From a virus (Duplodnaviria > Caudoviricetes): a DNA stretch of 64,000 nucleotides. Where the stretch lies: IMG/VR virus record IMGVR_UViG_3300049792_000048, positions 96,001-160,000 of that record; one strand, 5' to 3'. Both the position numbers and the translations under genes were made by a program. Under the pieces are notes generated by a model, which did not search any database, was not told the origin of the DNA, and worked only from the letters and a program-made list of their open reading frames with translations. Below are positions 1 to 64,000 of this stretch, piece by piece (positions within the stretch are counted from its first letter, which is position 1; each line of letters opens with the position of its first letter).

Positions 1-1
1 G

Positions 2-226
2 CTCCGGCGGGACGACCGTGTCGAAGATGGCCTTCAGCGTCGCTTCGCTCTCGACCGCGTTGCGAGCCATGCCCGAGGCGATCTCCTCGACGCTGGTGAG
101 GAGCTGCTTGTGGCGTTCCACATCGCGGCTCTCCTTCTCGTGGCTCATGCGGGCCGCCCACGCACGGTCCCCCTGCTCGTTGCCACCGTGGGTACGCTCG
201 TGCTCGTTCGTCTGCGTCTGATCCAT
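2..226 (-). CDS. Hypothetical protein, 3'-truncated by window edge
   Basis: ATG at 226 with GGGAG RBS; open frame (MDQTQTNEHERTHGG...) to window start; promoter-like motif at 291-306. Confidence 0.65.
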   Translation of the reverse strand, partial: MDQTQTNEHERTHGGNEQGDRAWAARMSHEKESRDVERHKQLLTSVEEIASGMARNAVESEATLKAIFDTVVPPE

Positions 227-290
227 GTTCTTGTTCTCCCTGTCTCTAGTTCAATGCCTGGGCCCAGTCTGAACGGCGGCATCTTCTCGT

Positions 291-306
291 TCATCTTACT
301 TATAGG
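291..306 (-). promoter_or_regulatory. Recurrent phage promoter-like motif
   Basis: Minus strand CCTATAAGTAAGATGA, matches other copies. Confidence 0.55.
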
Positions 307-329
307 GGGTTCTGAACCGTTTTCCCGAT

Positions 330-2751
<2,422 letters not shown>

Positions 2752-2831
2752 GTGGGTTTCCTTCCCTACTGATGCAATCCTGAGCTATCCTAGGCACTGA
2801 CCTGGCCCCTGCATCAGACAGGAGCACGAAG

Positions 2832-3635
2832 ATGAACCTCGAAGCAAACACCTGGCACACGACTTCGGCTGAGCAGCTCACGCAGCTCGGCAAGACGGCA
2901 GCGCAGACTGCGGAGACGTCGGGCATGTCCCTGACGGATGCCGCAGTTCGCTCGATCGGCATGACGAAGCTCAACGAGCAGCAGATTCGTCGCGTCGTCG
3001 AAGCGGCAAATCACGAGGCCTTCCACCGGAAGTTCGCTTCCATGGATCCGTCCATGCGAGTGGTCGAGCTCGATGGTGGTCCCGCCGACGCGAGTGCGGT
3101 GATCGAGCGGCTCAAGGCTGCCTCGGCACCGGCACGTCCGCGGAGCATGTCGGAGTACTCGATGGAGCCCACCCGCAAGACGGCAGCCGTTTCGCAGTCG
3201 GGTGTCCACGACGTCTCCGAGAAGCGGGCTGCCCTCGCCGACATCAGTGAGCTGCGTGAGCAGCTCCAGGCCACGCACATCGACCTCGCCGAACGAGTCA
3301 GCGTGAGCAGCTACTACATCACCGAGGACGTTCAGAAGCTGGCGGCCATGGTGAAGAGTGCTTGCCTCGATGGAGCGTTCTTCGAGGACTTCGAGCGGGC
3401 CTGGGGAAGCATCAGCCCCAAGCACGCCACCGAGCTCCTCTCGGCGCTCAACCCCACCCGTGCACCCCACGGCGTGAAGACGGCAAGCCGGGTGATCTCG
3501 GAAGGTCACCCGATCCGCTCGACGTTCGATGCGTTCGTGAAGCATGCTCACGACTACGAGGTCGCCTGTGAGGCCCTTCGTGAGGTCGAGGGTGAGCTCG
3601 TCCGCGTTTCGGACTTCCTGCGGAGCAATCGATGA
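2832..3635 (+). CDS. Putative prohead core/scaffold protein (K-x-A rich)
   Basis: First gene of virion operon, AGGAG RBS; 10 of 11 Lys are in K-x-A. Confidence 0.6.
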   Translation: MNLEANTWHTTSAEQLTQLGKTAAQTAETSGMSLTDAAVRSIGMTKLNEQQIRRVVEAANHEAFHRKFASMDPSMRVVELDGGPADASAVIERLKAASAPARPRSMSEYSMEPTRKTAAVSQSGVHDVSEKRAALADISELREQLQATHIDLAERVSVSSYYITEDVQKLAAMVKSACLDGAFFEDFERAWGSISPKHATELLSALNPTRAPHGVKTASRVISEGHPIRSTFDAFVKHAHDYEVACEALREVEGELVRVSDFLRSNR

Positions 3636-3970
3636 ACCCCATCACGCTTCTGAAGCTGGCAGGTCTTGCTGAGGCTGCGAAGACCGTCGGCAAAGCCACG
3701 GGCAAGGTCTTCCAGGCTTCAGGAAGCGTGGGCGGGGCCATCGGGCGAAACCTCGGCTCGGAGGCGATCGGCAAGACGGTGGGCTATGCAGCTCCCGTTC
3801 TGATCGCCAACCATGCTGCCAACCAGTACGCTCCCACACGTCGTGGTAAGGCGTGGCTCGGACAGCAGATGGGTGCGGCAGGCAATGCCGTCGGATCTGC
3901 CCTCGTCCCAAGGGACTTTGGGGCTCGGCCGGGTGACTTCGGCGGTGGCGGTGGAGGAGGGTATTACTGA
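3632..3970 (+). CDS. Small Gly/Ala-rich virion-module protein
   Basis: ATGA coupling; N-terminal LKLAG; Gly-rich hydrophobic segment. Confidence 0.55.
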   Translation: MNPITLLKLAGLAEAAKTVGKATGKVFQASGSVGGAIGRNLGSEAIGKTVGYAAPVLIANHAANQYAPTRRGKAWLGQQMGAAGNAVGSALVPRDFGARPGDFGGGGGGGYY

Positions 3971-4587
3971 TGTTGATCTCCAAGCATGCGGTCGCACGTG
4001 AGTACGTCGGTGTCGTCGCGAAGACGGCCTCTCTCATGGGTCCTGGTGACCTTCATGCGTTGAAGGGCCTGGGGCACACGATGATGGAGGTCGCTCCGAT
4101 CGCCGTTCCGCTCGCCGCGCTCGCAGCTCAAGGCATCGGCGCCGTCATCTCGAAGATGACCGAGGCTTCACGCAAGGCGGGGGCCTACAAGACGATGATG
4201 GACCAGAACCCGCACCTCGCGGACAAGCCGTCCGAGGACGTGCAGCGGTACTTCAACACGCTCCATCGCCTGAACCCGGAGCTCGCGGGGGACCCCACGG
4301 TCGCGGCGAGCTTCGTGAACAACATGGTTCAGATGAACAACCCGATGAACCCGCACGCCGCGCTGTTCGAGCAGGCTCGTCAACTCAGCGCCCTCAAGCG
4401 CCCCGAGCCGGGTCACTTCGGCAAGGATCTCAGCGACGTCGTCCTTCGCATGGGCGATGCCTCCAAGAAGGACAAGTCGGAAGGCCTGCGCCACGACCTA
4501 GGCGTCCAGCAGCGGTACAACCGCATGCTCAAGAGCCACGTCCAGAAGATGCGTCGTGGCGCTGCCCACGCTCCCGAAACGACCTGA
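3970..4587 (+). CDS. Virion-module protein with one hydrophobic segment
   Basis: TGATG coupling; KHA and KTAS near N-terminus; IAVPLAALAAQGIGAVI segment. Confidence 0.6.
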   Translation: MLISKHAVAREYVGVVAKTASLMGPGDLHALKGLGHTMMEVAPIAVPLAALAAQGIGAVISKMTEASRKAGAYKTMMDQNPHLADKPSEDVQRYFNTLHRLNPELAGDPTVAASFVNNMVQMNNPMNPHAALFEQARQLSALKRPEPGHFGKDLSDVVLRMGDASKKDKSEGLRHDLGVQQRYNRMLKSHVQKMRRGAAHAPETT

Positions 4588-4590
4588 CCC

Positions 4591-6396
4591 ATGATGCTGA
4601 AGCGTGCGTTCTCGTCGGCTGAAGGCGAGCCGCCGGTTCATCTCATCGAGGCCGGGCACATGACGAAAGTCGCCGGCGCGCTTCCGCTCGTCGAGGACTT
4701 CATCTCGCGTCTGCGTCCAGACCCCAAGTACATGTTCACTCACGTGAACGCCATGGGGTACTCGGAGTACTACGGGCCGAACTCGAACGTCGACTACTAC
4801 GGGTACAACCCACACCTCGACTTCAACGGTCTGCTGCACGCTCCCGAGACGTGTCATCTGCACGGCGAATACGAGAACTGGGAGACCGATCCCGTCGTAC
4901 AGGCTCGCATCGCGAAGAGCTGGCCATTCGGTTACCCCAGCTACTACGGCGCGACGGTCTACGCCCACCACAAGAACTCGGACCCCACCTCGTTGGGCTT
5001 CGGGGATGTCGTGTTCGTCGCCCGCAACGAGGCACAGAAGCGCATCGAGCTCGTGATGCGAGTCGATGTCGACCTCGCCATGCAACGTGGTCACTCTGCG
5101 ATTCTTGATAGGATCGGACGAGGCGATCGAGTCGATGTCTCGATGGGCTGCAAGGTCCCCTTCGACTTCTGCTCGATCTGCACCGACTGGGAGGCCGTAA
5201 AGAAGGCCCAGAAGGGCTACGACCCCAAGCGCCACGCCAGCCCAGGTGTCGCCATCCTGGTGTATCACCGGACCGTGAAGCCCATCCGTGGGCTCGCCAT
5301 TACGAAGGCTGACTACTGCGACCACATGGTCAAGCAGCGTGGGCAGGTACTGGACGATGGCCAGAAGGTCTTCGTCTACAACGACTATCCACGCTTCTTC
5401 GACATCAGCTTCGTGTGGATCGGAGCTGACCGCACCGCACGCGTGATGTTCTTCATGGGTGCGAATGGCAGCCGGCCCGGGGAACGTCAGCGTCCTCAGA
5501 GTATCGGTGAGCTCGTGAAGGGGGCTTCGGACATGTCGAAGACAGCCAGTGAGAAGGCGGAACCTGGAACCCTTCTCACCCGAGACCGCCTCCGGAAAAT
5601 GAAGAAGATGGCAATGGAGAAGGAGATCCCTGGAGGCATCACACGCAAGGTCGAGCTCTGCGCCAACTCCGAGATGGATATCCCGTTCGGAGAGCTGGCC
5701 TCCTTCTCGAAGGAGGTGGGGGCAAAGACCCTGCTCTCTACGCTCGCTGGTCTGGGCATAATGCTCAAGCCGAACGAGTTCCATGGCGTCGTCGGCACCG
5801 AGCACCCGCTTCACGCGAAGGTCGCCGCGATGGCTGCCGAGCACAACATGACGTTCAGGACATCGCTGCCTGGATACGAGACTGGCTATGCCGTGGACCC
5901 CGCCCTCTTCTCGCCCAAGTTGGCGGAGAAGCTCATGCCTTACGTCGAGCACCGCTCTTCGTTTGCCCCGCATCTTCACTACCGGCTCGGCACGATGGCG
6001 AAGACGGCTTCGGCCCCTCTTCCACAGCTACTTGATGCCGTGTTCGTTCATGATGTCGCGGCTCTTTACAATGGGTATCGGGCCTCGCTCCTGAAGCAGG
6101 CTGAGCACCTGATGCCGAAGTACCACGAGGTGTCTCCACCCGACTTCGAGCAGTTGACGAAGACAGCCTCGCTGGCGGGTCTTCTCCTGTCTTCATCCAC
6201 CGTGGTACATTGGATTTCGGCTCACCTCGAAAAGGTGGCAGAGGTCGAAGAGGAACTTGGTGCTGCTGTGAAGTACGTGATGACAAGCCCCAACTACCGT
6301 AAGCTCAGTGCTCTCGGTGACGAGGTTTGCGCCACGATGAATCGGAGCACCAACTTCATCTCCGGGCTCCGGAACGCGGTGCAGATCGCACTGTAA
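4591..6396 (+). CDS. Putative prohead (maturation) protease, HK97/assemblin-like fold with Zn finger
   Basis: YAHHKN (His), DVSMGC (Ser), CSIC...YCDH, FFDISFVWIGAD; lies upstream of scaffold and capsid genes. Confidence 0.72.
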   Translation: MMLKRAFSSAEGEPPVHLIEAGHMTKVAGALPLVEDFISRLRPDPKYMFTHVNAMGYSEYYGPNSNVDYYGYNPHLDFNGLLHAPETCHLHGEYENWETDPVVQARIAKSWPFGYPSYYGATVYAHHKNSDPTSLGFGDVVFVARNEAQKRIELVMRVDVDLAMQRGHSAILDRIGRGDRVDVSMGCKVPFDFCSICTDWEAVKKAQKGYDPKRHASPGVAILVYHRTVKPIRGLAITKADYCDHMVKQRGQVLDDGQKVFVYNDYPRFFDISFVWIGADRTARVMFFMGANGSRPGERQRPQSIGELVKGASDMSKTASEKAEPGTLLTRDRLRKMKKMAMEKEIPGGITRKVELCANSEMDIPFGELASFSKEVGAKTLLSTLAGLGIMLKPNEFHGVVGTEHPLHAKVAAMAAEHNMTFRTSLPGYETGYAVDPALFSPKLAEKLMPYVEHRSSFAPHLHYRLGTMAKTASAPLPQLLDAVFVHDVAALYNGYRASLLKQAEHLMPKYHEVSPPDFEQLTKTASLAGLLLSSSTVVHWISAHLEKVAEVEEELGAAVKYVMTSPNYRKLSALGDEVCATMNRSTNFISGLRNAVQIAL

Positions 6397-6464
6397 CTCC
6401 CCTTCCGAGGCTGCTTCGCGCGGCCACCGACGATCGGGCAACGACGAACGACGAGGTAGACATC

Positions 6465-7319
6465 ATGATGGACTTCGAGACGAAGATCGCAGCGGCGGGT
6501 GATGCTCTGATGAAGCTGGCGGCGGACCGCGGCCTCACTCTGAACGACTTCACGGAACAGGAGTCGATGGACCTCCTGGAGATGCTCATGGGCGAGCAGA
6601 ACAAGACCGCAGGAGAGGTCACGCCTGCGGCAGCGGCTCCGGCAGCCGTGACTCCTCCGGCGCAGGGCGCGGAGCCGACGGACAAGACGGCGAACGAGCA
6701 GCCGCAGCTCGACTACGGCATGGTGATGGCCGAGGTCGTGAAGGTCGCCGCGGCGAACAAGTTCGACCTGACGACGGCATCGCCCGCGGAGCTCAACGAC
6801 GCCGTCCAGAAGATGGCGGCGCTCATGAGCGACCCCACCTACGCGACGAAGCAGGCCGCGTTCCAGGAGAAGCTTGCAGAGGCCGACGCGATCGGCCGCG
6901 TGATGGCTCACTCCTACGTCGACGAGCTCTCGAAGATCGCCGAGTCGAACAAGGTCGCCAGCAAGACCGAGGACGAGAAGCGCGAGGAAGAGAAGAACGA
7001 GAAGAAGGCCGCGTTCGTTCGCGAGCTCCGCGCGAAGACCGCGGGCGAGATGCCCGAGGCCTTCAAGAAGCACATGAAGGGCAAGGGCAACGAGGACGAC
7101 AAGGGTGGCAAGGGCGACGAGAAGAGCGAAGACGACAAGAAGAAGGAAGAGGCCGAGAAGAAGGCTTCCTTCGCCAAGATCGCCGAGCTCCGTGCCGCGC
7201 AGATCCTCATCGAGAACGGTGTCAACCCGGCCACGAGCGAGAAGTTCGCTTCCGCCGACGAGCAGGTCGACGCTGCGGCTCTCAACCTCCTCGCGCAGAA
7301 GGGCTACAAGGTCGGCTGA
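6465..7319 (+). CDS. Putative scaffolding/core protein
   Basis: GAGGT RBS before ATG 6465; helical, charged, 15 K-x-A motifs. Confidence 0.65.
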   Translation: MMDFETKIAAAGDALMKLAADRGLTLNDFTEQESMDLLEMLMGEQNKTAGEVTPAAAAPAAVTPPAQGAEPTDKTANEQPQLDYGMVMAEVVKVAAANKFDLTTASPAELNDAVQKMAALMSDPTYATKQAAFQEKLAEADAIGRVMAHSYVDELSKIAESNKVASKTEDEKREEEKNEKKAAFVRELRAKTAGEMPEAFKKHMKGKGNEDDKGGKGDEKSEDDKKKEEAEKKASFAKIAELRAAQILIENGVNPATSEKFASADEQVDAAALNLLAQKGYKVG

Positions 7320-7337
7320 GCCGGCACCTGAGCACAC

Positions 7338-7574
7338 GTGATGAGCACCCACCCCAACTTGATGTTCGACAGCTTCCTGAAGACGGCGTCCACCGCCTCT
7401 GTCAGGCCAGCTTCGTCGTACGCCTCGTCGGGGATGGGTGACGCATCACAGAAGCTCAAGGTGACGAATGCGCCCAGCAAGTCGCAGTGGTCGTCACCGA
7501 ACCCGTCTCAGGCAACCCCCAACCAAAGCCCGTTCGCGGCTCAGAAGAACGCACCGCCTCCGCCGGTGCAGTGA
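7338..7574 (+). CDS. Small low-complexity head-module protein
   Basis: Fills operon gap; FLKTAS motif; Ser/Pro-rich. Confidence 0.5.
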   Translation: MMSTHPNLMFDSFLKTASTASVRPASSYASSGMGDASQKLKVTNAPSKSQWSSPNPSQATPNQSPFAAQKNAPPPPVQ

Positions 7575-7584
7575 GGAAGACGTC

Positions 7585-8487
7585 ATGCGAAAGCTCAGTG
7601 CACTGGTGAATACCGCACTCGAATCCGCGAGCGAGAAGATCGCCTCGACGGTCGATGCGAGCGCAGCGGAAGCCGTGAAGGCTGCCGAGGCCGAGAAGCG
7701 TGCCGCGGCGGCTGCTGCCGTTCCGGTCCGCACGAAGGAGGCCGAGAAGCGCGCAAGCGTGATCACCACGGCAGCCGAGGCCGTCAAGGTCGCCGAGGTG
7801 CTGGAGCATCTCGCGGTCGTGATGCCCAAGCTCGCCGAGATGGGCACGAACCGCGGTGGTGGCAGCACGAACGTGCAGGACCGCACCGGCCCCGAGATCC
7901 TCACGTCGCCCGACAAGGGCGTGACGAAGGACACGATGACGTCGGCCTCGTCGATCCCGGCGCAGCGTGCGCATTCGGGCGGTGGCCCCGGCCACGGCAT
8001 GCACATCGAGACGAACAAGAACGACGCGCCCTGGAGCAAGTCCAAGAGCGCGGCCGAGGAGATCCTCACGGCGAAGATCGCACAGAGCAATGCTCTGCTC
8101 GCGGTCGGTCGTGCGAAGGAGGCCACGGAGCTCGCGAACACGGCTCGCACCGAGTTCGAGACCGCCAAGAAGGCGTACGAGGAGGAGGATGCCTCCACCA
8201 AGACGCCGCACGGCAACCCGAAGTCGCTGGCGACGAACCGCAACCAGGGCGACCTCCCGGTCCCCACGGGTCCGGTCCGTGACAACGCGGGCATGATCTC
8301 GATGACCAAGCGCGACGCCAAGACGAAGGACGTCCGCGCCGAGGCAGGCAAGCACGTCTCGGAGACCGCTCTCTCGGCGAAGACCGACAAGGGTCTCTCC
8401 GACAACCTCGACCACATCGAGGGGGCGAAGATCGCTTCCATCCTCGACACCGCGGCAGCGCGAAAGGCGGCGGCCACGGCCGCCTGA
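7585..8487 (+). CDS. Putative core/scaffold protein
   Basis: GAGGA RBS; Ala-rich; many K-x-A motifs (KIAS, KRAS, KVAE, KLAE, KIAQ). Confidence 0.6.
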   Translation: MRKLSALVNTALESASEKIASTVDASAAEAVKAAEAEKRAAAAAAVPVRTKEAEKRASVITTAAEAVKVAEVLEHLAVVMPKLAEMGTNRGGGSTNVQDRTGPEILTSPDKGVTKDTMTSASSIPAQRAHSGGGPGHGMHIETNKNDAPWSKSKSAAEEILTAKIAQSNALLAVGRAKEATELANTARTEFETAKKAYEEEDASTKTPHGNPKSLATNRNQGDLPVPTGPVRDNAGMISMTKRDAKTKDVRAEAGKHVSETALSAKTDKGLSDNLDHIEGAKIASILDTAAARKAAATAA

Positions 8488-8499
8488 AGGGAGACGAAC

Positions 8500-8904
8500 A
8501 TGGACCTCATCAAGCTCGCTTCGGATTCGCCTGCCGTCCTTCTCGAAGGCGCCAAGACGATCCGCAAGCTCGCGTCGGACAACGTGGAGCTCCAGGCCGA
8601 CAAGATGGCTGCGCTCCACCAGCTCCACATCCACAAGCTCGCGATGCTGATGCACGAGCGCGGCCTGGAGCCCGCTCTGTCGCTGTCGGAGAAGGTCGCG
8701 CATCTGAGTTCGGTCGAGCCCTCGAAGCTCGATGCGATCGAAGCCGCCGTCGAGATGAGCGCGGGCGGCTTCAAGCTGGCGACGCTTCGCACCGACGAGG
8801 AGACCTCGTCTTCGCACGGTGCGGGGCCGACGACGTTGTCCGGGGAGCTCGGTTCCTCGGCGAACTACGACCGACTGGACGCGCTCGTCCAGGCGATCGG
8901 CTGA
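8500..8904 (+). CDS. Putative small scaffolding protein
   Basis: GGGAG RBS; 6 of 8 Lys in K-x-A; two genes before capsid gene. Confidence 0.6.
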   Translation: MDLIKLASDSPAVLLEGAKTIRKLASDNVELQADKMAALHQLHIHKLAMLMHERGLEPALSLSEKVAHLSSVEPSKLDAIEAAVEMSAGGFKLATLRTDEETSSSHGAGPTTLSGELGSSANYDRLDALVQAIG

Positions 8905-8931
8905 TCCACACCGAGGAACCAGACAGGAGAG

Positions 8932-9414
8932 ATGATCATGAGCACGAACGATCGGAAGTTCGAGGTGGTGTTCCCCACGTCGTGGGATCGCCTGATGCGC
9001 CCCGCGATGGAGGTCGCCGACAAGGACCTCCTCAACCCCAACATCTCGGGCAAGGTCCCGCTGATGGATGGTGAGTTCGTCACGGAGGACAGCTCGTACA
9101 AGCTCGTCCGCGCGACGGACCAGACGGCCCTCGTCCCCGCCTACGCCTTCCTGGAGTGGCGTGGTGACTACGGCATGCAGGCGGCGGGCAAGGCCGCCAT
9201 CCTCAAGGGCGGCACGTACGAGGCGGACACGATCGTGTACGACGCGACGTCGCTCGTTCTCCACAGCCCGCTCATGACGGGCGCGGCAACGGTCGGTGGC
9301 CAGACGCGGTCGGGTCTCATCCTCCGCACCGGGTCGAACCTCATCATCGGCTACGTGACGCGGCTGGCAATCACCAACGGTGGTCGTCTCCGCTTCCTTC
9401 AGACGGCGGTCTGA
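8932..9414 (+). CDS. Putative capsid decoration/cement protein
   Basis: 160-aa beta-rich protein directly upstream of capsid gene (positional inference). Confidence 0.55.
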   Translation: MIMSTNDRKFEVVFPTSWDRLMRPAMEVADKDLLNPNISGKVPLMDGEFVTEDSSYKLVRATDQTALVPAYAFLEWRGDYGMQAAGKAAILKGGTYEADTIVYDATSLVLHSPLMTGAATVGGQTRSGLILRTGSNLIIGYVTRLAITNGGRLRFLQTAV

Positions 9415-9459
9415 TCCGGTAGTCGGACGGACGGACACAAAAGGAGACAGGAGAACATC

Positions 9460-10572
9460 ATGCTGCACGATGCAAAGGAGCTGACCCTTCAGCACCTCTC
9501 GAACCCCGACGCGAAGACCAAGCTCGCGGCGGAGGTCGGGGGCTACATCCGAGACCGGCTGCGCGAGGCGTCGTTCCTGGAGCGGGTCCTCCCGCCCCAG
9601 ACCGTCACGCGCAGCGACTGCCAGATCTCGGTCAACCACGACTCGCTCGTGAAGATCGAGCACCTGGAGCCGCGTTCGCGCGCCATGGTGGTCACCTTCC
9701 GTGGCGAGCCGTCCGCCCGTCTCCTCCGCGGTGAGCGCGTCGAGGTGCCGTTCATCACCATCATGAGCGAGATGTACCAGAAGCCGGAGCAGGAGTTCCT
9801 GGCCTACCCGTACCCGCTCGGGAAGGTCGTCGAGCAGAACTCGATCCGCGACATCGGCGAGATCCAGGACCGTCAGTTCCTGATCTACTCCGAGGCCGCG
9901 GTGCAGGCCCTCCAGACCGAGGCGAACGGCACGACGACGTCGCTCAATGCGACGGCGCTCCAGAGCTCCACGCCCCCGGTGGAGTTCTCGGTCATCAAGG
10001 GCGAGCTCGCGCGTGCGGTCTCGACGAACGACGCGATCGTTCGTCCGATCCAGCGCCCGGACATCGTCAACCTGATGAAGCTCCTCGATGGCAACCGCCT
10101 CGAATGCGAGCTCATCCTCATCACGAGCAAGGATCTCGACGACGTCCTCCAGTGGACGATCGAGGACCAGGGCTCGAAGGTGCAGAGCGAGACCACCGTC
10201 CAGGGCTGGCAGTTCAACACCCTCCTCGGCAAGAAGCTGATCCGGACCATCAAGACGGACATCCTCCGTCCGGGCAACGTGTATGCGTACACGTCGCCGG
10301 AGTTCCTGGGTCGCTTCTACATCCTGAACAACGTCAAGTTCTACATCGACAAGGTGATCAACCTGATCAAGTTCGTCGCGTGGAAGGACGTCGGGATGAG
10401 CATCGTCAACGTCGCGTCGGTGCGCAAGCTGGAGCTCTACTCCGGCGACGCGACGTCGCTGAACGCCGACTCGGTTCTCGCGTCGGTCTCGCCGAAGGTC
10501 GAGGAAGATCTCGGGGCGCCGAACAACCGCGCCGCGGATCGCACGTTCTTCCCGGGCGTCGTCTCCTTCTGA
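9460..10572 (+). CDS. Major capsid protein (probable HK97 fold)
   Basis: 370 aa, strong RBS, very strong C/G codon bias, position after protease/scaffold/decoration genes, followed by hairpins; single K-x-A at residues 21-23. Confidence 0.8.
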   Translation: MLHDAKELTLQHLSNPDAKTKLAAEVGGYIRDRLREASFLERVLPPQTVTRSDCQISVNHDSLVKIEHLEPRSRAMVVTFRGEPSARLLRGERVEVPFITIMSEMYQKPEQEFLAYPYPLGKVVEQNSIRDIGEIQDRQFLIYSEAAVQALQTEANGTTTSLNATALQSSTPPVEFSVIKGELARAVSTNDAIVRPIQRPDIVNLMKLLDGNRLECELILITSKDLDDVLQWTIEDQGSKVQSETTVQGWQFNTLLGKKLIRTIKTDILRPGNVYAYTSPEFLGRFYILNNVKFYIDKVINLIKFVAWKDVGMSIVNVASVRKLELYSGDATSLNADSVLASVSPKVEEDLGAPNNRAADRTFFPGVVSF

Positions 10573-10580
10573 TAGAGGAG

Positions 10581-10643
10581 CCCAGCTCGGGCTGGGACCA
10601 GCTACGATGGGCCGGTTGGCTGGAGACGGCCTTCCGGCCCATT
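10581..10643 (+). terminator. Two hairpins after capsid gene (terminator or 3' stabiliser)
   Basis: CCCAGC-TCGG-GCTGGG and ATGGGCCGG...CCGGCCCAT. Confidence 0.5.
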
Positions 10644-10676
10644 GTGTTGATGAACCTGAAAACGAACGAGGAAGAC

Positions 10677-11711
10677 ATGGACAAGATCGTGTATCTGTAT
10701 GGCTCGGGTCGCGACGCGGAAACGCGTGTGCTCCGTCATGCCACCAAGCCCCGCCAGATGGTGATTCGCCTCGGCCCGTGGACCGTACGTCCCGCCCGTC
10801 GCATCGCCGTCGAGTTCCCTCGGCTCGCTCCTCACAAGGACGAGCTGCTCCACAAGATCTCGCAGGGGATCCTCCAGCTCCAGAGTGGCGACGGCGTCGT
10901 CTACTCGATCGTGGAGCTCAACGCGGCGTTCGCGGAGCTCGTCGGTACACCCGACGCTCCCAACTACGAGACGATGCCGTACGCCCAGCTCATGGGGCTG
11001 ATGCGCACGGAGAAGCCGACGCAGGAAGCGTGGGAAGCCTTCGTCTCTCGCTCCATCGCAGACTCCCTCACGGAGTCCGATCCGGAGATGCCGAGCACCA
11101 TCACGCGGATTCGGGGACTCATGTCCTACTCGCCGCGTGTCGCTGAGCTCGGGGTCGACATCACGGCAACGGACATCGTCCTCGCGAGCGCCCTCGCCAA
11201 GGCGGAGGCCAGCAAGGAGGCCGAGCAAGCAGAAGCCGACGCAGCTCGTGCTGAAGAGGCACGTGTCGCGGACGAGGCTGCTCGCATCGCTGCGGCCCAG
11301 GAAGCTGCCCGTGTCGAGGAAGCTGCTCGTGTCGAGAAGGAGAAGGTCGATACGCTTCTTCCGCCGAGCGACGCTCAGGCCGACGAGCCCACGCACGACG
11401 ATGGTGCGCCTCCGCCGTCGGATGCGGATGCTCCCCACGACGAGATCGGCACCCCGTCCGAGGTGAGTCCGGAGCAGATGGACTTCTCGGCCGAGGAGAC
11501 CAACACGGAGCCCGTCGTCGAAGAGACGAAGAGTGAAGAGGTCGTGGTCGAGAAGTCGGCCGATTCGCAGCGCACCCTCCCCGAGGGCTGGCGCGGCGCC
11601 ACCAACAAGGACCTGAAGGATCTCATCGCCAAGACGGGCGCCAAGATGCCCGAGCAGGTCAGCAAGGCGAACCTCATCTCGGCTCTGGAGGAGTGGTTGG
11701 GAGGTAACTGA
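10677..11711 (+). CDS. Post-capsid protein with acidic linker and C-terminal HeH/Rho-N-like domain
   Basis: GAGGA RBS; C-terminus TNKDLKDLIAKTGAKMPEQVSKANLISAL; EAARV-type repeats. Confidence 0.6.
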   Translation: MDKIVYLYGSGRDAETRVLRHATKPRQMVIRLGPWTVRPARRIAVEFPRLAPHKDELLHKISQGILQLQSGDGVVYSIVELNAAFAELVGTPDAPNYETMPYAQLMGLMRTEKPTQEAWEAFVSRSIADSLTESDPEMPSTITRIRGLMSYSPRVAELGVDITATDIVLASALAKAEASKEAEQAEADAARAEEARVADEAARIAAAQEAARVEEAARVEKEKVDTLLPPSDAQADEPTHDDGAPPPSDADAPHDEIGTPSEVSPEQMDFSAEETNTEPVVEETKSEEVVVEKSADSQRTLPEGWRGATNKDLKDLIAKTGAKMPEQVSKANLISALEEWLGGN

Positions 11712-12220
11712 TGCCGTTCGTTCAGGGACTCGGGCAGCCGTTCGATCCGAGGGCTGTACTCCGAGGGCACATCGAAGCAGTGCGCATGTTCATGCGTGAC
11801 TTCGGCGAGCTCAACCTCCTCATCCGTGGGGAGGAGAGCTCCGACCGAATGATCATCTGGGCGACGCAGGACTTCTTGTCCGACTTCAATGGGACGCCAC
11901 CCTTCACGGGGTACGCCCTGAACGAGCTCGCATCACGAGGACTCCAGAACCTGTCGGTCCGTGGAACGGTCATCACGCTGCTTCAGAGTGTGATGATCCT
12001 CCATGCCCGCAACTACCTGCCGTTCTCGGATGGTGGCTTGTCAGTGGCGATCAACGACAAGGCGCCTCTCATCCAGTCCATGCTTCAGCTCTTCCAGTCA
12101 GCGTACGAACAGCAGAAGCGCCAGGTCAAAACGGCGCTGAACATCGAACAACTCCTCGATCTTGGTCCGAGCGGGGTGCACTCGGATTATTTCGGGCTCG
12201 CGGCTCTTGGTTTCTGGTGA
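11711..12220 (+). CDS. Putative head-tail adaptor (neck) protein
   Basis: TGATG coupling; helical 169-aa protein downstream of capsid gene. Confidence 0.5.
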   Translation: MPFVQGLGQPFDPRAVLRGHIEAVRMFMRDFGELNLLIRGEESSDRMIIWATQDFLSDFNGTPPFTGYALNELASRGLQNLSVRGTVITLLQSVMILHARNYLPFSDGGLSVAINDKAPLIQSMLQLFQSAYEQQKRQVKTALNIEQLLDLGPSGVHSDYFGLAALGFW

Positions 12221-12225
12221 ACTAG

Positions 12226-12711
12226 ATGTTGCCCGCACTACAGCTCATCGTGACCTGTACGAAGTGTCTTCGTGGGCTTCCTCGTACGCGGGAGTTCTTC
12301 CCTTCCCACAGCACAGCCAAAGATCGGATGGGGTCGTGGTGCTTGGTGTGTGCGAAAGAAGCAGGCCGTTCATGGAGAAGGAGACGCACCTGGGAGCAAA
12401 GATTGCTCAAAGCAGTGTTTGACCGACAGGTTCAGCGGTGGCCGGAAGAGGTGTTCGACCTGTCCATCCAAGTGCTCTCACAGATGCATGAGCATCAGAA
12501 TGGGCTCTGCCACTGGTATGGGGTTCCGTTCACCTACGAGACCAAATCTGGGCCCACCTTGATCTCAGTGGATCGCCTCGACAACAGTCGTGGCTACACG
12601 AAAGACAATGTGGTCCTTGCCTGCGACGCGGCGAACCGTGGTCGAAAGGACTACAGCCCCGAACAGTTCTCGCACTTCGTTGCCCAACTTCGGGCATCAA
12701 TGAGAGGATGA
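12226..12711 (+). CDS. HNH-like free-standing endonuclease
   Basis: CxxC...CxxC N-terminus; QNGLCHW...SVDRLDNSRGYTKDNVVLACDAAN; atypical codon usage. Confidence 0.75.
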   Translation: MLPALQLIVTCTKCLRGLPRTREFFPSHSTAKDRMGSWCLVCAKEAGRSWRRRRTWEQRLLKAVFDRQVQRWPEEVFDLSIQVLSQMHEHQNGLCHWYGVPFTYETKSGPTLISVDRLDNSRGYTKDNVVLACDAANRGRKDYSPEQFSHFVAQLRASMRG

Positions 12712-12715
12712 CCTC

Positions 12716-13195
12716 ATGACGATCTCTTTCATCAAGGCCAAGGACCCGGAGCAGCTTTCCCGGCTCTTGAACGGCCTCGTGCTCAGCAAGAAGAACCTGT
12801 CGCTGGGTCGTGATCTGGGCCCGCGTGCCATGCCGGGTGACCTCTACAAGCACCCAGTCGCTGGCCTCACCCTGATCTTCACGACGCCCGGGTTCACGGT
12901 GACGTTCTCGGCCAACCTCGACCTCAAGCACATCGTTGCAGAGATCAACACGGCTGCCGGCAAGGACATCGCTCACCTCATCCACTTCGATGACAATGGT
13001 GGTCAGGTGCTCGCCATCTGGGACGACACCACCCCGGTCGTCATGCTCAGCACGGGTACGGCCAACACGTACTTCGGATTTTCGACCACCGTGGCTGACC
13101 CACACCTCACGCAGACGGCGACCGACCCCGACAACATCGTCGCGATCGTCGTCGAGATTCTCAGCCGTCAGTACGTCGCCTTCATCAAGGGGTGA
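12716..13195 (+). CDS. Virion structural protein, paralog of fibre N-terminal domain
   Basis: LYKHPVAGLTL...LDLK.IV..IN...WDD.TPV...TGTAN.YFGFSTT shared with 25458..29321. Confidence 0.7.
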   Translation: MTISFIKAKDPEQLSRLLNGLVLSKKNLSLGRDLGPRAMPGDLYKHPVAGLTLIFTTPGFTVTFSANLDLKHIVAEINTAAGKDIAHLIHFDDNGGQVLAIWDDTTPVVMLSTGTANTYFGFSTTVADPHLTQTATDPDNIVAIVVEILSRQYVAFIKG

Positions 13196-13200
13196 GCATC

Positions 13201-15693
13201 ATGAGCCACGACCTCGACAAGACCTTGCTCTCGACCTTCAAGCCGACGAACCCCATCGGGTTCATCGACGGCTCATTCTTCATCGCGGGGATGAAGAAGA
13301 TGGCGGAGGGCGAGATGCCCGAAGCCGGTGCAGCCGAGGGCCCTTTCCTCGTGCCTCTCCCGCAGGCCGTCGAACTCATCGCACAGATGGTCTCGAACGA
13401 GTTCAAGACGCAGACGTACTACGTCTACTACGCGAACATGCTTCGTGGCCTCTCTCACGAGGGGATCGCGGAGGAGTTCATGGAGCATGCGGGGCACGAG
13501 CTCGAACATGCCGACTACCTGCTGCGGCGCATGAGTGTGCTGTCGCCGGGCGGCGTCTCGATCCCGCCCTACCCGCCGCCCGAGCCGCTGCACGACCCGA
13601 ATGAGATCGTGCAAGCGATGATCGTCGTCGAACAGATGGGCCTCACGCTGTGGAAGCAGCTCCACAGCATCTGTGGCGAGAACCCGATGAAGTTCACCAT
13701 CGAGCAGTTCCTCCAGCGCGAGGAGGAGCACCAGGATGAGCTCTGGCAGCTCGTCGAGCCCGCGGGCTTGCCTGCCATGCCCGTGGCTGAAGCTCCGGCT
13801 CCGACTGAGCAGTCCGCCGAAGGTCAGCCGGCATCGACGAAGGTGCAGGTCGAAACGACTCCGTCCGAGCCGAAGCAGGCAGCGGTCGCCACGTACGACG
13901 AGCTTCGTCGTGCAGGCCTCGATCCCAGCAAGAGCAAGAAGGCCGCCGACCTCACCGCTGGTGCCCGGTCCGAGATCAAAGACGACAACTTCGTGTTCCC
14001 TGCGGAACGCAAGTACCCCATCCACGACAAGGACCACGCCCTTGCCGCTCTTGGGATGGTCGGCATGCACGGCACGTCCGATGAGAAGTCGAAGGTGCGT
14101 GCAGCCGTCGAGAAGAAGTTCCCCGGCATCCACGAGCACGAGAAGAAGGCGGCGATGAAGGGCTTCCTCCAGAAGCGTATCGCCGACCTCAACAAGGACA
14201 TGGATGCAATCCACCACAAGGACCAGGTCCGTGTGGAGTTCGTGCCGCAGTCGCCCGCCGCACTTCGTGCACAGAAGCCGGACGTTCAGAAGAAGACCGA
14301 CAACGCGAAGTCGCCGAAGGACGTCTCGATCAAGCCGGTAGGTGCTCCGATCTCGCTGGTCGACCTCATCGAGAAGGGGAAGTCCGCTGCATATGTCGGC
14401 GGTGCGGTGCTCCCGAACAGCACCGACTTCTTCAAGAAGCACAAGGAGAACGAGAAGAAGTCGGACATGGTGATGCCCGATGCCGATTCTCCCGAAGCGT
14501 ACATCGAGCGTGAACAGCAGCTCGGTGCGCAGCAGGCGATGGCCGAAGCCTCGCACGCCAAGACCGTCGCGATGCAGGCCTCACAGGCGGCTCAGCAGGC
14601 GCAGGCAGAAGCTCAGGCTGCTCAGCAACAGCTCATGCAGGCCCAGCAGCAGGTCGAGCAGCTCACGCAGCAGTCCCAGATGGACTCGCAGCAGGCAATG
14701 ATGGCGACGCAGCAGGCTTCGGAAGCGGAAGGCCGTGCTGCCGATCACTCGATCCAGAAGATGCAGCTCGGCATGCGCGTCAACCAGATGCGGCAGGAGC
14801 TCGCCAACTTCGTGATGCAGGACCCGGTCGCCGAGTCCGCAGCCACGGTCAGTGACCTCGCCGCTCAGGGCATGCCGGCCACTCCCCAGCAGCAGGCGGA
14901 GGCCGAGGTTGCCGCACAGACCGGGGTCGCTCCTGGTCAAGAAGGAGCCCCCGGGCAAGATTCCCAGGATTCTGCGCCAGGGGGTCAGGAACAGGCCGCA
15001 GGAGGCCAGGAACAGCCCTCCGGTGGTGAGGCCAAGGGCGACGACAAGGGCGGCAAGCCTGGTACTCACGTCACCGTGAAGACTTCGGTCGACGTCGCGA
15101 CGATCGTGGGCAAGCGTGGTATCCGCGGTGCCGTCGGCGCTGCTGCGGCTCCCGCGGCTGGGGGTCTTGGTGCCCTCATCCAGAAGGCTCGTCCGTATCT
15201 GCCCGCAGCAGGTGCAGCGGCTGGTGGTCTCGCTCTCGCGGGTGGGGCCATGGCGAGCCGTGACAAGAGCGCGGGGGTCGTCGACTCCGTGGGTCGTGCG
15301 ACCGGACGCAGCATCGCTCACGGTATGGGTGAGGCGGCGACCGAGGCGTTCGCGAAGCACGCACCCAATGCAGGTGCGGCTGCTCTCGCCGGCGGAGGCA
15401 TCCTCGCTGCTCACAGCATGCATGCTCGCTCTCAGCGCAAGTCCGACATGGCGGACTCGGTCGCCGAGGGGATCCGTCGTGCGAAGACGGGTTCTCATGG
15501 TGACACCGCTGAGCGTGCGGTGAACGCTGCCATCAACCACGGTGTCGGATCCGCCCAGCGCGGTGTCCACGCCCTCGGTCCGCATCTTCGTGACCACATG
15601 CCCGCGTTCGTCGCTGGCCTCGGCACCGGCATCCTCGGCACGAAGGTGCTGTCGTCGCCTCCTCCCATCGACCCGTCGCAACAGCAGTACTGA
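13201..15693 (+). CDS. Multimodular head protein: ferritin-like domain, RKYPIHD domain, Gln/Ala coiled coil, Gly-rich hydrophobic peptides
   Basis: E..Y..Y, EHAGHELEHADYL and EEEHQDEL ferritin-like motifs; FPAERKYPIHDKDHA; modules separated by K-x-A/S/G. Confidence 0.7.
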   Translation: MSHDLDKTLLSTFKPTNPIGFIDGSFFIAGMKKMAEGEMPEAGAAEGPFLVPLPQAVELIAQMVSNEFKTQTYYVYYANMLRGLSHEGIAEEFMEHAGHELEHADYLLRRMSVLSPGGVSIPPYPPPEPLHDPNEIVQAMIVVEQMGLTLWKQLHSICGENPMKFTIEQFLQREEEHQDELWQLVEPAGLPAMPVAEAPAPTEQSAEGQPASTKVQVETTPSEPKQAAVATYDELRRAGLDPSKSKKAADLTAGARSEIKDDNFVFPAERKYPIHDKDHALAALGMVGMHGTSDEKSKVRAAVEKKFPGIHEHEKKAAMKGFLQKRIADLNKDMDAIHHKDQVRVEFVPQSPAALRAQKPDVQKKTDNAKSPKDVSIKPVGAPISLVDLIEKGKSAAYVGGAVLPNSTDFFKKHKENEKKSDMVMPDADSPEAYIEREQQLGAQQAMAEASHAKTVAMQASQAAQQAQAEAQAAQQQLMQAQQQVEQLTQQSQMDSQQAMMATQQASEAEGRAADHSIQKMQLGMRVNQMRQELANFVMQDPVAESAATVSDLAAQGMPATPQQQAEAEVAAQTGVAPGQEGAPGQDSQDSAPGGQEQAAGGQEQPSGGEAKGDDKGGKPGTHVTVKTSVDVATIVGKRGIRGAVGAAAAPAAGGLGALIQKARPYLPAAGAAAGGLALAGGAMASRDKSAGVVDSVGRATGRSIAHGMGEAATEAFAKHAPNAGAAALAGGGILAAHSMHARSQRKSDMADSVAEGIRRAKTGSHGDTAERAVNAAINHGVGSAQRGVHALGPHLRDHMPAFVAGLGTGILGTKVLSSPPPIDPSQQQY

Positions 15694-15702
15694 GGAGCAA
15701 AC

Positions 15703-16635
15703 ATGGATCAGCTCAACAAGTTCTTGATCGACACATTCGGCGGCACCAAGTTGGCCTCGGCCACTCCGATCGAGGCAGTCGAGCCGAACGAGTACGATCG
15801 CATCGCGTTCAAGCGTGCCTTCCTGGACGGCTGCGTCGACGAAAAGTTCCTCGCATCGTTCGAGGGGACTCCTCTCGCTCCGCAGGCGATCGCTCTGTGT
15901 GAGCAGGAGCTCGCAATGGAGCAGGCTCAGCTCCAGGCTCGCATGGCTCGTGACGCGCAGAACGCCGCCTTCGACTACACGAAGGAGTGCAACGAACGCG
16001 AGGGCATGAGGCTCCAGAAGCTTCAGCTCACCATCCAGCTTCACAAGATGAAGACGATGGGCGTCGGCGCTCCGACTCCTCCGGGCCAGGCCGTGATTGG
16101 TACGCCCGATCCTGCGGCTGCTGCGATGGCTGCTCCGCCCGAGCTGGGTGGGGGTGCCGAAGGTGGGGCTCCGGTGCAGGAGCCCGCTGGTGGCAAGCTC
16201 GCCGCTCTCATGACGAAGGTCGCCGAGAAGAAGAACAAGGCGAAGGACGAGATGATCAGTCGAGGCCGTCGTGCCAGCACGGGCGCGACCATCGGCAACG
16301 TCCTGGGCTCCCCAGTCTTCAGCCAGGAGTTCACTCCCGGCTCGATGATCGGCTCCGTGATCGGTGGCGGCATCGGTGGCGCTGTGGCTGACGGTGGCCG
16401 TGGCGCCCTCATGGGAGCGGCGGGTGCGGGCGGTGGCGCAGCGATGGGGGCCCTCGCCGGGCATGGTGTCGCGAAGGCTCTCAAGCTCCGTGACCCCGGC
16501 CTCGCTCGTGGACTCGGCTCCCTGATGGGTGCGACATATGGAGCTCCGATCGCCGTCGAAGGCGGACGTGCAATCGCCGAGGCGCAGAAGCGCGCCAGTC
16601 TCTCCGAGCTCATCCAGTTCTCGCTGGGGAAGTGA
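15703..16635 (+). CDS. Head-module protein with C-terminal glycine zipper
   Basis: GAGGAG RBS; TKLAS, GKLAA, TKVAE, QKRAS; GxxxG-rich C-terminus. Confidence 0.6.
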   Translation: MDQLNKFLIDTFGGTKLASATPIEAVEPNEYDRIAFKRAFLDGCVDEKFLASFEGTPLAPQAIALCEQELAMEQAQLQARMARDAQNAAFDYTKECNEREGMRLQKLQLTIQLHKMKTMGVGAPTPPGQAVIGTPDPAAAAMAAPPELGGGAEGGAPVQEPAGGKLAALMTKVAEKKNKAKDEMISRGRRASTGATIGNVLGSPVFSQEFTPGSMIGSVIGGGIGGAVADGGRGALMGAAGAGGGAAMGALAGHGVAKALKLRDPGLARGLGSLMGATYGAPIAVEGGRAIAEAQKRASLSELIQFSLGK

Positions 16636-17384
16636 TGTTCGACCTCGACCTCATCGTGAAGGCAGCAGCGGTGGCCGTACGTCCTCATGTACGGCGTGCG
16701 CCGGGGACTGTCGTCGGCAAGGTCAAGAAGTCAGGACTAATGAGCACCATCGGTCTCGAAGCAGGTCAGGTCGGCAAGCATGTCAACCAGGCCGCCCGCA
16801 TCGCACAGCAAGGTGCAGATCCTGTTCGTCGTGCAGCGGTGGCTGAGCTCGCCGGCTACTACAAGAACTTGGGCACCTCCGCAGGAACGCAAGCAGCTCA
16901 GCACTCCATGACGATGGCTGCGCAGAAGGCGCAGACGGCTGTCCCGCAGATGGCGAATGTGGTCGCCAAGAAGACGCCCACGATGGCCTTCTCACAGGGG
17001 TCCGTTCTTCAGCACGCCGCTCAGCAGCTCGGTCCCCAGAAGGTGATCGCTGGCGCTGTGCAGCATGGAGCTCCCGTCATCGGAAGCGCCAGTGTGCTGG
17101 ATCATCTTTCGCAGATGCCCTTCGGCAAGTTGGCTCATGCCCTCGAACGCGGGTACGCACCGTCGCTCCCGAAGGGAGTTGATGTCTCGATGGGCCGGAT
17201 GAAGAACCAGCCCCAGTCCGAAGCCGGCTACGGCACTCCCGATACGCTCAGCGCGGCCAACCCGAAGAAGCCGAAGCCGAAGCGCACACGTGACGGCATC
17301 ACTGTCGCGGAGCTCCTCGATCAGCTTGCTCAGCAGGCAGGACTGTTCCCCAAGCCGAACAAGACCACGGGATCTTCTCACTGA
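16632..17384 (+). CDS. Ala/Gln-rich virion-module protein
   Basis: Coupled to both neighbours; VKAAA, GKLAH. Confidence 0.55.
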   Translation: MMFDLDLIVKAAAVAVRPHVRRAPGTVVGKVKKSGLMSTIGLEAGQVGKHVNQAARIAQQGADPVRRAAVAELAGYYKNLGTSAGTQAAQHSMTMAAQKAQTAVPQMANVVAKKTPTMAFSQGSVLQHAAQQLGPQKVIAGAVQHGAPVIGSASVLDHLSQMPFGKLAHALERGYAPSLPKGVDVSMGRMKNQPQSEAGYGTPDTLSAANPKKPKPKRTRDGITVAELLDQLAQQAGLFPKPNKTTGSSH

Positions 17385-18295
17385 TGCCTGTCGCTCTGAA
17401 GATCGAGCGCCTTCGAGTGCGGTCTTTGGACGTCGCGCTCATGGAAGTGACGTGGGAAACGAGTGTCACTGACGTCGAGGTACTGGACTACACCTTCCAG
17501 GTGTTCCGCTCCGAGAGTGGTGAGGGCCCCTTCGATCCGATCAGCGAAGAGTTCGAGGACCGTTTCATCTTCGTCGACCGTCGAGTTCCCACGGCCTACA
17601 AGTTCCGTCAGTTCTGGTACCAACTTCGTGTTCGTCACAAGGCGAGTGACGAGACTGCAATCTTCGGTCCGATCATCCAGGAGGCAGAGCCTGATCTCAT
17701 TGCACAGGCGATTCGCCGGCTGGAACAGACAGCCTTCACGCAGGTCATCGGCCGCATGTGCTGGCTGTTCCCGCGGCGCACCTTCGGGATGCGCTGCAAG
17801 AACTGCTGGGACCCCAAGCTCTCGGCAAAGAAGCGTTCAAACTGCATCTCTTGTTACGACACCAGCTTCGTCAGGGGTTATCTCAACCCCATCGAGGTGT
17901 GGGTGCAGATCGATCCGGTGGGTAAGGCCGTCCAGCTCCAGTCGTTGCAGAAGAACCAGGACCAGATGACGACGGCCCGCATGACCTTCTACCCCGTGGT
18001 GAAGGTCGGGGACGTCCTCACCGAGCTGGAGAACCAGCGTTGGCGTGTCGTGAACGTCATGACCTCGGAAAGGCTTCGAGCTCCCATCAAGCAGGAGCTC
18101 ACTCTTCGCGCAATCATGCCGACCGACGTAGAATACAAGTTGCCACTCGATCTTCAGTCGCCACTGAAAGACATCCAAGCAAGTCCGGGTCGGATGTTCA
18201 CGAACCCGCACAACTTCAACAACACGATCGATGAGAAGACACCGAACGTGTTCGCCTACTACGACACCACCCCTATCGACCCGAACGAGAGCTGA
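17384..18295 (+). CDS. Putative head-closure/neck protein with Zn finger
   Basis: RCKNCWD...NCISCYDTSFVRGY; beta-rich N-terminus; lies between head and tail genes. Confidence 0.6.
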   Translation: MPVALKIERLRVRSLDVALMEVTWETSVTDVEVLDYTFQVFRSESGEGPFDPISEEFEDRFIFVDRRVPTAYKFRQFWYQLRVRHKASDETAIFGPIIQEAEPDLIAQAIRRLEQTAFTQVIGRMCWLFPRRTFGMRCKNCWDPKLSAKKRSNCISCYDTSFVRGYLNPIEVWVQIDPVGKAVQLQSLQKNQDQMTTARMTFYPVVKVGDVLTELENQRWRVVNVMTSERLRAPIKQELTLRAIMPTDVEYKLPLDLQSPLKDIQASPGRMFTNPHNFNNTIDEKTPNVFAYYDTTPIDPNES

Positions 18296-18302
18296 GGACA
18301 CG

Positions 18303-18620
18303 ATGAAGAAGCTATCCACTTTCGACGGTGCCGTCCTCGCGGCCATGGGCGACGAGCTCGCCCACATCAAGACCGCCATCAACCTGGCTCCCGTGGGCAA
18401 CATGCTCGGGGCGCTCGGCTCGAAGGCGCTCACCGGGGCGACCACACTCGCCGGTCGGGCGTCGCCGGCGATCGGTCAGGCCGTGAGCGGTGGACTCCTT
18501 CGTGCTGGCCAGGCGGTCGGTGGTGGCGCCAACCTCTCGAAGCTCGTGGGCGGTGGTCTTGCCGGTGCCGGAGCTCTCGCAGCGGGCTCGGCCCTCGGCG
18601 GTGGGCAGCGGAGATACTGA
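18303..18620 (+). CDS. Small glycine-zipper protein
   Basis: GAGGA RBS; DELAHIKTA followed by Gly/Ala/Leu-rich segments. Confidence 0.6.
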   Translation: MKKLSTFDGAVLAAMGDELAHIKTAINLAPVGNMLGALGSKALTGATTLAGRASPAIGQAVSGGLLRAGQAVGGGANLSKLVGGGLAGAGALAAGSALGGGQRRY

Positions 18621-18621
18621 G

Positions 18622-19089
18622 ATGACGACCGCGCTCTCTATGCGTGCAATGCACGCGGAGCTCACGAAGCTCGGCACCGAGGGTCACGGGTCTTCACCGC
18701 ACAACTACGAGGAGATGGACACCGCGAAGTGGAAGCAGGTCTTGAAGGACTTGCCTCTCGCCATCCTCGGTACTGCTGGTGGCTACGCCATCGGACGAAC
18801 CGGTGCGGAGTATCTGGCACCTCACATCTTCAACACACCTGCCTCGCAAGAGGGACTCAAGAAGATGTTGCCTGCGGCCGTCGCAGCTACGGGCGGTCTC
18901 GGTACATACCTGCTGTCGATGCAGCGCAACAAGATGAAGGAGCGTCGTGATGCCGCTTCTCGTGAAGCCAGCGGGACCAAGAACGAACAGGAAACTCCCT
19001 CGAAGTTGAGCGGAGCTCCGACCCCGATGATCCAAGCACGTCGCCAGGACCCCTGGCGTGAGGACACCCGCTACAAGATCTTCCGATGA
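18622..19089 (+). CDS. Small protein with two Gly-rich hydrophobic segments
   Basis: GGAG RBS; ELTKLG leader; LAILGTAGGYAIG and AVAATGGLGTYLL. Confidence 0.6.
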   Translation: MTTALSMRAMHAELTKLGTEGHGSSPHNYEEMDTAKWKQVLKDLPLAILGTAGGYAIGRTGAEYLAPHIFNTPASQEGLKKMLPAAVAATGGLGTYLLSMQRNKMKERRDAASREASGTKNEQETPSKLSGAPTPMIQARRQDPWREDTRYKIFR

Positions 19090-19925
19090 CGATTCTGGGT
19101 GCACAGACTCCCGAGGGGCAGCCCTCGGAGGAAACCATCGGCCCGCTGGTAGGCATCCAGCGCGTGGTGGTGGAGTTCGTCCGCGGTCTGTTCGCCCAAT
19201 GCCCTCTCGGCGCCTATCACTGGGAGGCGAGCTCGGGAACCTCACAGGACCAGGAGGGCTCAGACATCTGGATTGGCACGGAGAACCCTGTCGATCCTGA
19301 GATGGTGGCGAACCGTCCTGCCATCACCATCGGTCGTGGTCCGGCAGCCTTCCATGGCGTCGGACTTGGTGATCAGGCGTACATCGATGTGAAGACCGGG
19401 GCTCACGTCAAGATGGACATGATCCCCACGACGGTGAACATCAACATCCTGTCTCGGAACAAGTTCGAGGCGGAGTCTCTTGCCTGGTTCGTCGCCGAGA
19501 ACATCTGGAATCTGCGCAACGAGCTCATGCGCGGGAACACTTTCATTCTGTACATGGGGCAGCGGCCATCGCTGTCTCCTCCTACGCCAGCAGGGGCTCT
19601 GATCTCCGGGCCTGATTCAGAAGAGAACTGGATCGCTGTCACCATCAACATGCCCGTCTACCTTCAGCACATGACGGTAGCGGTTCCGTTGAACAAGCCG
19701 GTGCTTCGTGAAGTGGCCACTGTCGTAACAGCGTCAGGACCTCGTCAGAAGCTTCGCCCCCGTCGAGCCCTGGTGGGCACTACGGTGTTGTCGGAAGAGC
19801 CGGTGAAGGTCCCGTCTCGTCCGGTTTCGCCCGTGCTATCGAAAGAAGCACCCGCGACCCTTCCCCAAAATGGCCTGTCCGAGGCACAATCGTCGGAGCC
19901 TCTGACGGTCCGCTTCAAGACCTGA
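19086..19925 (+). CDS. Putative tail completion/terminator protein
   Basis: Directly precedes sheath gene; RPAITIGRG motif; positional inference. Confidence 0.5.
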   Translation: MTILGAQTPEGQPSEETIGPLVGIQRVVVEFVRGLFAQCPLGAYHWEASSGTSQDQEGSDIWIGTENPVDPEMVANRPAITIGRGPAAFHGVGLGDQAYIDVKTGAHVKMDMIPTTVNINILSRNKFEAESLAWFVAENIWNLRNELMRGNTFILYMGQRPSLSPPTPAGALISGPDSEENWIAVTINMPVYLQHMTVAVPLNKPVLREVATVVTASGPRQKLRPRRALVGTTVLSEEPVKVPSRPVSPVLSKEAPATLPQNGLSEAQSSEPLTVRFKT

Positions 19926-19941
19926 GAAGGAGATTCTCGCG

Positions 19942-22900
19942 ATGACCACTCCGAACATGCTTCCCCGGCCGGGCGTCAAGGTTTTCACCGAGTTCCGGAA
20001 CGTCAACCCCACGATCTTCAAGCCCCAGATGCCCGCCTGCGTGATGGGCGTGGCGAAGGAGGTCGTGCAGGCTGTCCTGGACGACGGTACGCTGAACAGC
20101 CAAGCGCTGCTCGCGCTGCCGGCTCGGATCGAGTTCCCGTACGTCTCGACGCCGTTTCAGTACGCGACGCTTGGAGGCCTCACCCTCCAGCTCAGCGTGA
20201 ACAACGGCCCCACCCAGACCATCACGTTCCCGGGCTCGCCGGCGAACCCGACGGTCGCGGAGGTGAAGGCGTACATCGACTCGCTCGACATCGTCGGGCT
20301 ACTCGTCGACATCGAGACGAGCGGTGCGCAGCAGCGCATCGTTTTGCGTACGGTCGCCACGGGCCCGTTCGCGACGCTTTCGATCATGGGCGGCACCAGC
20401 CTCACCGTGCTGAACCTGCGCGCTGGCGGGTACACGGAGACGGGTCGCGGCGGCTACAACAACTTCTACTCGGTCGACCTCGGCCTGGGGAACTACCCGA
20501 ACCCGCGCAGCAACCTCGACGAGCTCACGCTCGACTACACGACGGTGCGTGTGTTCGCCGCGATCGGCGGAGGCGCTTTCGTCGAGGTCAGCCGCACGAG
20601 CACGTTCATGCGTGGTGCGACGTCCGCGGTCAGCGTCTTCGATGACGGTGATGGCGACAACCTCTCGCCGTACCTCACGTTCGCCGGCCAGAACTTCACC
20701 GATGGCGCTGCGGTCCTCACCGGCACCGTCGATCTGTCGGGTACGTTCGGAGCCCTGAACGGCACGAGCGCGATCTTCTCGAAGGATGGCGCCGGAGCCA
20801 TCACCACGAACTTCTCGGCTGCGGCCAGCGCTGCGGACATCGTCTCGCAGATCAACGCCGCGTTCGGTTCGACCGTCGCATCGCTCGGCACGAGCAACCA
20901 TCTCGTCCTCACGTCCGGCACGACTGGTCCGGGCTCGTCGTTCGAGCGCACGGGTGGCTCCGCGACATCGGGCAACCTCGGTCTCGCCATCGGCGATTAC
21001 GCCGCGGGTCGCCGCAGTCGTGCTCGTACGCAGGGCAGCGTCGATCTCACGGGCCTCACGTACGGCGCTGGTGGCCCGTTCGCGACGCCTGGCCGCTCGC
21101 TCATCATGAGCGTGGATGGCGAGGCCGAGCAGACGCTCATCATCGGTCCCACGATCGCCAACGCTGCGGCTCTCGTGACGGCCATCAACACGAAGTGGCA
21201 GGTGCCCGCAGGCAATGCCATCGCGTCGCTGAACGGCGGCAACAAGCTCGTGCTTCGCTCGCCCAACACTCAGGGTGGTGAGGAGAGCGTCCTCCGTATC
21301 AACTCGCTCTCGACGGCGATCGCCACGCTCGGTATCACTGCGGGTCGCTACGCTGGCAATGCGTACGCCCCGGCTGTGGGCGATGAAGTCTTCGGCAACG
21401 GCATCCGCCTCGGCCTCATCACGGAGGTCGCTCCCGCTGGCGTGGTGACGCGCCTCCGCCTCGACACGGAGTACCTGCTGACCGCGACGTGGGTCAACTT
21501 CTACATCCGTGCGCTCGACCTCACGGGCCCCCAGACTTCGACTCGCCCGAGTGCTGACCTCCAGGTCGACGCGACCTCGGGCGAGATCATCGTCAAGCAC
21601 GAAACCTTCCGTGCTCCTGATGGCACGCCGACGGCCGCGGTCGACCTGGGGGTCTACCTCGGGTACACGGCGCTTCGTCGCGATGTGTCGGCAGCCGGCA
21701 CCAACAGCAACCTCCTCCGCATCGGTGACCTCACCACGCTGGAGTCGAAGCTGTCGCCCATCAGCCCCGAGAACCCCCTGGGCCTCGGTATGTACTTCGC
21801 GATGCTCAGCGCTCCGGGCCTGGAATCGTTCGGCCTGGGCATCGGCGAGGCGACCACCACGGAGCCGTTCGGCACGCTCGGAGCATGGGCGGAGGCCTAC
21901 ACGTTCATCGAGTCGAAGGACGTGTACGCGATCGCGCAGCTCACCCACGACCTCACGGTCTCGGACCTCGCGGATGCTCACGTCACGGCGATGAGCGATC
22001 CCGAGGTCGGTCTCGAACGTGTCGTGTTCAACAACCCGACGCGTCCGGAGCGCACGGCGAACGAACTCATCGGCTCGGGCTCGCTCGGCAACAGCACGGG
22101 TGGCGTCTCGACGTTCGACACGGGTCTGGCGAACCTGCCGGCTCTGCTCGCTGCGGCTGGCCACCCGGCCCCGCCGTACGACATCGACGACCGCATCGTC
22201 CTCAAGCTGGAGGACGACACCAACAACTACCTCATCACTGGGGTGGCCGGCTCGCTCGTCACAGTCAGCACGGGAGCTCTCGCTGCTGGCACCGACGAGG
22301 ACAACGCCGACGGGTTCTACTTCGACGGCAGCTCGCCGGCGTTCGCCAACCCGATCGTCGACCGCCCCTTCTCGATCTTCATCCGTGGCACCGTGCTCGC
22401 GGACCTGACCGAGGAAGCGATCGCATACGCCGCGATCCCGCAGGGCTACAAGAACCGCCGCATGATCTTCGTCACGCCCGACAAGGCGAAGGCGACCATC
22501 GACGGTCTGGAGCAGGAGATCGAGGGCTTCTATGTCTGCGCCGCGCTCGCGGGCAAGACGGCGTCGAAGCTCCCGGCCGACCCGATGACCAACGTCGGCA
22601 TCAAGGGCTTCACCGGCCTCATCGGTGCGAGCGATCGCTACGGTGAGATCCAGTACCGCATCATGGACGGGGGTGGCCTTTGGAACATGTTCCAGGAGAC
22701 CGCGGGCCAATCCATCCAGACCCGCCACCAGCTCACGTCGGACGTCGACACGATCGAGCAGCGCGAGTTCTCGATCCTGACGGCGCTCGACTTCACGGCG
22801 AAGTTCCTCCGCGGCGGTCTGCGGAACTACATCGGCCGGTTCAACATCACGCAGAACCTCCAGAGCTCGATCAGCACGGCGCTGGACGGCCTCGGGAACT

Positions 22901-23043
22901 TCCTCACCGTCCAGAAGGTGCTGGCGTCCTTCAAGGTCGCTCGCCTCGTGCAGAACCCGGATCAGCCGGACTCGCTGCTCCTCGACCTGAACGTGGGGGT
23001 GTTCTATCCCTGCAATGAAATAAAGGTCACACTTATCGTTTGA
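19942..23043 (+). CDS. Contractile tail sheath protein with inserted repeat domains
   Basis: N-terminal RPGVKV, YVCAALAG, RHQLTSD..EQREFSI..LDF, C-terminal FYPCNEIKVTL; strong codon bias. Confidence 0.85.
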   Translation: MTTPNMLPRPGVKVFTEFRNVNPTIFKPQMPACVMGVAKEVVQAVLDDGTLNSQALLALPARIEFPYVSTPFQYATLGGLTLQLSVNNGPTQTITFPGSPANPTVAEVKAYIDSLDIVGLLVDIETSGAQQRIVLRTVATGPFATLSIMGGTSLTVLNLRAGGYTETGRGGYNNFYSVDLGLGNYPNPRSNLDELTLDYTTVRVFAAIGGGAFVEVSRTSTFMRGATSAVSVFDDGDGDNLSPYLTFAGQNFTDGAAVLTGTVDLSGTFGALNGTSAIFSKDGAGAITTNFSAAASAADIVSQINAAFGSTVASLGTSNHLVLTSGTTGPGSSFERTGGSATSGNLGLAIGDYAAGRRSRARTQGSVDLTGLTYGAGGPFATPGRSLIMSVDGEAEQTLIIGPTIANAAALVTAINTKWQVPAGNAIASLNGGNKLVLRSPNTQGGEESVLRINSLSTAIATLGITAGRYAGNAYAPAVGDEVFGNGIRLGLITEVAPAGVVTRLRLDTEYLLTATWVNFYIRALDLTGPQTSTRPSADLQVDATSGEIIVKHETFRAPDGTPTAAVDLGVYLGYTALRRDVSAAGTNSNLLRIGDLTTLESKLSPISPENPLGLGMYFAMLSAPGLESFGLGIGEATTTEPFGTLGAWAEAYTFIESKDVYAIAQLTHDLTVSDLADAHVTAMSDPEVGLERVVFNNPTRPERTANELIGSGSLGNSTGGVSTFDTGLANLPALLAAAGHPAPPYDIDDRIVLKLEDDTNNYLITGVAGSLVTVSTGALAAGTDEDNADGFYFDGSSPAFANPIVDRPFSIFIRGTVLADLTEEAIAYAAIPQGYKNRRMIFVTPDKAKATIDGLEQEIEGFYVCAALAGKTASKLPADPMTNVGIKGFTGLIGASDRYGEIQYRIMDGGGLWNMFQETAGQSIQTRHQLTSDVDTIEQREFSILTALDFTAKFLRGGLRNYIGRFNITQNLQSSISTALDGLGNFLTVQKVLASFKVARLVQNPDQPDSLLLDLNVGVFYPCNEIKVTLIV

Positions 23044-23069
23044 CACCGCAACGAAAGCAGTGTCACTCT
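23040..23069 (+). promoter_or_regulatory. Sigma70-like promoter for HNH gene, probably leaderless
   Basis: TTGACA-N18-CACTCT, 7 nt before ATG, no RBS. Confidence 0.4.
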
Positions 23070-23076
23070 CACCGTC

Positions 23077-23727
23077 ATGAGCAACGTCCTCCCCATCGCT
23101 CGTCTCTGCACTGGTCCGTGTGGCCGGGAACTCCCGGCTACGCGTGAGTACTTCTATGCGGTGAAGACGGGGCAGTATGGTCTTGCAGCAGCCTGCAAGG
23201 AGTGCTCGAAGGCCCGCACACTTCAAGACCAACAGCGACGTCGTCAAGAAGACCCCGAAGGTACCAAGGCAAAGAACAACGCGAAGATGGAGCGCCATCG
23301 TCGCAAGAAGGGTGTCGCCCCCAAGCGCTACCTCACGGATGCGGAGAAGGCTGTTGCATCCCGCAAGTACAACGACGCCTACAACGCCCGCCCTGGCGTG
23401 TGGATGAAGTACTTGTTGACGCACGCCAAGATCCGAAATGACGCCCGTCACCCGGACACCACCTTCGATCTCGACATCACGTGGATCACCGAGCAGTTCA
23501 CGGCCCAGGAGGGCAAGTGCTTCTGGCTCAAGGTTCCGTTGCGCACCTCCCGAAACGCGGGTCCGTGGCAGGTCTCTCTTGATCGACTCGACCTCAAAGT
23601 CGGCTACACCAAGACCAACACCGTCCTGACGTCACGCGCAGCCAACCTGGGACGAAACTCCACCTCGCTCGAAGACTTCGAGCTGTTCCTCAATGACCTC
23701 CAAGCTGCCATGATGAGGACCACATGA
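23077..23727 (+). CDS. HNH-like free-standing endonuclease
   Basis: CTGPC...CKEC; QEGKCFW...SLDRLDLKVGYTKTNTVL..RAAN. Confidence 0.75.
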   Translation: MSNVLPIARLCTGPCGRELPATREYFYAVKTGQYGLAAACKECSKARTLQDQQRRRQEDPEGTKAKNNAKMERHRRKKGVAPKRYLTDAEKAVASRKYNDAYNARPGVWMKYLLTHAKIRNDARHPDTTFDLDITWITEQFTAQEGKCFWLKVPLRTSRNAGPWQVSLDRLDLKVGYTKTNTVLTSRAANLGRNSTSLEDFELFLNDLQAAMMRTT

Positions 23728-24113
23728 CCGAACGAGACATCTACAACCCGGGTTCGGAGCTCGACCATCGCCTGGAGAAGGTGATGGAGAGCCACCAGCC
23801 CGCAGCCAAGACGAGCTCGACCCCTGCCGTGGAGCAGGAGTCGGGCCTCCAGGCCTTCGTCCAGCGCGCCTCGATCTCCGAGGAGCTGGCGGCCATCGAC
23901 AGCTCGAAGTTCGCCACCGACCTCAACGTCGTGCGGGCAAGCGAGCACATCGATCACATCATCGAGGAGAAGTCGGAACGCTTCGACTCCTTCCTCGACA
24001 CCCTGAAGACGGCCTCCAGCGAGATCACGGTGGTCGACCCCGTGAAGACTGCTCAGGAGCTCATTCGTCAGGGCGTCGATCCCCGTGAAGCCGCAAGGCG
24101 TGCGCTGGCGTGA
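23724..24113 (+). CDS. Hypothetical virion-module protein with K-x-A motifs
   Basis: GAGGA RBS; KTSS, KFAT, KTAS, KTAQ. Confidence 0.6.
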   Translation: MTERDIYNPGSELDHRLEKVMESHQPAAKTSSTPAVEQESGLQAFVQRASISEELAAIDSSKFATDLNVVRASEHIDHIIEEKSERFDSFLDTLKTASSEITVVDPVKTAQELIRQGVDPREAARRALA

Positions 24114-24169
24114 TGGGCACCGTCGCACACATCTTCGAGAAGGCTTCTGTCCCCGCTATCAGCGTGGAG

Positions 24170-24670
24170 ATGGAAACCCTTACGAAGAAGTGTTCGCGAT
24201 GTCGTGAACTCAAGTCACTGGATGACTTCCCGAAAGAGAAACGAAACCGGACAGGGCATGGCAACTACTGTAAGTCCTGTAAGTCAGTCCTCACAGGCGC
24301 ATACCACAAAGAGCGCCGAGCAACTGACTGGGCCTTCCGGCTTCTGGGCAATGCGCGGACCTCCACCTCTGGTGGTGGAAACAGGAAGTCTCAGATTCGT
24401 ACTCGACCCGAGTGGGCGAAGATGAACCTCACAGTGGAGTACCTTCGGGAGCTCTACAACATGCAGGATGGGAAGTGTGCGTACTTCAACATCTCGTTGC
24501 TGCTCGACGGAGGAATGGGCCTTCGATCGATCACGCTGGATCGGCTAGACTGTGACCGCGGGTACGTGCAGGGCAATGTTGTCCTCGCGAGTCGCGCAGC
24601 AAACCTGGCACGCGGAAACGCCAGCACGGACGACATGCACGTGCTCGTCGAGATGATCAAGAGGAGCTGA
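24170..24670 (+). CDS. HNH-like free-standing endonuclease
   Basis: CSRC...CKSC; QDGKCAY...TLDRLDCDRGYVQGNVVL..RAAN; start uncertain (24110 or 24170). Confidence 0.75.
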   Translation: METLTKKCSRCRELKSLDDFPKEKRNRTGHGNYCKSCKSVLTGAYHKERRATDWAFRLLGNARTSTSGGGNRKSQIRTRPEWAKMNLTVEYLRELYNMQDGKCAYFNISLLLDGGMGLRSITLDRLDCDRGYVQGNVVLASRAANLARGNASTDDMHVLVEMIKRS

Positions 24671-24672
24671 AC

Positions 24673-25383
24673 ATGGCCTCGTTTGCGAACTGGAACACCT
24701 ACAAAAACTACGTGCAGTCGGGCGGCGTCGGGCCGGGTATGGTGGACGGTCGCTTCGTCACCGGAGCCTACACCGGCCTCTTCGCTGGTCCTCCGCGCCT
24801 CGCATCGATCGGTGGAGCTCTCAGCCTCGGTGCTGCGATCTCCGCGGCCCCCGATGAGGCGTCGCAGATCGTCTATCCGGTCGGCCTCACGCAGTCGATC
24901 AACATCTCGCACAACCGACAGTTCAACCGCATCTTCGAGCTCGGCTCGGAGCGGTCGTACTTCATCTCGGGTCGCACGATGGGTCAGCTCGCCCTGGCTC
25001 GTGTGCTCTACCACGGCCCCTCGATCCTCCGCGTCCTGTACGCGTACTACCAGGACCTCGTGCCGGACGTCGTGGTCCCCGCGGTGTTCCCGAACGTCGG
25101 TGCGGCCTCGATGCCGAACCCCCACGACGTCGTCATCCCGCCGGGCTTCGAGAACTTCTTCATCAACCTCGCCTCCGATCTCTTCAGCCAGCCCATCGGC
25201 CTGCTGATGGTCGTGCAGGACGTCAACCAGGACGCCTACGGGTCCTGCTACTTCGAGTCGTGCGTCCTTCCGAACCACACATGGGCGACGGATGCGCAGG
25301 GCGTCATCATCCAGGAGTCGGTGGCCCTCCAGTTCGAGATGGCGGTTCCGATCGCGATGGAGAGCATCGAGCTCACGACCTGA
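24673..25383 (+). CDS. Tail tube protein
   Basis: VGLTQSINISHNRQFNRIFELGS..YFISGR tube-type pattern; downstream of sheath; strong codon bias. Confidence 0.75.
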   Translation: MASFANWNTYKNYVQSGGVGPGMVDGRFVTGAYTGLFAGPPRLASIGGALSLGAAISAAPDEASQIVYPVGLTQSINISHNRQFNRIFELGSERSYFISGRTMGQLALARVLYHGPSILRVLYAYYQDLVPDVVVPAVFPNVGAASMPNPHDVVIPPGFENFFINLASDLFSQPIGLLMVVQDVNQDAYGSCYFESCVLPNHTWATDAQGVIIQESVALQFEMAVPIAMESIELTT

Positions 25384-25388
25384 GTTTC

Positions 25389-25447
25389 TCCTTCTGCGGC
25401 ATAATGCCATTCACCCCAAAGGCGTAGTATGCTTCGCCGCAGAAGGA
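25389..25447 (+). promoter_or_regulatory. RBS-sequestering hairpin
   Basis: Perfect 12-bp inverted repeat TCCTTCTGCGGC / GCCGCAGAAGGA covering AAGGA. Confidence 0.55.
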
Positions 25448-25457
25448 TGTCCGTCTG

Positions 25458-28400
25458 ATGCTCAAGACCCTCTCAGCCACTTCTGCTGAGACGCTGACCC
25501 GTACCCTGAACGGGTTGGTGCAGGGGAGGCGCAATCTTTCGCAGGGCATCGCCGTTGGTCCTACGGCCTCCGGTCTCTACAAGCACCCAGTCGCTGGCCT
25601 CACGCTGAACTTCAGCACACCGGTCGCGACGGTGACTTTCGTAGGTGACCTCGACCTCAAGCAGATCGTGGCGGCCATCAACTCCCAGGTCGGAGCGGTG
25701 GTTGCTCATCTCTATCAGCTCGAACGCAGCGGGACGTTCGTGTTGGCGTTGTGGGATGACGCCACTCCGGTGACGTTGCTGCACACTGGAACCGCCAACT
25801 CGTACTTCGGGTTCTCGACGACTGCGGATGACGCATCGTTGGTGCAGAGCCCCGTGGACTCTGACAACATCAAGAGCATCCGTGCCGACAACACAGGTGG
25901 CTATACCTGTGTCTTCGATGCGCAGGCCACGCCTTTCCTGGATCTCACGAAGGGGGATTTCTCTCGTCCACTTGCCGCATTCGGCCAGGTGGGCGCCTCG
26001 ACGGATGGCTTGATCGCTTTCCTGCGCCTGTTCGACGTCGACGAGCGCCGCATCGAGGACAGAGGCGATGGGTTCGGCCGCTGCCTCCTCATGGAGAAGG
26101 AGAGCACGAACAGGCTTCTTTTCAGTCGCGACATCACCAACGCCGTGGGCTGGGCACTTCCCGGGGCTGCGGCGGTCACTGGAAACGCAGGCACGTCGCC
26201 AGACGGCACTACCTCGGCGGATAGGGTCGTTGCTACCGGGTCCACCTTCTCACCTGGTCAGTCGTTGACTGGCCTCCTGGCGAACCCGCACACGCTCAGT
26301 GCGTACGGCCGGGCATTCTCAGGGACTACCGATTGGGAAACGAACTACGGGCCGTTCCCCTACACGGCATGGTCGGGCGTCATCACGACGATATGGGTCC
26401 GAAAGCGCGAGACCAAGGCAACGACGGGCGGAAATCTATACGCGGAAGATGGCACCCTAGCGGGAGGGCCGCCCCTGGCGACAGCGGGCGACGTCCTGGT
26501 CGATTTGTGGCAAGCAGAGGATGGCCCCTACGCCACATCTCCCATTCCCACGAATGGCGCGCCCGCTACACGCCCTCCTGATCGCTTCTCTCACGCGGAC
26601 GGCACGTACCCGCCTGGCTTCCTGACCGTTGGCTTCGATAGCCCACTCGTGTTTGGTGCATCGAGCGCGGAGCTGGATGAGAGCGGTGAGACGTGGGTCA
26701 TTGCTGGCAGCGCTTCGGGTGACACGCTCCATGTAATCGGTGTTGGAGGTGGTGCCTGCCAGTTCGTGCTCCGCACGGGCGGTGTAGACGAAGTGGTTGC
26801 TGGGCCATGCACGTGGTCGGCAGCGCAAGCGATCACCGTCATGACGCGCATCGGTGCAGGCGAGATCGAAATCTTGGGGGCCACGACCGGGAACGGCACG
26901 TACACCGGAGGCACAGGCACCGCATGGGCGTCTGGTAATCGCTTCTACGTCGGCGGCGACAGTGCCGGTGCGAACAACGTGGGTGAGCTCCGCTTCATCG
27001 GCGTGAAGATTGTGCAGACCGCAGCAACACCACTCCCCGCCAACAGCGTCGCACCCATCCTCTCTGGTGTCGTGAAGACGGGCAACTCGCTCACCATCAC
27101 ACCCGGTACGTGGACACGTACGCCACGCCTCACGTACGAGCTGCTAATGGGCTCGTCGACGCGGGTCGGGCCTGGAGCGACTCAGGCAGAGGTCGAGGCG
27201 TACGTTCTCGTCGTCGGCGATTCGTACCTGCCGTTCACCCTCATCGAGACGGCAGTCGTGGGCGCGACCTCGGTCACGTCGAATGCGCTCGGCTACCTCT
27301 ACGCAACGCCTACCGGAGTCACGCTCAAGGGCCAGTACGATGGCTCGCACTTCCACCTCACGCTCGCGGGTCGCATCGACAAGTGGCTTGATCAGGGCGG
27401 GCTCGGCAACGAGCTAGAACAGACGGATCCCGGCAACATGCCTGTGCCTGCTCCCGGTGCTGGACCGAACGGGCTGGACGCAATCGACTTCTCGACTTTC
27501 GCGGGTGCAGCGACGTTCGTGCTCAAGGCCAGCCTCGGGCTCGGTCCGCAAGTCACCGTGTTCACGCTCGTACAGACGCCAGGTCCGAATCGCTACGTGC
27601 ACGATGGCAACGTCGTGGACAGCCGAGTTCTGTTCTACTTGGCGGCTGGAAACGCGTACAACATCTACAACGGGCACGTCGTCCTGCCGATTCTGGAAAC
27701 GACAGGCGATTGGGTGGTAGACGCCGCGGTGTTCGACGGTGCTACGTCGAAGCATGCGCTGGATGCTGGACCCATCGGCACCGCCGACGCTGGTGGCAAC
27801 AACGATGCAGGCTTCTCGTACGGACGTGGCGACGGTGGGGCGAGCAACTGCCTCAACTCTCTTGCGTCGATCGCCGTTGTCTACGTTGGGGCCATGAGCG
27901 ACGCCGATCAGATCGACGTTCGCTACTACATGATGGGCCTTGGTCTTCTCCTTGGGGCCGAGCCGCCTCCTGTTGCTGGCTTCACTGTGTGGGCTCCTCC
28001 CGAGGGGATCTCGACCTCTGGCGGTAGCGTCGACAGCATCACGAACTTCGGCACTTCCAAGACTCCGTTCACTGCCACAGGCTCTGCTCGTCCTGGGACG
28101 ACAGTGATCGATGGCAAGACGGTCCCGTTGTATGACGGTGTGGACGATGTGATGGTTGGTCCGCCGACCAGCACGACGATTCAGGCGAACGCGTGGACCA
28201 TGGCGGTTGTGTTCCGGCCAGATGCACTCGGAACCGCCTACGGCTCTTACGAGAACGCGGTGCAGGTCATCTGTGATGACTCCGGTTACTGGGGTCCGTC
28301 GGCGGTAACGACCGACGGTGTTGCATCCGGCTTCTACGCAGGCGCCGACAAGCAGACCGATCCGGCTCCAGTCTCCGCAGGTGATGTCTACATCATGTTC

Positions 28401-29321
28401 TGCGTCTACGATGGCGCAGTGCTCAAGACCACGATCAACGGCGTGACGCATGTGCGAGCTGTTGCAGCATCCGTTGGCTACACCGGCGGGCACACACAGA
28501 TCGGGTACATGGGCCGCACCCTCTATCTCCAGGGTGCAGTCTGCGAGCCGATCGTCTACGACCGTGCTCTCACCAACGCTGAACTGGATGCGACGCAGGC
28601 ATACTTGCTCCAGCGTTGGCCGAGCGCTGTTGTCGCGCGTCCTGTGGCGCCACCAGTTGCAGGCTTCACACTCTGGACACCTCCGGAGGCACTCTCGGTC
28701 GCAGCCGGTGTCGTCGACTTCCAAGGCAACTTGGGGAGCGCAGGGGGCGCGTTCTCTGCACTCGGAGGGTTCTCAACCACCACGATCGACGGACACGTCG
28801 TCTCTCTGCTCGATGGTGTGGATGACACGTTGTCCGGCGGGCCAGCGGCGGTCTACGTCATCGATCCGGCTGGGCTTGCGTGGTCGATGTGGTGGGTCGT
28901 TCGAGCCGACGCGCTCATCGGGGCCGTGGGTCCGATCTACGACGGGGCGCAGATGCTCTCGGACATCGGCGGCAACTTCTCGCCCCTCGTCTTCGACGCG
29001 AATGGCGTGCGCACGGGATTCAATAGTCTCGCAACTGCACCCATCCCGATCTCCACCGGGGTCTTGTACCTCGCTCGCGTGACCTACGATGGTGCGACGC
29101 TATCTCTCACAATCAACGGCGTGACCGAAACGCTCTCCACATCTGCATCTGTATCCGGGCTCGGGTTCGCACTCGCTCAGCGCATGGGCGAGAACTACAA
29201 CGGCTCGGCGTTCTTCACGGGAGTGATCTGCGAGAGCGTCGGCTACCCGACGTATCTCTCGCCACCGAACCAGGCCCTCATCGATGCTTATTTCCGGGCA
29301 AAGTATCCCAGCGTAGTGTGA
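25458..29321 (+). CDS. Fibre/spike-like structural protein with tandem LamG/ConA-like modules
   Basis: 1287 aa, Gly/Thr-rich beta; two PPVAGFT.W.PPE...DGVDD...YDGA.L..TING repeats; N-terminal paralog of 12716..13195. Confidence 0.7.
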   Translation: MLKTLSATSAETLTRTLNGLVQGRRNLSQGIAVGPTASGLYKHPVAGLTLNFSTPVATVTFVGDLDLKQIVAAINSQVGAVVAHLYQLERSGTFVLALWDDATPVTLLHTGTANSYFGFSTTADDASLVQSPVDSDNIKSIRADNTGGYTCVFDAQATPFLDLTKGDFSRPLAAFGQVGASTDGLIAFLRLFDVDERRIEDRGDGFGRCLLMEKESTNRLLFSRDITNAVGWALPGAAAVTGNAGTSPDGTTSADRVVATGSTFSPGQSLTGLLANPHTLSAYGRAFSGTTDWETNYGPFPYTAWSGVITTIWVRKRETKATTGGNLYAEDGTLAGGPPLATAGDVLVDLWQAEDGPYATSPIPTNGAPATRPPDRFSHADGTYPPGFLTVGFDSPLVFGASSAELDESGETWVIAGSASGDTLHVIGVGGGACQFVLRTGGVDEVVAGPCTWSAAQAITVMTRIGAGEIEILGATTGNGTYTGGTGTAWASGNRFYVGGDSAGANNVGELRFIGVKIVQTAATPLPANSVAPILSGVVKTGNSLTITPGTWTRTPRLTYELLMGSSTRVGPGATQAEVEAYVLVVGDSYLPFTLIETAVVGATSVTSNALGYLYATPTGVTLKGQYDGSHFHLTLAGRIDKWLDQGGLGNELEQTDPGNMPVPAPGAGPNGLDAIDFSTFAGAATFVLKASLGLGPQVTVFTLVQTPGPNRYVHDGNVVDSRVLFYLAAGNAYNIYNGHVVLPILETTGDWVVDAAVFDGATSKHALDAGPIGTADAGGNNDAGFSYGRGDGGASNCLNSLASIAVVYVGAMSDADQIDVRYYMMGLGLLLGAEPPPVAGFTVWAPPEGISTSGGSVDSITNFGTSKTPFTATGSARPGTTVIDGKTVPLYDGVDDVMVGPPTSTTIQANAWTMAVVFRPDALGTAYGSYENAVQVICDDSGYWGPSAVTTDGVASGFYAGADKQTDPAPVSAGDVYIMFCVYDGAVLKTTINGVTHVRAVAASVGYTGGHTQIGYMGRTLYLQGAVCEPIVYDRALTNAELDATQAYLLQRWPSAVVARPVAPPVAGFTLWTPPEALSVAAGVVDFQGNLGSAGGAFSALGGFSTTTIDGHVVSLLDGVDDTLSGGPAAVYVIDPAGLAWSMWWVVRADALIGAVGPIYDGAQMLSDIGGNFSPLVFDANGVRTGFNSLATAPIPISTGVLYLARVTYDGATLSLTINGVTETLSTSASVSGLGFALAQRMGENYNGSAFFTGVICESVGYPTYLSPPNQALIDAYFRAKYPSVV

Positions 29322-29821
29322 TGCTCATCCTGCTCATCGCAGTGCTTCTCGCACTTCCAGCCTTCTTCATGTGGAGTGCTCTGCACGAGCTCTCCCACTA
29401 CCTGATGGCTCGTCGGTATCGGACGATCACGGAGGCCAGCTTCCGTCTCTATCCGCATGTCGAGGGATCGAACTTCGTGTTCGCATCTGTGCTCTGGGAG
29501 CATGACGGCGCACCGTTCACACCAGCTGAAGATGCTGCGATCTCCTTCGCCCCACGCATCCTCGACCTCCTTGCCGTGATCCTCACACCACTCGCCACAC
29601 TGATGCCGGAGCCGTGGCTGGCCACATCCTGGTGTGTCCTCATTGGTGCCGGCCTCGTCGATCTCTCCTATGGCAGCATCGGCTACACCGCGGCATCAGA
29701 TCTCCAGCGGTTCGCTATGGGTGGCGGACATAGCGTGTGGGTGGTGCGCATCATCGGGTGGGCTCTTGCCGTTTCAAGTGCAGCTCTCACCGTCGGCTTG
29801 CTGATCGCCCACTGGGCATAG
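29318..29821 (+). CDS. Membrane zinc metallopeptidase-like protein (M50/zincin type)
   Basis: LHELSH after a hydrophobic helix; ISFAP; several TM segments. Confidence 0.6.
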   Translation: MMLILLIAVLLALPAFFMWSALHELSHYLMARRYRTITEASFRLYPHVEGSNFVFASVLWEHDGAPFTPAEDAAISFAPRILDLLAVILTPLATLMPEPWLATSWCVLIGAGLVDLSYGSIGYTAASDLQRFAMGGGHSVWVVRIIGWALAVSSAALTVGLLIAHWA

Positions 29822-29844
29822 CAAAGCAACATCAAGCTCAGAGC

Positions 29845-29868
29845 AAAACAACGGCCCCTTTCGGGGCC
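29845..29868 (-). terminator. Intrinsic terminator at convergence point
   Basis: GGCCCC-GAAA-GGGGCC followed by GTTGTTTT on minus strand. Confidence 0.65.
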
Positions 29869-29924
29869 ACTCAATAGATTTCTCCATGCTTTGTGTTTGT
29901 GCGACCAAGAGCAAGGCTCTTTCC

Positions 29925-29947
29925 CCTACGTTTTTGATAGGTGATTT
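29925..29947 (-). promoter_or_regulatory. Recurrent phage promoter-like motif
   Basis: Minus strand AAATCACCTATCAAAAACGTAGG. Confidence 0.45.
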
Positions 29948-30000
29948 CAGGTAAATCTTGGGGGCAAAAAGAAGACGAACTGAGTTCATCTTCTCTCACA

Positions 30001-30528
30001 TCACTTCGCCGTCTCACCCGAGTCGTGCTCGGGTGGAAGCACTCGGACGATGCGATGACCTTCTTCGGAGAAGACCTCACCGAAGCAAGACAACTCCGCC
30101 CATGTCTCGAAACGTTCTGCGATCGTCATCGAGAACGTCCCCGTCGAGTTCTCCTTCATTCGCTCCACCAGATGAGGCCCTTCGAAGATGTGTGCCTCCG
30201 CAGCCACCAAGAAGAACATGTCGCTGAGGTCGATGGCATCCGGTGTCACTCCCTCGATATGCTCGATCTGCTCCTTGTTCCATGGCTGCTTGAGGGGATG
30301 CGAGGGCTTCGTCGTGTAGTAGTCGGACGTCCCCACACTCTTTGCTCGCTCGACTTGTCGCTCACACGCGACGGTGGAGAGTGACGACTCCATGCCCCTC
30401 TGCCGCAGATAGCGGTGTACATCTCCCTCCCTGAGCTCGGCGGTCAGGTAGCTGGTGACGATGGTGCTCCAGACGCGGAAACGGTACTCACCATCGTCGT
30501 CTTTTCGGCAGTGAATGATCTCGCCCAT
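30001..30528 (-). CDS. Hypothetical protein
   Basis: AAGGAG RBS and promoter motif upstream. Confidence 0.65.
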   Translation of the reverse strand: MGEIIHCRKDDDGEYRFRVWSTIVTSYLTAELREGDVHRYLRQRGMESSLSTVACERQVERAKSVGTSDYYTTKPSHPLKQPWNKEQIEHIEGVTPDAIDLSDMFFLVAAEAHIFEGPHLVERMKENSTGTFSMTIAERFETWAELSCFGEVFSEEGHRIVRVLPPEHDSGETAK

Positions 30529-30540
30529 GATGTGTCTCCT

Positions 30541-30562
30541 TCACTTCGCTGATAGGTCGAAA
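30541..30562 (-). promoter_or_regulatory. Recurrent phage promoter-like motif
   Basis: Minus strand TTTCGACCTATCAGCGAAGTGA then AGGAG. Confidence 0.55.
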
Positions 30563-30579
30563 TGCGCTAGGATCGCGAC

Positions 30580-32451
30580 ATGCCCTTCCAGAGCAAGGCA
30601 CAGCAACGCAAGTTCTTCGCGATGGAAGCGGAGGGGAAGCTTCCCAAGGGGACTGCGATCGCTTGGGCTCATGAAACCAAGGACATCAAGGCGCTGCCGG
30701 AGAAGGTCGGCTGTGGAGACATGATCCAGTACTTCCACGACCACCCCGACAAGCTCCGCGAGAAGAAAGAACGGGACCGGAAGAAGGAGTCGAACTTCAA
30801 GTTGCACGGTGAGCGGGAGTTCCGCGGTCTCGACATCGCGATCGAGAACAAGAAGGGGACGAAGCGCTCCTGGTACGATCCGCACGGCAAGGAGAAGGGG
30901 TCAACCTTCATGCACTACGACTATGGTTACATCCGGCTCACTGAGGGCACGGATGGGGACCACGTCGATGTGTATATCGGGCCGTGGGGAGATGCGCCGG
31001 ACGTCTTCATCATCGACCAGATGAAGAAGCCCGATGGGGAGATCAAGAAGGACGGCGTCGCCTGGACGAAGTTCGATGAGCAGAAGGTAATGCTCGGCTT
31101 CAAGGACGAGGCGACGGCAAAGGCTGCATACCTCAAGCAGTACAACGACCCTCGGTTCTTCGGCTCGATCAAGGCCATGAACTTCGAGGAGTTCAAGATG
31201 AAGGTGTTGGACAAGGACAATCACGGTCAGAAGATCGCACTCGCGATCTCACCGACAGCGATCAGCCACCTCGGCCATGCCGGAGTGGGTGCAGGCATCG
31301 GCGCCGTCGCCGGCGGTCTCGGTGGCATGATGCACGCCGATGCAGGCCAGCGTCAGCAGGGAGCCCTCCGTGGAGCTCTTGTTGGAGCTGGGCTTGGTGC
31401 CGCCGGCGGCGCAGGCATCTCTGCGCTCAAGACGCAGGGGGCTCACCAGCTCAACACGCTCCGAGCTCAGGCAGGTTCGGCGGAGCTCGCAGCTCGTGAA
31501 GCCCACCAGGTCGCCGGCAAGACGATCGCAGACCCAGCTCTGGCGGGCACCATGCATGCTGGAGCTCCGGCAGCTCTCGGACGCAGCACAGCCGCGGCTC
31601 GTCCCGGTGTCGCCGGCGGAGCAGGTGGTGGGGGCGGCCTCGCTCTCAACACCCAGCAGAAGCAGGTCATGTCCCCCACGGCCTGGGGTGGCTCCTCTGC
31701 GTCCATGAAGCCCGAGCTCGCTCAGTCGATCGCTGCTTCCCGTGGCGGCCAGGCAGAGGCACTGAGGCGGGCAGCAGGGACCCTCGAACAGCAGCACGCC
31801 GCGATGAACAAGGGGCTGAACCGTGCCGGCCTCGTCGGGGCTGCCGCGGGCACCGGCTTGATGGGGTACATGGCGGTGCCTCACCAGTACGGTGGCGTCA
31901 GTCCGGGCAAGCAGGCCTCGGAAGATCCCCGCACCTCACGCATCGCAGATCGCATCGACGACGTCGGCATCGCGACGCTCGCCTCACCCTATCTCGCTGA
32001 TGCTGCCGCCGGCGGCCTGAAGCGTCTGATGCTTCGAGGCGGTCGGATGGGAGCTCTCGCTGCGGAAGGCCACACCATCGCCGAAGGGCTCGCACATCAT
32101 CTTCATCATCCTGCGGTCGAGCTCGGTGGTCTAGGGCTCGTCGCTCCGGGCATCACGCACTCGCTCGCTCGTCCGTTGGCACAGGCGACCGCCCCGAAGC
32201 TCTCGCCACCGATCCAGAAAGTCGCCGCCGAGCTCGGGAGGGCCTTGGCCAACCCGGACCACCAGATCAAGCACAGTGGCTACGGCCGCCTCGCACTGGG
32301 TCTCGGTGCAGTAGGCGCCGTCGGTGCCGGCCTGATCGGGGCAAAGAAAGGGGTGGATGCCGTCCAGCATCTGGCGACCGCTACACCTCAACCCATTCGG
32401 TACGCTGGCGTCCAGCCAGGAATGCGTCCGCCGGCACCGGCGGGAATGTAA
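30580..32451 (+). CDS. Multimodular head protein: MPFxSKAQ leader, inorganic-pyrophosphatase-like domain, glycine-zipper peptides
   Basis: IAIENKKG..R...MHYDYGYIRLTEGTDGDHVDVYIGP...FDEQKVMLGF; GxxxG segments bounded by KIA, KQAS, KVAA, KHSG. Confidence 0.7.
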   Translation: MPFQSKAQQRKFFAMEAEGKLPKGTAIAWAHETKDIKALPEKVGCGDMIQYFHDHPDKLREKKERDRKKESNFKLHGEREFRGLDIAIENKKGTKRSWYDPHGKEKGSTFMHYDYGYIRLTEGTDGDHVDVYIGPWGDAPDVFIIDQMKKPDGEIKKDGVAWTKFDEQKVMLGFKDEATAKAAYLKQYNDPRFFGSIKAMNFEEFKMKVLDKDNHGQKIALAISPTAISHLGHAGVGAGIGAVAGGLGGMMHADAGQRQQGALRGALVGAGLGAAGGAGISALKTQGAHQLNTLRAQAGSAELAAREAHQVAGKTIADPALAGTMHAGAPAALGRSTAAARPGVAGGAGGGGGLALNTQQKQVMSPTAWGGSSASMKPELAQSIAASRGGQAEALRRAAGTLEQQHAAMNKGLNRAGLVGAAAGTGLMGYMAVPHQYGGVSPGKQASEDPRTSRIADRIDDVGIATLASPYLADAAAGGLKRLMLRGGRMGALAAEGHTIAEGLAHHLHHPAVELGGLGLVAPGITHSLARPLAQATAPKLSPPIQKVAAELGRALANPDHQIKHSGYGRLALGLGAVGAVGAGLIGAKKGVDAVQHLATATPQPIRYAGVQPGMRPPAPAGM

Positions 32452-32478
32452 GTCCCTGGAAGAGACGCGGGGGCAGGG

Positions 32479-32512
32479 GGCTCCGAGGACGATCCTCGGA
32501 GCCTTTTGTTTT
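32479..32512 (+). terminator. Intrinsic terminator ending virion module
   Basis: GGCTCCGAGGA-CGA-TCCTCGGAGCC-TTTTGTTTT. Confidence 0.8.
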
Positions 32513-32993
32513 AGATGATCTTGATTGATGTCGGGAAGTTCTGCTTCTCGAACGTCGGCTGCTCTTTCTCCAAGAGCTTCTTGATGGTGGGGTCTTCCTC
32601 TTCAGAGATCGCCTTCTCGATCTTCTTCTGGGCGGTTTGGATGAGGGCCTCCCTCTTCTTTCGATGCTCCGTCTTCTCTGTGAAGCGGAACACGATGTCG
32701 GCGAGGTCCTGCTTCGATGTCCCGTGCGGGAGAGGCTTCTTCTGTTCGAGAGCGTTGACGATCGCCTTCTGCGCATCGCTGTAGTGCTCAGGGCGACCGA
32801 ACACATCCGCGACAAGCGGGCGGAGGTCGGGGAAGTACATCTCGATCAGACTCTTGTCGTGGATCGCAGACACCGGAGGACCGAGCTCGAAGGTGGGGTT
32901 CAGCCGCGGCTTGTTCGTCTCGATGAAGTCCGGCACCTTCGGGAGGTGTGCCTTGAGGAAGTCTTCGTACGGCTTCTTCTTAGTCATCGGCAT
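32511..32993 (-). CDS. Hypothetical protein
   Basis: 160-aa Lys/Glu-rich ORF in minus-strand operon. Confidence 0.6.
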   Translation of the reverse strand: MPMTKKKPYEDFLKAHLPKVPDFIETNKPRLNPTFELGPPVSAIHDKSLIEMYFPDLRPLVADVFGRPEHYSDAQKAIVNALEQKKPLPHGTSKQDLADIVFRFTEKTEHRKKREALIQTAQKKIEKAISEEEDPTIKKLLEKEQPTFEKQNFPTSIKII

Positions 32994-33564
32994 GTGTAGG
33001 ACGGTACGACGAAACGACGGCGTCGTCGATCATCGCATGGTGGGTATCCCAGACGATCTCGATGGTGTCGTAGTTGTCGAGAAGCTCGACGGGCGTGAAC
33101 CCAACATCATCACAGATCGAAGTGATGTGGTCGATGTAGATGCGGGCTTCGACGGGAAGGATCCCGAAGTGGCTGGAGACAGCGATGACCTTGGTGGCCA
33201 TCGGGACGGCACGCATCTTCTCGACCTGCCATCGAGAGAAAACATCGACTGCCAGCACCCACTGCGGCTTGCGGACCTCCATCGTACCGACACGGGTCAC
33301 CAGCCCGTTCTGCGCTTTGAAGTTCTTCAGAGCTACATAGTTGGTGTTCGACCTCTGCATGATGTCGGTGTGGTTGTGGACGCCGCCCCACATCCCGATC
33401 GTCGCCGCCCAGTGACTGGAAAGCGGACGGAGATGCCAGGTGTGCTCGAAGCGTTCTTTCAACGCATCCTTCACCCCGAAGCGCTTCAGCGCACGTACCG
33501 GACGAGTGAGGAGAAGGAGTTGATGTTCGAGGGTGTCAGCGAGGACGGACATAGATTTCCTCAC
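32980..33564 (-). CDS. Hypothetical protein
   Basis: 194-aa ORF overlapping both neighbours. Confidence 0.55.
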   Translation of the reverse strand: MRKSMSVLADTLEHQLLLLTRPVRALKRFGVKDALKERFEHTWHLRPLSSHWAATIGMWGGVHNHTDIMQRSNTNYVALKNFKAQNGLVTRVGTMEVRKPQWVLAVDVFSRWQVEKMRAVPMATKVIAVSSHFGILPVEARIYIDHITSICDDVGFTPVELLDNYDTIEIVWDTHHAMIDDAVVSSYRPTHADD

Positions 33565-34093
33565 AGAGGTTGGTGCAGAAGTTCGAGGTGATGTTGGGGT
33601 CGACCGGCGAAGTGCAGGTCAGGCACTTCTTGGTGGTGGTGTTCAGGTGTCGGGTGTAGATCTCAAGGCCTTGCTCGACACTACGAGCACTGACACCCAA
33701 GGCGGAGCTGATGTCAGAGGGGGAAAGGCCCATTACTCGATGAGCAGCATCGAGGAGGCGGAGGAACAGGGTGTAGTCGAGGTGTTCACGAACTACAAAC
33801 ATCGGAGGTTCCCACGCCCCCGAGACCGGACTGTGCTGAACACGATGTCGGACATCTCCGAGAGCTTCTCCGAGAGTGCTGATTGCGTAGATGTCGGCGA
33901 GTTCCTTTGACTCGTAGCCTCGTGGCCTCTTCAGCTTGTGCTGCAACCGCCAACGCTGCACCGAACGAAGAGGGATGCCGGTCAGAGCTGCGGCTTGATC
34001 GTCAGTCATGCCATTCGCCATGTCGACACGAAGAGGATCGAGGAGCTCATCCTTCTCTCGATCAGTGAAGTGGGTACGCTTGTCTTGGGGCAT
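33536..34093 (-). CDS. Putative DNA-binding protein: two HTH motifs plus C-terminal Zn finger
   Basis: MTDDQAAALTGIPLRSVQRW; LSPSDISSALGVSARSV; CLTC...CTNLC; GAGGAG RBS. Confidence 0.65.
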   Translation of the reverse strand: MPQDKRTHFTDREKDELLDPLRVDMANGMTDDQAAALTGIPLRSVQRWRLQHKLKRPRGYESKELADIYAISTLGEALGDVRHRVQHSPVSGAWEPPMFVVREHLDYTLFLRLLDAAHRVMGLSPSDISSALGVSARSVEQGLEIYTRHLNTTTKKCLTCTSPVDPNITSNFCTNLCEEIYVRPR

Positions 34094-34112
34094 CAGCTCT
34101 CCTCTTCTACCT

Positions 34113-34395
34113 CATAGCTGGAAAGAGTGAAAGGAGTAAAAGGGAGGATCTTTGACCAGCCTGTCTGCGCAGCAGCTAGCTTCCTCTCTTTAGAAAGAGT
34201 ATTAAAGTAGTAAAGAGAGTAAGTATAGGAGAGGTAGAGTGAGGGGTATTGGGATTGTGTTGTCAAAAGGGTTGATGTTGGTGGGTTGTGTTAAAGGTGC
34301 TCCCTTTTACTCCTTTCAGCTATGGCTAGAGAGACTGAGACACCTCGACCTCAGAGTTGGTCGACTTTGCTCCCTTTTACTCCTTCTTGCTATGC
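34113..34395. repeat. Three copies of CTCCCTTTTACTCCTT (one inverted) around a C-poor spacer; candidate origin or divergent control region
   Basis: 34128-34146 is a perfect 19-bp inverted copy of 34300-34318; direct copy at 34370-34385. Confidence 0.75.
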
Positions 34396-34410
34396 AAAGC
34401 AGACGAGCGT

Positions 34411-35022
34411 ATGCTCCGCACCATGTCACTCCAGCATCTGCTCGGTACGGTCAAAGGAGCCGGCCTCCTCAACCCGAAGGTCCAGAAGATCCTCCAGAAC
34501 CACTGTGAGGCCGGACGTATCCTCGAAGTTGCGGAGGTGGTGGCGAAGACCGTCTTCGACCAAGCCCTCGTCGATCGTACGATGCCGGAGCCGCAGGGCA
34601 TCAAGACCAAAGAGCTGCACGACCGCGCCGCGGACGCCGCCAAGCATCTTGCTGAGCAGTATGCTCGGCGAGGCGTGCTGGTCGCCAAGGAGTTCTTGCC
34701 GGCAAGTCAGCTCGCTCTGATCATCCTTCGGATGTGGGAGGAGCAGTTCTCGTCGGTGCTTCGGAATCCCGAAGAGCATCATGATTTGGTAGAGGGCGTC
34801 TCTTCCGATTTCATCACGCGGCAGGCTGTTGCTGCGCAAGCAGTTCGTGACCTTCTCGCACGCCTTCCCACGACGAGTGATGGTGAGGGCCTCATCCTCC
34901 CTATGAAGGAGGTAGAGGGCTTTTGTGTACGCTCAGTGAAGGCGATGCATGCTGCCTTCGTCAACCCGGATGTGGCGGTACACAAGACGCTGCATGGTGA
35001 AGAACCCAAGGAACACGAATGA
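34411..35022 (+). CDS. Hypothetical protein
   Basis: Helical ~200-aa ORF, ATGA-coupled to exonuclease; start uncertain. Confidence 0.6.
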   Translation: MLRTMSLQHLLGTVKGAGLLNPKVQKILQNHCEAGRILEVAEVVAKTVFDQALVDRTMPEPQGIKTKELHDRAADAAKHLAEQYARRGVLVAKEFLPASQLALIILRMWEEQFSSVLRNPEEHHDLVEGVSSDFITRQAVAAQAVRDLLARLPTTSDGEGLILPMKEVEGFCVRSVKAMHAAFVNPDVAVHKTLHGEEPKEHE

Positions 35023-35615
35023 ACATCGACATCACGAAGATCGCCGGCATGACGTGGACGAGCGTCCCCATCATCATCTATGACTTGGAGACGACGGGCT
35101 TCAGCAAGGAAGACAAGATCGTGGAGTTCGGGGCGGTCTTGATGGAAGGAAACCGTGTCGTTGACACGATGCACCACATCATCAACCCCGGTCGTCCCAT
35201 CCCGCCGGAGACGACGAAGGTCCACAACATCACCGACGCCATGGTCGCCAGCGCTCCGCGCTGGAGAGATGTTGCGCGTGAGTGCTTCACCTTTCTCTTT
35301 CGGGGCTTCCCCATCGTCGCCCACAACTTCGGCTTCGACTCGCGCATGCTGGCGCAGCAGGTCGATCCTCGTCAGTGGCCCCGCAACATCTTCACCCTCT
35401 GCACGATGGTGGAGGCACGGAAGATGGGGCACAAAGGAAAAGCGAAGCTCACCGACCTCGCTGAGCACTACAACCTGGAGTACGAGACTGAACACGCAGC
35501 GCTCGACGATGCCATTGTCACGGGACGTTTGGCTCGGCGATTCGCTGGTGCTCAGCTCGTCTCCAACTACTACACGAAGACCACTGGGGAGTGGGCTGAC
35601 AGCTACATCAAGTGA
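35019..35615 (+). CDS. DEDDh 3'-5' exonuclease (DnaQ/epsilon-like)
   Basis: YDLETTG, AHNFGFD, HAALDDA. Confidence 0.9.
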   Translation: MNIDITKIAGMTWTSVPIIIYDLETTGFSKEDKIVEFGAVLMEGNRVVDTMHHIINPGRPIPPETTKVHNITDAMVASAPRWRDVARECFTFLFRGFPIVAHNFGFDSRMLAQQVDPRQWPRNIFTLCTMVEARKMGHKGKAKLTDLAEHYNLEYETEHAALDDAIVTGRLARRFAGAQLVSNYYTKTTGEWADSYIK

Positions 35616-35865
35616 GCGGAGTGAACCGAGGACCGCGCGTCTCACCGAGGTCGCAGTCCCTTCCTCCGATGCTATGGATGTTTCGGCCGTAGGACACCTG
35701 TTCCAAGAACTCGGAGAGAGGGCGGTACCAGACACGGCCGTCGGTGCCACGGTAGATGACAAGGTCATCCCCGTCTTTCTGCCGGTCCGAATCATGGGCG
35801 ACCGCAATCACGAAATAGAGACCGCCGCCCTTGTAGTGTCGGAAGAACTTGTTGACAGGGTCCAT
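35608..35865 (-). CDS. DUF1653-like protein
   Basis: FRHYKGGGLYFVIAVA...LVIYR...VWYRPLSEF. Confidence 0.75.
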   Translation of the reverse strand: MDPVNKFFRHYKGGGLYFVIAVAHDSDRQKDGDDLVIYRGTDGRVWYRPLSEFLEQVSYGRNIHSIGGRDCDLGETRGPRFTPLT

Positions 35866-36083
35866 CAGTCTTTGTCCTTGAGGTGGAGGTCGTAGATCTC
35901 GCTGGTGGTGGTGTCCCAGATCTGCGCCCATTCGCAGTACGAGGCGTCCTTCGTGATTTCCTTTTTCAGGATGTCACTGATGTGGTGCAGGGTCTCCGTC
36001 CTCGTGTCGAAGTTGCCTGCGTAGTCCCGCGCACCGCCACGCGGGTAGTAAGTGTCTCCGATGAACAGCAAGAAACGCTTCAT
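35865..36083 (-). CDS. Small phage protein
   Basis: MKRFLLFIGDTYYPRGGARD; TGATG coupling. Confidence 0.65.
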   Translation of the reverse strand: MKRFLLFIGDTYYPRGGARDYAGNFDTRTETLHHISDILKKEITKDASYCEWAQIWDTTTSEIYDLHLKDKD

Positions 36084-36084
36084 C

Positions 36085-36813
36085 TCAACCCCAGATGTCC
36101 ATGATGTCGGACGCCGTGACGTCGAGGTCCCCATCAGCCGATGGCACCATGCAGATCTCTTCGAGACCCAACAGGCATGCCCGATGGAAGCTGTCCTCCT
36201 CGAATGCGAGAGGGCGCTGCTTCTGCCGCTGATCCGCATAGACGTCAGGAGCCAGGTCGAAGACGACTCCAGCGCCGAAGTCACGAGGGTCGTACCCCAT
36301 GTACGGCGAGCTGAACTCGTCGAGGATGGGCTCCCAGTTCTCGGTCGGAGCGCGAAGCACCAGCTTCCTCATGCACCATGCGGGGAACCACTCCGCACTC
36401 GAAGGCCACTGCCCATGCGGAAAGGCGTGCGCATAGAACACTGGGTCGTGGTAGCGGTACGGAGGAAGACGCCGACTCGCTTCGATCTGAGCCACCGCGA
36501 AATCGAACATGCCACCGGTCTGATGGACGATCCGATGCAGCTCGAACTGATACCTGCTGATGACGAGACGGATCTCCCAGATGTTCGGGTACGGACCCTG
36601 CCCAGCAAGATGCCGCGGAACCTCCAGAAGTCGGGCGAGGTCACCCACCTTCATGTTCGTCTTCGGCGGATGCTCGGCGAGCAGGCTGAGGAAGGCCTCG
36701 TCCTCCGGGGTCATGCCTGCTGGGTTGATGAGCTGAACCCGGAGCTCGTGCTCCGCCGGCAGGCTCTTCACCGGCTTGATTCGATTCGCTTCCTTGAGTT
36801 TCGTGAACATCAA
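36085..36813 (-). CDS. Hypothetical protein
   Basis: AAAGGA RBS and promoter motif upstream. Confidence 0.65.
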   Translation of the reverse strand: MMFTKLKEANRIKPVKSLPAEHELRVQLINPAGMTPEDEAFLSLLAEHPPKTNMKVGDLARLLEVPRHLAGQGPYPNIWEIRLVISRYQFELHRIVHQTGGMFDFAVAQIEASRRLPPYRYHDPVFYAHAFPHGQWPSSAEWFPAWCMRKLVLRAPTENWEPILDEFSSPYMGYDPRDFGAGVVFDLAPDVYADQRQKQRPLAFEEDSFHRACLLGLEEICMVPSADGDLDVTASDIMDIWG

Positions 36814-36822
36814 GATGTCCTT

Positions 36823-36838
36823 TCATCTTCCTTATAGT
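36823..36838 (-). promoter_or_regulatory. Recurrent phage promoter-like motif
   Basis: Minus strand ACTATAAGGAAGATGA. Confidence 0.55.
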
Positions 36839-36872
36839 GCTCAAACCCGTCTGTATTTCCGAAGGAACCAAC

Positions 36873-37223
36873 ATGCGTTGCATCAGCTGCAAGTCCGAGA
36901 ACCTCCTCTGTCACGTCCAGGCCAGCCTCGCGCTGCCTCTCTCGAAGAAGGGCGGAACCATCAACCTGAAGGGGGTGGTCGTGAAGCAGACCGACCTGAA
37001 GGCGTGGTGGGACAATGAGGGCGGTAACCCCGATCGCGAAGAGCGTCTCATCCGCGGCCCGATCGTCTGCGGGGACTGCCTGGAGGAACACGTCTACCTG
37101 AAGGGGCTGAGCCCGTCGCTTCGGAAGATGACATACGCCGACGCCCTGCTGAAGGGTTACGGGTCCTTTGCCGCGGAGTCGGCACCCAGCACCGACGATG
37201 GTGAAGGCTCCGAAACGGAGTAG
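36873..37223 (+). CDS. Zn-ribbon protein
   Basis: CISC...CGDC; AAGGA RBS. Confidence 0.6.
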   Translation: MRCISCKSENLLCHVQASLALPLSKKGGTINLKGVVVKQTDLKAWWDNEGGNPDREERLIRGPIVCGDCLEEHVYLKGLSPSLRKMTYADALLKGYGSFAAESAPSTDDGEGSETE

Positions 37224-37232
37224 ACTCCGCGC

Positions 37233-37604
37233 ATGGCCATCTCGATCAGCCGCGACAAGTACGAAGCCCTCCTCGACTTCGCCTTCGATCGGCGTACCGA
37301 CAGGGACGAGCTCGTCGCTCTCCAGAAGAGCATCGACACCGCCAACGGTGTGAGGCGCTTCCTTCTCGTCATCCGATGGATGGAGCGTGGTGGCAAGACG
37401 CCGTCGCGCATCGAGATCGGTAAGGGCTGGCCTCCGACGCAGACCTTCACCCTTCAGCTCGATCGCCCCATCTCTCGTACGGACGTTGACAACGTCCTCA
37501 GTACGCAAGCCAAGAACGCCGTCTATCCGACGGTGACAAACGATGAGCTCGGCGAAGTAGGCTGGACCGAGTTGGACCTGTGGAGTTTCGAGGACAACGT
37601 CTGA
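37233..37604 (+). CDS. Hypothetical protein
   Basis: 123-aa ORF, GGAG RBS. Confidence 0.6.
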   Translation: MAISISRDKYEALLDFAFDRRTDRDELVALQKSIDTANGVRRFLLVIRWMERGGKTPSRIEIGKGWPPTQTFTLQLDRPISRTDVDNVLSTQAKNAVYPTVTNDELGEVGWTELDLWSFEDNV

Positions 37605-37614
37605 CAGGAGACGC

Positions 37615-38220
37615 ATGGTCAAAGTTGATGATGTCTTCGGGCGTCTGATCGTTGTGGGTTTGGAAGGGTCTCATGCGATCTGCCGTTGTTCTTGTGGAAC
37701 CACGAAGAAGATCTTCGCGGGATCACTGCAACGAGGATCGACGAAGTCATGCGGCTGCCTCCGTAGAGAAGTAGGCGGGAGAGATCCCACGCATGGGATG
37801 TCGGCTTCTCCGGAGTACCGTGCGTGGTCTTCCCTCATTCAGCGGTGCGGGAATCCGAACGATAGAAGCTACGAGAACTACGGAGGTCGCGGCCTTCAAG
37901 TTCATCTTCCGTGGAAGAGGGACTTCTCGCTTTTTCTGAAAGAAGTGGGACCGCGCCCTAGCGAAGCTCATTCTCTTGATCGAAAAGACAACTCGTTAGG
38001 GTACGTGCCCGGAAATGTTCGGTGGGCCACTGGTGCTCAACAAAGTCGAAACAAGCGTACGAGCCGTATGCTGACTTTTCAGGGCAGAACCCAGTGCTTG
38101 ACGGATTGGGCAACCGAACTCGGGATCTCTAAGAAAACGCTGCACCAACGCCTCACGGATGGGATGTCAGTGGAGCGAGCTCTCACACAAACCTTGCAGA
38201 AACAGGATCGCAGAACATGA
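37615..38220 (+). CDS. HNH-like endonuclease
   Basis: CRCSCG...TKSCGC; YENYGGRG; HSLDRKDNSLGYVPGNVRWAT. Confidence 0.8.
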   Translation: MVKVDDVFGRLIVVGLEGSHAICRCSCGTTKKIFAGSLQRGSTKSCGCLRREVGGRDPTHGMSASPEYRAWSSLIQRCGNPNDRSYENYGGRGLQVHLPWKRDFSLFLKEVGPRPSEAHSLDRKDNSLGYVPGNVRWATGAQQSRNKRTSRMLTFQGRTQCLTDWATELGISKKTLHQRLTDGMSVERALTQTLQKQDRRT

Positions 38221-38501
38221 ACAACAACGTGCCGGACCGTGCCCGGCTCTACCGCTTCTTCACCTGGCTCTATCGACCGACCAGTCTCTTCAACCTGAAC
38301 ACCATCCTCGCGCAGCTCCGCGACATCGAGCTGGTGCATCTGATGGGTGAGCTGAAGAACAAACCCGCTGTCACCATCGCGTGGGCGGAATATGGTCGTC
38401 GGCACAAGCTCGCCGACATCGCCTTCACGCTGGAGCTGAAGGATGTCCTGGAGGTTCAGGTGCGGAACCTCGTGCTGACGTCTCAGCTCAGGTCGGCGTG
38501 A
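38217..38501 (+). CDS. Hypothetical protein
   Basis: ATGA-coupled 94-aa ORF. Confidence 0.55.
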   Translation: MNNNVPDRARLYRFFTWLYRPTSLFNLNTILAQLRDIELVHLMGELKNKPAVTIAWAEYGRRHKLADIAFTLELKDVLEVQVRNLVLTSQLRSA

Positions 38502-38971
38502 CCTCCGACGAGCTCGGACTCCTCGTTCTGAAGATCCAAGACGACGATGTCCGGCAGAAGGATCTACGCGACTTCCTCCGCACCATCACGACTGACGAAG
38601 AAGTGCGTCGTAACGCCAAGCTCGTCAGTGGGCTTTCTGGGTTGAAGGAGGATGTTCGCACAAAGCACTGCCTAGCGAACGTGATGGTGTTGTTGGCAGA
38701 CAGCCAGCTTGCCCCGCCGCCAGGAGATGTGGAAGTTGTGGAGCGAAAGACAACGACGCTCTTCTCAACGAAGCTGGCAGCCATCATCACAGGGCCGTGG
38801 CGCAAGCACATCCGCCCCGACCAAGTGCTCTCCGCTGCCGAGCTGCAACGACGGATGCGCGGAGGTCGCGGTGTCAGTGCAGTCCCGACGCTCTATGTCT
38901 CCGATCTGCTCGCTTCGCATGTCATCGCCCTCGAAGATTTCTGGGGAGTGCGCGGAACGTTCATGGCGTAA
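38498..38971 (+). CDS. Hypothetical protein
   Basis: GTGA-coupled ORF. Confidence 0.5.
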   Translation: MTSDELGLLVLKIQDDDVRQKDLRDFLRTITTDEEVRRNAKLVSGLSGLKEDVRTKHCLANVMVLLADSQLAPPPGDVEVVERKTTTLFSTKLAAIITGPWRKHIRPDQVLSAAELQRRMRGGRGVSAVPTLYVSDLLASHVIALEDFWGVRGTFMA

Positions 38972-38982
38972 GTAGTTTCATG

Positions 38983-39008
38983 AATCGCCTATCAGAGAGA
39001 TGAGGAGG
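38983..39008 (+). promoter_or_regulatory. Recurrent phage promoter-like motif plus RBS
   Basis: AATCGCCTATCAGAGAGATGAGGAGG. Confidence 0.6.
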
Positions 39009-39014
39009 TCTTTC

Positions 39015-39626
39015 ATGAACACGAACACGAACCCCGACAACCATCGTCCCCATCACAACCATCAGCGTCCGCGGCAGGAGAACAGACTCAACCGCAGCGC
39101 CGTCGAGGTGATGCAACATCTGCCGATGGGCTGGACCGCCACGGTCACCGAGCCCGACGCAGAAGGGACGAAGGACCGACGCACCCGCCTTCGGGTCATG
39201 GTCCTGGAGCACCCGGACAAGGGGTTTCGTCTCCTCATGTTCCTGACGATCCGCATCCCGAAACGGATGCAGACCGATGCAGGAGAAGTGGAGGTGATCG
39301 ACGACATGGACATCCTTCCCCAGAACATCGTCGAGGCCGCACTTCCGGCTGATCTGTTCAATCACGGCAAGGTCCTCGAAGAGCTGTGCGTGAAGCTCGA
39401 CGACTACGCGAAGAAGCAGGCGGCCCTCCCGCCACCGAGCAAGAAGCCCCTGACGCAGCGACCCTTCGCCCACAAGCTGTCGGCTGAAGTGAGCCGTGGC
39501 CGACAGGAACAGCGTCGTCAGCAGGTGCACGAGCAGGAACAGCAGTTCCAGCCGAACCAGAGAAAGAAGAACCGACGCGGTCGTCAGGGTGACCATCGGT
39601 CGCTCTTGGCGCTCGCCATCGGCTGA
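39015..39626 (+). CDS. Hypothetical protein with Arg/Gln-rich termini
   Basis: GAGGAGG RBS before ATG 39015. Confidence 0.65.
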   Translation: MNTNTNPDNHRPHHNHQRPRQENRLNRSAVEVMQHLPMGWTATVTEPDAEGTKDRRTRLRVMVLEHPDKGFRLLMFLTIRIPKRMQTDAGEVEVIDDMDILPQNIVEAALPADLFNHGKVLEELCVKLDDYAKKQAALPPPSKKPLTQRPFAHKLSAEVSRGRQEQRRQQVHEQEQQFQPNQRKKNRRGRQGDHRSLLALAIG

Positions 39627-39682
39627 GGCGGGAAGAAGGGAGGGGCCGTGCGCCTCTCCCTTCTCTTTGCCAGGATGTACAC

Positions 39683-40165
39683 ATGGCCAAGTTCACCGTT
39701 GAGGAGCTGCTTCAACAGCTCATGCAGGGCGCCGATAAGAACTACCGCGAGCAGGTCAAGATGCTCGGGACTGGGTTCGTCGTCGGCACCAAGAAGATCA
39801 CGAAAGAGGCGGAGCCCGAGGGTGAGCCCCGCACAAGCTGCGGCATCATCAACGCGGCACACCCCATCGATTCCCTCGACGACCTGCGACGCTTCGCAGT
39901 TGCTGTTCGAGCGGGCGTCAAGATGTCGGACGGCACCGTCGCTGGCATTCTGTGTGAGCTCGACATCGCGCTGAATGACGGTCCACCAGCTCGGTCGGTC
40001 GTTCTCTACATGGACCAGAAGTACGGCGGCATGCGAATCTATGTCGCTCCGAAGTCTGGTGAACATCTCCTCTTCCGCGACCTCGGGGTTGCACACCCAA
40101 CGACTAGCTTTCTTCCCTCTCTCATCCCGGTCGAGTCCTACGGGCCGGCCATCTCCGATGCATAG
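39683..40165 (+). CDS. Hypothetical protein
   Basis: 160-aa ORF; CAGGAT-N6-ATG, possibly leaderless. Confidence 0.6.
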   Translation: MAKFTVEELLQQLMQGADKNYREQVKMLGTGFVVGTKKITKEAEPEGEPRTSCGIINAAHPIDSLDDLRRFAVAVRAGVKMSDGTVAGILCELDIALNDGPPARSVVLYMDQKYGGMRIYVAPKSGEHLLFRDLGVAHPTTSFLPSLIPVESYGPAISDA

Positions 40166-40173
40166 GACACAAC

Positions 40174-40752
40174 ATGATCTTGTGTGACTCTTCCATCCGA
40201 AAAGCGTTGGACTCTGGTTGGCTGAAGTGTGACCCGGCCCCGAGCGATGAACAGATTCAGCCGGCGAGTCTGGACCTTCGTCTCAGCGGGAAGTTCAAGC
40301 GGTTCAGCCGTGAGCTCTCTGCACACTCGTACGTCGTCAACATCTCCACCTTCGATGCGAAGATGGGGATGGTGGACACTGAAATCGCCGAGGGCGGCTT
40401 CTTTCGTATCAAGCCAAATGAGTTTTGGCTGGCTTCGACCGTCGAGTACGTGACGCTTCCGGCGGACTTGCTCGGTACTCTGCACGGGAGGAGCTCGCTG
40501 GCTCGTCTTGGCCTCATCATCCACAGCGCCGGCTACATAGATCCGGGCTTCAGTGGGACCATCACACTGGAGCTCGCGAACGTCGGTCCTCACACCCTGG
40601 AGATCCCGATTGGGTGGCGTATCGGACAACTCAGCTTCGAGCTGCTCGATCATCCGGCTGAGAAGCCCTACGGTGTGAAGCCCAACTCGAAGTATCAGGG
40701 CCAGGTTGGTCCCACGGAATCCAAGTCCCGCAACGATCGGAACAAGACGTGA
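40174..40752 (+). CDS. dcd: dCTP deaminase
   Basis: IQPASLDLRL, GRSSLARLGL, AGYIDPGFSGTITLEL, KYQGQ. Confidence 0.93.
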   Translation: MILCDSSIRKALDSGWLKCDPAPSDEQIQPASLDLRLSGKFKRFSRELSAHSYVVNISTFDAKMGMVDTEIAEGGFFRIKPNEFWLASTVEYVTLPADLLGTLHGRSSLARLGLIIHSAGYIDPGFSGTITLELANVGPHTLEIPIGWRIGQLSFELLDHPAEKPYGVKPNSKYQGQVGPTESKSRNDRNKT

Positions 40753-41471
40753 CACGACTTCAAGATGATGATTTGGGCTCGATGAGTGTGGAGGGGCTTC
40801 GAGAGCTGATTGCAAAGAAGCAGATCGAGTTCAACCAAGTCCTTCGCGACAACCAGAGCTTGGTGTCGCAGACACGTCGACTGGAGAAGGATCTTGCTCA
40901 GAGTAACGGCGAGGTCGAGTCTCTGAAGAAGAAGCTGAAGGTGGCACTCGCTGATGTGGTGTCAGTCGTCGCAGAGCGCGAGGTCGCAAAGAAGCTGGCG
41001 GCCTCCCTCTACGAAAAGCTCACCTACCTCAGCGGACGGACTGACATCAAGGCGAAGGACCTGAAGAAGGTGATCTCGCTGTATCACGCCGCCCTCGAAT
41101 CGGTGACACGCATCACGGCTTGGCCCGAGCTCGGGGAGTGGGACTTCTTCGAGCAGTGCTTCTCTGAAGCGGAGCGCAAGATCCTCGGGAGCAAGACCAG
41201 CTCTCCTCAAGCCTTGAATCGGGATCGCTTGCAGGCGTTCATCCAGCGCAGCATGAGTAAGCGTCTGAAGTACTTCAAGGATGCGATGAACACTCCCGAG
41301 AAGATGGAGGAGGTTCGACGCACCATCGAGGAGTTCTTGCTGGAACTCCCGAAAGCTGCGGTCCTGCCGGGATACAGGGTGACAAATGTGAGGACTGACG
41401 ATCCCGACAGCTACGTCCTCAACATCGAGATCACGGACGCGGCCTGGATTGAGGCTCTCCGCAACAAGTGA
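40749..41471 (+). CDS. Coiled-coil hypothetical protein
   Basis: GTGA coupling; heptad-rich N-terminal half. Confidence 0.6.
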   Translation: MTRLQDDDLGSMSVEGLRELIAKKQIEFNQVLRDNQSLVSQTRRLEKDLAQSNGEVESLKKKLKVALADVVSVVAEREVAKKLAASLYEKLTYLSGRTDIKAKDLKKVISLYHAALESVTRITAWPELGEWDFFEQCFSEAERKILGSKTSSPQALNRDRLQAFIQRSMSKRLKYFKDAMNTPEKMEEVRRTIEEFLLELPKAAVLPGYRVTNVRTDDPDSYVLNIEITDAAWIEALRNK

Positions 41472-41475
41472 CTTC

Positions 41476-41580
41476 GTGGGTGCCTTCACGGGGAACAGCC
41501 GTGTTCGGCCTTTGACGAGCCCTCCGTACGGGAAGCGTACGCTACCAGGAGGACGCAGGTGTGAAGCCTGCCACCCACCA
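41476..41580 (+). ncRNA. tRNA-like structured RNA ending in ACCA (candidate)
   Basis: GGGTG/CACCC closing stem plus ACCA; T-arm-like GCAGG-TGTGAAG-CCTGC; D-arm-like CACGG/CCGTG; CTTTGAC loop; not a canonical cloverleaf. Confidence 0.4.
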
Positions 41581-41591
41581 TTTCTAGGAAC

Positions 41592-42920
41592 ATGAACATG
41601 GAACGCAAGATCATCATCAAGGACGACCTCCATCCTGAAGACAACGCGATGCTTCAGGCGCTGTACTCACGCAGCCCGGCAAGCGTCGAGGATCACCTCC
41701 CGAAGGTCGAAGCCGCCGGCTCCGGCAAGTTCATGGACGACTACTACGTCGGCTATGGACATGCCTCGATCGGAGACTGTGGAACCACCACCCTCTTCAT
41801 CGAAGGTGTCTCGATGCTGATGGCCAAGGCCATTCAGGACAACCCGTTGTACTCGGGCCAAGAGGCGAGTACCCGCTACATGGACTTCTCGGACGCTCGA
41901 TTCGAGTCGCCGGGTAACACAGATCTCGAAGGACATCTCATTCAGCGTGATTGGATGGTCTTCTACCACCGGGCGCTGCCAGAGATGATCGAGCACCTTC
42001 GGAAGCTCCATCCACAGGAGCCGGGGGAGGAACGCAAGAAGTACGAGAAGGCGCTGAAAGCACGAGCGTTCGATGTGCTGCGAGCGTTCATCCCAGCCGG
42101 GATGCACACGAATCTGTCCTGGCACACGAACCTGCGGCAGGCGCGCGACAAGCTTCGCTCGCTCGTCGCTCATCCCGAGCCGAGCACCTCAAGCCTGGCC
42201 TACGAGCTTCTCGGAGCTCTGCACCAGAAGTACCCACACAGCGGCTTCGACTACAAGATGTCGGCCGAGGAGTGGGAGTGGCGCAAGCAGGTGATGGCGT
42301 CGTACGCCTACTCGGAGGAGCCTCCGCCCACCACCTTGAACGGTGTGCACGTCAGCCTCTCTTCCTTCCAGTGGCCGCATGATCGGAAGATGATGCAGCT
42401 CCTGGCAAAGCGTCCTCAACGTGTGGTGATGCCGGGCATCCTCCAGAAGTACGGCGTGATCGCATCATCGTTCTCGCTCGACTTCGGGTCGTTTCGCGAT
42501 CTTCAGCGGCACCGCAATGGCTTCGTGCAGATGCCGTTGCTCACCGTGAGTCTGGGGATCCATCCCTGGTACTACGAGCAAATGCCGGAGCATCTGCGAA
42601 CTGAAGCACAGGAGCTCGTGGCACGACAAATCGATCGCATCAAGAAGTTGAACATCACCGATGTCGAAAGGCAGTCATACATCGCGATGGGTTTCCAGGT
42701 GCCGTGCAAGGTCGTGCAGTCGCTGCCGGCTTGGGCGTATCGTGTCGAGCTACGCACCAGTCAGAGTGTTCACCCGACACTGCGTCGCATCGCTCAGTTG
42801 GAGGGACGTGTCTTCAGGGACCTGACCTCGGGAGAGATCCCGCTGCACCTCGATCTGTCCCCCGACACATGGGACACGCGTCGAGGCTCGCAGACGATCG
42901 AAGAGCTGAGCCCCCGTTGA
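41592..42920 (+). CDS. thyX: Flavin-dependent thymidylate synthase, long tandem-domain form
   Basis: QALYSRS, YVGYGHASIGD, QEASTRY, DFGSFRDLQRHR, ELRT...HP. Confidence 0.88.
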   Translation: MNMERKIIIKDDLHPEDNAMLQALYSRSPASVEDHLPKVEAAGSGKFMDDYYVGYGHASIGDCGTTTLFIEGVSMLMAKAIQDNPLYSGQEASTRYMDFSDARFESPGNTDLEGHLIQRDWMVFYHRALPEMIEHLRKLHPQEPGEERKKYEKALKARAFDVLRAFIPAGMHTNLSWHTNLRQARDKLRSLVAHPEPSTSSLAYELLGALHQKYPHSGFDYKMSAEEWEWRKQVMASYAYSEEPPPTTLNGVHVSLSSFQWPHDRKMMQLLAKRPQRVVMPGILQKYGVIASSFSLDFGSFRDLQRHRNGFVQMPLLTVSLGIHPWYYEQMPEHLRTEAQELVARQIDRIKKLNITDVERQSYIAMGFQVPCKVVQSLPAWAYRVELRTSQSVHPTLRRIAQLEGRVFRDLTSGEIPLHLDLSPDTWDTRRGSQTIEELSPR

Positions 42921-42945
42921 AAAGGCGGAGAACTTCATCTATAAG
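42917..42945 (+). promoter_or_regulatory. Promoter upstream of tmRNA locus
   Basis: TTGAAA-N17-TATAAG; the -10 also fits the CTATAAG motif. Confidence 0.6.
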
Positions 42946-42954
42946 GATGGTGCA

Positions 42955-43116
42955 GTGATCATCATTCTGATGTTCTCCGTCATGGTTCTCCTCGCGCTCG
43001 TCATGTGTAGCGGGGACAAAGAGTCTCAGGAGCGGGACCTCCTGGGCTGTGCCCAAACTGGGCCTATGGGATGGGGAAAGCCGGCGCCCCCCCTACACTC
43101 GCGCCGGTGCTCGTGA
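42955..43116 (+). CDS. Possible 53-aa membrane peptide
   Basis: MIIILMFSVMVLLALVMC...; AAGGA upstream; overlaps hairpin-rich region. Confidence 0.3.
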   Translation: MIIILMFSVMVLLALVMCSGDKESQERDLLGCAQTGPMGWGKPAPPLHSRRCS

Positions 43117-43306
43117 TGCTCTTCCACTTCTACATCAAGTGGGCGAGCGGAGCGATCGGCATTGAGCCCATGCGGGTTGCGCCCGCATGCCCATCGTGAT
43201 GGTGTCTGTGCGCAGGCATCACATGCTGTGGTTCAAGAGGGCGGACAGGCCCTCGAAGACGGGAGTCAAAGCCTGGCGAGTGTCCCACCCGCCAGGCACT
43301 GTTCAC

Positions 43307-43691
43307 GGGGATGCAAATGGTTTCGACTTGGTGTGTCGTTGTTGATGTTGCGTGCCGAGGTTGGTCAGCAGGCCTCGTAAAAAGCAGACCATCTGTAACT
43401 GCGAACGATAGCAGCTACGCCCAGCCCGTTCTCGCGAACGCGGCCTGAGCCGTCAGCCGGAAGAGTTGCCTAACACTCCTCCGAACTGGCGTAACTGAGT
43501 TAGGCAAAACCCGGTCGCACTCAAGCGGGGTCGAAAGACGATCTTGGGAGCTGGTGGAGGGCCGTGAGGCCCCCAACCGCAGCCAGCACCGGCTCGATGG
43601 CGTACCGTAAGGTGAACATCAAATAGGCGCTACGCACGTAGACGCATCAACATCAGCATCAAGGACTCGGGTTCGATCCCCGACATCTCCA
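43307..43691 (+). ncRNA. ssrA: tmRNA
   Basis: GGGGATG/CATCTCC-A acceptor with G3.U; GGTTTCGAC 5' motif; TCGGG-TTCGATC-CCCGA T arm; tag frame 43401-43448 ANDSSYAQPVLANAA*; CCA not encoded. Confidence 0.95.
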
Positions 43692-43697
43692 AATAGA

Positions 43698-43726
43698 TTG
43701 ACATCCCGTCAGGTCCACACGAGACT
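43698..43726 (+). promoter_or_regulatory. Sigma70-like promoter for leaderless HNH gene
   Basis: TTGACA-N17-GAGACT-N5-ATG. Confidence 0.5.
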
Positions 43727-43731
43727 GAGCC

Positions 43732-44256
43732 ATGTCTAAGGCAAAAGTTCGTTTGGAATGCGCGGGGTGCTCGATGCCGTTCTTCCGCCTTTTAGCGGAG
43801 TATTCGCGTAATAAAGCCCGTGGGACGAAGGTGTTCTGCTCTCAGGGTTGTTCGATTCGCAACTCAAACCAGACGAGAGTTACGGATCCCAAACAGGCCG
43901 AACGCTTGAAGGCTGATAATCGACGTGATGGCCTTACTTCTTGGCGCTGGTACATGGCTAGGGCTCGGTATCGCCAGAAGGACACTGATCTCACCGTCGA
44001 GTTTTTGAGGGAGCTCTGGGATTCCCAAAATGGGCGGTGTCCGCTTACGGGATGGAAGATGGTGTTGCCTCCATCTACAAAAGGGTGGACGGACTTCCTG
44101 CCAGAGAATGCGAGTCTGGATAAGGTCGACCCTAAGCAAGGGTACCTCAAGGGCAACGTTCGCTTCATCTCTGTGATGGCGAACTATGCCAAGCACCTCT
44201 GGACTGACGAGTACGTGTTGGACTTCTGTCGCGCAGTGGTTCAGCATCACGCGTAG
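43732..44256 (+). CDS. HNH-like free-standing endonuclease
   Basis: CAGC...FCSQGC; QNGRCPLTG...ASLDKVDPKQGYLKGNVRFISVMAN. Confidence 0.75.
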   Translation: MSKAKVRLECAGCSMPFFRLLAEYSRNKARGTKVFCSQGCSIRNSNQTRVTDPKQAERLKADNRRDGLTSWRWYMARARYRQKDTDLTVEFLRELWDSQNGRCPLTGWKMVLPPSTKGWTDFLPENASLDKVDPKQGYLKGNVRFISVMANYAKHLWTDEYVLDFCRAVVQHHA

Positions 44257-44338
44257 AAAAGCAAAAAGGAGACCAGTATGCAACGCGCTGGGGAAAGCCC
44301 GGCGACTACAAGCAGCTCCGAGAGGGGTCTCACCACAC

Positions 44339-44370
44339 AGAAGGACGGCTACGGTCGTCCTTCTTCTTTT
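44339..44370 (+). terminator. Intrinsic terminator
   Basis: AGAAGGACGGC-TACG-GTCGTCCTTCT-TCTTTT. Confidence 0.75.
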
Positions 44371-44390
44371 GAACCAACAAGGAGACGCAG

Positions 44391-45053
44391 ATGGACCAGA
44401 CCGCGATCATGATCATTCTCGACGAGAGCCCCAGCATGGAGAACTGCACGGATGAGACCATCCAGGGGTTCAACATCTACCTCACCGAGCAGAAGAAGGA
44501 CCCGAAGCCGGCAACCCTCTCGCTCATCAAGTTCGACAGGACCTACCGGGTCGAGTACATCGACAAGCCGCTGGCGGAGGCCCCGGAGCTGACGGCCCTC
44601 AGCTACAAGCCTGGCGGTGCTGGCACTGCCCTGTACGACTCGGTCGGGCGTGGCATCCTGGAGCTCGGCAAGCGTCTCGCGGCGAAGCCCGACGCGGATC
44701 GGCCGGACAAGGTGATCGTCGTCATCATCACCGATGGCCAGGAGAACTCGTCGAGGGAGTTCGATGGCAACCGCGTCCGCGAGATGGTGAAGGAGCAGAC
44801 CGAGAAGTACTCGTGGACCTTCGTCTTCCTCGGCGCCGACATCGATGCCGAAGAAGGTGCTGCCACTCTCGGTATCGCCCCGAGTGCTGCCGCCAAGTAC
44901 AAGAAGGGTACTGGTGTGGGCACGTACTCCGTGCTGTCGAACGCGACGTCGCGTGCTCGTGGGGGCTCGGGTGGCGTGCTTCGTTCGGCGGGACTGCTTT
45001 CCACTCAGGACAAGAAGAGCATCGAGAGCGGCACGAAGCCTGGCCCCCGATGA
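44391..45053 (+). CDS. von Willebrand factor A domain protein
   Basis: MIDAS-like ILDESPSM, GTALYD, IITDGQENSS, FVFLGA. Confidence 0.85.
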   Translation: MDQTAIMIILDESPSMENCTDETIQGFNIYLTEQKKDPKPATLSLIKFDRTYRVEYIDKPLAEAPELTALSYKPGGAGTALYDSVGRGILELGKRLAAKPDADRPDKVIVVIITDGQENSSREFDGNRVREMVKEQTEKYSWTFVFLGADIDAEEGAATLGIAPSAAAKYKKGTGVGTYSVLSNATSRARGGSGGVLRSAGLLSTQDKKSIESGTKPGPR

Positions 45054-46006
45054 GTTTCGACATCGAGAAGCACACGATCTACTTGGCGAAGGCGGGAAGC
45101 CATTCCTATGGCACTGCGATGCCGGAGTCGGACCTCGACTTCAAGGGTGTTGCGGTCCCGCCTCGCCGATACGTCCTGGGCTTCACCAAGATGTTCGAGC
45201 AGCACGAGGCGAAGACGCAAGGGGCGACCTCGAACGAGGACTCCAAGGATATCGTCATCTACGGGTTGCAGAAGTTCATGAAGCTCGCGGCCGCCTGCAA
45301 CCCGAACTTCGTCGAAGCTCTGTACGTCGAGCATGGTGATGTTGTGGGGATGTCGGATGAGGGGTTCCTTCTCCGACGGAACCGGGATCTCTTCATCTCC
45401 AAGAAGGCGGAGGAAACCTTCAGCGGCTACGCCCTGGGTCAGCTTCATCGCATCAAGACGCATCGGAAGTGGTTGTTGGATCCGCCGAAAGCTGCTCCGA
45501 CGCGTGAGCAGTTTGGCCTCTCTTCCAACATGAAGATCACGCCCGACATGATGGGCGCCTTCAACAAGCTGGAAACGGAAGGCACAGCAGTTTCACAGAA
45601 TGTCATGGAGCTCGTGCAGAACGAGAAGCGGTACAAGGCCGCCAGTGAACACTGGAACCAGTACACGCACTGGGTGAAGTCGCGCAACCCGGCGAGGGCA
45701 GCTCTCGAAGCGAAGAGTGGCTACGACACCAAGCACGCGATGCACCTCGTCCGACTGATGAGAATGTGTGCCGAGATTCTTGTCACCGGCTTCGTGCTCG
45801 TCCGACGTCCTGACGCCGAGGAGCTGCTCGCGATTCGTCGCGGGGCGTGGTCCTACGACTTCCTCATCGCATGGGCGGAGGCACATCACCTGAAGATCAA
45901 GGAGCTCGCCAAGGCCTCCACTCTGCGGGAGGAGCCGGACTACGGTGTACTGGAGGGTATCTGTATCGACATCCTCGACAGGTTCTGGGCTCGTAACCCA
46001 GATTGA
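45050..46006 (+). CDS. Pol-beta-superfamily nucleotidyltransferase (RlaP/YcgL-like)
   Basis: GSHSYGTAMPESDLDFKGV, KFMKLAAACNPNFVEAL, GYDTKHAMHLVRL, ELLAIRRG. Confidence 0.85.
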   Translation: MSFDIEKHTIYLAKAGSHSYGTAMPESDLDFKGVAVPPRRYVLGFTKMFEQHEAKTQGATSNEDSKDIVIYGLQKFMKLAAACNPNFVEALYVEHGDVVGMSDEGFLLRRNRDLFISKKAEETFSGYALGQLHRIKTHRKWLLDPPKAAPTREQFGLSSNMKITPDMMGAFNKLETEGTAVSQNVMELVQNEKRYKAASEHWNQYTHWVKSRNPARAALEAKSGYDTKHAMHLVRLMRMCAEILVTGFVLVRRPDAEELLAIRRGAWSYDFLIAWAEAHHLKIKELAKASTLREEPDYGVLEGICIDILDRFWARNPD

Positions 46007-46165
46007 AGCCCCTTGGAGGGCTCGTAGAGGAAATGGTACGCCATCTCCTCTATTTTTGCCTCAATACGAGCTATCAGACAGATGGAGAGCGTGTTTGGCG
46101 CATGAGGCTGGGGTATACTACCAAACCATTCGAGGCTTTCAGAAGCCCCTTTTACGGAGGACACC

Positions 46166-47020
46166 ATGGGAATGGCAGCGATCGCACCGAATCTTCGAGA
46201 CGCAGAGGGCATCAGTGTGACAACCCACGCATTGGAGAAGCTGCGTGAGCGACTACCGCCAGGCTCCCACTTCAAGTCGATGCCGGACAGAGACTTGATG
46301 CTTCGCATGGAGGAGGCCTGGAAGAATGAGAAGGCCGCCGGCAAGATAGAAGAGTGGTGGGAGAAGGTTCGAGACTCGTCGACAAAGACAGTATGCAACT
46401 TCGTCTGCGACCTCGAAGACTCTTTCGATGCAGACCTGGTTGCTCTCTTCCGAGAAGACAATCGTCATCCGGGTCGCCCCACCACGGTCACTGTGTTGAC
46501 CAAGCCGATGGTCGAGCTGAACAAGGCGACCAACAAGTGGGCGAGGCATCCGACGAAAGTTGGCGAGGGCACCCTGCTTGGGAACGGGCTGAGTAAGCAG
46601 CTCGCTGCGCTCGCTCCCTTTCCAGTCGGTGGGAAGGTTGATGTTCCAGCGGACGACCTCCCGATCTCAGATCCGCGCAGCCCTTACCACAACAAGCCTG
46701 GATTTCGTCCTGGTGACCCTGGTGGATTTCCTCCTATGCCAGCTCTTGTTCCGCCTCCTGCTCCGAAGCAGGTGGCGATCCCGCGCAAGCCGGCAGTTGT
46801 GGCGCCTGTCGTTCCTCCTCCAGCAGCAGAGGAAGAGATGATTCTGGTGTCGTGGCTTTCAGTCACTGGCACCGGGGCCCGTGGGTACATGACAATACCG
46901 AAAAGTTCAGTCTCCGGGTTTGTCGATGAGCTCGTCGAAGCTGGAGTAGACCAGAGCTCTGTCGAGTTCTGGATGAAGCGTGAGGCGAAGGTTCGTCGGA
47001 CCGTCGTCGTGGAGTTCTGA
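46166..47020 (+). CDS. Hypothetical protein with Pro-rich linker
   Basis: GGAGG RBS; N-terminal VTTHALEKLRER. Confidence 0.6.
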   Translation: MGMAAIAPNLRDAEGISVTTHALEKLRERLPPGSHFKSMPDRDLMLRMEEAWKNEKAAGKIEEWWEKVRDSSTKTVCNFVCDLEDSFDADLVALFREDNRHPGRPTTVTVLTKPMVELNKATNKWARHPTKVGEGTLLGNGLSKQLAALAPFPVGGKVDVPADDLPISDPRSPYHNKPGFRPGDPGGFPPMPALVPPPAPKQVAIPRKPAVVAPVVPPPAAEEEMILVSWLSVTGTGARGYMTIPKSSVSGFVDELVEAGVDQSSVEFWMKREAKVRRTVVVEF

Positions 47021-47022
47021 GT

Positions 47023-47048
47023 GAGCTGGGGGCGACCCCAGTTCCTTT
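47023..47048 (+). terminator. Intrinsic terminator
   Basis: GAGCTGGGG-GCGA-CCCCAGTTC-CTTT. Confidence 0.55.
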
Positions 47049-47071
47049 GCCCTATCAACAAGAAGAAGGAG
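47046..47071 (+). promoter_or_regulatory. Recurrent phage promoter-like motif plus RBS
   Basis: TTTGCCCTATCAACAAGAAGAAGGAG, near-identical to 55677-55701. Confidence 0.6.
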
Positions 47072-47076
47072 TCATC

Positions 47077-48003
47077 ATGCCCACTGCCAAGTATCAGACG
47101 TTCCGCAACTACGCCGGGTTCCTCGTCCGCGGAGAAGCTCGTGTTCAGCCTCCCCCGAAGGACGACACCCATCTCCACGCCGCGTTCTACGTCCTCTCGC
47201 AGGTCGAAGCGGCCTTCTGGGGCACCGTCCAGTCGTACGACGGCGCCGGCATCTCCGCGGGCCCGCTGCACGCGATCGCTTTCTCCCCGGCAAGCAAGAC
47301 GCAGGGAGCGCTCTGGAAGCTCATCGCTCAGATCTTCGCGGCGTGTCCGGAGACGACGAACCACAATGTCGACAAGCTCCGCACTTGGTTCAAGGCGAAC
47401 GGGATGACGCTCACGCTGGGTGGTGTCCTCGTGAACAGCAAGGATGCCAAGCCCGTCACCGGAGAGAGCATCCGTGCATTCGTGTCGGCTCCGCAGGGAC
47501 TCGTTCCGGCCGAGGGCCCGGTGTTCGATCGTGCGCTGACCATCGCTCTGCTGTTCAACGACGTCTTCTCGGATCCTGCCACCTTCCAGGCGCAGACCAA
47601 CTTCACCATCCAGTGGCTGCTTCAGGGCAACCGTGATGCCGAGTTCGCGGCGTACGCCAAGTACTCGAAGACCACCATCACGAAGGTGAATGCCGAGCAC
47701 TACCTCTCGTTCGCAAAGCAGCTCGACCTCGGTAGTCCGCTCGACCTCGCGATGTGCGTGTATCACGCCTTCTCGGTCAACGCACCGTCGCCTGCTGCCA
47801 ACGAGCTCGACAAGGCGATGGCGGAGAAGGACAGCGAGAAGTTCGCTCGCCGCCTCATCCGTGGCCTCGGGTCGCGCAACTATGCACGGTGGCACGACAC
47901 CACGGACAACAGCAGCCGGTACGATCACGTACGCATGGCATGCGCCGTGTCGGATCGCTGGTTGCCCACCATGCTCGCCGAGATGATGCCGGTGAACCTC
48001 TGA
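47077..48003 (+). CDS. Putative lysozyme-like peptidoglycan hydrolase
   Basis: VEAAFWGTVQSYDGAGISAGPLH resembles the E...D..G.S.G..Q lysozyme-fold motif. Confidence 0.45.
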   Translation: MPTAKYQTFRNYAGFLVRGEARVQPPPKDDTHLHAAFYVLSQVEAAFWGTVQSYDGAGISAGPLHAIAFSPASKTQGALWKLIAQIFAACPETTNHNVDKLRTWFKANGMTLTLGGVLVNSKDAKPVTGESIRAFVSAPQGLVPAEGPVFDRALTIALLFNDVFSDPATFQAQTNFTIQWLLQGNRDAEFAAYAKYSKTTITKVNAEHYLSFAKQLDLGSPLDLAMCVYHAFSVNAPSPAANELDKAMAEKDSEKFARRLIRGLGSRNYARWHDTTDNSSRYDHVRMACAVSDRWLPTMLAEMMPVNL

Positions 48004-48239
48004 TGCCGAAGAAGGAGTACCGGGACTACGATGACAAGAACATCGTGGTCCCGGGGGTGGAGTGTGTTCGTGACGGTGACCGAGCAATCTTGGTCGTGAT
48101 CGATGGCACCGAGCACTGGATCCCGCAGTCGCAGATCCATGGAGACTCGGATGTCTGGAAGCGGGGCGACAAAGGCAAGCTCATCATCACGAAGTGGATC
48201 GGCGCCAAGCGCGGGCTCTGTGAGGAAGAGGAAGACTGA
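48003..48239 (+). CDS. Small phage protein
   Basis: TGATG coupling; DRAILV...HWIPQSQI...IITKW. Confidence 0.65.
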   Translation: MPKKEYRDYDDKNIVVPGVECVRDGDRAILVVIDGTEHWIPQSQIHGDSDVWKRGDKGKLIITKWIGAKRGLCEEEED

Positions 48240-48241
48240 AC

Positions 48242-49183
48242 ATGAAGAAGAACAAGAACGAGACAGGCCGCAGCGTCCACCGAAGCATCCGAACTCTCGA
48301 AGAGGCGGTGGAGATGCACATCGCCGACCTCGAAGGGCAACTCGAAGCTCAACGCAAGGCTGAGGAACGCAAGGATGTGCGTGGTTCTTGGCGCAGCATC
48401 AAGAATGTTTGGGAACCGCTTCGTAAGCTCCGTGCCGCATTCGAGGCGCACGCGGGTCGTCCTGCGGAGGTCCCACGTAAGGAGTACGAGAGAAAGACAA
48501 CGGTTGGCGCAGATAGAAACAACGAGATCGAAGAGCGGCACGAGAGCTTCGGGCTCGTGAACATTTCGCGCATCCAGGGCTACTCGAAGCTCTGGGGTTC
48601 TTCGGTTCGTCATCAACACTACTTCCGCCTCCAGATCTTGCGTGGCAAACGTGTGGTGACGGGAACGATGGAGCACTTCTGGGACGATGGTCGGGTTCCG
48701 GTCGTGGAGGTCTCATTGTCTGCGGCGCAGTTCGTTGAGATGATCACGTCCCAGAACATCGGCTCCGGAGTCCCGTGCACCATCAACTACGTCGAGGGCG
48801 TCCCGATGGATGAAGTTCCCGAAGGCGCAGGCAGCGAGCTCAAGGTCATGGTCGAGATGTTCGAGGACCGGATGGTCGAAGCCGTAGACGCGGTGCGAAA
48901 GACCGACGACGAGATCAGCGAGCTCCTCAGCAAGAAGAGCTTCACGATCGCGGACAAGGACGCGATCAAGGCTGCCATCCACAAGGCGAGGCGCCTCATC
49001 GACGACAGCGCTCCGTACATTCTGAAGACCTTCGGAGAGCACACCGAGAAGATGGTGGCGAAGGGCAAGACGGAGATCGAGTCGTTCATCCAGCTCGCCG
49101 TTCAGAAGGCGGGCATCAAGGCGATCAAGGACAGTGGGGGCACCCTACTGCTGGGTGCGGGCGATGAAGACAGCACGGACTGA
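48242..49183 (+). CDS. Hypothetical phage protein
   Basis: 313-aa ORF; HESFG...LSAAQFVEMITSQNIGSGVPCTI. Confidence 0.65.
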   Translation: MKKNKNETGRSVHRSIRTLEEAVEMHIADLEGQLEAQRKAEERKDVRGSWRSIKNVWEPLRKLRAAFEAHAGRPAEVPRKEYERKTTVGADRNNEIEERHESFGLVNISRIQGYSKLWGSSVRHQHYFRLQILRGKRVVTGTMEHFWDDGRVPVVEVSLSAAQFVEMITSQNIGSGVPCTINYVEGVPMDEVPEGAGSELKVMVEMFEDRMVEAVDAVRKTDDEISELLSKKSFTIADKDAIKAAIHKARRLIDDSAPYILKTFGEHTEKMVAKGKTEIESFIQLAVQKAGIKAIKDSGGTLLLGAGDEDSTD

Positions 49184-50201
49184 GGTCGAGCTCCACGGCG
49201 TAGTTCGTGATGTTCTGCGATTCCGCGGCAGTGCCGAGGGCATGGGTGTCATCACCCTCATGGACAAGGATGGCACCAGACAGAAGGCCGTTGGCGTCTG
49301 TGAGGGCATCAGCCCTGGAGACTACGTGGAGGTCTCGGGGTATGAACAAGAACATCCCACGTATGGCATGCAGATCCGTGCACAGCGGGTCGTTACGTCG
49401 TTCCCCACGACGAAGAAGACCTTCCTCGAATGGATTCAGCGCCACTTCCAGGCCCCCTGGAAGAATGCGAATGCGCTGGTCGAGGACTGGTATGAAAACT
49501 TCGGCACGCTCGGTCAGTCTCCGAAAGGAGGCGGCTCTTTGGTGCCTCTCACGGGCCCAGGTGACTTCGAGCTGATTCGACTGTGGAACATGGTCGTGTC
49601 TGATCAGACGGGCGCTCAGGTGGTGTTCGCCAAGCACGGGCTGAGTGCAGAGTTCATCGACATCAAGATGTTCGTCCAGCGTAAGAACACGGTGGACGGT
49701 CTGATGAAGATGGGCCTCGATACCAAAGAGGCACACGCCCTTTTCATGGCCCGCGGGAACCGTGCTCTGGAGGAGCTCCGTACCGACCCGTACGTCGTGT
49801 ACTACTACTTGGAGAACGTCCCCTTCGCGAAGATCGACAAGGTCTACTTGGGGCAGCCCGAGAACAAGAAGGTGGACGATCGACGGGTCAAGGCGGTCTG
49901 CCTGCACGAGCTCCGTTCGTGCACGGACGAGGGGCACACGGCGATGTACTACTCCGACTTCATCGACTTGGTGGAGGAGACGTACCCGGAGTTCTCGGTG
50001 ACGAGGCTGATGAGCAACTTCGATGCTCTCATCCCCGAGTTCGTCACTCTCTACGGCTCACCAACGATGGTGCAGCTTACCCCCTACGCACGCTATGAAG
50101 CGGGCATCGCGGAGTTCGTGGTGACTGGTCGCGTGCAGACGCTGCCTCCCGAGCTCGAAGATACGGAGATTGAGAATGACGGAACAGCAGACGGAGCATG
50201 A
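49164..50201 (+). CDS. RecD2-like helicase, N-terminal half (OB fold plus helical region)
   Basis: GDYVEVSG...HPTYGMQ; DPY...FAKIDK...DRRVKA...EGHTAM. Confidence 0.7.
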   Translation: MKTARTEVELHGVVRDVLRFRGSAEGMGVITLMDKDGTRQKAVGVCEGISPGDYVEVSGYEQEHPTYGMQIRAQRVVTSFPTTKKTFLEWIQRHFQAPWKNANALVEDWYENFGTLGQSPKGGGSLVPLTGPGDFELIRLWNMVVSDQTGAQVVFAKHGLSAEFIDIKMFVQRKNTVDGLMKMGLDTKEAHALFMARGNRALEELRTDPYVVYYYLENVPFAKIDKVYLGQPENKKVDDRRVKAVCLHELRSCTDEGHTAMYYSDFIDLVEETYPEFSVTRLMSNFDALIPEFVTLYGSPTMVQLTPYARYEAGIAEFVVTGRVQTLPPELEDTEIENDGTADGA

Positions 50202-51408
50202 TGCAGATCAGGAGCGAGCAATCGACCTGATCTGTTCGGACGAGCCGATCGGCATCATCACCGGAGGGCCCGGAACCGGAAAGACGACGACGCTGAAGAA
50301 GGCTCTTCGTGACGTCCGCCTGATGAGCAAGAACGTCGTGTTGGTCGCCCCGACCGGCAAGGCGGCGAAGAGGATGACGGAGGTTGTGGGCATGGATGCG
50401 TCCACGATCCACCGCCTCACCGGCTTCAACGGAGAGCAGTACGGCACCGACCAACTGCCGCACGACCTCTACATCGCGGACGAGGCCTCGATGGTGGATG
50501 CGCAGATGCTCTACCACCTCCTGGTCGTCATGAAGAAGGGGGCACGGCTTCGTCTCATCGGAGATGCTGACCAGCTCCCCAGTGTCGGGGCTGGCAGCGT
50601 CCTTCGGGACCTGCTGGATACCAATAGCGTTCCGGTGGTTCGGCTGAAGACACTGCATCGCAGTGCCGCGGAGTCGTGGATCTGCTCGAACGCCCCGAAG
50701 ATTCTCGCCGGCGAGATGTTCGACACAACCAAGCGGGATGACTTCGAGGCCTTCGAGATGGACTCGTCGTACGACGTCATCGATCTCGCAAAGCAGTTGA
50801 TGGTTCATCACAAGATCAACTTCTTCCTGGGCCGCTTCCAGCTTTTGACTCCGATGAACGTCGGGGATCTCGGCACGGAAGTGTTGAACCACGAGATCGC
50901 ATCCGAGCTGAATCCGAATCGGCTTGAGGGTGACCACATCGAGCTCGCTGTTCCCCGTGCCTCGATGCAGCAGTTCGCGGGTGTTGGTGACAAAGTCATC
51001 CACGTCCAGAACAACTACATCCTGAACGTCTTCAACGGCGAGCTTGGAGTCATCGATCGAATCGCGGAAGGGAAGGTCTTCGTGAAGTACCCTGGCCGCT
51101 TCGTGGAGTACCCGCAGCTCGTTGCGATGCACCAGCTTCGTCTTGCGTACGCTCTGACCGTGCACAAGGCGCAGGGCTCAGAGTGGGAGAGCATTGGTGT
51201 GATTTGTCACGGCATGCACATTCGGATGTGGTCTCGCCAGCTCCTCTACACCGCGGTCACGCGAGCTAAGCGTGGAGTCACCCTCATCGGCAACGAAGAG
51301 GGCATTGGCATCGCGCTCGCACAGAACAAGCCCCGGGAGCGTTTCACGACTCTCCCCAACAGGATCGTCGACATGAAGAAGGAGGCGGGGAGACGTGTTG
51401 GCACTTGA
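50176..51408 (+). CDS. RecD2-like SF1B helicase, C-terminal motor half
   Basis: ITGGPGTGKTT, APTGKAAKR, DEASMVD, IGDADQLPSVGAG, AYALTVHKAQGSE, LLYTAVTRAK. Confidence 0.92.
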   Translation: MTEQQTEHDADQERAIDLICSDEPIGIITGGPGTGKTTTLKKALRDVRLMSKNVVLVAPTGKAAKRMTEVVGMDASTIHRLTGFNGEQYGTDQLPHDLYIADEASMVDAQMLYHLLVVMKKGARLRLIGDADQLPSVGAGSVLRDLLDTNSVPVVRLKTLHRSAAESWICSNAPKILAGEMFDTTKRDDFEAFEMDSSYDVIDLAKQLMVHHKINFFLGRFQLLTPMNVGDLGTEVLNHEIASELNPNRLEGDHIELAVPRASMQQFAGVGDKVIHVQNNYILNVFNGELGVIDRIAEGKVFVKYPGRFVEYPQLVAMHQLRLAYALTVHKAQGSEWESIGVICHGMHIRMWSRQLLYTAVTRAKRGVTLIGNEEGIGIALAQNKPRERFTTLPNRIVDMKKEAGRRVGT

Positions 51409-52138
51409 TCTTGCGGGGCAAAGATTCGGCAATCTGACAGCCCTTCGTCGCCTGCCTAACAAAGGGCGCCATGTCATGTGGCTATGCTCATGTGTGTGTG
51501 GGAAAGAAAAAGAGATCGATGCTACTCGTCTTCGGAGGGCGAAGAGTTGTGGGTGTAGAGCTGGGTGGATCTCTACCCTGATCAAAGACTTGACAGGGCA
51601 TCAGTACGGACGGTGGGTCGTGGTGTCTCTCGTGCAGGATGGCTCAAAGGGATCCGCAAAGTGGATCTGCAAGTGCGCCTGTGGCACGGAGCGGGTCCTT
51701 GTCTCTGCATCATTGACTAGTGGTAACAGTAAAAGTTGTGGATGCGCTGCTCGTACGGGAACTGGCTCAAGACCTTCAGCTTCAAGCGCACAACGCCTTG
51801 CATTGGGCGTCGCCGCAAAGAACATACTTCTTCGGCGGTACAAGCAGGCGGCGGCCTTGCGAGGGATTCCCTGGTTACTAACGGAAGCGCGCTTCTTCGC
51901 TCTGACGCAAAAGCCTTGTGAGTATTGTGGAGTGCCTCCTCAGCAAGAACAACGCGGTGGTGTTCATAGCGGGAAGTTTCTCTACAACGGGATCGACCGG
52001 CGGTACAACACCCAAAGCTACACTACGAAGAACTGTGTTCCGTGTTGTCGTGTCTGCAATCACGCCAAGAAAGACATGGCGTACGAGGTCTTCTTGGCGT
52101 GGGTGGGTAGGGTTGCTCGGCATCAGGGCTACCGATGA
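51395..52138 (+). CDS. HNH-like endonuclease with duplicated Cys-rich N-terminal domains
   Basis: Two DL.G..(F/Y)G...WxCxCxCG...KSCGC units; CEYCG...NGIDRRYN..YTTKNCVPCCRVCN. Confidence 0.8.
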   Translation: MLALDLAGQRFGNLTALRRLPNKGRHVMWLCSCVCGKEKEIDATRLRRAKSCGCRAGWISTLIKDLTGHQYGRWVVVSLVQDGSKGSAKWICKCACGTERVLVSASLTSGNSKSCGCAARTGTGSRPSASSAQRLALGVAAKNILLRRYKQAAALRGIPWLLTEARFFALTQKPCEYCGVPPQQEQRGGVHSGKFLYNGIDRRYNTQSYTTKNCVPCCRVCNHAKKDMAYEVFLAWVGRVARHQGYR

Positions 52139-52608
52139 AGAGCCACGGGCATCGAGCACGGGGTCGCTCATCACCCACATACTGCTCTTGGTTGTGTATG
52201 ACTCAGCGCTGCACAAATCCACGTAATAAGAGTTACTCAGACTACGGTGGTCGTGGGATCCGCATCTACTTCGACTGGGTGGGGCCGGGCGGCTTCGCGT
52301 CGTTCTTGAACGACGTCGGCAAGCGACCCTCGAAGAAGTACTCGCTCGACCGCATCGACCCGGACAAGGGGTACGAACCAGACAACTGTCGCTGGGCGAC
52401 GAAGTCGGTTCAGAACTCAAACAAGTCCGGATTCATCTATGAGCTAGATGGAAAACGCTTCACCATCTATGAGAAAGCTGAGGAGCTGGGGCTACACGAC
52501 GGCGCTCTGCGTCGCAGGATCTCCAGGTTGATGCGGACGAAGCGCTACACGTTGGAAGAGGCGAGGCGCATCGCCTTCACTACACCGAACCGAAGGAAAC
52601 GAACATGA
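52135..52608 (+). CDS. HNH-like endonuclease
   Basis: YSDYGGRGI, YSLDRIDPDKGYEPDNCRWAT. Confidence 0.8.
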   Translation: MKSHGHRARGRSSPTYCSWLCMTQRCTNPRNKSYSDYGGRGIRIYFDWVGPGGFASFLNDVGKRPSKKYSLDRIDPDKGYEPDNCRWATKSVQNSNKSGFIYELDGKRFTIYEKAEELGLHDGALRRRISRLMRTKRYTLEEARRIAFTTPNRRKRT

Positions 52609-52739
52609 AGCACAAGTGTATGTTCTGCACGTGGCCGTGCGAGATCACGCTCGCGTTGTCGAGTGAAGGCTGCACGCCCTCCGAAGCGGAGATGGCGATG
52701 TTCTCGGCGCTGCGCACTCCCTGGACCAAGGAAGAGTGA
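52605..52739 (+). CDS. Small Cys-containing protein (44 aa)
   Basis: ATGA coupling, AAGGA RBS; fills operon gap. Confidence 0.45.
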   Translation: MKHKCMFCTWPCEITLALSSEGCTPSEAEMAMFSALRTPWTKEE

Positions 52740-52741
52740 AC

Positions 52742-53320
52742 ATGAACAGGATCTTCGAGGCCGCGAAGTTCGCGGCAAGTCGCCATGCATCACAGCCCGG
52801 ACGTGGGCCGAAGAACGAGCCCTACGTCACGCACTGCTTCGACGTCGCCCAACGCCTTGTGGCTGCGGGTGTCGACGACCACTTCACCCTCATCGGAGCA
52901 ATCCTCCACGACACCATGGAGGACACGCCCACGACCTACGATGAGCTCAAGGAGAAGTTCGGGTACTCCGCCGACCTCGTCCGAGACCTGACACTTCCTC
53001 TCGATTGCCGGGATGGCAATCCTGTGAAGAAGACGGCACACCAGACCTTGATGATGAGCAAGATGGACATCGGTGGGGTCTTCATCAAGATCGCGGACAA
53101 GACCTCGAACGTGAACGACCTGGTCGACAACGCCCCGAAGTGGGGTCTGCGTGCCATCCGTGGCTACGCCGATTCGGCAGAGGGGGTGGTGCATGCGGGC
53201 AAGGCGGTACGTGAACGCCTTCTTCTCACCGACGACCAGGAGCGTTGCTTGAGCACTCTCATCATCCGCTTCTACGAGACCTACCAGAAGGCGCAGAAGC
53301 ACTACGGGTGGACGCAGTGA
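52742..53320 (+). CDS. HD-domain hydrolase, SpoT/Mesh1-like small alarmone hydrolase
   Basis: H..Q.....EPYVTH, AILHDTMEDT, IKIADKTSN. Confidence 0.85.
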   Translation: MNRIFEAAKFAASRHASQPGRGPKNEPYVTHCFDVAQRLVAAGVDDHFTLIGAILHDTMEDTPTTYDELKEKFGYSADLVRDLTLPLDCRDGNPVKKTAHQTLMMSKMDIGGVFIKIADKTSNVNDLVDNAPKWGLRAIRGYADSAEGVVHAGKAVRERLLLTDDQERCLSTLIIRFYETYQKAQKHYGWTQ

Positions 53321-53751
53321 CTCGGGGTGAGAAGCTCTTGGAGAAGCTCTCCAAGGACATCGCTCCGAATCCGAACGTCCTGACGAAGGACTCGGCGCTG
53401 CACGACCTCCTCTCGCTCGTCACGGAGGAGTACATCATCGACGAGCTCATCCCTGATCTGACACCAGAGGAGCGCTACGCCATCGCGCACTGGGCGTCGG
53501 TTGCTCATCTCGCAGCGGCTGAAGAGGACCCTCCTCTGCCCATGCCGAAGGAGCCGGAGGTGGCGGCGAAGATCCTGCTGAAGGTTGGACGTCACGTCAT
53601 CGTTGACGGATTCGGCGCGGGGATCGTCGAGTCGTATGAGTATCCTTCGAATGAAGCCCATCAAGGACTTCAGCCCAAGAGGCCGAAGGTGAAGCTGGAC
53701 AGCGGAGGATACATGTACCCAATCCTGGAGGAGCTCATCGGTGTCGAGTAA
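53317..53751 (+). CDS. Hypothetical protein
   Basis: GTGA-coupled ORF. Confidence 0.55.
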   Translation: MTRGEKLLEKLSKDIAPNPNVLTKDSALHDLLSLVTEEYIIDELIPDLTPEERYAIAHWASVAHLAAAEEDPPLPMPKEPEVAAKILLKVGRHVIVDGFGAGIVESYEYPSNEAHQGLQPKRPKVKLDSGGYMYPILEELIGVE

Positions 53752-54019
53752 CACCAAGTACCCGGAGTGCGAGAAGCTTCGGACGTCGAGGGACGACCTG
53801 CTGAAGCTACGGCAGTTCACGGAGTGGCTCGGAGAGAATGGCATCACGCTGTGCTCTCACGGGCCCACGCACTACGCCTCGAAGGGCGGTGAGTACTACC
53901 AGATCACGGAGAACATCGAGACCGTCATCTTCAGGTTCCTTGGGGTCGATGCGAAGAAACTCGAAGACGAACGTCGGGCAATGCTCGAAGAAGCACAGGA
54001 GAAAGCAAATGCTCCGTAA
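53741..54019 (+). CDS. Hypothetical protein
   Basis: GGAGG RBS; 92 aa. Confidence 0.6.
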   Translation: MSSNTKYPECEKLRTSRDDLLKLRQFTEWLGENGITLCSHGPTHYASKGGEYYQITENIETVIFRFLGVDAKKLEDERRAMLEEAQEKANAP

Positions 54020-54212
54020 GAAGATGTTGGAGCTCGCTCTCCGTGCGGTTCGGTCGACGCGTACTCAGTTGGCGGAGGTGGATCACAGCCTCAGTCAGCT
54101 CTCCTTCTGGCTGAAGGCACATGAGACTCTCCTGGCGATGGAGGAGCTCAACCAGCGGATGCGCAAGCACTGCACGGTCGATGACTCCCACGGGCAGGAA
54201 GCGGTTGGGTGA
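54009..54212 (+). CDS. Hypothetical protein
   Basis: AGGAG RBS; ends at terminator. Confidence 0.5.
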   Translation: MLRKKMLELALRAVRSTRTQLAEVDHSLSQLSFWLKAHETLLAMEELNQRMRKHCTVDDSHGQEAVG

Positions 54213-54239
54213 GAGGGGGCCTTCGGGCCCTCTCTTTTT
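54212..54239 (+). terminator. Intrinsic terminator
   Basis: AGAGGGGGCC-TTCG-GGCCCTCTCT-TTTT. Confidence 0.8.
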
Positions 54240-54254
54240 GCTATTTTTGCCCCG

Positions 54255-54280
54255 AAATCGCCTATAAATAAGGTAAAGGG
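54255..54280 (+). promoter_or_regulatory. Recurrent phage promoter-like motif
   Basis: AAATCGCCTATAAATAAGGTAAAGGG. Confidence 0.55.
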
Positions 54281-54287
54281 GTACAAC

Positions 54288-54407
54288 ATGATCATCATCG
54301 TGTTCGGAGAGCTCATCGAAGCACTCCGCTTGGGCATCACCTACGGCCTCATCGTGTTCATGGTGGTAACCATGGGCTCGTGGTGGCTATCTAACAAAGA
54401 CGACTGA
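54288..54407 (+). CDS. 39-aa membrane peptide
   Basis: MIIIVFGELIEALRLGITYGLIVFMVVTMGSWWLSNKDD, between promoter motif and lipoprotein gene. Confidence 0.5.
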   Translation: MIIIVFGELIEALRLGITYGLIVFMVVTMGSWWLSNKDD

Positions 54408-54419
54408 AGGAGAACAAAC

Positions 54420-55646
54420 ATGAAGCTGAACATCGTGCTGATGATGGTTCTGGTCGTTGGCTGTGGAGAGGGCATGCCGGTTGTGTACACCGACAGCGGT
54501 GTGCTCCCCGGAGACGCCCAGCCCACGGCCGATGCTCAGGTGGAGGTTCCCGATGCGGGACAAGCGGATAGTGAAGTTGATGGCGGCCACGAAGTCCGAC
54601 CGGACTCGGGGGCTGACACCGGCGGGTCGCCGGATGCAGGAGTTGATGATGGCGGTGTGGACGCCTCCTCCGGAACTCCGGATAGCGGACCCTCGCCTTC
54701 AGACGCCGGAACTGACGCCGCAGTGGCGGTTAGGTCCGTGGTGGAACTCGGAGTGAACGGCAATACATCGTGTGTGCTTACCAGCACGAACGAGATGTGG
54801 TGCTGGGGCGGTGGTGCAGCGCTGCCGTCACACGTCGCTGATGCGGTCGCCCTCGAAGGCAACTGTGGCATCGGCCTTGACGGTCGTGTGCTGTGCTGGA
54901 CGGCTGCGGGTGGTGTTACGTACGCCGTCGGGGCAGCCCCTTATGGCTCGGATGTCTCGGTGCTGGGTGTGCAGACGTATGTCGGTCGTACGGATGGGTT
55001 GGTCCACCCGTTCAACCTGACGTCGCCTACGTACGCACCAGCCACAGCCATCGACAGCATGCCTGCGCTGAACTGCGCCATCGACATCGCCGGCGGCTTG
55101 CGCTGCTGGGACCGTGTTGGTACCTACAGGAACTTCTGGACGGCGGTAGATGGTACTGCGACCTACGACGCAACGGACGTCGCACGGACCGGCACCTTCA
55201 ACTCGAACGACTTCGTGGCGTGCTTCACCTGGACGGGCACCATGCCGAGCTCGGGTAGCACCACGATCTCTGGTCCCTCGGTCTCGTGCTCGAATGCGGT
55301 GGCGTCCATCCTGACGACGTCATGGACGGGTGCAACTGAGGTCGACATCGATGGTGGACGTACGTGCGTCCTCCTCCCCACATCGACCTCCGGTCATCCC
55401 GCGGGCATCTACTGCTCATCCTCTACGCCGTCGACCTTCACGGGTCCGGCGACGTTCAATGCACTGCCGGCGGCTGATGTCGTGGGCGCCTACACCAACA
55501 TTGTTGGTAGCAGCCTCCAGCTTGGAATCAACCATGCCTGTCTCGTACAGGCGGGCGTTGTGATGTGCTGGGGTGACAACTCGCAGGGTCAGCTCGGCAA
55601 CGGGACGACCACTTCAACATCGACTCCCACGCCCATGGTGTGGTGA
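54420..55646 (+). CDS. Lipoprotein with Asp/Gly-rich linker and RCC1/BLIP-II-like repeats
   Basis: Signal peptide plus VVGC lipobox; DAG/DSG/DGG repeats; WCWG and HAC...MCWGDNSQGQLGNGTT. Confidence 0.8.
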   Translation: MKLNIVLMMVLVVGCGEGMPVVYTDSGVLPGDAQPTADAQVEVPDAGQADSEVDGGHEVRPDSGADTGGSPDAGVDDGGVDASSGTPDSGPSPSDAGTDAAVAVRSVVELGVNGNTSCVLTSTNEMWCWGGGAALPSHVADAVALEGNCGIGLDGRVLCWTAAGGVTYAVGAAPYGSDVSVLGVQTYVGRTDGLVHPFNLTSPTYAPATAIDSMPALNCAIDIAGGLRCWDRVGTYRNFWTAVDGTATYDATDVARTGTFNSNDFVACFTWTGTMPSSGSTTISGPSVSCSNAVASILTTSWTGATEVDIDGGRTCVLLPTSTSGHPAGIYCSSSTPSTFTGPATFNALPAADVVGAYTNIVGSSLQLGINHACLVQAGVVMCWGDNSQGQLGNGTTTSTSTPTPMVW

Positions 55647-55652
55647 GCAGCA

Positions 55653-55679
55653 CGGGGCCCTTCGGGGTCCCTTGCTTTT
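55653..55679 (+). terminator. Intrinsic terminator
   Basis: GGGGCCC-TTCG-GGGTCCC-TTGCTTTT. Confidence 0.7.
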
Positions 55680-55701
55680 GCCCTATCAACAAGATGAAGG
55701 A
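55677..55701 (+). promoter_or_regulatory. Recurrent phage promoter-like motif plus RBS
   Basis: TTTGCCCTATCAACAAGATGAAGGA. Confidence 0.6.
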
Positions 55702-55711
55702 CAGGTTTCAC

Positions 55712-56029
55712 ATGGATACGAACTTGCCGAACTACAAGAAGAACGACCCCAAGGGGTGGTGCGGCGATCCCAAACGAGGAGCAGCTCTGGGTCGCAGCTC
55801 GATTCACGATGTCGCTTCCGATTTCTCAGGTGACGTCTTCTTGAGTGAGTCAAAGATCGATGAGGAGGGTTACGACCAGCTCGGCACCTACTTCGGGGTT
55901 GGTCTTCCTCTCTACTGGGCTGCGACAGTCGATAGCAGCATCGACTTCATGCTCCGTGCGTTCAGCGTCGAGGATGCCGAGATGAAGGTGAAGAAGCGTT
56001 ACCCGAGCGCAAGGATTGTTCGGGCATGA
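55712..56029 (+). CDS. Hypothetical phage protein
   Basis: GAALGR...GYDQLGTYFGVGLPLYW. Confidence 0.65.
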   Translation: MDTNLPNYKKNDPKGWCGDPKRGAALGRSSIHDVASDFSGDVFLSESKIDEEGYDQLGTYFGVGLPLYWAATVDSSIDFMLRAFSVEDAEMKVKKRYPSARIVRA

Positions 56030-56226
56030 GTCCTGACTACACGACTGCTATCGAGCCTCTGCCTCCGCGCTGGGTGCGGAGAGGCCGAGAGTACTTCTTC
56101 ATCGTTCTCTTCTTCTGGTTTGGCGAGATCATCGTGTGGTTGCTGTCGTTACCACCTTCGCCGCCAGTTCCAGAGCTTCACATCGATCCGGAGACCCAAG
56201 CCTTACAGGAGATGGAATGCAGATGA
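56026..56226 (+). CDS. Small membrane protein
   Basis: ATGA coupling; one hydrophobic segment. Confidence 0.5.
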   Translation: MSPDYTTAIEPLPPRWVRRGREYFFIVLFFWFGEIIVWLLSLPPSPPVPELHIDPETQALQEMECR

Positions 56227-56585
56227 GGGAAGCAGTCGAGAAGGTCGTCAAGAAGCACTTCCTCGACCAGATGGATGAACGGATGATCAAGTTGCGCAAC
56301 TGCGCCAACTACGACTTGCACTTCGGTCCTCACAACGCTGAGTACTACCGGGACTCCGCAGAGCTGGAGGATTGGCCTGGGTATGTTACAGCCACCGATC
56401 AGCTCGAAGAGTGGGCTCAAGATAAGATGCAGACGGTGTGGGTGGACATCCAGACGATGGAGGTCTTCACAACGGAGCCCGAGGAAACTGAGTTCAGTGA
56501 CGAGGACATCTACAAGTTCGACCGTAGAGATCTCGGTAAGATCGTGTTCGGCAAGCTGGTCACGGATGGAGGAATGTCGGTATGA
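56223..56585 (+). CDS. Hypothetical acidic protein
   Basis: ATGA-coupled ORF. Confidence 0.55.
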   Translation: MREAVEKVVKKHFLDQMDERMIKLRNCANYDLHFGPHNAEYYRDSAELEDWPGYVTATDQLEEWAQDKMQTVWVDIQTMEVFTTEPEETEFSDEDIYKFDRRDLGKIVFGKLVTDGGMSV

Positions 56586-56992
56586 GGATCTGGAATAAGA
56601 AGATGAGGTTCCCGAAGCCCGAGGAGAACTTCACGTACACCGAGGAAGAGGCCGACGAGATCGAGCAGGCGAAGCTGCACATGCAGAACTGCACGGACGC
56701 GCGGCGTAGCGCCAATAGGGCGTGGAAGATGTGGCTCAACACCACCACGGTGATGCCTCTCCCTCCGATTCAGGTCGCCTCGAAGGTGGCACAGGTCAAG
56801 CATCTGCGTGCACAGACACGACGTCTCTTGCACGACTCGTACGTCCGCTACTACGACGCCGTTATCCCACACCGTCTGCGTTTGCAGCGGATCGGCAAGG
56901 TGGTGGGTGTCTATATCAAAGACCGACTCAGTGAAGAGTCCTTCGTGGAGAAGATTCTTCCAGTTGTGTCCGTGACGGAGACCTCCAAGTGA
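56582..56992 (+). CDS. Protein ending in a major-capsid-protein-like peptide
   Basis: C-terminal VGVYIKDRLSEESFVEKILPVVSVT vs capsid residues 26-50 VGGYIRDRLREASFLERVLPPQTVT. Confidence 0.65.
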   Translation: MRIWNKKMRFPKPEENFTYTEEEADEIEQAKLHMQNCTDARRSANRAWKMWLNTTTVMPLPPIQVASKVAQVKHLRAQTRRLLHDSYVRYYDAVIPHRLRLQRIGKVVGVYIKDRLSEESFVEKILPVVSVTETSK

Positions 56993-57420
56993 AGAACGGG
57001 ATCGTCACCAACGGTCGAACCACCACCTACTACGGTAACGCTGCAAATCGGGCGATGGCGCAGATGTCGTTGCAGTACGCAGCTTCACAGGAGGAGGTCG
57101 ACGAGAAGATCCTCAAGGCCGTGGGCGCTTACCAGTTGGCGCTGGTCGAGGTAGCTCCTTTGCTCAACTTCAAGGTCAGCAAGGAACTCCTGGCCCAAGT
57201 CGAGAAGAAGCAGGCCGAGTATGCGAAGGAGCAAGAGGACCTTCGCATCAACAATCTCAAGAAGAAGTTCCTCACCAAGCCAGTGAAGGTGGCGAAGCGA
57301 TTGCTCTCGAAGAACTGCGAGCTCTGTAAGCAGCCGATCGCTCCTCTTCAGGGCTACCGCGATCTCTCTTCAATCAAGGCGCACTCTGCGTGTGTCGACA
57401 ACCCGAGGACTGGAACATGA
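56989..57420 (+). CDS. Hypothetical protein with C-terminal Zn-binding motif
   Basis: CELC...HSAC; GTGA coupling. Confidence 0.55.
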   Translation: MKNGIVTNGRTTTYYGNAANRAMAQMSLQYAASQEEVDEKILKAVGAYQLALVEVAPLLNFKVSKELLAQVEKKQAEYAKEQEDLRINNLKKKFLTKPVKVAKRLLSKNCELCKQPIAPLQGYRDLSSIKAHSACVDNPRTGT

Positions 57421-58010
57421 ACATCACACAGATCACGATGCCACAGGACAAAGCCCGCAGGGCCTTCCTCGACTACAAGCACGCCGTGGATGCCCGGCAC
57501 AACGACGAGGACATCGCCATCATGAAGGGCTACAAGGCCCTCGCTGAGGGTTCCGCTCTCATCGATCTCCGCAGCGCCTTCCGGGTCGCTGGTGTGGAGA
57601 AGGGGCTTCCTAAGATCGCGGTGTGCCGTGCCGACTTCACGTGGTGTTGGTTCAGCTTTCGAGAAGCTACGCGCGCTCAGTTCATCGGGACTCATGACAC
57701 TTCTCGGAATGCCGGCATGAACTTGAAGGCGCATCGCTACAACTCGGTGTGTTTGCCCGAGGGGGTGTTGACCCGTCCAGACAACGCATGGCCTCGTGCT
57801 CGTGCTCTTCTACCGAGCGTGCCTCCGCAGTTCCGGCCGAAGCATCATCTTCGCAACTACCACATCCTGTGGGAGGCGGAGTGGCAGCCCATCCCTCCGA
57901 CTGATCCACTGCTCCTGAAGCACCTGGGAGGAACCCTCTACGTCGTGCTTGCGCAGTGGGATCTCACCGAGCTCGAACGCGCCGTGCTGGCAAACAGGAT
58001 GTCCACGTGA
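57417..58010 (+). CDS. Hypothetical phage protein
   Basis: ILWEAEW..PP.DPLLLKHLGG.LYVVLAQWDLTELERA. Confidence 0.65.
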   Translation: MNITQITMPQDKARRAFLDYKHAVDARHNDEDIAIMKGYKALAEGSALIDLRSAFRVAGVEKGLPKIAVCRADFTWCWFSFREATRAQFIGTHDTSRNAGMNLKAHRYNSVCLPEGVLTRPDNAWPRARALLPSVPPQFRPKHHLRNYHILWEAEWQPIPPTDPLLLKHLGGTLYVVLAQWDLTELERAVLANRMST

Positions 58011-58264
58011 GGGGTTCGGCCCCGCTCCTCAAGGAGAGCGTCAAAGTCCACACGGTGACAACCGCAACCTTCGACTCGGAGCTGAAGCTCACCAACAAGC
58101 ATCTCATCGCGCTGCTTCGTTATGCAGGGTACGAGGTCTCGGACGACGCGAAGTTCCAGGTTGCTGGTGCCACCGACAGCTACGGGGCTGCTGTCCTCGT
58201 CGACGATGAGGTCACGCTCGATGTTACTTGGAAGACTGTGCATAAGACGGAGAGGGAAGAGTGA
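58007..58264 (+). CDS. Hypothetical protein
   Basis: GTGA-coupled ORF; start uncertain. Confidence 0.45.
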   Translation: MRGSAPLLKESVKVHTVTTATFDSELKLTNKHLIALLRYAGYEVSDDAKFQVAGATDSYGAAVLVDDEVTLDVTWKTVHKTEREE

Positions 58265-58485
58265 CGGACCGTGTGCGGACCCTGGTGGTTGTCCTCGATG
58301 ATGACTACCGGGTAGGTACTGGCGAGTACTTGGAGAACATCAAGACGAGCTTGCTCATGACCCGTGGTGTCAGCAGGGTCGAGGATGGAGAGGTCGTCAC
58401 CAGTGCCGACCACGTCAACAGAAGCATCGCTCGCAGTGAGCTGCTGATAGATCTCATCGAGTTCGCGAAGAAGTGGAGACGTTGA
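58261..58485 (+). CDS. Hypothetical protein
   Basis: GTGA-coupled 74-aa ORF. Confidence 0.55.
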   Translation: MTDRVRTLVVVLDDDYRVGTGEYLENIKTSLLMTRGVSRVEDGEVVTSADHVNRSIARSELLIDLIEFAKKWRR

Positions 58486-58814
58486 TGTCCGAGACGATCA
58501 GCATCGAGCACGTGAAGAGGGCGACGGACAAGCGTGGCGGTTACTTGGTGCACCTCTGTCGTACCAAGGTCACCGGTCGGATGGGAGCTTCCCGTTGGGT
58601 GGATGTTCGCATCCTGAACGGCAAGTTCGAGAAGTGGAACAGCCGGTGGTCCAAGGACTTGGAGGCGAAGGTCCTGACTCAAGTGCTCTCCTTCATCGAG
58701 CTGAAGGCAGCCGAGCTTGCCAAGGAAGATGATCGCGGCAGGCCGGTGGAGGTGCACTACCGTCCGCCGGCGAGGAACGCACGCGATCTGCTTCGCGACA
58801 TCGAGGCGGAGTAG
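58485..58814 (+). CDS. Hypothetical protein
   Basis: TGATG-coupled ORF. Confidence 0.55.
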   Translation: MSETISIEHVKRATDKRGGYLVHLCRTKVTGRMGASRWVDVRILNGKFEKWNSRWSKDLEAKVLTQVLSFIELKAAELAKEDDRGRPVEVHYRPPARNARDLLRDIEAE

Positions 58815-58830
58815 ACTCGAATCAGTGCGG

Positions 58831-58860
58831 AAAACACCTATCAGAGAGATGAAGAAGGAG
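58831..58860 (+). promoter_or_regulatory. Recurrent phage promoter-like motif plus RBS
   Basis: AAAACACCTATCAGAGAGATGAAGAAGGAG; core identical to the 38988-39003 copy. Confidence 0.6.
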
Positions 58861-58866
58861 AACTCA

Positions 58867-59589
58867 ATGACCTACGTCCCTCGCGCTCTGCTCCTGCTCC
58901 CCGCTCGTCGAATCTCCATGGGGTCCTCGGAGCAGGACATCTACGGGATGATCGACTTCGATAAGAACATGCATGGTGGGTTCTTCGACCGTCTGCGCAG
59001 CCTCATGAAGATCTCGACGAGCGTCGTGAAGGCTCTCGGTGAGAAGGAGGACCCCTTCGACATGCCCGCCGACCGTGGGACGTGGGTTCTTCCCGGCGCT
59101 CACAGCCTCTCGGTCGCCTCGGGCTACTGCGACTACATCCTCTCGGAAGAGCCTCTGCGGAAGGACAAGCTGTTGCCCAACCAGGAGTCGTTGAACGACC
59201 TGTTCGATGGCACCGTGAATCAGCTCACCGGAAAGACGAACATCGAGGAGGCTCTCCAGGAGGAGGACCCCGTAGTCATCGATTTCTCGCGGTGGCATCA
59301 GGAGCTCGTAGACGAGTCGGTGTTTCACGGGAGTGCGGAGGAGCTCTGGAAGCTGCTCGAAGGCAACACGCTTCGCAGCGAGGTCGATCGCATCACCGTC
59401 GCAATGGGAGGGCCCTTTGAGGTGAAGCGTGGAGTGCCTCTCACATGGATTCGTCCTGAAGAGAAGTTCTCGTTCTACTTCGAGGCCTTCGCCAAGCACC
59501 ACGATGGCGAGTGGTACGAGACGGTGGAGCAATCGATGCAGGCTCTCCTCGGGGCCGTCGAAGACACCATCGCGTCCCTGAACCGCTGA
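58867..59589 (+). CDS. Hypothetical acidic protein
   Basis: AAGGAG RBS before ATG 58867. Confidence 0.65.
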   Translation: MTYVPRALLLLPARRISMGSSEQDIYGMIDFDKNMHGGFFDRLRSLMKISTSVVKALGEKEDPFDMPADRGTWVLPGAHSLSVASGYCDYILSEEPLRKDKLLPNQESLNDLFDGTVNQLTGKTNIEEALQEEDPVVIDFSRWHQELVDESVFHGSAEELWKLLEGNTLRSEVDRITVAMGGPFEVKRGVPLTWIRPEEKFSFYFEAFAKHHDGEWYETVEQSMQALLGAVEDTIASLNR

Positions 59590-59600
59590 TAAGGACGAAC

Positions 59601-59650
59601 AGGCGCGGTAGGTCTGGCACTCAGTGCTGGGTCTGCCGCGCCTTTCTGTT
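59601..59650 (+). terminator. Long 20-bp hairpin (terminator or processing site)
   Basis: AGGCGCGGTAGGTCTGGCAC-TCA-GTGCTGGGTCTGCCGCGCCT then TTCTGTT. Confidence 0.55.
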
Positions 59651-59659
59651 GGAGAAGAT

Positions 59660-59842
59660 ATGTTTCACTTGAACGACATGATGTCAGCGGTGCTGGCGGG
59701 ATTCGATGTCGCGAACATCGAGTCGACAAAGTATGGGCAGGACCGCCCCTGGAAAGTCCTGGAGTTGAAGCGTGACGAGTTCGTCGTGCTTCACATGCCT
59801 TCGGGCAGCAAGTTCCGCGTGAAAATGAAGGAGGAGCTCTGA
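59660..59842 (+). CDS. Hypothetical protein
   Basis: GGAG RBS; TGATG-coupled to ndk. Confidence 0.5.
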   Translation: MFHLNDMMSAVLAGFDVANIESTKYGQDRPWKVLELKRDEFVVLHMPSGSKFRVKMKEEL

Positions 59843-60519
59843 TGTTCTACTGCAATGCGTGCCAAATCGAAAACAAGTACCCGACCTCTCTCATGCAGAG
59901 CTACGGGAAGTGCGAGTTGTGCGAAACCACAGCGAACTGTCATGACGTTCCGAGCTCCTACTTGCCATCTCCACCCAAGACCGAGAAGTCCAGGCTGCAT
60001 TTCCTGAACGGCGGACGGCTGGAGTATACCCTCGCACTCATCAAGCCGGATGCAGTCAAGGCGAACCATGTGGGAGCAATCATCCACATGATCGAAGACA
60101 GCTTCATCATCGGGGACATGCTGAGCTCGCGGTGGGACCCCGCAGATGTCGCAGAGTTCTACGGAGAGCATGCGGGGAAGCAGTTCTACTGGGACCTCGT
60201 CAAGTTCATGTCCAGTGAGAGGATCATCGCCCTCACTCTTATCGCTCCTAATGCTGTGGAGAAGTGGAGACAGATGATGGGCCCCACAGATCCGAAGTCG
60301 GCGAAGGAGCCCACCATCCGTGCTCGGTTCTCGGCGATGGACGGCATCATGATGCACAATGCAGTGCACGGCAGCGACAGCGATGTCAGTGCCAACAGGG
60401 AGGTCAACTTCGTCCGCAGCACGCTGCGGGTGGCTCCACGCTTCGGAGAAGAGGCTTACCGCCTCATCGAGAAGTACAAGGGTCTGGCATGGACTCAACA
60501 AGGACTTCAGCCGGTATGA
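59842..60519 (+). CDS. ndk: Nucleoside diphosphate kinase with N-terminal Cys-rich extension
   Basis: TLALIKPDAV, FYGEHAGKQFY, WRQMMGPTDP, TIRARF, NAVHGSDS. Confidence 0.9.
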   Translation: MFYCNACQIENKYPTSLMQSYGKCELCETTANCHDVPSSYLPSPPKTEKSRLHFLNGGRLEYTLALIKPDAVKANHVGAIIHMIEDSFIIGDMLSSRWDPADVAEFYGEHAGKQFYWDLVKFMSSERIIALTLIAPNAVEKWRQMMGPTDPKSAKEPTIRARFSAMDGIMMHNAVHGSDSDVSANREVNFVRSTLRVAPRFGEEAYRLIEKYKGLAWTQQGLQPV

Positions 60520-61094
60520 CTACCTGGAAGCGGATCTATCCGGATTTCGCAGTCGAGTTCACGCACGCACCGCCCAAGGTGATCTGCGACGCCGAGATCG
60601 TCCCGCTTCTGCGCCAAGGGTGGGACCTAGCAGCGGCCACAGAAGGCTTGATGAACAATCCCGAGGTCAAGCTCGCAAAGATGGTCGAGGATGACCCGGA
60701 GGGTGTCCTCCTCGATGTTGGTGGGATCATGTGGTCTGGGCGTCACGAGTACGACTTCGTGCTCGATGGTCTGAAGGTGAAGATCCCAGCTATCGATGTT
60801 GGGGTCTTCCTGAATATGGCGGAGACCGCCAAGAGTGAAGTTCTCTCCGGACACCTTCCCACCACCGAGTATGTGTCACGCGAGGTCTATCGCATCCACA
60901 CCTTCATGGATTGGCGGCTGCTCCTTTCACCCAAGAACCGCTTGGCGCTGTTCATGGAGTTGAAGAAGATCGAGAAAGAAGCTGCCGCAATCGCCACCGT
61001 AGAGAACGATCGCTTCAACAAGGACCTCGTCGACAAGCCTCACCCGAATGTGCGGGCAAGGCGACGACCTGTCGGTCCCATCGGCAAAGGCTGA
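60516..61094 (+). CDS. Hypothetical protein
   Basis: ATGA-coupled ORF. Confidence 0.55.
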   Translation: MTTWKRIYPDFAVEFTHAPPKVICDAEIVPLLRQGWDLAAATEGLMNNPEVKLAKMVEDDPEGVLLDVGGIMWSGRHEYDFVLDGLKVKIPAIDVGVFLNMAETAKSEVLSGHLPTTEYVSREVYRIHTFMDWRLLLSPKNRLALFMELKKIEKEAAAIATVENDRFNKDLVDKPHPNVRARRRPVGPIGKG

Positions 61095-61102
61095 GGAACA
61101 AC

Positions 61103-61456
61103 ATGAACACGAACAAGAAAAAGACGAAGCAGGAGAGGCTTGCTGATGCCTCGGTCATGCTCTTTGCAAAGACGATGGCTTCCATCAACCTGACTGGTGG
61201 CGCAGACCCCATCATCACTAGCAAAGGCAAGAGGTCGGAGGAGAAGCAGAAAGTCGTCATGCAGAAGGACGACTGGGTCCGCGTGAAGAATGGCCGTTAC
61301 CTCGATGGCGCCGAGGGCAAGGTCGTCAAGACCGAGAAGGTCGGCCTCATCACGATCGTCACGGTCAGGCAGCTCAACGGCAACGAGCTGCGTCTTCCAC
61401 GCTCCCACTTCGAGTTCGCGGCGTACACCAAGCCGAACGACCTCGATCAAGGATGA
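61103..61456 (+). CDS. KOW/SH3-like domain protein
   Basis: DWVRVKNGRYLDGAEGKVV. Confidence 0.55.
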   Translation: MNTNKKKTKQERLADASVMLFAKTMASINLTGGADPIITSKGKRSEEKQKVVMQKDDWVRVKNGRYLDGAEGKVVKTEKVGLITIVTVRQLNGNELRLPRSHFEFAAYTKPNDLDQG

Positions 61457-61842
61457 GGATCATCATCGCCGGCAGCAGAGCGTTCACGTTCTTGGACTAC
61501 TCCTTGGTCGAGAACGCCTGCTTGAGTTCCGGCTACTGGTTCACCACTGTGCTCTCAGGGCAGGCGGAGGGAGTCGACAAGCTTGGCGAAGAGTTCGCTC
61601 GTCGCATGAGCATTCCGGTCGATCCCTTCCCTGCTGACTGGGCGAAGTACGGAAATGGGGCAGGAATCAAACGGAACTTGGAGATGGTGAAGAAGGCACA
61701 AGCCCTCGTCGCCATATGGGACGGTCGAAGCCCCGGAACGCAGCATGTCATCTCGGCTGCGCGAGCAGCAGGTCTTCTGGTACATGTACGTCGTGCTGAC
61801 CCGACACCGTCCATGCCGACGGTGACGTACCGAGGACATTGA
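61453..61842 (+). CDS. YspA/DUF2493-like SLOG protein
   Basis: IIIAGSR, SGQAEGVD, ADW.KYG.GAG.KRN.EM, WDGRSPGT. Confidence 0.85.
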   Translation: MRIIIAGSRAFTFLDYSLVENACLSSGYWFTTVLSGQAEGVDKLGEEFARRMSIPVDPFPADWAKYGNGAGIKRNLEMVKKAQALVAIWDGRSPGTQHVISAARAAGLLVHVRRADPTPSMPTVTYRGH

Positions 61843-61843
61843 G

Positions 61844-62257
61844 ATGACCAGACATGAACAGAAGAATCGCGACAAATACGTCTTCAAGGTTCCCCAGACC
61901 ATGGCCGAGGCGAAGAACCGCCTCGATGACGCAACCATGGGTGTGCTGAACGTCGAGAAGCAGCTGGGGGATCCACGGCGTTCTGAAGAGATGGGGGAGC
62001 ATGATTACGGGCGGTGGAGGGAGTCGGCGAAGTCGTCGAGGATCTTCATGATCATCGAGCAGCGCACGCTCAAGGAGTGGATCCGAGAGCGCCGCCAGCA
62101 GCTCGACGCGAAGAAGGCCGACATCTTCCCATATGACGATCCCAAGGCCATGCTTCATCGTTGCATCATCGAGGGTGCCAAGTTCATCAAGGGCGAGGAG
62201 AACCAGCTCGAACAGGTTCTTGCGTACGCAAAGGAATACCTCACGCACAAGGCGTGA
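61844..62257 (+). CDS. Hypothetical protein
   Basis: GAGGA RBS; helical. Confidence 0.6.
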   Translation: MTRHEQKNRDKYVFKVPQTMAEAKNRLDDATMGVLNVEKQLGDPRRSEEMGEHDYGRWRESAKSSRIFMIIEQRTLKEWIRERRQQLDAKKADIFPYDDPKAMLHRCIIEGAKFIKGEENQLEQVLAYAKEYLTHKA

Positions 62258-62277
62258 TTTCCGCTATCAGAACTACG

Positions 62278-62742
62278 ATGAGACACGTAGACCTCCTCCT
62301 CCCGCACCCTGAACCGGTCGTGGTCCTGATGGCACCGCGTATGCGGAACACGGGACGCGACTACGATCTCTTGGAGTACTTCATCTTCGACCTCCGGGCT
62401 CTTGGTCGTCCTGTGACCTTTCGGGTTAGCGGGATGATCACGGGTCCGGAGGAGTTCGTGGAGACACTCGCACCTCAGTATGGTCATCGCGTCGAGGTAT
62501 ACGGCCCCGGACCCGAAGAGCCTGCTGACCGTGTCCACCGCCTGAACAAGAGCGACGACCGCGAGAGGGACGTTACCTGCCTGCTCGGAGCTCATGCCCT
62601 GTGGGTGTGGTCACTGACTTCACAGCTCGACCCCAGCAGCACACTCCTCGACTACGAGGTCATCACGGTGGCTCAGGACCTTCAGGTCCCTGTGTTGCTG
62701 TTCACGCCTGAATCCGAGAACTACGACATCCTGGAGATCTGA
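62278..62742 (+). CDS. Hypothetical protein, possibly a divergent SLOG-like fold
   Basis: Preceded by ATTTCCGCTATCAG motif; SGMITGPE...ERD pattern loosely like SLOG. Confidence 0.45.
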   Translation: MRHVDLLLPHPEPVVVLMAPRMRNTGRDYDLLEYFIFDLRALGRPVTFRVSGMITGPEEFVETLAPQYGHRVEVYGPGPEEPADRVHRLNKSDDRERDVTCLLGAHALWVWSLTSQLDPSSTLLDYEVITVAQDLQVPVLLFTPESENYDILEI

Positions 62743-63314
62743 TGCCCGTAAGTCCCGAGATCCAAGAGATCGCGCAGATCTACGAGATCACCATCCATAT
62801 AGTCCCCGAGTACTTGTTGTCTCCACGAAGGCCTGACCTCCCAGCTGACGTCAGCACGGCGTTCGGGAACGGGCTCAACGTGGCGCGGCGAGAGGTGTAC
62901 CTCTTCGGAGACAACAATGTGGAGTCTCATCTCCACGAGATGATGCACATCATCACGCATCCCGCCGGATGCAAGCTTTCAGTCGTCAGAGAGAACTGGA
63001 TGCTCATGCAGTTCGAGCGTGAGCTCGCTCGAAAGATGCTTCCCAACTCCATGTTCCGCCGTGTCGTGTCATGGCAGCGAGGAACGGAGGCGTCAGATAA
63101 CAGTGAGCTCTTCGCCAACAAACGTGAGTACTGGCGGGACAAGGGGATGTGGCTGGACGGCCGAGAGCGTGCAGTGGAGGTGGGCCTGCTCGACAAGAAG
63201 GGCTATCCCACCTTCAAGTACCCGACGTGGCCGAGAGACCCCTTCGACATGTACTCGTCGTGGGCAGCGAAGTACGACGCGAACTTCTCAGATGTACAGG
63301 AGCTCCGCGAGTAG
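62742..63314 (+). CDS. HExxH-motif protein
   Basis: HLHEMMHII; TGATG coupling. Confidence 0.55.
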   Translation: MPVSPEIQEIAQIYEITIHIVPEYLLSPRRPDLPADVSTAFGNGLNVARREVYLFGDNNVESHLHEMMHIITHPAGCKLSVVRENWMLMQFERELARKMLPNSMFRRVVSWQRGTEASDNSELFANKREYWRDKGMWLDGRERAVEVGLLDKKGYPTFKYPTWPRDPFDMYSSWAAKYDANFSDVQELRE

Positions 63315-63333
63315 CGCGGGGCTCTTTCTTTTT
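63300..63333 (+). terminator. Intrinsic terminator
   Basis: GAGCTCCGCG-AGTAG-CGCGGGGCTC-TTTCTTTTT. Confidence 0.7.
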
Positions 63334-63343
63334 GGAGGAATAG

Positions 63344-64000
63344 ATGACCGAACGATTCCCTGGGGTGCTCATCAAACCGAAGAGCGCCAACCGGAAGCTC
63401 GGCCCTGTCGATATTGTGCGTGGGCCGACGCTGAAGCGTCCGCGGTTCGTACCGAGGGGGCCGTTCGTAGCTTCGACCTATGTCTCGATTCGCGGGACGT
63501 GCGATGACGTCTGTAAGTTCAAGGACGCCGGATGCTTCGCCGATGCCGGATACACCGGCTTGATGGTTCAGCGCCTCGACAAGGAGCTGAAGAAGAACAA
63601 GGAGAACGTTGGCGTAATCGAAGCAGAGGCAATCGATGCTCTCTTCGTGCGCGGCGTTCCACAGGATGGGGGCAAGTACGGGAAGACAGGTCGCGACCTC
63701 CGTCTTCATGTTAGCGGGGATGCACAGAACGACATCGCCGCGATGGCTCTGTCTGGGGCAGCTATCCGCTACAAGGGGCGTGGAGGCGGCGTCGTGTGGA
63801 CGTACACGCACTCTTGGAGACGCATCGTCCGTTCGATCTGGGGGCCCATCCAGGTCCTCGCTTCGGTGGAGACGGCGAAGGATGCGCACCGAGCTCGCTA
63901 CCTGAAGGGATACGTTCCAGCTCTGGTGGTGCGTGAGTTCCCGTCGAAGAAGGCGTTCACCATCCCGGACTGTGACATCAAGTTCATCCCATGCCCTGCG
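63344..64000 (+). CDS. gp88-like / radical-SAM-like Cys-motif protein, 3'-truncated
   Basis: GGAGG RBS; SANRKLG, TCDDVCKFKDAGCFA (CxxxC-x6-C), LRLHVSGD, WTYTH, ASVET, IPCP. Confidence 0.65.
   Translation, partial: MTERFPGVLIKPKSANRKLGPVDIVRGPTLKRPRFVPRGPFVASTYVSIRGTCDDVCKFKDAGCFADAGYTGLMVQRLDKELKKNKENVGVIEAEAIDALFVRGVPQDGGKYGKTGRDLRLHVSGDAQNDIAAMALSGAAIRYKGRGGGVVWTYTHSWRRIVRSIWGPIQVLASVETAKDAHRARYLKGYVPALVVREFPSKKAFTIPDCDIKFIPCPA

Follow-up and report, generated by a model that had tools for sequence, protein, structure and literature searches.

In bacteriophage T4, the prohead protease gp21 acts on gp22, gp23, gp24, gp67, gp68, IPI–III and Alt, and the leaders of its substrates are capsid-targeting. 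HK97 gp4 belongs to the same fold superfamily, and its target gp5 has a lysine at the maturation site: the cut falls after Lys103 (a reported Lys|Ser site), so that the capsid protein loses its fused delta domain of 103 residues. Enzymes with the assemblin fold recognise positions P4–P1′. We know of no K-x-A consensus for HK97 gp4 and, to our knowledge, no K-x-A specificity has been described among phage head proteases. The large phages phiKZ (gp175) and SPN3US (gp245) process many of their head and ejection proteins at a short consensus, from which substrates can be predicted (PMC10052503).

We analysed a 64,000-nucleotide window, to which all positions refer, from a 196-kb uncultured phage with many relatives. 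The best reading of its K-x-A tripeptides is a code for prohead-protease cleavage and for leaders, a variant of the T4/phiKZ scheme reached by wholly computational means. The phiKZ-type enzymes, which come from another lineage of phages, cut after Glu (S/A/G-x-E); their substrates were mapped by mass spectrometry, whereas those proposed here are predicted.

K-x-A in the proteins of the phage

For each protein, the expected number of K-x-A tripeptides was obtained from composition-preserving shuffles (2000 for 2832..3635). The motif is about 3–9 times commoner than in the shuffles in six proteins, encoded by 2832..3635, 4591..6396, 6465..7319, 7585..8487, 8500..8904 and 23724..24113 (every gene given here with both coordinates is on the + strand). 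Ten of the 11 lysines of the 267-residue 2832 product (1.6 expected, p<0.0005) and six of the eight in the 134-residue head protein of 8500 (1.15 expected, p=0.0005) lie in K-x-A, just as first counted by eye; the 6465 product, credited with 15 motifs, holds 16 if one overlapping KKA/KAA pair is included (6.0 expected). The counts are 12 against 3.6 for the candidate protease 4591, 13 against 5.3 for 7585 and 3 against 0.7 (p=0.017) for 23724, a 129-residue protein located among the tail genes. Other proteins that the original prediction listed as motif-rich do not stand out in this comparison: 13201 (9 against 8.1), 15703 (5 against 3.0) and 30580 (4 against 7.2) are not above chance as whole proteins, and the same is true of 3632, 3970 and 7338. 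Several proteins without whole-length enrichment nevertheless keep one high-scoring, conserved K-x-A site near the N-terminus. The sheath gene is at chance (2 against 2.3 expected), the tube-like gene 24673 has no K-x-A and the fibre gene 25458 is below chance (1 against 2.1), in keeping with the original observation that sheath, tube and fibre proteins largely lack the motif. Genome-wide, 83 K-x-A are found in eight of 262 proteins, for 24.1 expected, and the remaining 254 proteins contain 256, for 259.2 expected. A K-x-A(S/A) code concentrated in the scaffold-like and internal head proteins, the protease itself and the capsid N-terminus is supported.

In a blind scan, all 400 a-x-b residue pairs were ranked for each head module. 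K-x-A came out top in the phage under study (62 against 21, z 9.0), with no x-E pair in the top three of its head module. Of 77 related loci from metagenomes, in which the protease is 31–93% identical to the 4591 product, about 70 likewise had K-x-A in first place. The same was true of two cultured phages with proteases of about 28% identity, Arash of Salmonella (z 5.4) and D181 of Vibrio (z 6.0), and K-x-A is enriched in gp19 and gp21 of phage G. As a positive control, T4 gp67/68/21/22 gave I-x-E and L-x-E and so recovered the motif known for gp21; the two motifs, (L/I)-x-E there and K-x-A here, differ in their residues but share the same tripeptide a-x-b form, and one blind scan recovers both. 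Over 67 related head modules, K-x-A stands at 2.27x and K-xx-S at 1.98x, compared with 0.85x for R-x-A, 0.89x for A-x-K, 0.80x for K-A and 0.86x for K-xxxx-A. The K-x-S and K-x-G variants that had been included in the code show no overall enrichment in these modules (0.93x and 0.72x, respectively); in distant orthologues of 8500, however, one aligned site has K-x-S in place of K-x-A. At the DNA level, 57 matches are in frame and none is off-frame, with 26 middle codons and all four Ala codons in use. Neither helix periodicity nor composition nor a DNA motif accounts for the K-x-A signal.

The extended motif reads [D/E]-[D/E]-[L/M/F]-[E/V/T]-K-[T/L/V/I]-A-[S/A]-A. Using a matrix built from the flanks only and trained on relatives, the flank score of K-x-A averages +0.96 in structural genes, where 26 sites score 3 or more, and −2.54 in non-structural genes, where one site does. 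Orthologue alignments further show individual K-x-A sites kept within poorly conserved flanks.

A candidate prohead protease

The candidate prohead protease (4591..6396, 601 residues) has a gp21/assemblin-like fold model. Its N-domain (about residues 29–291, nt 4675–5463) carries His127 (YAHH) and Ser184 (DVSMGC), which are invariant in sets of 38 and 32 sequences and are separated by 57 residues, close to the 55 between H85 and S140 of gp21. In about 20 protease homologues, inteins are inserted exactly at DVSMG|C. The domain model (pLDDT 83, pTM 0.80) places the N-domain in the T4 gp21/assemblin-type fold with a clear top match: among 48,161 chains (VIA), T4 gp21 (5jbl_A) ranks first with Z 7.9 and an rmsd of 3.3 (132 of 165 residues aligned), followed by the varicella-zoster virus (VZV) protease at Z 5.3, with rank 50 at 2.2. 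The full-length model also finds 5jbl_A first, at Z 8.0, a value of about 8 being only moderately high. Herpesvirus assemblins (UL26/UL80) are the second-best structural matches (VZV, Z 5.3–7.3), and the HCMV and HSV proteases head the Foldseek lists for the 4591 models with weak E-values of 0.1–0.8; HK97 gp4 is absent from the matches. The fold and the location in the head module both point to the gp21/assemblin fold class (MEROPS clan SH: S77, S78 and S21), whereas sequence comparison does not: no Pfam entry (S77, S78 and S21 included) matches the 4591 product even when E-values as high as 10 are allowed, a profile searched against PDB sequences gave spurious matches only, and no sequence similarity to gp21 is detectable.

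The N-domain is followed by a disordered linker (residues 293–348) and a helical C-terminal region. K-x-A sites lie at the N-terminus (K4 and K26), in the linker (K310, K317 and K339) and in the C-terminal region (K471, K524 and K548); K4, K26 and K471 are conserved in 34, 33 and 29 of 38 sequences, respectively, and the segments with pLDDT <50 (1–28, 293–348 and 471–476) coincide with strong sites. The inteins offer a weak control, with K-x-A at 1.43x compared with 2.77x in the protease C-terminal region. A protease domain, a linker with sites and a helical region with more sites recall the organization of herpesvirus assemblin. On the other hand, gp21 has 212 residues, and the 4591 product differs from it by a 300-residue helical C-terminal extension and a Cys-rich insert.

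The candidate protease gene is followed by the scaffold-like genes 6465, 7585 and 8500 and then by the capsid gene 9460. Arash, D181 and phage G share this head-module order; a portal homologue is located elsewhere in the genome under study, away from the head module. Phage G gp19, Arash gp222 and VPHD181_0277 are distant homologues of the 4591 product (25–28% identity, E 6e-9 to 2e-21) which are shorter (300–491 residues) and belong to syntenic head modules with a K-x-A excess. We found no report in the literature of the cleavage specificity of these three proteins; others have annotated gp19 of phage G as a head maturation protease (bioRxiv 10.1101/2024.12.16.628780). As for the K-x-A protease originally placed at 4591, the models agree on a gp21/assemblin-fold serine protease encoded beside motif-rich genes, and cutting at the motif is the part that we infer.

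Scaffold-like proteins, capsid protein and leaders

The 2832 product is probably a scaffold or core protein. Its K21, K175 and K216 are kept in 54, 48 and 55 of 60 orthologues, respectively, with a flank identity of only 0.24–0.31. Pooled counts reach 595 K-x-A for 156 expected in 62 orthologues of 2832 and 126 for 24.3 expected in those of 8500, these orthologues being related and the events not independent; K46 of 8500 is kept in 22 of 22. In the scaffold-like, Ala/Glu/Lys-rich 6465 product, ten sites have a flank score of 2 or more, and K17, K136 and K260 are kept in 26–27 of 29 orthologues. The second scaffold-like protein, 7585, retains K18 and K82 in all 11 orthologues and K164 in ten. 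The major capsid protein (9460..10572; PHROG 2522 major head protein, E 1e-8) contains, as originally stated, exactly one K-x-A, namely K21-L-A23 (nt 9520–9528), which predicts a 23-residue propeptide, compared with 65 residues in T4 gp23. Of about 60 orthologues, nearly all keep K-[LIVM]-A here. In the mature part of 58 orthologues, K-x-A is depleted (a pooled 55 against 77, 0.71x) and none of the sites reaches a score of 3. As in T4, the motif saturates the scaffold/core proteins and the protease, the capsid protein has a single copy close to its N-terminus, and short leaders terminate in the motif.

Leader sites, defined by a flank score of 2 or more in the first 40 residues, are present in ten of 27 structural-block proteins and in six of 235 others (Fisher p 1.3e-7). 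Most of the small genes named in the original prediction as having a leader ended by the motif do have one. A small Gly-rich protein (3632..3970) has a ten-residue leader ending in K8-L-A (flank score 2.6), and the leader of a 205-residue protein (3970..4587) ends in K18-T-A|S (3.4), with K-x-A in 31 of 38 orthologues despite a flank identity of 0.11. The same holds for a 78-residue protein (7338..7574; K15-T-A|S, score 5.2, kept in seven of seven orthologues) and a 310-residue protein (15703..16635; K16-L-A|S, score 3.8, four of eight orthologues). An exception is 18303, where the leader reads KTA-I and the residue after Ala is strongly disfavoured. The leader site of 7585 is also conserved in orthologues, and a 250-residue protein (16632..17384) has a possible leader ending in K10-A-A (2.4), weakly supported because there are only two orthologues.

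Two larger proteins had been described as having the motif at module boundaries. The first is an 830-residue virion-module protein (13201..15693) in which a leader ending in K33-M-A precedes a ferritin-like domain (Pfam Ferritin PF00210, E 1e-11) and a low-complexity, Gly-rich hydrophobic C-terminal part. K-x-A at K33 is present in 19 of 21 orthologues, with lengths of 430–1074 residues. Internal K225 (10/21) and K394 (16/21) fall in unalignable linkers, where the alignment may anchor on K/A, and all internal sites score below 2; judged from these alignments, the leader site alone is firmly conserved. For the second, 30580, a polyprotein delimited by K-x-A is not supported, since its four motifs are fewer than expected and none of its sites scores 2 or more. 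Finally, in 23724, K95-T-A|S and K108-T-A score 3.6 and 3.3 with the flank matrix; no orthologues of this protein were present in the fetched related loci.

Cut position, rival readings and biological meaning

Flank information spans −4 to +4 from the Lys, peaks on either side of Ala and is at background at +5, and I, V and L are excluded directly after Ala (−2.3 to −3.3 bits). This profile fits Ala at P1. By this profile and by analogy, on which the choice between Ala and Lys rests, the cut most likely falls after Ala, with Lys at P3, T/L/V/I at P2, Ala at P1 and Ser/Ala at P1′; ORF ends, also examined, gave no hint of the cut position. The predicted Ala|Ser scissile pair would be shared with herpesvirus assemblin, although the herpes consensus has hydrophobic P4/P3 and polar P2 residues where Lys would occupy P3 here, and the herpes proteases cut at two defined sites, R and M, compared with dozens predicted here. 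We consider improbable a cut after Lys (P1 = Lys), by the 4591 protease or by another host or phage trypsin-like enzyme. Lys is indeed the most informative residue, Arg is no substitute for it, as the R-x-A ratio shows, and HK97 gp5 offers a precedent. Such a cut would, however, need strong prime-side reading to P4′ (information at +1 to +4), which is unusual for the assemblin fold; the T4 and phiKZ motifs, of the same a-x-b| form, are cut after b, and the head module contains no protease gene other than 4591.

An uncut motif could also be considered, which would dock the scaffold, the protease C-terminal region and the leaders on the inner capsid or on each other, and the concentration of K-x-A in proteins that must co-assemble and its place in N-terminal leaders would suit this function. 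Yet up to 16 copies are found per 284 residues, and many sites are gained and lost among orthologues while their density is maintained, a pattern to be expected of degradation sites more than of a docking interface. The strong protease sites lie in disordered linkers, the small P1/P1′-type residues and the exclusion of beta-branched residues after Ala resemble a protease-subsite profile, and a genuine cleavage motif leaves the same signature in the T4 control; docking therefore appears rather unlikely to us. Very improbable, in our view, is that K-x-A arises as a by-product of composition or secondary structure, or marks Lys modification, with no proteolysis. The proteins with the most motifs do abound in Ala, Lys and Glu and are probably helical, and the T4 core proteins have a mild K-x-A excess of their own (12 against 7.0 expected), but the shuffles keep composition, no i+3/i+4 periodicity is comparable to i+2, the reverse A-x-K is depleted, flank preferences are specific, sites persist inside divergent flanks, the signal is limited to eight of 262 proteins and no modifying enzyme was found. 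Together, these controls largely exclude such a reading.

We consider it likely that K-x-A is the motif by which the candidate prohead protease 4591..6396 recognises its substrates. What we propose for catalysis, cut position, targeting and product fate builds on the computed motif statistics, clade conservation and protease fold. The protease would co-assemble with the scaffold-like proteins 2832, 6465, 7585 and 8500 within the procapsid and release itself at K26 and at K310/K317/K339 of the linker. It would cut the scaffold-like proteins to peptides of 10–30 residues able to exit the shell, take the 23-residue propeptide off the capsid protein and trim N-terminal leaders of 8–35 residues from the internal proteins 3632, 3970, 7338, 13201 and 15703. 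These leaders would probably also act in capsid targeting, like those of T4. That enzymes and membrane peptides are set free within the head, which was part of the original prediction, is something that we can only infer.

A short motif, a shredded scaffold and cleavable leaders are known from T4 and phiKZ, so the scheme is an extension and no new principle. Tentatively, a very large and mostly uncultured lineage (this clade together with Arash, the Vibrio D181-like phages and phage G) may use a divergent gp21-fold protease in which the Glu code has switched to a herpes-like Ala|Ser code with Lys at P3, and which has a UL26-like protease–linker–scaffold-like tail. Motif and leaders might then form a 'load into capsid, then cut' code that predicts packaged and probably ejected proteins, such as the ferritin-like and Gly-rich hydrophobic ones. 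Phages already in culture would allow a direct test of the code, as might raw mass-spectrometry data already at hand. If real, it would represent a third specificity class of phage prohead proteases, beside the Glu-specific T4/phiKZ enzymes and HK97, and its likeness to the herpesvirus Ala|Ser bond would bear on the evolution of specificity within the assemblin fold. It would also predict mature termini, scaffold turnover and candidate packaged proteins in hundreds of uncultured 170–200-kb phages and in the three cultured groups (Arash, Vibrio D181-like and phage G), whose head genes are mostly annotated as 'hypothetical'.

Lys-x-Ala in the head proteins

The source contig is a single sequence of 195,774 bp with 60% G+C, whose bases 96001–160000 form the window; the virion module lies on the plus strand in its left half. 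It contains the major capsid protein (9460..10572, +; PHROG 2522), the tail sheath (19942..23043, +; PHROG 2839/279) and a fibre-like protein (25458..29321, +), while Pfam and PHROGs give no family match for most of its other genes. The K-x-A motif (Lys, any residue, Ala) was counted in each protein against 2000 composition-preserving shuffles. The motif is significantly in excess in six proteins: the scaffold-like or internal head proteins 2832..3635 (ten observed, 1.6 expected), 6465..7319 (16 versus 6.0), 7585..8487 (13 versus 5.3) and 8500..8904 (six versus 1.15), the candidate prohead protease 4591..6396 (12 versus 3.6) and the virion-module protein 23724..24113 (three versus 0.7), all on the plus strand. 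There is no excess over the shuffles in 13201..15693 (nine versus 8.1), 15703..16635 (five versus 3.0) or the gene starting at 30580 (four versus 7.2). The original prediction thus holds for these six genes, and a recount found its motif numbers all correct or off by one; it was also right that the sheath, tube and fibre proteins largely lack the motif, none of them exceeding the shuffle expectation.

Of the 262 genes called genome-wide, eight encode enriched proteins (p < 0.01 or nearly so), six in the window and two outside it; these eight contain 83 K-x-A for 24.1 expected; the other 254 proteins contain 256 for 259.2 expected. Outside the window, the K-x-A-rich product of genome positions 71543..72847 (11 versus 2.7) has only a weak DUF6582 match, and that of 90350..92437 (12 versus 3.2), for which no family match was found, has its strong sites clustered at residues 527–600. 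The excess of K-x-A in head proteins is confirmed as an observation.

Is K-x-A the pair that stands out when no motif is specified? When the 400 possible residue pairs at positions i and i + 2 were ranked blindly, with within-protein composition as the null, it came top in the head module of the window (62 versus 21 expected, z = 9.0) and in about 70 of 77 related loci. T4 served as the positive control: for gp67, gp68, gp21 and gp22 this ranking put I-x-E and L-x-E, the known motif of T4 gp21, in the first two places. In 67 distinct head modules taken together, K-x-A reaches 2.27x and K-xx-S 1.98x, versus 0.85x for R-x-A, 0.89x for A-x-K, 0.80x for K-A and 0.86x for K-xxxx-A; the signal is therefore directional, Lys-specific and devoid of helical periodicity. 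Helix periodicity or composition as the cause of the excess is ruled out by these spacing controls together with the shuffles. A motif acting at the DNA level is likewise ruled out by frame restriction and codon variety: among the five genes richest in the motif, all 57 AAR-NNN-GCN matches are in frame, and they draw on 26 middle codons and on each of the four Ala codons. The proposed K-x-S and K-x-G variants had to be abandoned as a general feature, as they stand at 0.93x and 0.72x in the same 67 head modules. K-x-A also leads the ranking for the head modules of Salmonella phage Arash (z = 5.4) and Vibrio phage D181 (z = 6.0), and is in excess in phage G gp19 (eight versus 2.4) and gp21 (seven versus 2.8), so that the motif accompanies this family of proteases even in very distant phages.

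The candidate protease

For the 601-residue product of 4591..6396 there are over 640 metagenomic homologues, many on contigs of 150–197 kb, and in IMG/VR we collected 80 loci whose protease is 31–93% identical to it. Its cultured relatives are all distant (25–28% identity): Vibrio phages D181, D148 and D69, Salmonella phage Arash gp222 and Bacillus phage G gp19. Arash and/or phage G also match the capsid and portal proteins of the phage studied here; the portal homologue, at genome positions 75914..77872 outside the window, matches phage G gp14. Also outside the window, genome positions 82452..88649 encode a 2065-residue protein resembling both an Arash gene annotated as an RNA polymerase β subunit and large genes of Vibrio phage D181, a resemblance suggesting that phages of this clade may encode a multisubunit-type RNA polymerase.

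The full-length AlphaFold model of the protease comprises a confident N-domain, a disordered linker (293–348) and a helical C-terminal region. In a Foldseek-independent fold search of 48,161 chains, this model retrieved T4 gp21 first (Z = 8.0) and the VZV protease second. With a domain-only model (pLDDT 83, pTM 0.80) gp21 again came top (Z = 7.9, 132 of 165 residues aligned), the next hit scoring 5.3 and rank 50 scoring 2.2; with Foldseek, herpes proteases head the lists with weak E-values. His127 and Ser184 are invariant in the homologue alignments, and their spacing of 57 residues compares with 55 for H85/S140 of gp21. Searches of Pfam (E up to 10), PHROGs and PDB profiles gave no sequence-level match, and the assignment of the N-domain to the gp21/assemblin fold is therefore made by structure only, from predicted models. 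Phage G gp19 has been annotated by others as a head maturation protease (bioRxiv 10.1101/2024.12.16.628780).

Cys194-x-x-Cys197 and Cys243 are nearly invariant, with His residues nearby, in an insert directly after the putative catalytic Ser (residues 194–246, window 5170..5330) that is absent from gp21 and could possibly bind metal. A possible internal translation start in 4591, ahead of MEKEIPGG, has no convincing ribosome-binding site. About 20 homologues contain inteins, located exactly at DVSMG|C or shortly behind it. Approximately a fifth of the listed homologues (915–1023 residues) have such an intein, of 355–385 residues with a homing-endonuclease domain, at one of two positions, either between DVSMG and its Cys or downstream of KVPFDLC; the protease of the window has none. 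Inteins typically home to conserved, essential motifs. As a negative control within the same ORFs they are only partly clean (K-x-A 1.43x, versus 2.77x in the C-terminal region of the protease), and they group into a single related family whose conserved blocks contain K-x-A.

Extended motif, predicted cut and leaders

The extended motif was derived from about 3000 sites. Acidic residues precede the Lys at −4 and −3, L/M/F at −2 and E/V/T at −1; from the Lys onwards it reads K, then T/L/V/I, A, S/A (also E) and A. The position right after the K-x-A is nearly devoid of I, V and L (−2.3 to −3.3 bits), and P, G and W are excluded between K and A. With a flank-only scoring matrix trained on relatives with a protease no more than 70% identical, the mean score is +0.96 in the structural genes of the window versus −2.54 in the nonstructural genes of 34–64 kb, and 26 structural sites versus one nonstructural site score at least 3.

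In orthologue alignments, many sites are conserved in position within divergent flanks: K21, K175 and K216 in 2832, K18 in 3970..4587, K17, K136 and K260 in 6465, K15 in 7338..7574, K18 and K82 in 7585, K46 in 8500, K4, K26 and K471 in the protease and K21 in the capsid protein. The remaining sites are gained and lost among orthologues with total density maintained. The mature capsid protein is depleted in K-x-A (55 versus 77 expected over 58 orthologues) and has no strong site. The strongest sites of the protease lie inside or on the borders of segments with pLDDT < 50 (1–28, 293–348 and 471–476), and these could plausibly be autoprocessing sites. The 169-residue head-module protein 11711..12220 has a single K-x-A, K140-T-A-L, kept across 52 orthologues; with low-scoring flanks and Leu after the Ala, these two residues probably matter to structure and do not mark a cleavage site.

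T4 and phiKZ motifs are of the form a-x-b and are cut after b, and herpes assemblins cut Ala|Ser. The gp245 motif is also of the a-x-b form and cut after b (PMC10052503). We favour a predicted cut after the Ala because of these precedents, because the flank information, which spans −4 to +4 from the Lys, peaks on both sides of the Ala and is at background at +5, fits P7–P2′ recognition, and because the next residue resembles a P1′ (small and never β-branched). In the capsid protein of the window, such a cut would leave Ala24 (AEVGG...) as the mature N-terminus. A cut after the Lys instead is possible, and after Lys21 it would leave Leu22 there; ORF ends give no clue to the scissile bond, as head-module ORFs end in K-x-A no more often than others.

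A site scoring at least 2 falls within the first 40 residues in ten of 27 structural-block proteins versus six of 235 others (Fisher p = 1.3 × 10−7). Short leaders ending in K-x-A had been proposed for six small genes, and they are supported for 3632..3970, 3970, 7338 and 15703; 18622 has only a K-L-G variant, and in 18303 the KTA is followed by Ile and scores below zero. In 13201, said to carry the motif at its module boundaries, K33 in the leader is the one site with firm conservation (19 of 21 orthologues, 430–1074 residues); the internal sites lie in unalignable linkers with low flank scores. The claim that 30580 is delimited by K-x-A fails, its count being below chance with no credible site. 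The proteins with a ferritin-like domain (13360..13760, in 13201; PF00210, E = 1e-11) or an InPase domain (30780..31210, in 30580; PF18823, E = 1e-34) end in Gly-rich hydrophobic segments. That enzymes and membrane peptides would be set free within the head is speculation.

Neighbouring genes and comparison with T4

On the minus strand, 330..2282 encodes a GyrB-type topoisomerase subunit (Pfam DNA_gyraseB, Toprim and HATPase_c) whose N-terminus, M-KTA-S-KTA-Y, carries the motif twice in tandem with a low flank score (0.9), which may be chance. Three small paralogous genes (12226..12711, 23077..23727 and 24110..24670) break up the structural operon. Common to all three are a Cys-rich N-terminus and the C-terminal block LDRLD..GY...N.VL...AN..R; one has atypical codon usage and none has a Pfam match at E < 0.01. 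They look like homing-endonuclease-type insertions. The 159-residue protein 12716..13195 is clearly paralogous to the first ~150 residues (25458..25900) of the 1287-residue fibre-like protein, LYKHPVAGLTL and the region around YFGFSTT being among the blocks in common; the two are duplicate copies of an N-terminal attachment domain.

In our incomplete coverage of the literature we found no K-x-A-type specificity described for any phage prohead protease. The Arash virion proteome was published without processing analysis, and the phage G papers contain no cleavage data, their proteomic searches being fully tryptic. The predicted system resembles that of T4 gp21 in its motif-saturated scaffold, self-processing protease, capsid propeptide and cleavable leaders, but differs in its Lys-x-Ala code, compared with the Glu-ending code of gp21, and in the long C-terminal extension of its protease. 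From wholly computational evidence, the original prediction of a head-protease code is partly supported: the motif excess, the leaders and the gp21-like fold bear it out, and its claims on 30580, the internal sites of 13201 and the K-x-S/G variants are not supported. K-x-A would most likely be the code of a prohead protease in a variant of the T4 gp21 scheme.

What the first reader, a model, noticed from the sequence alone, without database searches (positions are those of the whole stretch)
13201..15693. Ferritin-like domain embedded in a head polyprotein
Seen: order is leader-KKMA | four-helix ferritin-like domain (ELEH and EEEH metal-type motifs) | KQAA/KKAA | RKYPIHD module | KKAA, KSAA, KKS | Gln/Ala coiled coil | KTS, KSAG, KTG separating three Gly-rich peptides. 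Known: encapsulins are HK97-fold shells that load ferritin-like cargo. Inference: a phage capsid packaging a ferroxidase-like cargo, perhaps to protect DNA from iron/oxidative damage or to be ejected into the host.
Basis: partly seen in the sequence, partly recalled or inferred. Interest (0 to 1): 0.75.

Follow-up and report, generated by a model that had tools for sequence, protein, structure and literature searches.

The report
Ferritin module in phage head polyprotein
A 196-kb uncultured phage encodes, between its capsid and tail-sheath genes, an 830-residue protein that starts with an intact iron-oxidising ferritin-type domain flanked by conserved K-x-A motifs that look like capsid-protease cutting sites, so the phage probably packs a ferritin-like enzyme into its head, though packaging is not shown.

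Summary
ORF 13201-15693 (+) encodes 830 aa. Residues 53-184 are a genuine ferritin four-helix bundle (Pfam PF00210 above threshold; model pLDDT >90). The closest solved structures are DPS-like proteins, bacterioferritins and mini-bacterioferritin. All six di-iron ligands and the conserved Tyr are present.

K-x-[AGS] motifs in this one protein are no more numerous than chance. Five of them (33, 225, 246, 627, 762) are conserved in homologues and lie in disordered linkers.

Across about 150 diverged relatives the motif is almost universal just before and just after the ferritin domain, and it is depleted inside it. It is strongly enriched in neighbouring scaffold-like proteins and at the N-termini of head-module genes. 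An upstream gene gives its best, though modest, fold matches to T4 gp21 and herpesvirus assemblin.

Most likely this is a leader-targeted head-internal precursor, cut to release a 21-kDa ferritin-like protein. Packaging, cleavage and ferroxidase activity remain inferred.

The family is viral, always N-terminal in long modular proteins, always near the capsid gene, and was not found in the papers I searched. The scan noted the same family earlier on other DNA (e1-5634750).

The parts
13201..15693 (+). Whole gene: 830-aa multi-module precursor plus stop codon
   Evidence: ORF list. Gene call with the same start on the source contig. SD-like AAGGGG upstream of ATG 13201.
13201..13305 (+). N-terminal leader, residues 1-35. 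Amphipathic helix 21-35 ending in K33-M34-A35. Proposed capsid-targeting propeptide and first cleavage site.
   Evidence: Helix 21-35 is followed by disorder in the AF2 model. F27, K33 and A35 are near-invariant in 43 homologues. K-x-[AGS] occurs in the pre-domain region of 145 of 146 diverged relatives, against a shuffle mean of 71 and maximum of 84.
13306..13356 (+). Acidic extension, residues 36-52, ending in the conserved EGPF-VPLP motif (PDETG-LEGQF in distant relatives)
   Evidence: Alignments. Disordered at 38-45 in the model.
13357..13752 (+). Ferritin-type four-helix bundle, residues 53-184. Di-iron ligands E67, E100, H103, E144, E174, H177, plus Y74.
   Evidence: PF00210. pLDDT 89-98. 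Foldseek matches to 2clb, 1jgc, 3e1n, 9qq4 and 8w1d/e. phmmer matches to 8w1d and 2clb. Ligand columns in 150 relatives.
13753..13881 (+). Disordered Pro/acidic linker, residues 185-227, ending in K225-Q-A227. Proposed second cleavage site; residues 36-227 would give a 21.3 kDa product, pI 4.5.
   Evidence: pLDDT 36-55. The site is conserved in 35 of 42 homologues. K-x-[AGS] lies within 70 aa after the domain in 144 of 147 relatives, against a shuffle mean of 106 and maximum of 117. Fragment masses.
13882..13944 (+). Short spacer, residues 228-248, ending in K246-K-A248
   Evidence: Conserved in all 18 homologues that have this segment. Disordered at 244-250.
13945..14226 (+). Small helical module, residues 249-342, containing RKYPIHD (270-276). 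Related to phrog_16160 and, below threshold, to DUF6582. Function unknown.
   Evidence: phrog_16160 E 1.1e-9. DUF6582 at 21.8 bits against a cut-off of 27.3. pLDDT 86-91. Nearest Atlas clusters are 75-109-aa viral proteins. Detected in 11 of 150 relatives.
14476..14895 (+). Gln/Ala-rich coiled coil, residues 426-565. With the ferritin domain it is the most conserved part of the close family.
   Evidence: Invariant A513, R531 and Q565, plus many near-invariant columns. Helices 431-506 and 510-540 at pLDDT about 80. Detected in 56 of 150 relatives.
15079..15087 (+). K627-T-S629 at the end of the conserved GT-H-VTVKTS element. Proposed cleavage site.
   Evidence: Conserved in 35 of 42 homologues. 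Disordered in the model.
15088..15690 (+). Gly/Ala-rich C-terminal region, residues 630-830, with three mildly hydrophobic glycine-zipper-like stretches (643-661, 667-685, 800-818). K689-S-A and the conserved K762-T-G764 lie in this region.
   Evidence: Composition G 16%, A 23%, and hydropathy windows. K762 site conserved in 29 of 42 homologues; K689 present in only 6. Mostly pLDDT <50.
4594..6396 (+). Candidate prohead protease: N-terminal domain about residues 40-290, then a helical C-terminal part with many K-x-A motifs
   Evidence: The best structural matches among 48,161 chains are T4 gp21 (5jbl, Z 6.5, 134 aligned) and VZV protease (Z 5.4); HCMV and KSHV proteases also appear. Foldseek gives only weak HCMV protease rows. 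Invariant H126 and S183 lie in the conserved YAHH and DVSMG motifs. 12 K-x-A against 3.6 expected. More than 645 homologues, many interrupted by inteins.
9460..10572 (+). Major capsid protein, with a single K-L-A at residues 21-23
   Evidence: phrog_2522 major head protein, E 1.2e-8. Present 2.3-4.6 kb upstream of the ferritin gene in all 20 related loci, with a conserved K-[LIV]-A at about 21-26.
6465..8904 (+). Three Ala/Lys-rich scaffold-like genes (6465-7319, 7585-8487, 8500-8904) dense in K-x-A motifs
   Evidence: 19, 14 and 6 K-x-[AGS] sites in 284, 300 and 134 aa. The same pattern is seen in the distant relative L002.
19942..23043 (+). Tail sheath, which marks the downstream end of the head/neck gene block
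   Evidence: phrog_2839 and phrog_279 tail sheath, E 1.4e-9 and 3e-7.

Best explanation
The gene encodes a head-internal precursor of a large uncultured myovirus.

Shown:
- Its first folded module is a true ferritin-superfamily four-helix bundle with a complete bacterioferritin/DPSL-type intrasubunit di-iron site.
- That module lies between a roughly 35-residue amphipathic leader ending in K-M-A and a disordered linker carrying K-Q-A.
- Both motifs are almost universal in about 150 diverged relatives and are avoided inside the domain.
- The same K-x-A motif is greatly over-represented in the neighbouring scaffold-like proteins and in the first 35 residues of head-module genes.

Inferred:
- The leader targets the precursor into the assembling prohead, as the capsid targeting sequence does for T4 internal proteins.
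- A gp21/assemblin-fold prohead protease (4594-6396) cuts after K-x-A/S/G in exposed linkers.
- Cutting releases a 21-kDa acidic ferritin-like protein (residues 36-227), a small phrog_16160 module, a Gln/Ala coiled-coil module and Gly/Ala-rich peptides.
- The ferritin module then oxidises and sequesters Fe(II), consuming O2 or H2O2. It does this either next to the packaged DNA, or after ejection with the DNA into the host.
For: Ferritin identity:
- PF00210 at 45.3 bits against a cut-off of 24.5.
- Model pLDDT above 90.
- Foldseek probability 1.0 to DPSL 2clb, Bfr 1jgc and 3e1n, mini-Bfr 9qq4 (target TM 0.86) and PA4880 8w1d/e.
- The ligand set EEHEEH is present in the query and in 98 of 150 relatives. 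Y74 is present in 149 of 150.

Head context:
- The capsid gene lies 2.3-4.6 kb upstream in 20 of 20 loci.
- The sheath gene lies downstream.
- Gene order is kept in a relative whose protein is 30% identical to the query in alignment A1.

Cleavage-site signature, in about 150 relatives:
- K-x-[AGS] occurs before the domain in 145 of 146 (shuffle maximum 84).
- It occurs after the domain in 144 of 147 (shuffle maximum 117).
- It occurs inside the domain in only 41 of 149 (shuffle minimum 70).
- K-x-A has z = +18 and +15 in the flanks and -5 in the domain. R-x-[AGS] and the reversed motif are not enriched.
- The conserved sites fall in disordered segments or at helix ends.

Genome-wide:
- 12 of 19 head-module genes have K-x-A in the first 35 aa, against 29 of 174 other genes. 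Fisher p = 3e-5.
- Scaffold-like neighbours carry 10-19 sites each.

Protease candidate:
- The best VIA matches are T4 gp21 and VZV assemblin.

Modularity:
- The downstream modules vary between lineages while the ferritin module stays N-terminal.

Independent parallel:
- BFVD holds uncultured-phage proteins annotated 'Prohead protease' or 'Dps', of 290-763 aa, that match this model.
Against: - No proteomic, structural or biochemical data exist for this phage or any relative. Packaging, cleavage and iron chemistry are all inferred.
- The relatives are phylogenetically related, so the shuffle statistics overstate independence.
- The protease assignment rests on middling structural scores (Z 6.5 and 5.4; Foldseek not significant) and a mediocre model of the N-terminal domain.
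- About 30 of 150 relatives have lost one or more ligands, including P0041 and P0042 in the close family. Iron chemistry is therefore not indispensable everywhere.
- The module is acidic (pI 4.5) and has no Dps-like basic DNA-binding tail.
Confidence: 0.55

Rival explanations
1. The protein is packaged or virion-associated but is not a polyprotein. It stays essentially intact, with at most the leader removed. It acts as one large internal or ejection protein. The ferritin domain stays tethered to the coiled coil and to the Gly/Ala-rich, possibly membrane-active, C-terminus.
For: The K-x-A count in this protein is at chance level, and only five sites are conserved. In SPN3US nearly all known protease cuts remove N-terminal propeptides rather than dissecting proteins (PMC10052503). 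Neighbouring genes with leaders and glycine-zipper-like segments resemble sets of ejection proteins.
Against: The post-domain K-x-A is as conserved as the leader site (144 of 147 relatives) and lies in a hypervariable disordered linker. The downstream modules are swapped freely between lineages. That fits separable products.
Confidence: 0.2
2. The protein is an auxiliary metabolic enzyme that works in the infected cell and is not packaged. Like the stand-alone DPS-like proteins and Mn-catalases of gut phages, it would lower free iron and reactive oxygen species during replication. Its position among the structural genes would only reflect late expression.
For: Stand-alone DPS-like proteins and Mn-catalases are reported in phage genomes and are read as aids to host oxidative tolerance (PMC8008677). 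BFVD also lists free-standing phage Dps and ferritin proteins.
Against: No close stand-alone form was found. In the top 150 relatives the domain is N-terminal in proteins mostly 400-1340 aa long. It carries the same K-x-A-terminated leader type as other head-module genes. It is fixed next to the capsid gene in 20 of 20 loci. Only one match turned up in 185,579 prokaryote species genomes, so a recently acquired host gene is unlikely.
Confidence: 0.13
3. The ferritin fold has been co-opted as a non-catalytic structural bundle, for example part of a scaffold core or inner body. The metal site would be a relic.
For: Roughly 30 of 150 relatives have degenerate ligand sets, and P0041 and P0042 lost ligands on all four helices while keeping the fold. 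The domain is fused to a scaffold-like coiled coil.
Against: The query and 98 of 150 relatives keep all six ligands, and 20 more differ only by His to Asp. Y74 is kept in 149 of 150. This is stronger conservation than a relic site would be expected to show.
Confidence: 0.1

Closest known systems
DPS-like proteins, mini-bacterioferritins and bacterioferritins: P. aeruginosa PA4880 (8w1d/8w1e), S. solfataricus DPSL (2clb), Ca. Methanoperedens mini-Bfr (9qq4, PMC13168243), E. coli Bfr (3e1n)
   Same: The same four-helix bundle and the same intrasubunit di-iron site: Glu, Glu-x-x-His, Glu, Glu-x-x-His, plus a Tyr seven residues after the first Glu. These are the best sequence and fold matches.
   Different: - Only 16-24% identity.
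- Leu, not Met, sits at the position of the bacterioferritin haem ligand.
- There is no conserved DPSL cysteine pair.
- The domain is never free-standing. It sits behind a cleavable-looking leader at the N-terminus of a long modular phage protein.
- Oligomeric state is unknown.
- The family is essentially absent from cellular genomes.
T4 internal proteins with a capsid targeting sequence cut by gp21, and the propeptide-bearing head and ejection proteins of phiKZ-like phages such as SPN3US, cut by gp245 at A-x-E (PMC10052503, PMC5694885, PMC9026906)
   Same: A short N-terminal leader ends in a three-residue P3-x-P1 motif shared by many head-module proteins. Scaffold-like proteins are dense in the motif. 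A gp21/assemblin-fold protease candidate lies upstream. The cargo need not be structural.
   Different: The motif here is Lys-x-Ala/Ser/Gly rather than Leu/Ile-x-Glu or Ala-x-Glu. Conserved sites also lie between modules, suggesting dissection of a polyprotein. The cargo is a ferritin-type enzyme. No protein data exist for this lineage.
Encapsulin systems with ferritin-like cargo: EncFtn, Flp and double-ferritin-fold ferroxidases (PMC11202242; bioRxiv 10.1101/2025.09.13.676036)
   Same: The concept is the same: an HK97-fold shell that encloses an iron-oxidising ferritin-superfamily protein by means of a short address peptide.
   Different: The cargo is a full Bfr/DPSL-type bundle, not a two-helix EncFtn. 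The address is N-terminal and looks proteolytically removed, not a C-terminal cargo-loading peptide. The shell is the capsid of a DNA-filled tailed virus with portal, sheath and tail.
Stand-alone DPS-like and Mn-catalase genes of phages ('Gratiaviridae' and other gut phages, PMC8008677; Lactobacillus phages, PMC6669764), and the Phyre2-predicted 'ferritin' gp217 in a Vi01-like phage proteome (PMC10892097)
   Same: These are phage-encoded members of the ferritin-like di-iron superfamily, linked to iron and oxidative stress.
   Different: Those are small free-standing proteins read as host-tolerance aids or tail-associated iron carriers. No tblastn match to any of 50,697 deposited phage genomes was found for the present protein.
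Herpesvirus assemblin maturation sites, consensus Val/Leu/Ile-x-Ala followed by Ser (from my own knowledge, not checked in a paper here)
   Same: P1 is Ala with a defined P3 residue. The protease fold family is the one that the candidate 4594-6396 matches best.
   Different: P3 here is Lys, and P1' is variable (Ala, Glu, Asp, Ser). The specificity is inferred from sequence statistics only.

Membership tests
Ferritin-like domain (Pfam PF00210) | Profile match above the curated gathering score | tested here: met
   45.3 bits against 24.5, E 1.1e-11. 42 of 43 family members match.
Ferritin-like domain (Pfam PF00210) | Four-helix bundle with a long B-C crossover loop | tested here: met
   Helices 53-81, 87-114, 133-158 and 163-184 at pLDDT 89-98. 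Foldseek probability 1.0, target TM 0.65-0.86 to ferritins.
Bacterioferritin/DPSL-type ferroxidase centre | Intrasubunit di-iron ligands Glu(A), Glu-x-x-His(B), Glu(C), Glu-x-x-His(D), and a Tyr seven residues after the first Glu | tested here: met
   E67, E100/H103, E144, E174/H177 and Y74 in the query. Full set in 98 of 150 relatives; Tyr in 149 of 150.
Bacterioferritin (haem-binding Bfr) | Met next to the helix-B Glu that ligates haem at the dimer interface (Met52 in E. coli Bfr; from established knowledge) | tested here: not met
   The position after E100 is Leu101. It is Leu in most relatives and Met in only a few.
DPSL ('thioferritin') | Conserved cysteine pair beside the di-iron site (from established knowledge of 2clb) | tested here: not met
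   In the phmmer alignment to 2clb, the 2clb Cys residues face Met and His of the query, and the query's only domain Cys faces Tyr. That column is Val, Leu or Met in most relatives.
Cage-forming ferritins (12-mer or 24-mer) | Self-assembly into a hollow shell | not testable with these tools
No homo-oligomer model was made.
Canonical Dps | Intersubunit ferroxidase site and, in many members, a basic DNA-binding tail | tested here: not met
   The ligand layout is the intrasubunit Bfr type. The released module would be acidic, pI 4.5, with an acidic N-terminal extension. The intersubunit Dps motif itself was not searched for.
Encapsulin ferritin-like cargo (EncFtn/Flp) | Two-helix half-ferritin, or Flp with a C-terminal cargo-loading peptide, encoded beside an encapsulin shell gene | tested here: not met
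   The domain is a full four-helix bundle followed by about 640 further residues. The neighbouring shell gene is a phage major head protein in a genome with a tail sheath.
Prohead-protease-processed internal head proteins (T4 IP / phiKZ-SPN3US type) | N-terminal targeting propeptide ending in the protease's recognition motif, shared with other head proteins | tested here: met
   The leader with terminal K-x-[AGS] occurs in 145 of 146 relatives. 12 of 19 head-module genes have it against 29 of 174 others. This is met at the sequence level only.
Prohead-protease-processed internal head proteins (T4 IP / phiKZ-SPN3US type) | A phage-encoded prohead protease of the gp21/HK97/assemblin fold | tested here: inconclusive
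   The top VIA rows are T4 gp21 (Z 6.5) and VZV protease (Z 5.4), but the Z values are middling and Foldseek is not significant. Conserved His and Ser motifs are present.
Prohead-protease-processed internal head proteins (T4 IP / phiKZ-SPN3US type) | Presence in virions and actual cleavage at the motif | not testable with these tools
DUF6582 (PF20223) / phrog_16160 | Profile match for the RKYPIHD module | tested here: inconclusive
   phrog_16160 E 1.1e-9. DUF6582 scores 21.8 bits, below its cut-off of 27.3. The best Atlas cluster scores 0.89, with DUF6582 on 13% of its members.

The most novel reading that the evidence does not exclude
A whole lineage of large uncultured phages uses its capsid as an encapsulin uses its shell. 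A cleavable N-terminal leader would load an active Bfr/DPSL-type ferroxidase into the head. There it is freed from a modular polyprotein by an assemblin/gp21-fold protease with a previously undescribed Lys-x-Ala specificity. The virion would then carry its own iron and oxidant defence, or deliver it to the host with the DNA.
Probability: 0.4. Interest if true: 0.8.

Novelty: new variant of a known kind. Interest (0 to 1): 0.66.

Why it matters
If the module is packaged and active, tailed-phage capsids can carry redox and iron enzymes as cargo. That would be a virus-side counterpart of encapsulin iron compartments, and it bears on the evolutionary link between HK97-fold capsids and encapsulins.

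It would also:
- define a new prohead-protease specificity (K-x-A) that lets head-internal proteomes be predicted from sequence in a large clade of uncultured phages;
- offer a natural leader and cleavage system for loading foreign proteins into capsids;
- suggest that iron-driven oxidative damage to packaged DNA, or iron and ROS conditions at the moment of infection, is a selective pressure on virions.

Tried and rejected
- tblastn of the whole protein against 50,697 deposited phage genomes gave no match.
- A word-based search for short (30-455 aa) stand-alone relatives of residues 36-227 found none. P0028, which lacks the ferritin domain, sits on a 2.3-kb contig and is probably a fragment, so it is not evidence of a split gene.
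- A simple excess of K-x-A motifs in this protein was rejected: 9 observed against 7.9 expected. The argument therefore rests on position and conservation.
- An alignment-column count of the leader motif gave only 76 of 150, because the leader was misaligned. I replaced it with an alignment-free count.
- Foldseek of the protease model against the PDB found nothing significant, only weak HCMV protease rows.
- A Pfam scan of the 43 close homologues found no other domain in the variable parts. Scans of the query's downstream segments gave only sub-threshold DUF6582 and coiled-coil noise.
- Complex prediction, intended to test dimer or cage formation of the ferritin module, was not available.
- Rejected reading, true encapsulin or EncFtn membership: the fold and the address differ.
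- Rejected reading, haem-binding bacterioferritin: no Met ligand.
- Rejected reading, recent host-derived gene: one match in 185,579 species genomes, on a MAG contig that may itself be viral.
Full report
**The gene**

The window is part of a 195,774-bp contig. Earlier notes of this scan describe it as an uncultured phage. The ORF list shows one long open frame at 13192-15693 (+). The gene call on the source contig starts at ATG 13201. That start is preceded by AAGGGG and lies just after the upstream stop at 13195. All residue numbers below use this 830-aa form.

**Ferritin domain**

- Pfam PF00210 matches at E 1.1e-11, 45.3 bits against a cut-off of 24.5.
- phmmer against PDB sequences gives the DPS-like proteins PA4880 (8w1d, E 6.5e-6) and S. 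solfataricus DPSL (2clb, E 5.1e-5) as best hits. Bacterioferritins follow at E 0.1-1.
- An AlphaFold2 model built on a 43-sequence alignment has four helices (53-81, 87-114, 133-158, 163-184) at pLDDT 89-98.
- Foldseek places the model with DPSL, bacterioferritins and the recently described mini-bacterioferritin 9qq4 at probability 1.0 and target TM up to 0.86 (PMC13168243).
- The Bfr-type intrasubunit ligand set is complete: E67, E100-x-x-H103, E144, E174-x-x-H177. So is the Tyr seven residues after the first Glu (Y74).
- Among 150 representatives of clusters at 50% identity, 98 keep all six ligands and 20 more differ only by His to Asp. About 30 are degenerate. Y74 is kept in 149.
- The bacterioferritin haem Met is Leu here, and the DPSL cysteine pair is absent.
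- The domain is therefore a distinct clade of PF00210. It is closest to the DPSL/mini-Bfr/Bfr group.

**Architecture**

| Residues | Element |
|---|---|
| 21-35 | Leader helix ending K33-M-A35 |
| 36-52 | Disordered acidic stretch with a conserved EGPF-VPLP motif |
| 53-184 | Ferritin bundle |
| 185-227 | Disordered Pro-rich linker ending K225-Q-A227 |
| 228-248 | Short spacer ending K246-K-A248 |
| 249-342 | Small confident helical module containing RKYPIHD (phrog_16160 E 1e-9; DUF6582 below threshold) |
| 343-425 | Poorly ordered stretch |
| 426-565 | Gln/Ala coiled coil, highly conserved in the close family |
| to 629 | GT-H-VTVK627-T-S |
| 630-830 | Gly/Ala-rich tail with three mildly hydrophobic stretches and a conserved K762-T-G |

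**Are the K-x-A/S/G motifs meaningful?**

Within this protein alone they are not. K-x-A occurs 9 times against 7.9 expected from shuffles. The evidence is positional.

- Sites 33, 225, 627 and 762 are conserved in 29-40 of 42 homologues. Site 246 is conserved in all 18 homologues that have that segment. The other sites are not conserved.
- In the hypervariable linker after the domain, the K-x-A columns stand out as the only conserved features.
- I ran an exhaustive profile-free search with residues 34-225. It found 340 clusters at E <= 1e-3. The best 150 are mostly proteins of 400-1340 aa with the domain at about residues 30-230.
- In these 150, K-x-[AGS] occurs before the domain in 145 of 146 (shuffle mean 71, maximum 84). 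It occurs within 70 aa after the domain in 144 of 147 (mean 106, maximum 117). It occurs inside the domain in only 41 of 149 (mean 84, minimum 70).
- The enrichment is specific. K-x-A has z = +18 and +15 in the flanks and -5 inside the domain. R-x-[AGS] and the reversed motif are not enriched.
- These sequences are related, so the z-values overstate independence. The direction of all three tests is nevertheless what selection for exposed protease sites, and against internal ones, predicts.

**Genome context**

- The major head protein (9460-10572, phrog_2522) lies upstream and the tail sheath (19942-23043) lies downstream.
- The same gene order is kept in a relative whose ferritin protein is only 30% identical to the query in alignment A1.
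- In all 20 related loci fetched, the capsid gene lies 2.3-4.6 kb upstream. Each capsid protein carries one conserved K-[LIV]-A at about residues 21-26.
- Upstream of the capsid gene are Ala/Lys-rich scaffold-like proteins with 19, 14 and 6 K-x-[AGS] motifs in 284, 300 and 134 aa. A 267-aa protein has 10 K-x-A against 1.5 expected, z 7.8.
- Twelve of 19 head-module genes have K-x-A in their first 35 residues, against 29 of 174 other predicted genes. Fisher p = 3e-5.

**Protease candidate**

- ORF 4594-6396 has more than 645 homologues, many interrupted by inteins.
- It has a strongly conserved N-terminal domain with invariant His (YAHH) and Ser (DVSMG) motifs.
- Its model is only moderate, and Foldseek finds nothing significant.
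- An exhaustive structural comparison ranks T4 prohead protease gp21 first (Z 6.5, 134 residues) and varicella-zoster assemblin second (Z 5.4). HCMV and KSHV proteases rank lower.
- I treat this as moderate support.

**Mechanism proposed**

By analogy with T4 internal proteins and the SPN3US/phiKZ head proteins, I propose the following. In those systems short or long N-terminal propeptides end in a P3-x-P1 motif, target proteins to the prohead core, and are removed by the prohead protease (PMC10052503).

- The leader brings the precursor into the prohead.
- The protease then cuts after K-x-A/S/G.
- Cutting at the conserved sites would free a 21.3-kDa ferritin-like protein of pI 4.5 (residues 36-227) and further modules.

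Downstream modules differ between lineages. The coiled coil is detectable in 56 of 150 relatives, the RKYPIHD module in 11 and the C-terminal region in 8. That fits a chain of separable cargo units behind a constant ferritin head.

What the ferritin does cannot be decided here. It may protect the packaged DNA from Fe(II)/peroxide chemistry, or it may act in the host after ejection. A single four-helix bundle is narrow enough in principle to pass through a tail tube, whereas a cage would stay in the head (my inference).

**Comparison with what is known**

- Phage-encoded DPS-like proteins and Mn-catalases have been reported as free-standing genes and read as host-tolerance aids (PMC8008677).
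- A Phyre2-level 'ferritin' was noted in a Vi01-like phage proteome (PMC10892097).
- My full-text searches found no paper describing a ferritin domain inside a head-module polyprotein or a K-x-A prohead-protease motif.
- BFVD contains uncultured-phage proteins annotated 'Prohead protease' or 'Dps', of 290-763 aa, that match the model. This suggests that ferritin-superfamily domains have been joined to head-assembly proteins more than once.
- The family is essentially viral. There are 18 IMG/VR loci and a single match in 185,579 prokaryote species genomes. That match is on a 72.7-kb contig of a Myxococcales MAG that may itself be phage.
- Earlier notes of this scan describe the same family in another genome (e1-5634750), and other ferritin types in other phage head modules. 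I treated these as leads and re-tested the claims on this genome.

**Limits**

- Nothing here shows protein in particles, cleavage, metal binding or oligomeric state.
- The tool for complex prediction and the tool for sequencing runs were unavailable.

**Verdict**

- This is a new variant of known kinds: protease-processed phage internal proteins, and ferritin cargo in HK97-fold shells.

Noticed in passing
window 43307-43692 (+): A full-length tmRNA gene (Rfam RF00023, 141.9 bits; ARAGORN tag peptide ending in ...AGRVA) encoded inside this 196-kb phage contig.
   Followed up: partly
window 12226-12711, 23077-23727 (+): Endonuclease VII/HNH-type genes (phrog_3322, phrog_1035) are inserted among the structural genes. 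One lies two genes upstream of the ferritin gene. L002 has an HNH_3 gene at the equivalent spot.
   Followed up: no
L002 1-2406, and P0053, P0061, P0077 and others: Many homologues of the candidate prohead protease are about 950 aa long because they carry an intein with a LAGLIDADG homing endonuclease (Hint_2, Intein_splicing, LAGLIDADG_3 Pfam hits).
   Followed up: no
window 13780-13810 and 15061-15087: A strand-like T/S-x-V-x-V-x-T element (STKVQVET after the ferritin domain; GTHVTVKTS after the coiled coil) recurs just upstream of conserved K-x-A/S sites in many homologues. It may be part of the recognition element.
   Followed up: partly
window 13306-13356; relatives: The motif PDETG-LEGQF (EGPF-VPLP in the query) between leader and ferritin domain is conserved across very distant relatives. 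Its role is unknown.
   Followed up: no
P0041, P0042 and about 30 of 150 representatives: Some family members have replaced ferroxidase ligands (for example K/S/N at the helix-A Glu, or A/D/E at the helix-B His) while keeping the fold and the flanking K-x-A motifs.
   Followed up: partly
genome positions left of the window: window coordinates -24457..-23153 and -5749..-3563: Two further predicted proteins, of 434 and 728 aa, are strongly enriched in K-x-A (11 against 2.7 and 12 against 2.9 expected). They may be more protease substrates, and one could be the portal.
   Followed up: no
window 15703-16635, 16635-17384, 18303-18620, 18649-19089: The genes following the ferritin gene also begin with short leaders ending in K-x-A/G, and several carry Gly/Ala-rich glycine-zipper-like segments. 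They look like a set of small head-internal or ejection proteins.
   Followed up: partly
window 330-2282 (-): A DNA gyrase B gene (DNA_gyraseB, Toprim, HATPase_c) lies just upstream of the head module.
   Followed up: no
L021 (CALFEQ010000011.1, 72.7-kb contig): The only hit in the species-genome collection is a contig binned into an uncultured Myxococcales MAG. This is a weak hint at the host, or a mis-binned phage contig.
   Followed up: no

Follow-up and report, generated by a model that had tools for sequence, protein, structure and literature searches.

Why does a small accessory protein of an uncultured phage carry, near its C terminus, a segment that matches part of the phage's own major capsid protein? 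The phage DNA comes from a soil metagenome. The window, that is, the whole 64,000-nt stretch analysed here, comprises bases 96001–160000 of IMG/VR record IMGVR_UViG_3300049792_000048 (195,774 bp, with direct terminal repeats), and positions given below refer to it unless another genome is named. The phage is one of a group of 160–200-kb soil phages that are distant relatives of the Salmonella phage Arash, a placement that covers those members of the accessory family whose genomic context can be read.

The capsid gene and its N-arm block

The capsid gene and the block from which the copy was taken are located in the window as follows:

9460–10572, + strand: major capsid protein gene, 370 aa, HK97-like (matches to phrog_2522, Arash and 6wkk)
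9520–9609, + strand: capsid block K21–T50, a single Lys-x-Ala site and then the N-arm, the original of the copied block (column profiles)

The 370-aa ORF matches phrog_2522 (E = 1e-8), a family annotated 'major head protein', and with E = 3e-7 also 6wkk, a capsid chain of the HK97 type whose structure has been solved. Its sole match among GenBank phages is the major capsid protein of Arash (26% identical), which has a more distant version of the N-arm block; at least 1439 relatives of the 370-aa protein were found. A sequence-only reading of this locus had placed a single KLA site just ahead of the copied segment, and K21-L-A23 is indeed the only K-x-A within the capsid protein. The Lys of this Lys-[Ile/Leu]-Ala site is invariant in all 119 relatives compared, the core of the block is nearly invariant and the N-arm is nearly identical throughout the whole phage group. 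The AF2 model of the capsid protein is unusable (pLDDT 34); a helix is predicted across residues 16–41. Upstream of the capsid gene, the head genes at 6327–8904 include candidates for the scaffold and the protease. Between the capsid gene and an 833-aa ORF (13192–15693) lies an endonuclease VII/HNH-like gene (12226–12711; phrog_3322, E = 2e-19).

A capsid segment on a 136-aa protein

The small gene and its parts are arranged as follows:

56568–56573, + strand: Shine–Dalgarno-like GGAGGA, 8 nt before the ATG (read from the sequence)
56582–56992, + strand: accessory protein gene, 136 aa, pI 9.8, whose ATG overlaps the stop codon of the upstream gene (ATGA) (ORF, homologues, dN/dS, AF2)
56642–56863, + strand: predicted long antiparallel helical hairpin, residues 21–52 and 62–94 (AF2 model)
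56888–56977, + strand: capsid N-arm-like block, R103–T132 (BLASTP, hhalign, column profiles and block HMMs in both directions)

The Shine–Dalgarno site, a dN/dS ratio of 0.25 and about 21 homologous cluster representatives together identify this ORF as a real gene, and Pfam and PHROGs gave no match for its product. The match that the sequence-only reading had reported is exact on recheck, in coordinates and in sequence: positions 56903–56977 (residues 108–132 of the 136-aa ORF) and 9535–9609 (capsid residues 26–50) encode 15 identical residues out of 25, without gaps. BLASTP of the small protein against the capsid protein gives 34.7 bits (E = 3e-7) over 32 columns. The similarity also stands well clear of shuffled sequences, with a best ungapped BLOSUM62 segment of 78 against a maximum of 52 in 2000 shuffles of the small protein (mean 29.1, s.d. 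4.1; Gumbel P = 1.2e-7). When the small protein is compared with all 2753 six-frame ORFs of the 196-kb genome, the capsid protein is the sole significant match (E = 1.8e-4; next, 0.5), and in the reverse search the capsid protein finds the small protein as its sole significant match (E = 1e-3; next, 0.5 or worse). Chance similarity as the source of the match is ruled out by BLASTP, the shuffles and the whole-genome ORF comparison. A 90-codon open frame at about 181361–181630 of G000:C1, outside the window, gives a marginal, gapped N-arm-like match (sequence E = 0.019, domain E = 0.11); as a third N-arm carrier in the genome it is probably a chance match.

The codons of the two copies differ widely, as had been noticed earlier, with 48 of 75 nucleotides and 12 of 25 third codon positions identical. 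The third-position figure is about what would be expected for unrelated codons at the G+C content of this DNA, which indicates saturated synonymous sites. Recent duplication as the origin of the segment is thereby ruled out, and the saturation between the two copies argues for an old copy that has been kept by selection.

The similarity starts eight residues before the block Tyr, at the position of the capsid's invariant Lys, which belongs to the presumed maturation site. In the 136-aa protein the block has Arg-x-Gly at the position of the capsid Lys-x-Ala, followed by helix 3 (residues 97–117), a short helix (121–125) and an extended end. AF2 with the family alignment models this protein with a mean pLDDT of 89, placing the hairpin first and then the two helices at 97–117 and 121–125, which are the predicted carriers of the block. 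Foldseek and VIA-align searches with the model returned only generic helical hairpins and coiled coils (Z 8–10), with GINS not among the listed matches; in the ESM Atlas, features gave no usable match and structure gave only generic helical models. The full-size HK97 capsid body (P- and A-domain, about 300 residues) is absent from the small protein, as 34 columns align and the model is a helical hairpin.

Conservation of the block in a diverse family

An exhaustive phmmer search of 1.84 billion protein representatives returned 20 homologues (E = 9e-28 to 6e-4), 68–307 aa in length, and word-based searches gave little beyond this set; a later search added P0143, which brings the family to 21 members (P0002–P0021 and P0143). 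None of the 20 phmmer homologues from the 1.84 billion representatives fuses the hairpin to a full capsid body. Outside the block, members share only 25–45% identity. The block itself is the best-conserved stretch of the family alignment, at 2.6–2.7 bits per column versus 1.4–2.5 elsewhere.

When the accessory and capsid families are compared by hhalign, 34 columns align (residues 102–135 of the small protein, 20–53 of the capsid) with a probability of 94.7% and E = 5.8e-8, and nothing aligns outside these columns. The positions conserved in the accessory block are those conserved in 119 capsid relatives, in the shared order Gly-Gly, Tyr/Phe, Ile/Leu, Arg/Lys, Asp/Glu, Arg, Leu, then Ser, Phe, Glu, Ile/Leu, Leu, Pro. 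Searches with profiles agree in both directions: the capsid N-arm is picked up by the accessory-family profile in eight related genomes, at E of about 1e-8 in seven of them and at 1.4e-4 in the other, and a block HMM built from capsids alone finds 12 of the 21 family members at E < 1e-3. A strict motif occurs at 16 places in IMG/VR, all of them capsids of the same family except the tail in G001, the nearest relative of this phage. At the capsid-Lys position, Arg stands in 15 of 20 accessory proteins, with x and then Ala, Gly or Ser in 13 of 20; at block position +6 the accessory family lacks the Arg that is invariant in capsids. The only K-x-A of the 136-aa protein, at K68, is not conserved among its homologues.

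The hairpin also occurs without the block, in G006 and G007 (which have unrelated C termini) and in P0007 and P0010; the block is therefore a module that is unnecessary for the fold. What follows the block varies too, with Lys-rich tails in P0014 and P0015 and a Cys-rich domain in P0008, and the extensions of the longer members show no homology to neighbouring genes. The earlier description of a peptide at the end of the protein thus holds for the 136-aa protein and fails for the family as a whole, several members of which carry domains or Lys-rich extensions after the block.

The capsid protein of G001 is 98% identical to that of the window (95.8% in nucleotides), and its small-gene product is about 74% identical in protein. 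Measured against the G001 copy, dN/dS is 0.25 for the whole gene; the tail alone gives 0.24 and helix 2 gives 0.09. This copy (L026:1495–1909, − strand) has a 4-nt frameshifting insertion near codon 59, upstream of the block, and the frameshift makes the gene dispensable at least in G001. Past the insertion, the N-terminal frame meets no stop and continues into the downstream gene as a 280-aa ORF, and the C-terminal 68 aa, including the capsid-like tail, form a GTG-started ORF of their own (two member sequences, on two contigs). The frameshifted copy represents either a recent inactivation or a split form. Across the homologues, the block is neither missing nor decaying in most, the exceptions being the G001 frameshift and the few block-less members. 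In three capsid/tail pairs whose sequences were read by eye the tail shows no tracking of its own capsid, and the pairs are uninformative.

The proposal that the segment was retained at the protein level, and is no recent duplication, is borne out by the saturated third positions, the dN/dS of the tail, the conservation across the family and the reciprocal profile matches. The comparisons show a block that is homologous to the capsid N-arm, old, under purifying selection and modular. The distant version in the Arash capsid indicates that the motif has a long history in capsids, and a capsid of the soil-phage clade is the most likely source of the block in the accessory family.

A variable cassette among replication genes

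The small gene lies 47 kb from the capsid gene, within a replication and nucleotide module that includes ThyX, a split RecD2-like helicase, an HD protein and NDK. P0008 and P0014 are embedded in the same module, on 69-kb and 197-kb contigs; the contig of P0008 also encodes a capsid protein 84% identical to the 370-aa capsid, and the synteny at P0014 and P0002 is the same as at the window locus. The helicase (49134–51408) is encoded in two overlapping ORFs, OB_YrrC with HHH_RecD2 and then the AAA_30/UvrD_C core, and the split, present also in L040 and L067, looks conserved rather than an error. The NDK homologue of G006 (G006:C1:141865–142350) has one in-frame TAG.

Within this module, the small gene is the last of a group of four:

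55706–56992, + strand: four-gene variable cassette, 55706–56029, 56026–56226, about 56216–56585 and 56582–56992 (tblastn synteny, terminator scan)

A strong terminator-like hairpin at 55654–55671, found in the terminator scan, precedes the cassette. In G002, which is without the cassette, the homologue of 56989–57420 comes immediately after the RCC1-like lipoprotein gene, and this junction identifies the four genes as an indel cassette. The small gene is absent in G002–G005 and G008, each at least 95% complete by the CheckV estimate, with a profile search included. Cassette nucleotides are 80% identical to G001, compared with 95.8% for the capsid gene, and the region, judged from such comparisons, is mosaic or fast-evolving. 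The G+C content is about 57% in 55700–58500 versus 65% at the capsid gene (8000–10000).

The RCC1-like gene at the edge of the variable cassette (54420–55646) encodes a 408-aa protein with RCC1 repeats and a lipoprotein-like signal sequence (N terminus read by eye), and it is kept in G002, in L040 and on the P0002 contig. Genes for AcrVA2-like proteins (PF26125; L067:7801–9126 and L068:572–1864) lie 1–3 kb upstream of two distant family members; no AcrVA2-like gene was found among the window ORFs scanned.

A possible docking tail

In other HK97-type phages, the N-arm helix docks the C terminus of the scaffolding protein, and the arm touches neighbouring subunits too. Because the N-arm helix is elsewhere a docking site of this kind, we propose, at a probability of about 0.38, that the tail may engage the partner of the N-arm in the procapsid and act as a targeting tail. 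The accessory protein and the capsid protein would bind the same partner through the shared block residues, and through its tail the accessory protein would attach to the assembling procapsid, either to the scaffold or core or to capsid subunits. Most probably, the protein would thereby enter the head together with anything fused to it. The tail would then resemble the capsid-targeting sequence by which T4 internal proteins are loaded, except that it would work by copying the capsid's own interface.

A shared partner is probable since the same residues, charged ones and Pro included, have been kept even though one of the two proteins is without the capsid body; the role ascribed to the block inside this particular capsid would follow by analogy. 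The variable basic or domain-bearing extensions, the pI of 9.8 and the hypervariable locus would fit a docking or targeting tail best. As an accessory gene product from a variable cassette, basic and with varying parts after the block, the protein also resembles targeted cargo. Against a docking tail weigh the position of the gene among replication and nucleotide genes rather than with the head genes, which lie 47 kb away, the junction Arg-x-Gly in place of a strict Lys-x-Ala, the loss of the capsid Arg at +6, the absence of own-capsid tracking in the three pairs and the frameshift in the nearest relative.

Alternative readings

We consider it rather unlikely that the block is an exapted helix that mimics nothing, a piece of capsid captured by an old recombination and now put to a use of its own, such as oligomerisation or contact with an unrelated partner from the replication module. 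The shared residues would then reflect common descent and the generic constraints on an amphipathic helix. The block does form helix 3 beside the hairpin in the confident AF2 model, the gene does lie among replication and nucleotide genes, and own-capsid tracking is absent in the three pairs read by eye, all of which would suit exaptation. However, the conserved positions, charged residues and Pro among them, coincide across the two families despite saturated synonymous sites and 25–45% identity elsewhere, and the hairpin is retained in members that have no tail. We hold it similarly unlikely that the family as a whole forms a new class of phage proteins that mimic the capsid N-arm and the region of the presumed maturation site. 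Its members would either regulate the head protease or scaffold, as a pseudo-substrate that resists cleavage (Arg-x-small for Lys-x-Ala), or serve as a decoy by which a host sensor of the N-arm is blinded.

Each of these two modes can also be weighed singly. It is improbable that a free N-arm copy serves as an assembly brake or as an inhibitor of competitors, titrating the scaffold or protease or capping capsid subunits, so that the phage's own procapsids would assemble only once replication is well under way, or co-infecting relatives would have their assembly poisoned. In one variant, the copy would be a pseudo-substrate of the maturation protease, with Arg-x-small replacing Lys-x-Ala. The copied block does span the position of the presumed cleavage site, with Arg in 15 of 20 members versus the invariant capsid Lys; the location among replication genes suggests expression before the late genes, and the distribution is that of an accessory gene. 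Yet an inhibitor of competitors would poison its own phage too, as the N-arm is nearly identical group-wide, and a timing factor would be expected to be universally present.

We give still less credence to a counter-defence decoy, in which the tail would occupy a host immune sensor of the capsid N-arm without activating it. The T4 Gol peptide, together with Lit, provides a case of a capsid peptide as an immune trigger. Capsid proteins can directly trigger bacterial immunity, CapRelSJ46 being activated directly by the major capsid protein (PMC9712102). Both cases resemble the present one in that specific recognition can rest on a short stretch at the N terminus of a capsid protein of the HK97 type, and differ from it in that the host systems sense the capsid proteins themselves. 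We know of no phage-encoded copy of a capsid peptide that acts as a decoy. A decoy would accord with the hypervariable accessory slot that the gene occupies and with the AcrVA2-like genes upstream of two family members, but a faithful copy of a trigger should itself trigger, and the conserved residues are the same as those of the capsid rather than a diverged, non-activating set.

It is very improbable that the protein is a GINS/Sld5-like replication accessory protein whose resemblance to the capsid is secondary. The best sequence match of the family profile in the PDB is Drosophila SLD5 (E = 1.1e-4 over about 105 positions; E = 0.29 for the single sequence), in an alignment that places the block on an A-domain helix of SLD5, and the neighbourhood includes a RecD2-like helicase in the window and RNase HII and DNA ligase genes in relatives. 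Against this, PF05916 finds nothing genome-wide even at E = 10 and matches none of the 21 members, human SLD5 reaches only E = 0.64, other GINS subunits are absent, the fold searches list generic hairpins and no GINS, and the capsid match is stronger by orders of magnitude.

The decoy, competitor-inhibitor and timing-factor ideas were those first offered for this peptide; none is favoured by the data, and a docking tail would, by analogy, fit the anatomy of the protein at least as well.

Comparison with known systems

Sharing of a peptide between two proteins of one virus has precedents. In phage lambda (C/Nu3) and in herpesviruses (UL26/UL26.5), nested or overlapping protease and scaffold genes have one capsid-binding C terminus in common. 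These pairs are like ours in that two proteins of one virus keep the same peptide for the same assembly partner; there, however, the peptide is co-translated from the same DNA, whereas here it is encoded by separate genes 47 kb apart with saturated synonymous differences. HK97 gp5 consists, in its N-terminal part, of a delta domain plus the N-arm, and the order of a helical scaffold-like segment and then an N-arm recurs in the 136-aa protein. Unlike gp5, the accessory protein has no similarity outside the block, no fused capsid body (among the 1.84 billion representatives) and no place in the head module.

A further parallel is offered by the satellite SaPI1 and phage 80alpha. The C-terminal helix-and-hook of the 80alpha scaffold binds the N-arm helix, and SaPI1 CpmB exploits this interface (PMC5644958). 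CpmB is likewise an accessory protein with a short peptide copied from a head-assembly protein, at an interface that involves the N-arm helix (PMC5644958). It differs in being satellite-borne and in copying the scaffold tail, the ligand of the N-arm; here the N-arm itself is copied, on an accessory gene of the phage's own, and no size redirection is implied for the 136-aa protein.

The internal proteins of T4 are diverse accessory proteins that share only a targeting peptide, which loads them onto the scaffolding core (PMC3012670). As in our family, IPI–III and Alt are fast-evolving and basic, are encoded away from the head genes and have a short peptide in common (PMC3012670), and the 136-aa protein and its homologues show the same conserved short peptide on otherwise diverse proteins, with varied extensions after the block. 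The T4 targeting sequence is N-terminal, about 10 residues long, no copy of the capsid and removed at a protease site (PMC3012670). The block of the 136-aa protein, in contrast, is about 30 residues long, lies near the C terminus rather than at the N terminus, is homologous to the capsid N-arm and has Arg-x-Gly at the junction instead of a strict Lys-x-Ala. Set beside scaffolding proteins, the 136-aa protein is confidently modelled as a helical hairpin, and its block would be a candidate for capsid binding; its gene does not adjoin the capsid gene and is absent in G002–G005 and G008.

Meaning of the shared N-arm

The accessory family is found in neither Pfam nor PHROGs, and a search of the full-text literature returned no phage protein described as copying the capsid N-arm. 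To our knowledge, a free-standing, selected copy of a capsid's own N-arm on a non-capsid protein has not been described before. Peptide sharing is a recurrent route by which viral proteins reach the same assembly partner; in the known cases the peptide is copied from the scaffold tail or is a dedicated targeting sequence. Should the tail load proteins into the head, it would constitute the packaging signal for a large, uncharacterised group of phages and offer a handle for cargo loading; should it act as a regulator of the protease or scaffold, or blind a sensor of the capsid, it would represent a new regulatory or counter-defence principle. Either way, the copy singles out the N-arm block as a functional interface of the capsid, in a family of which more than 1400 variants are known.
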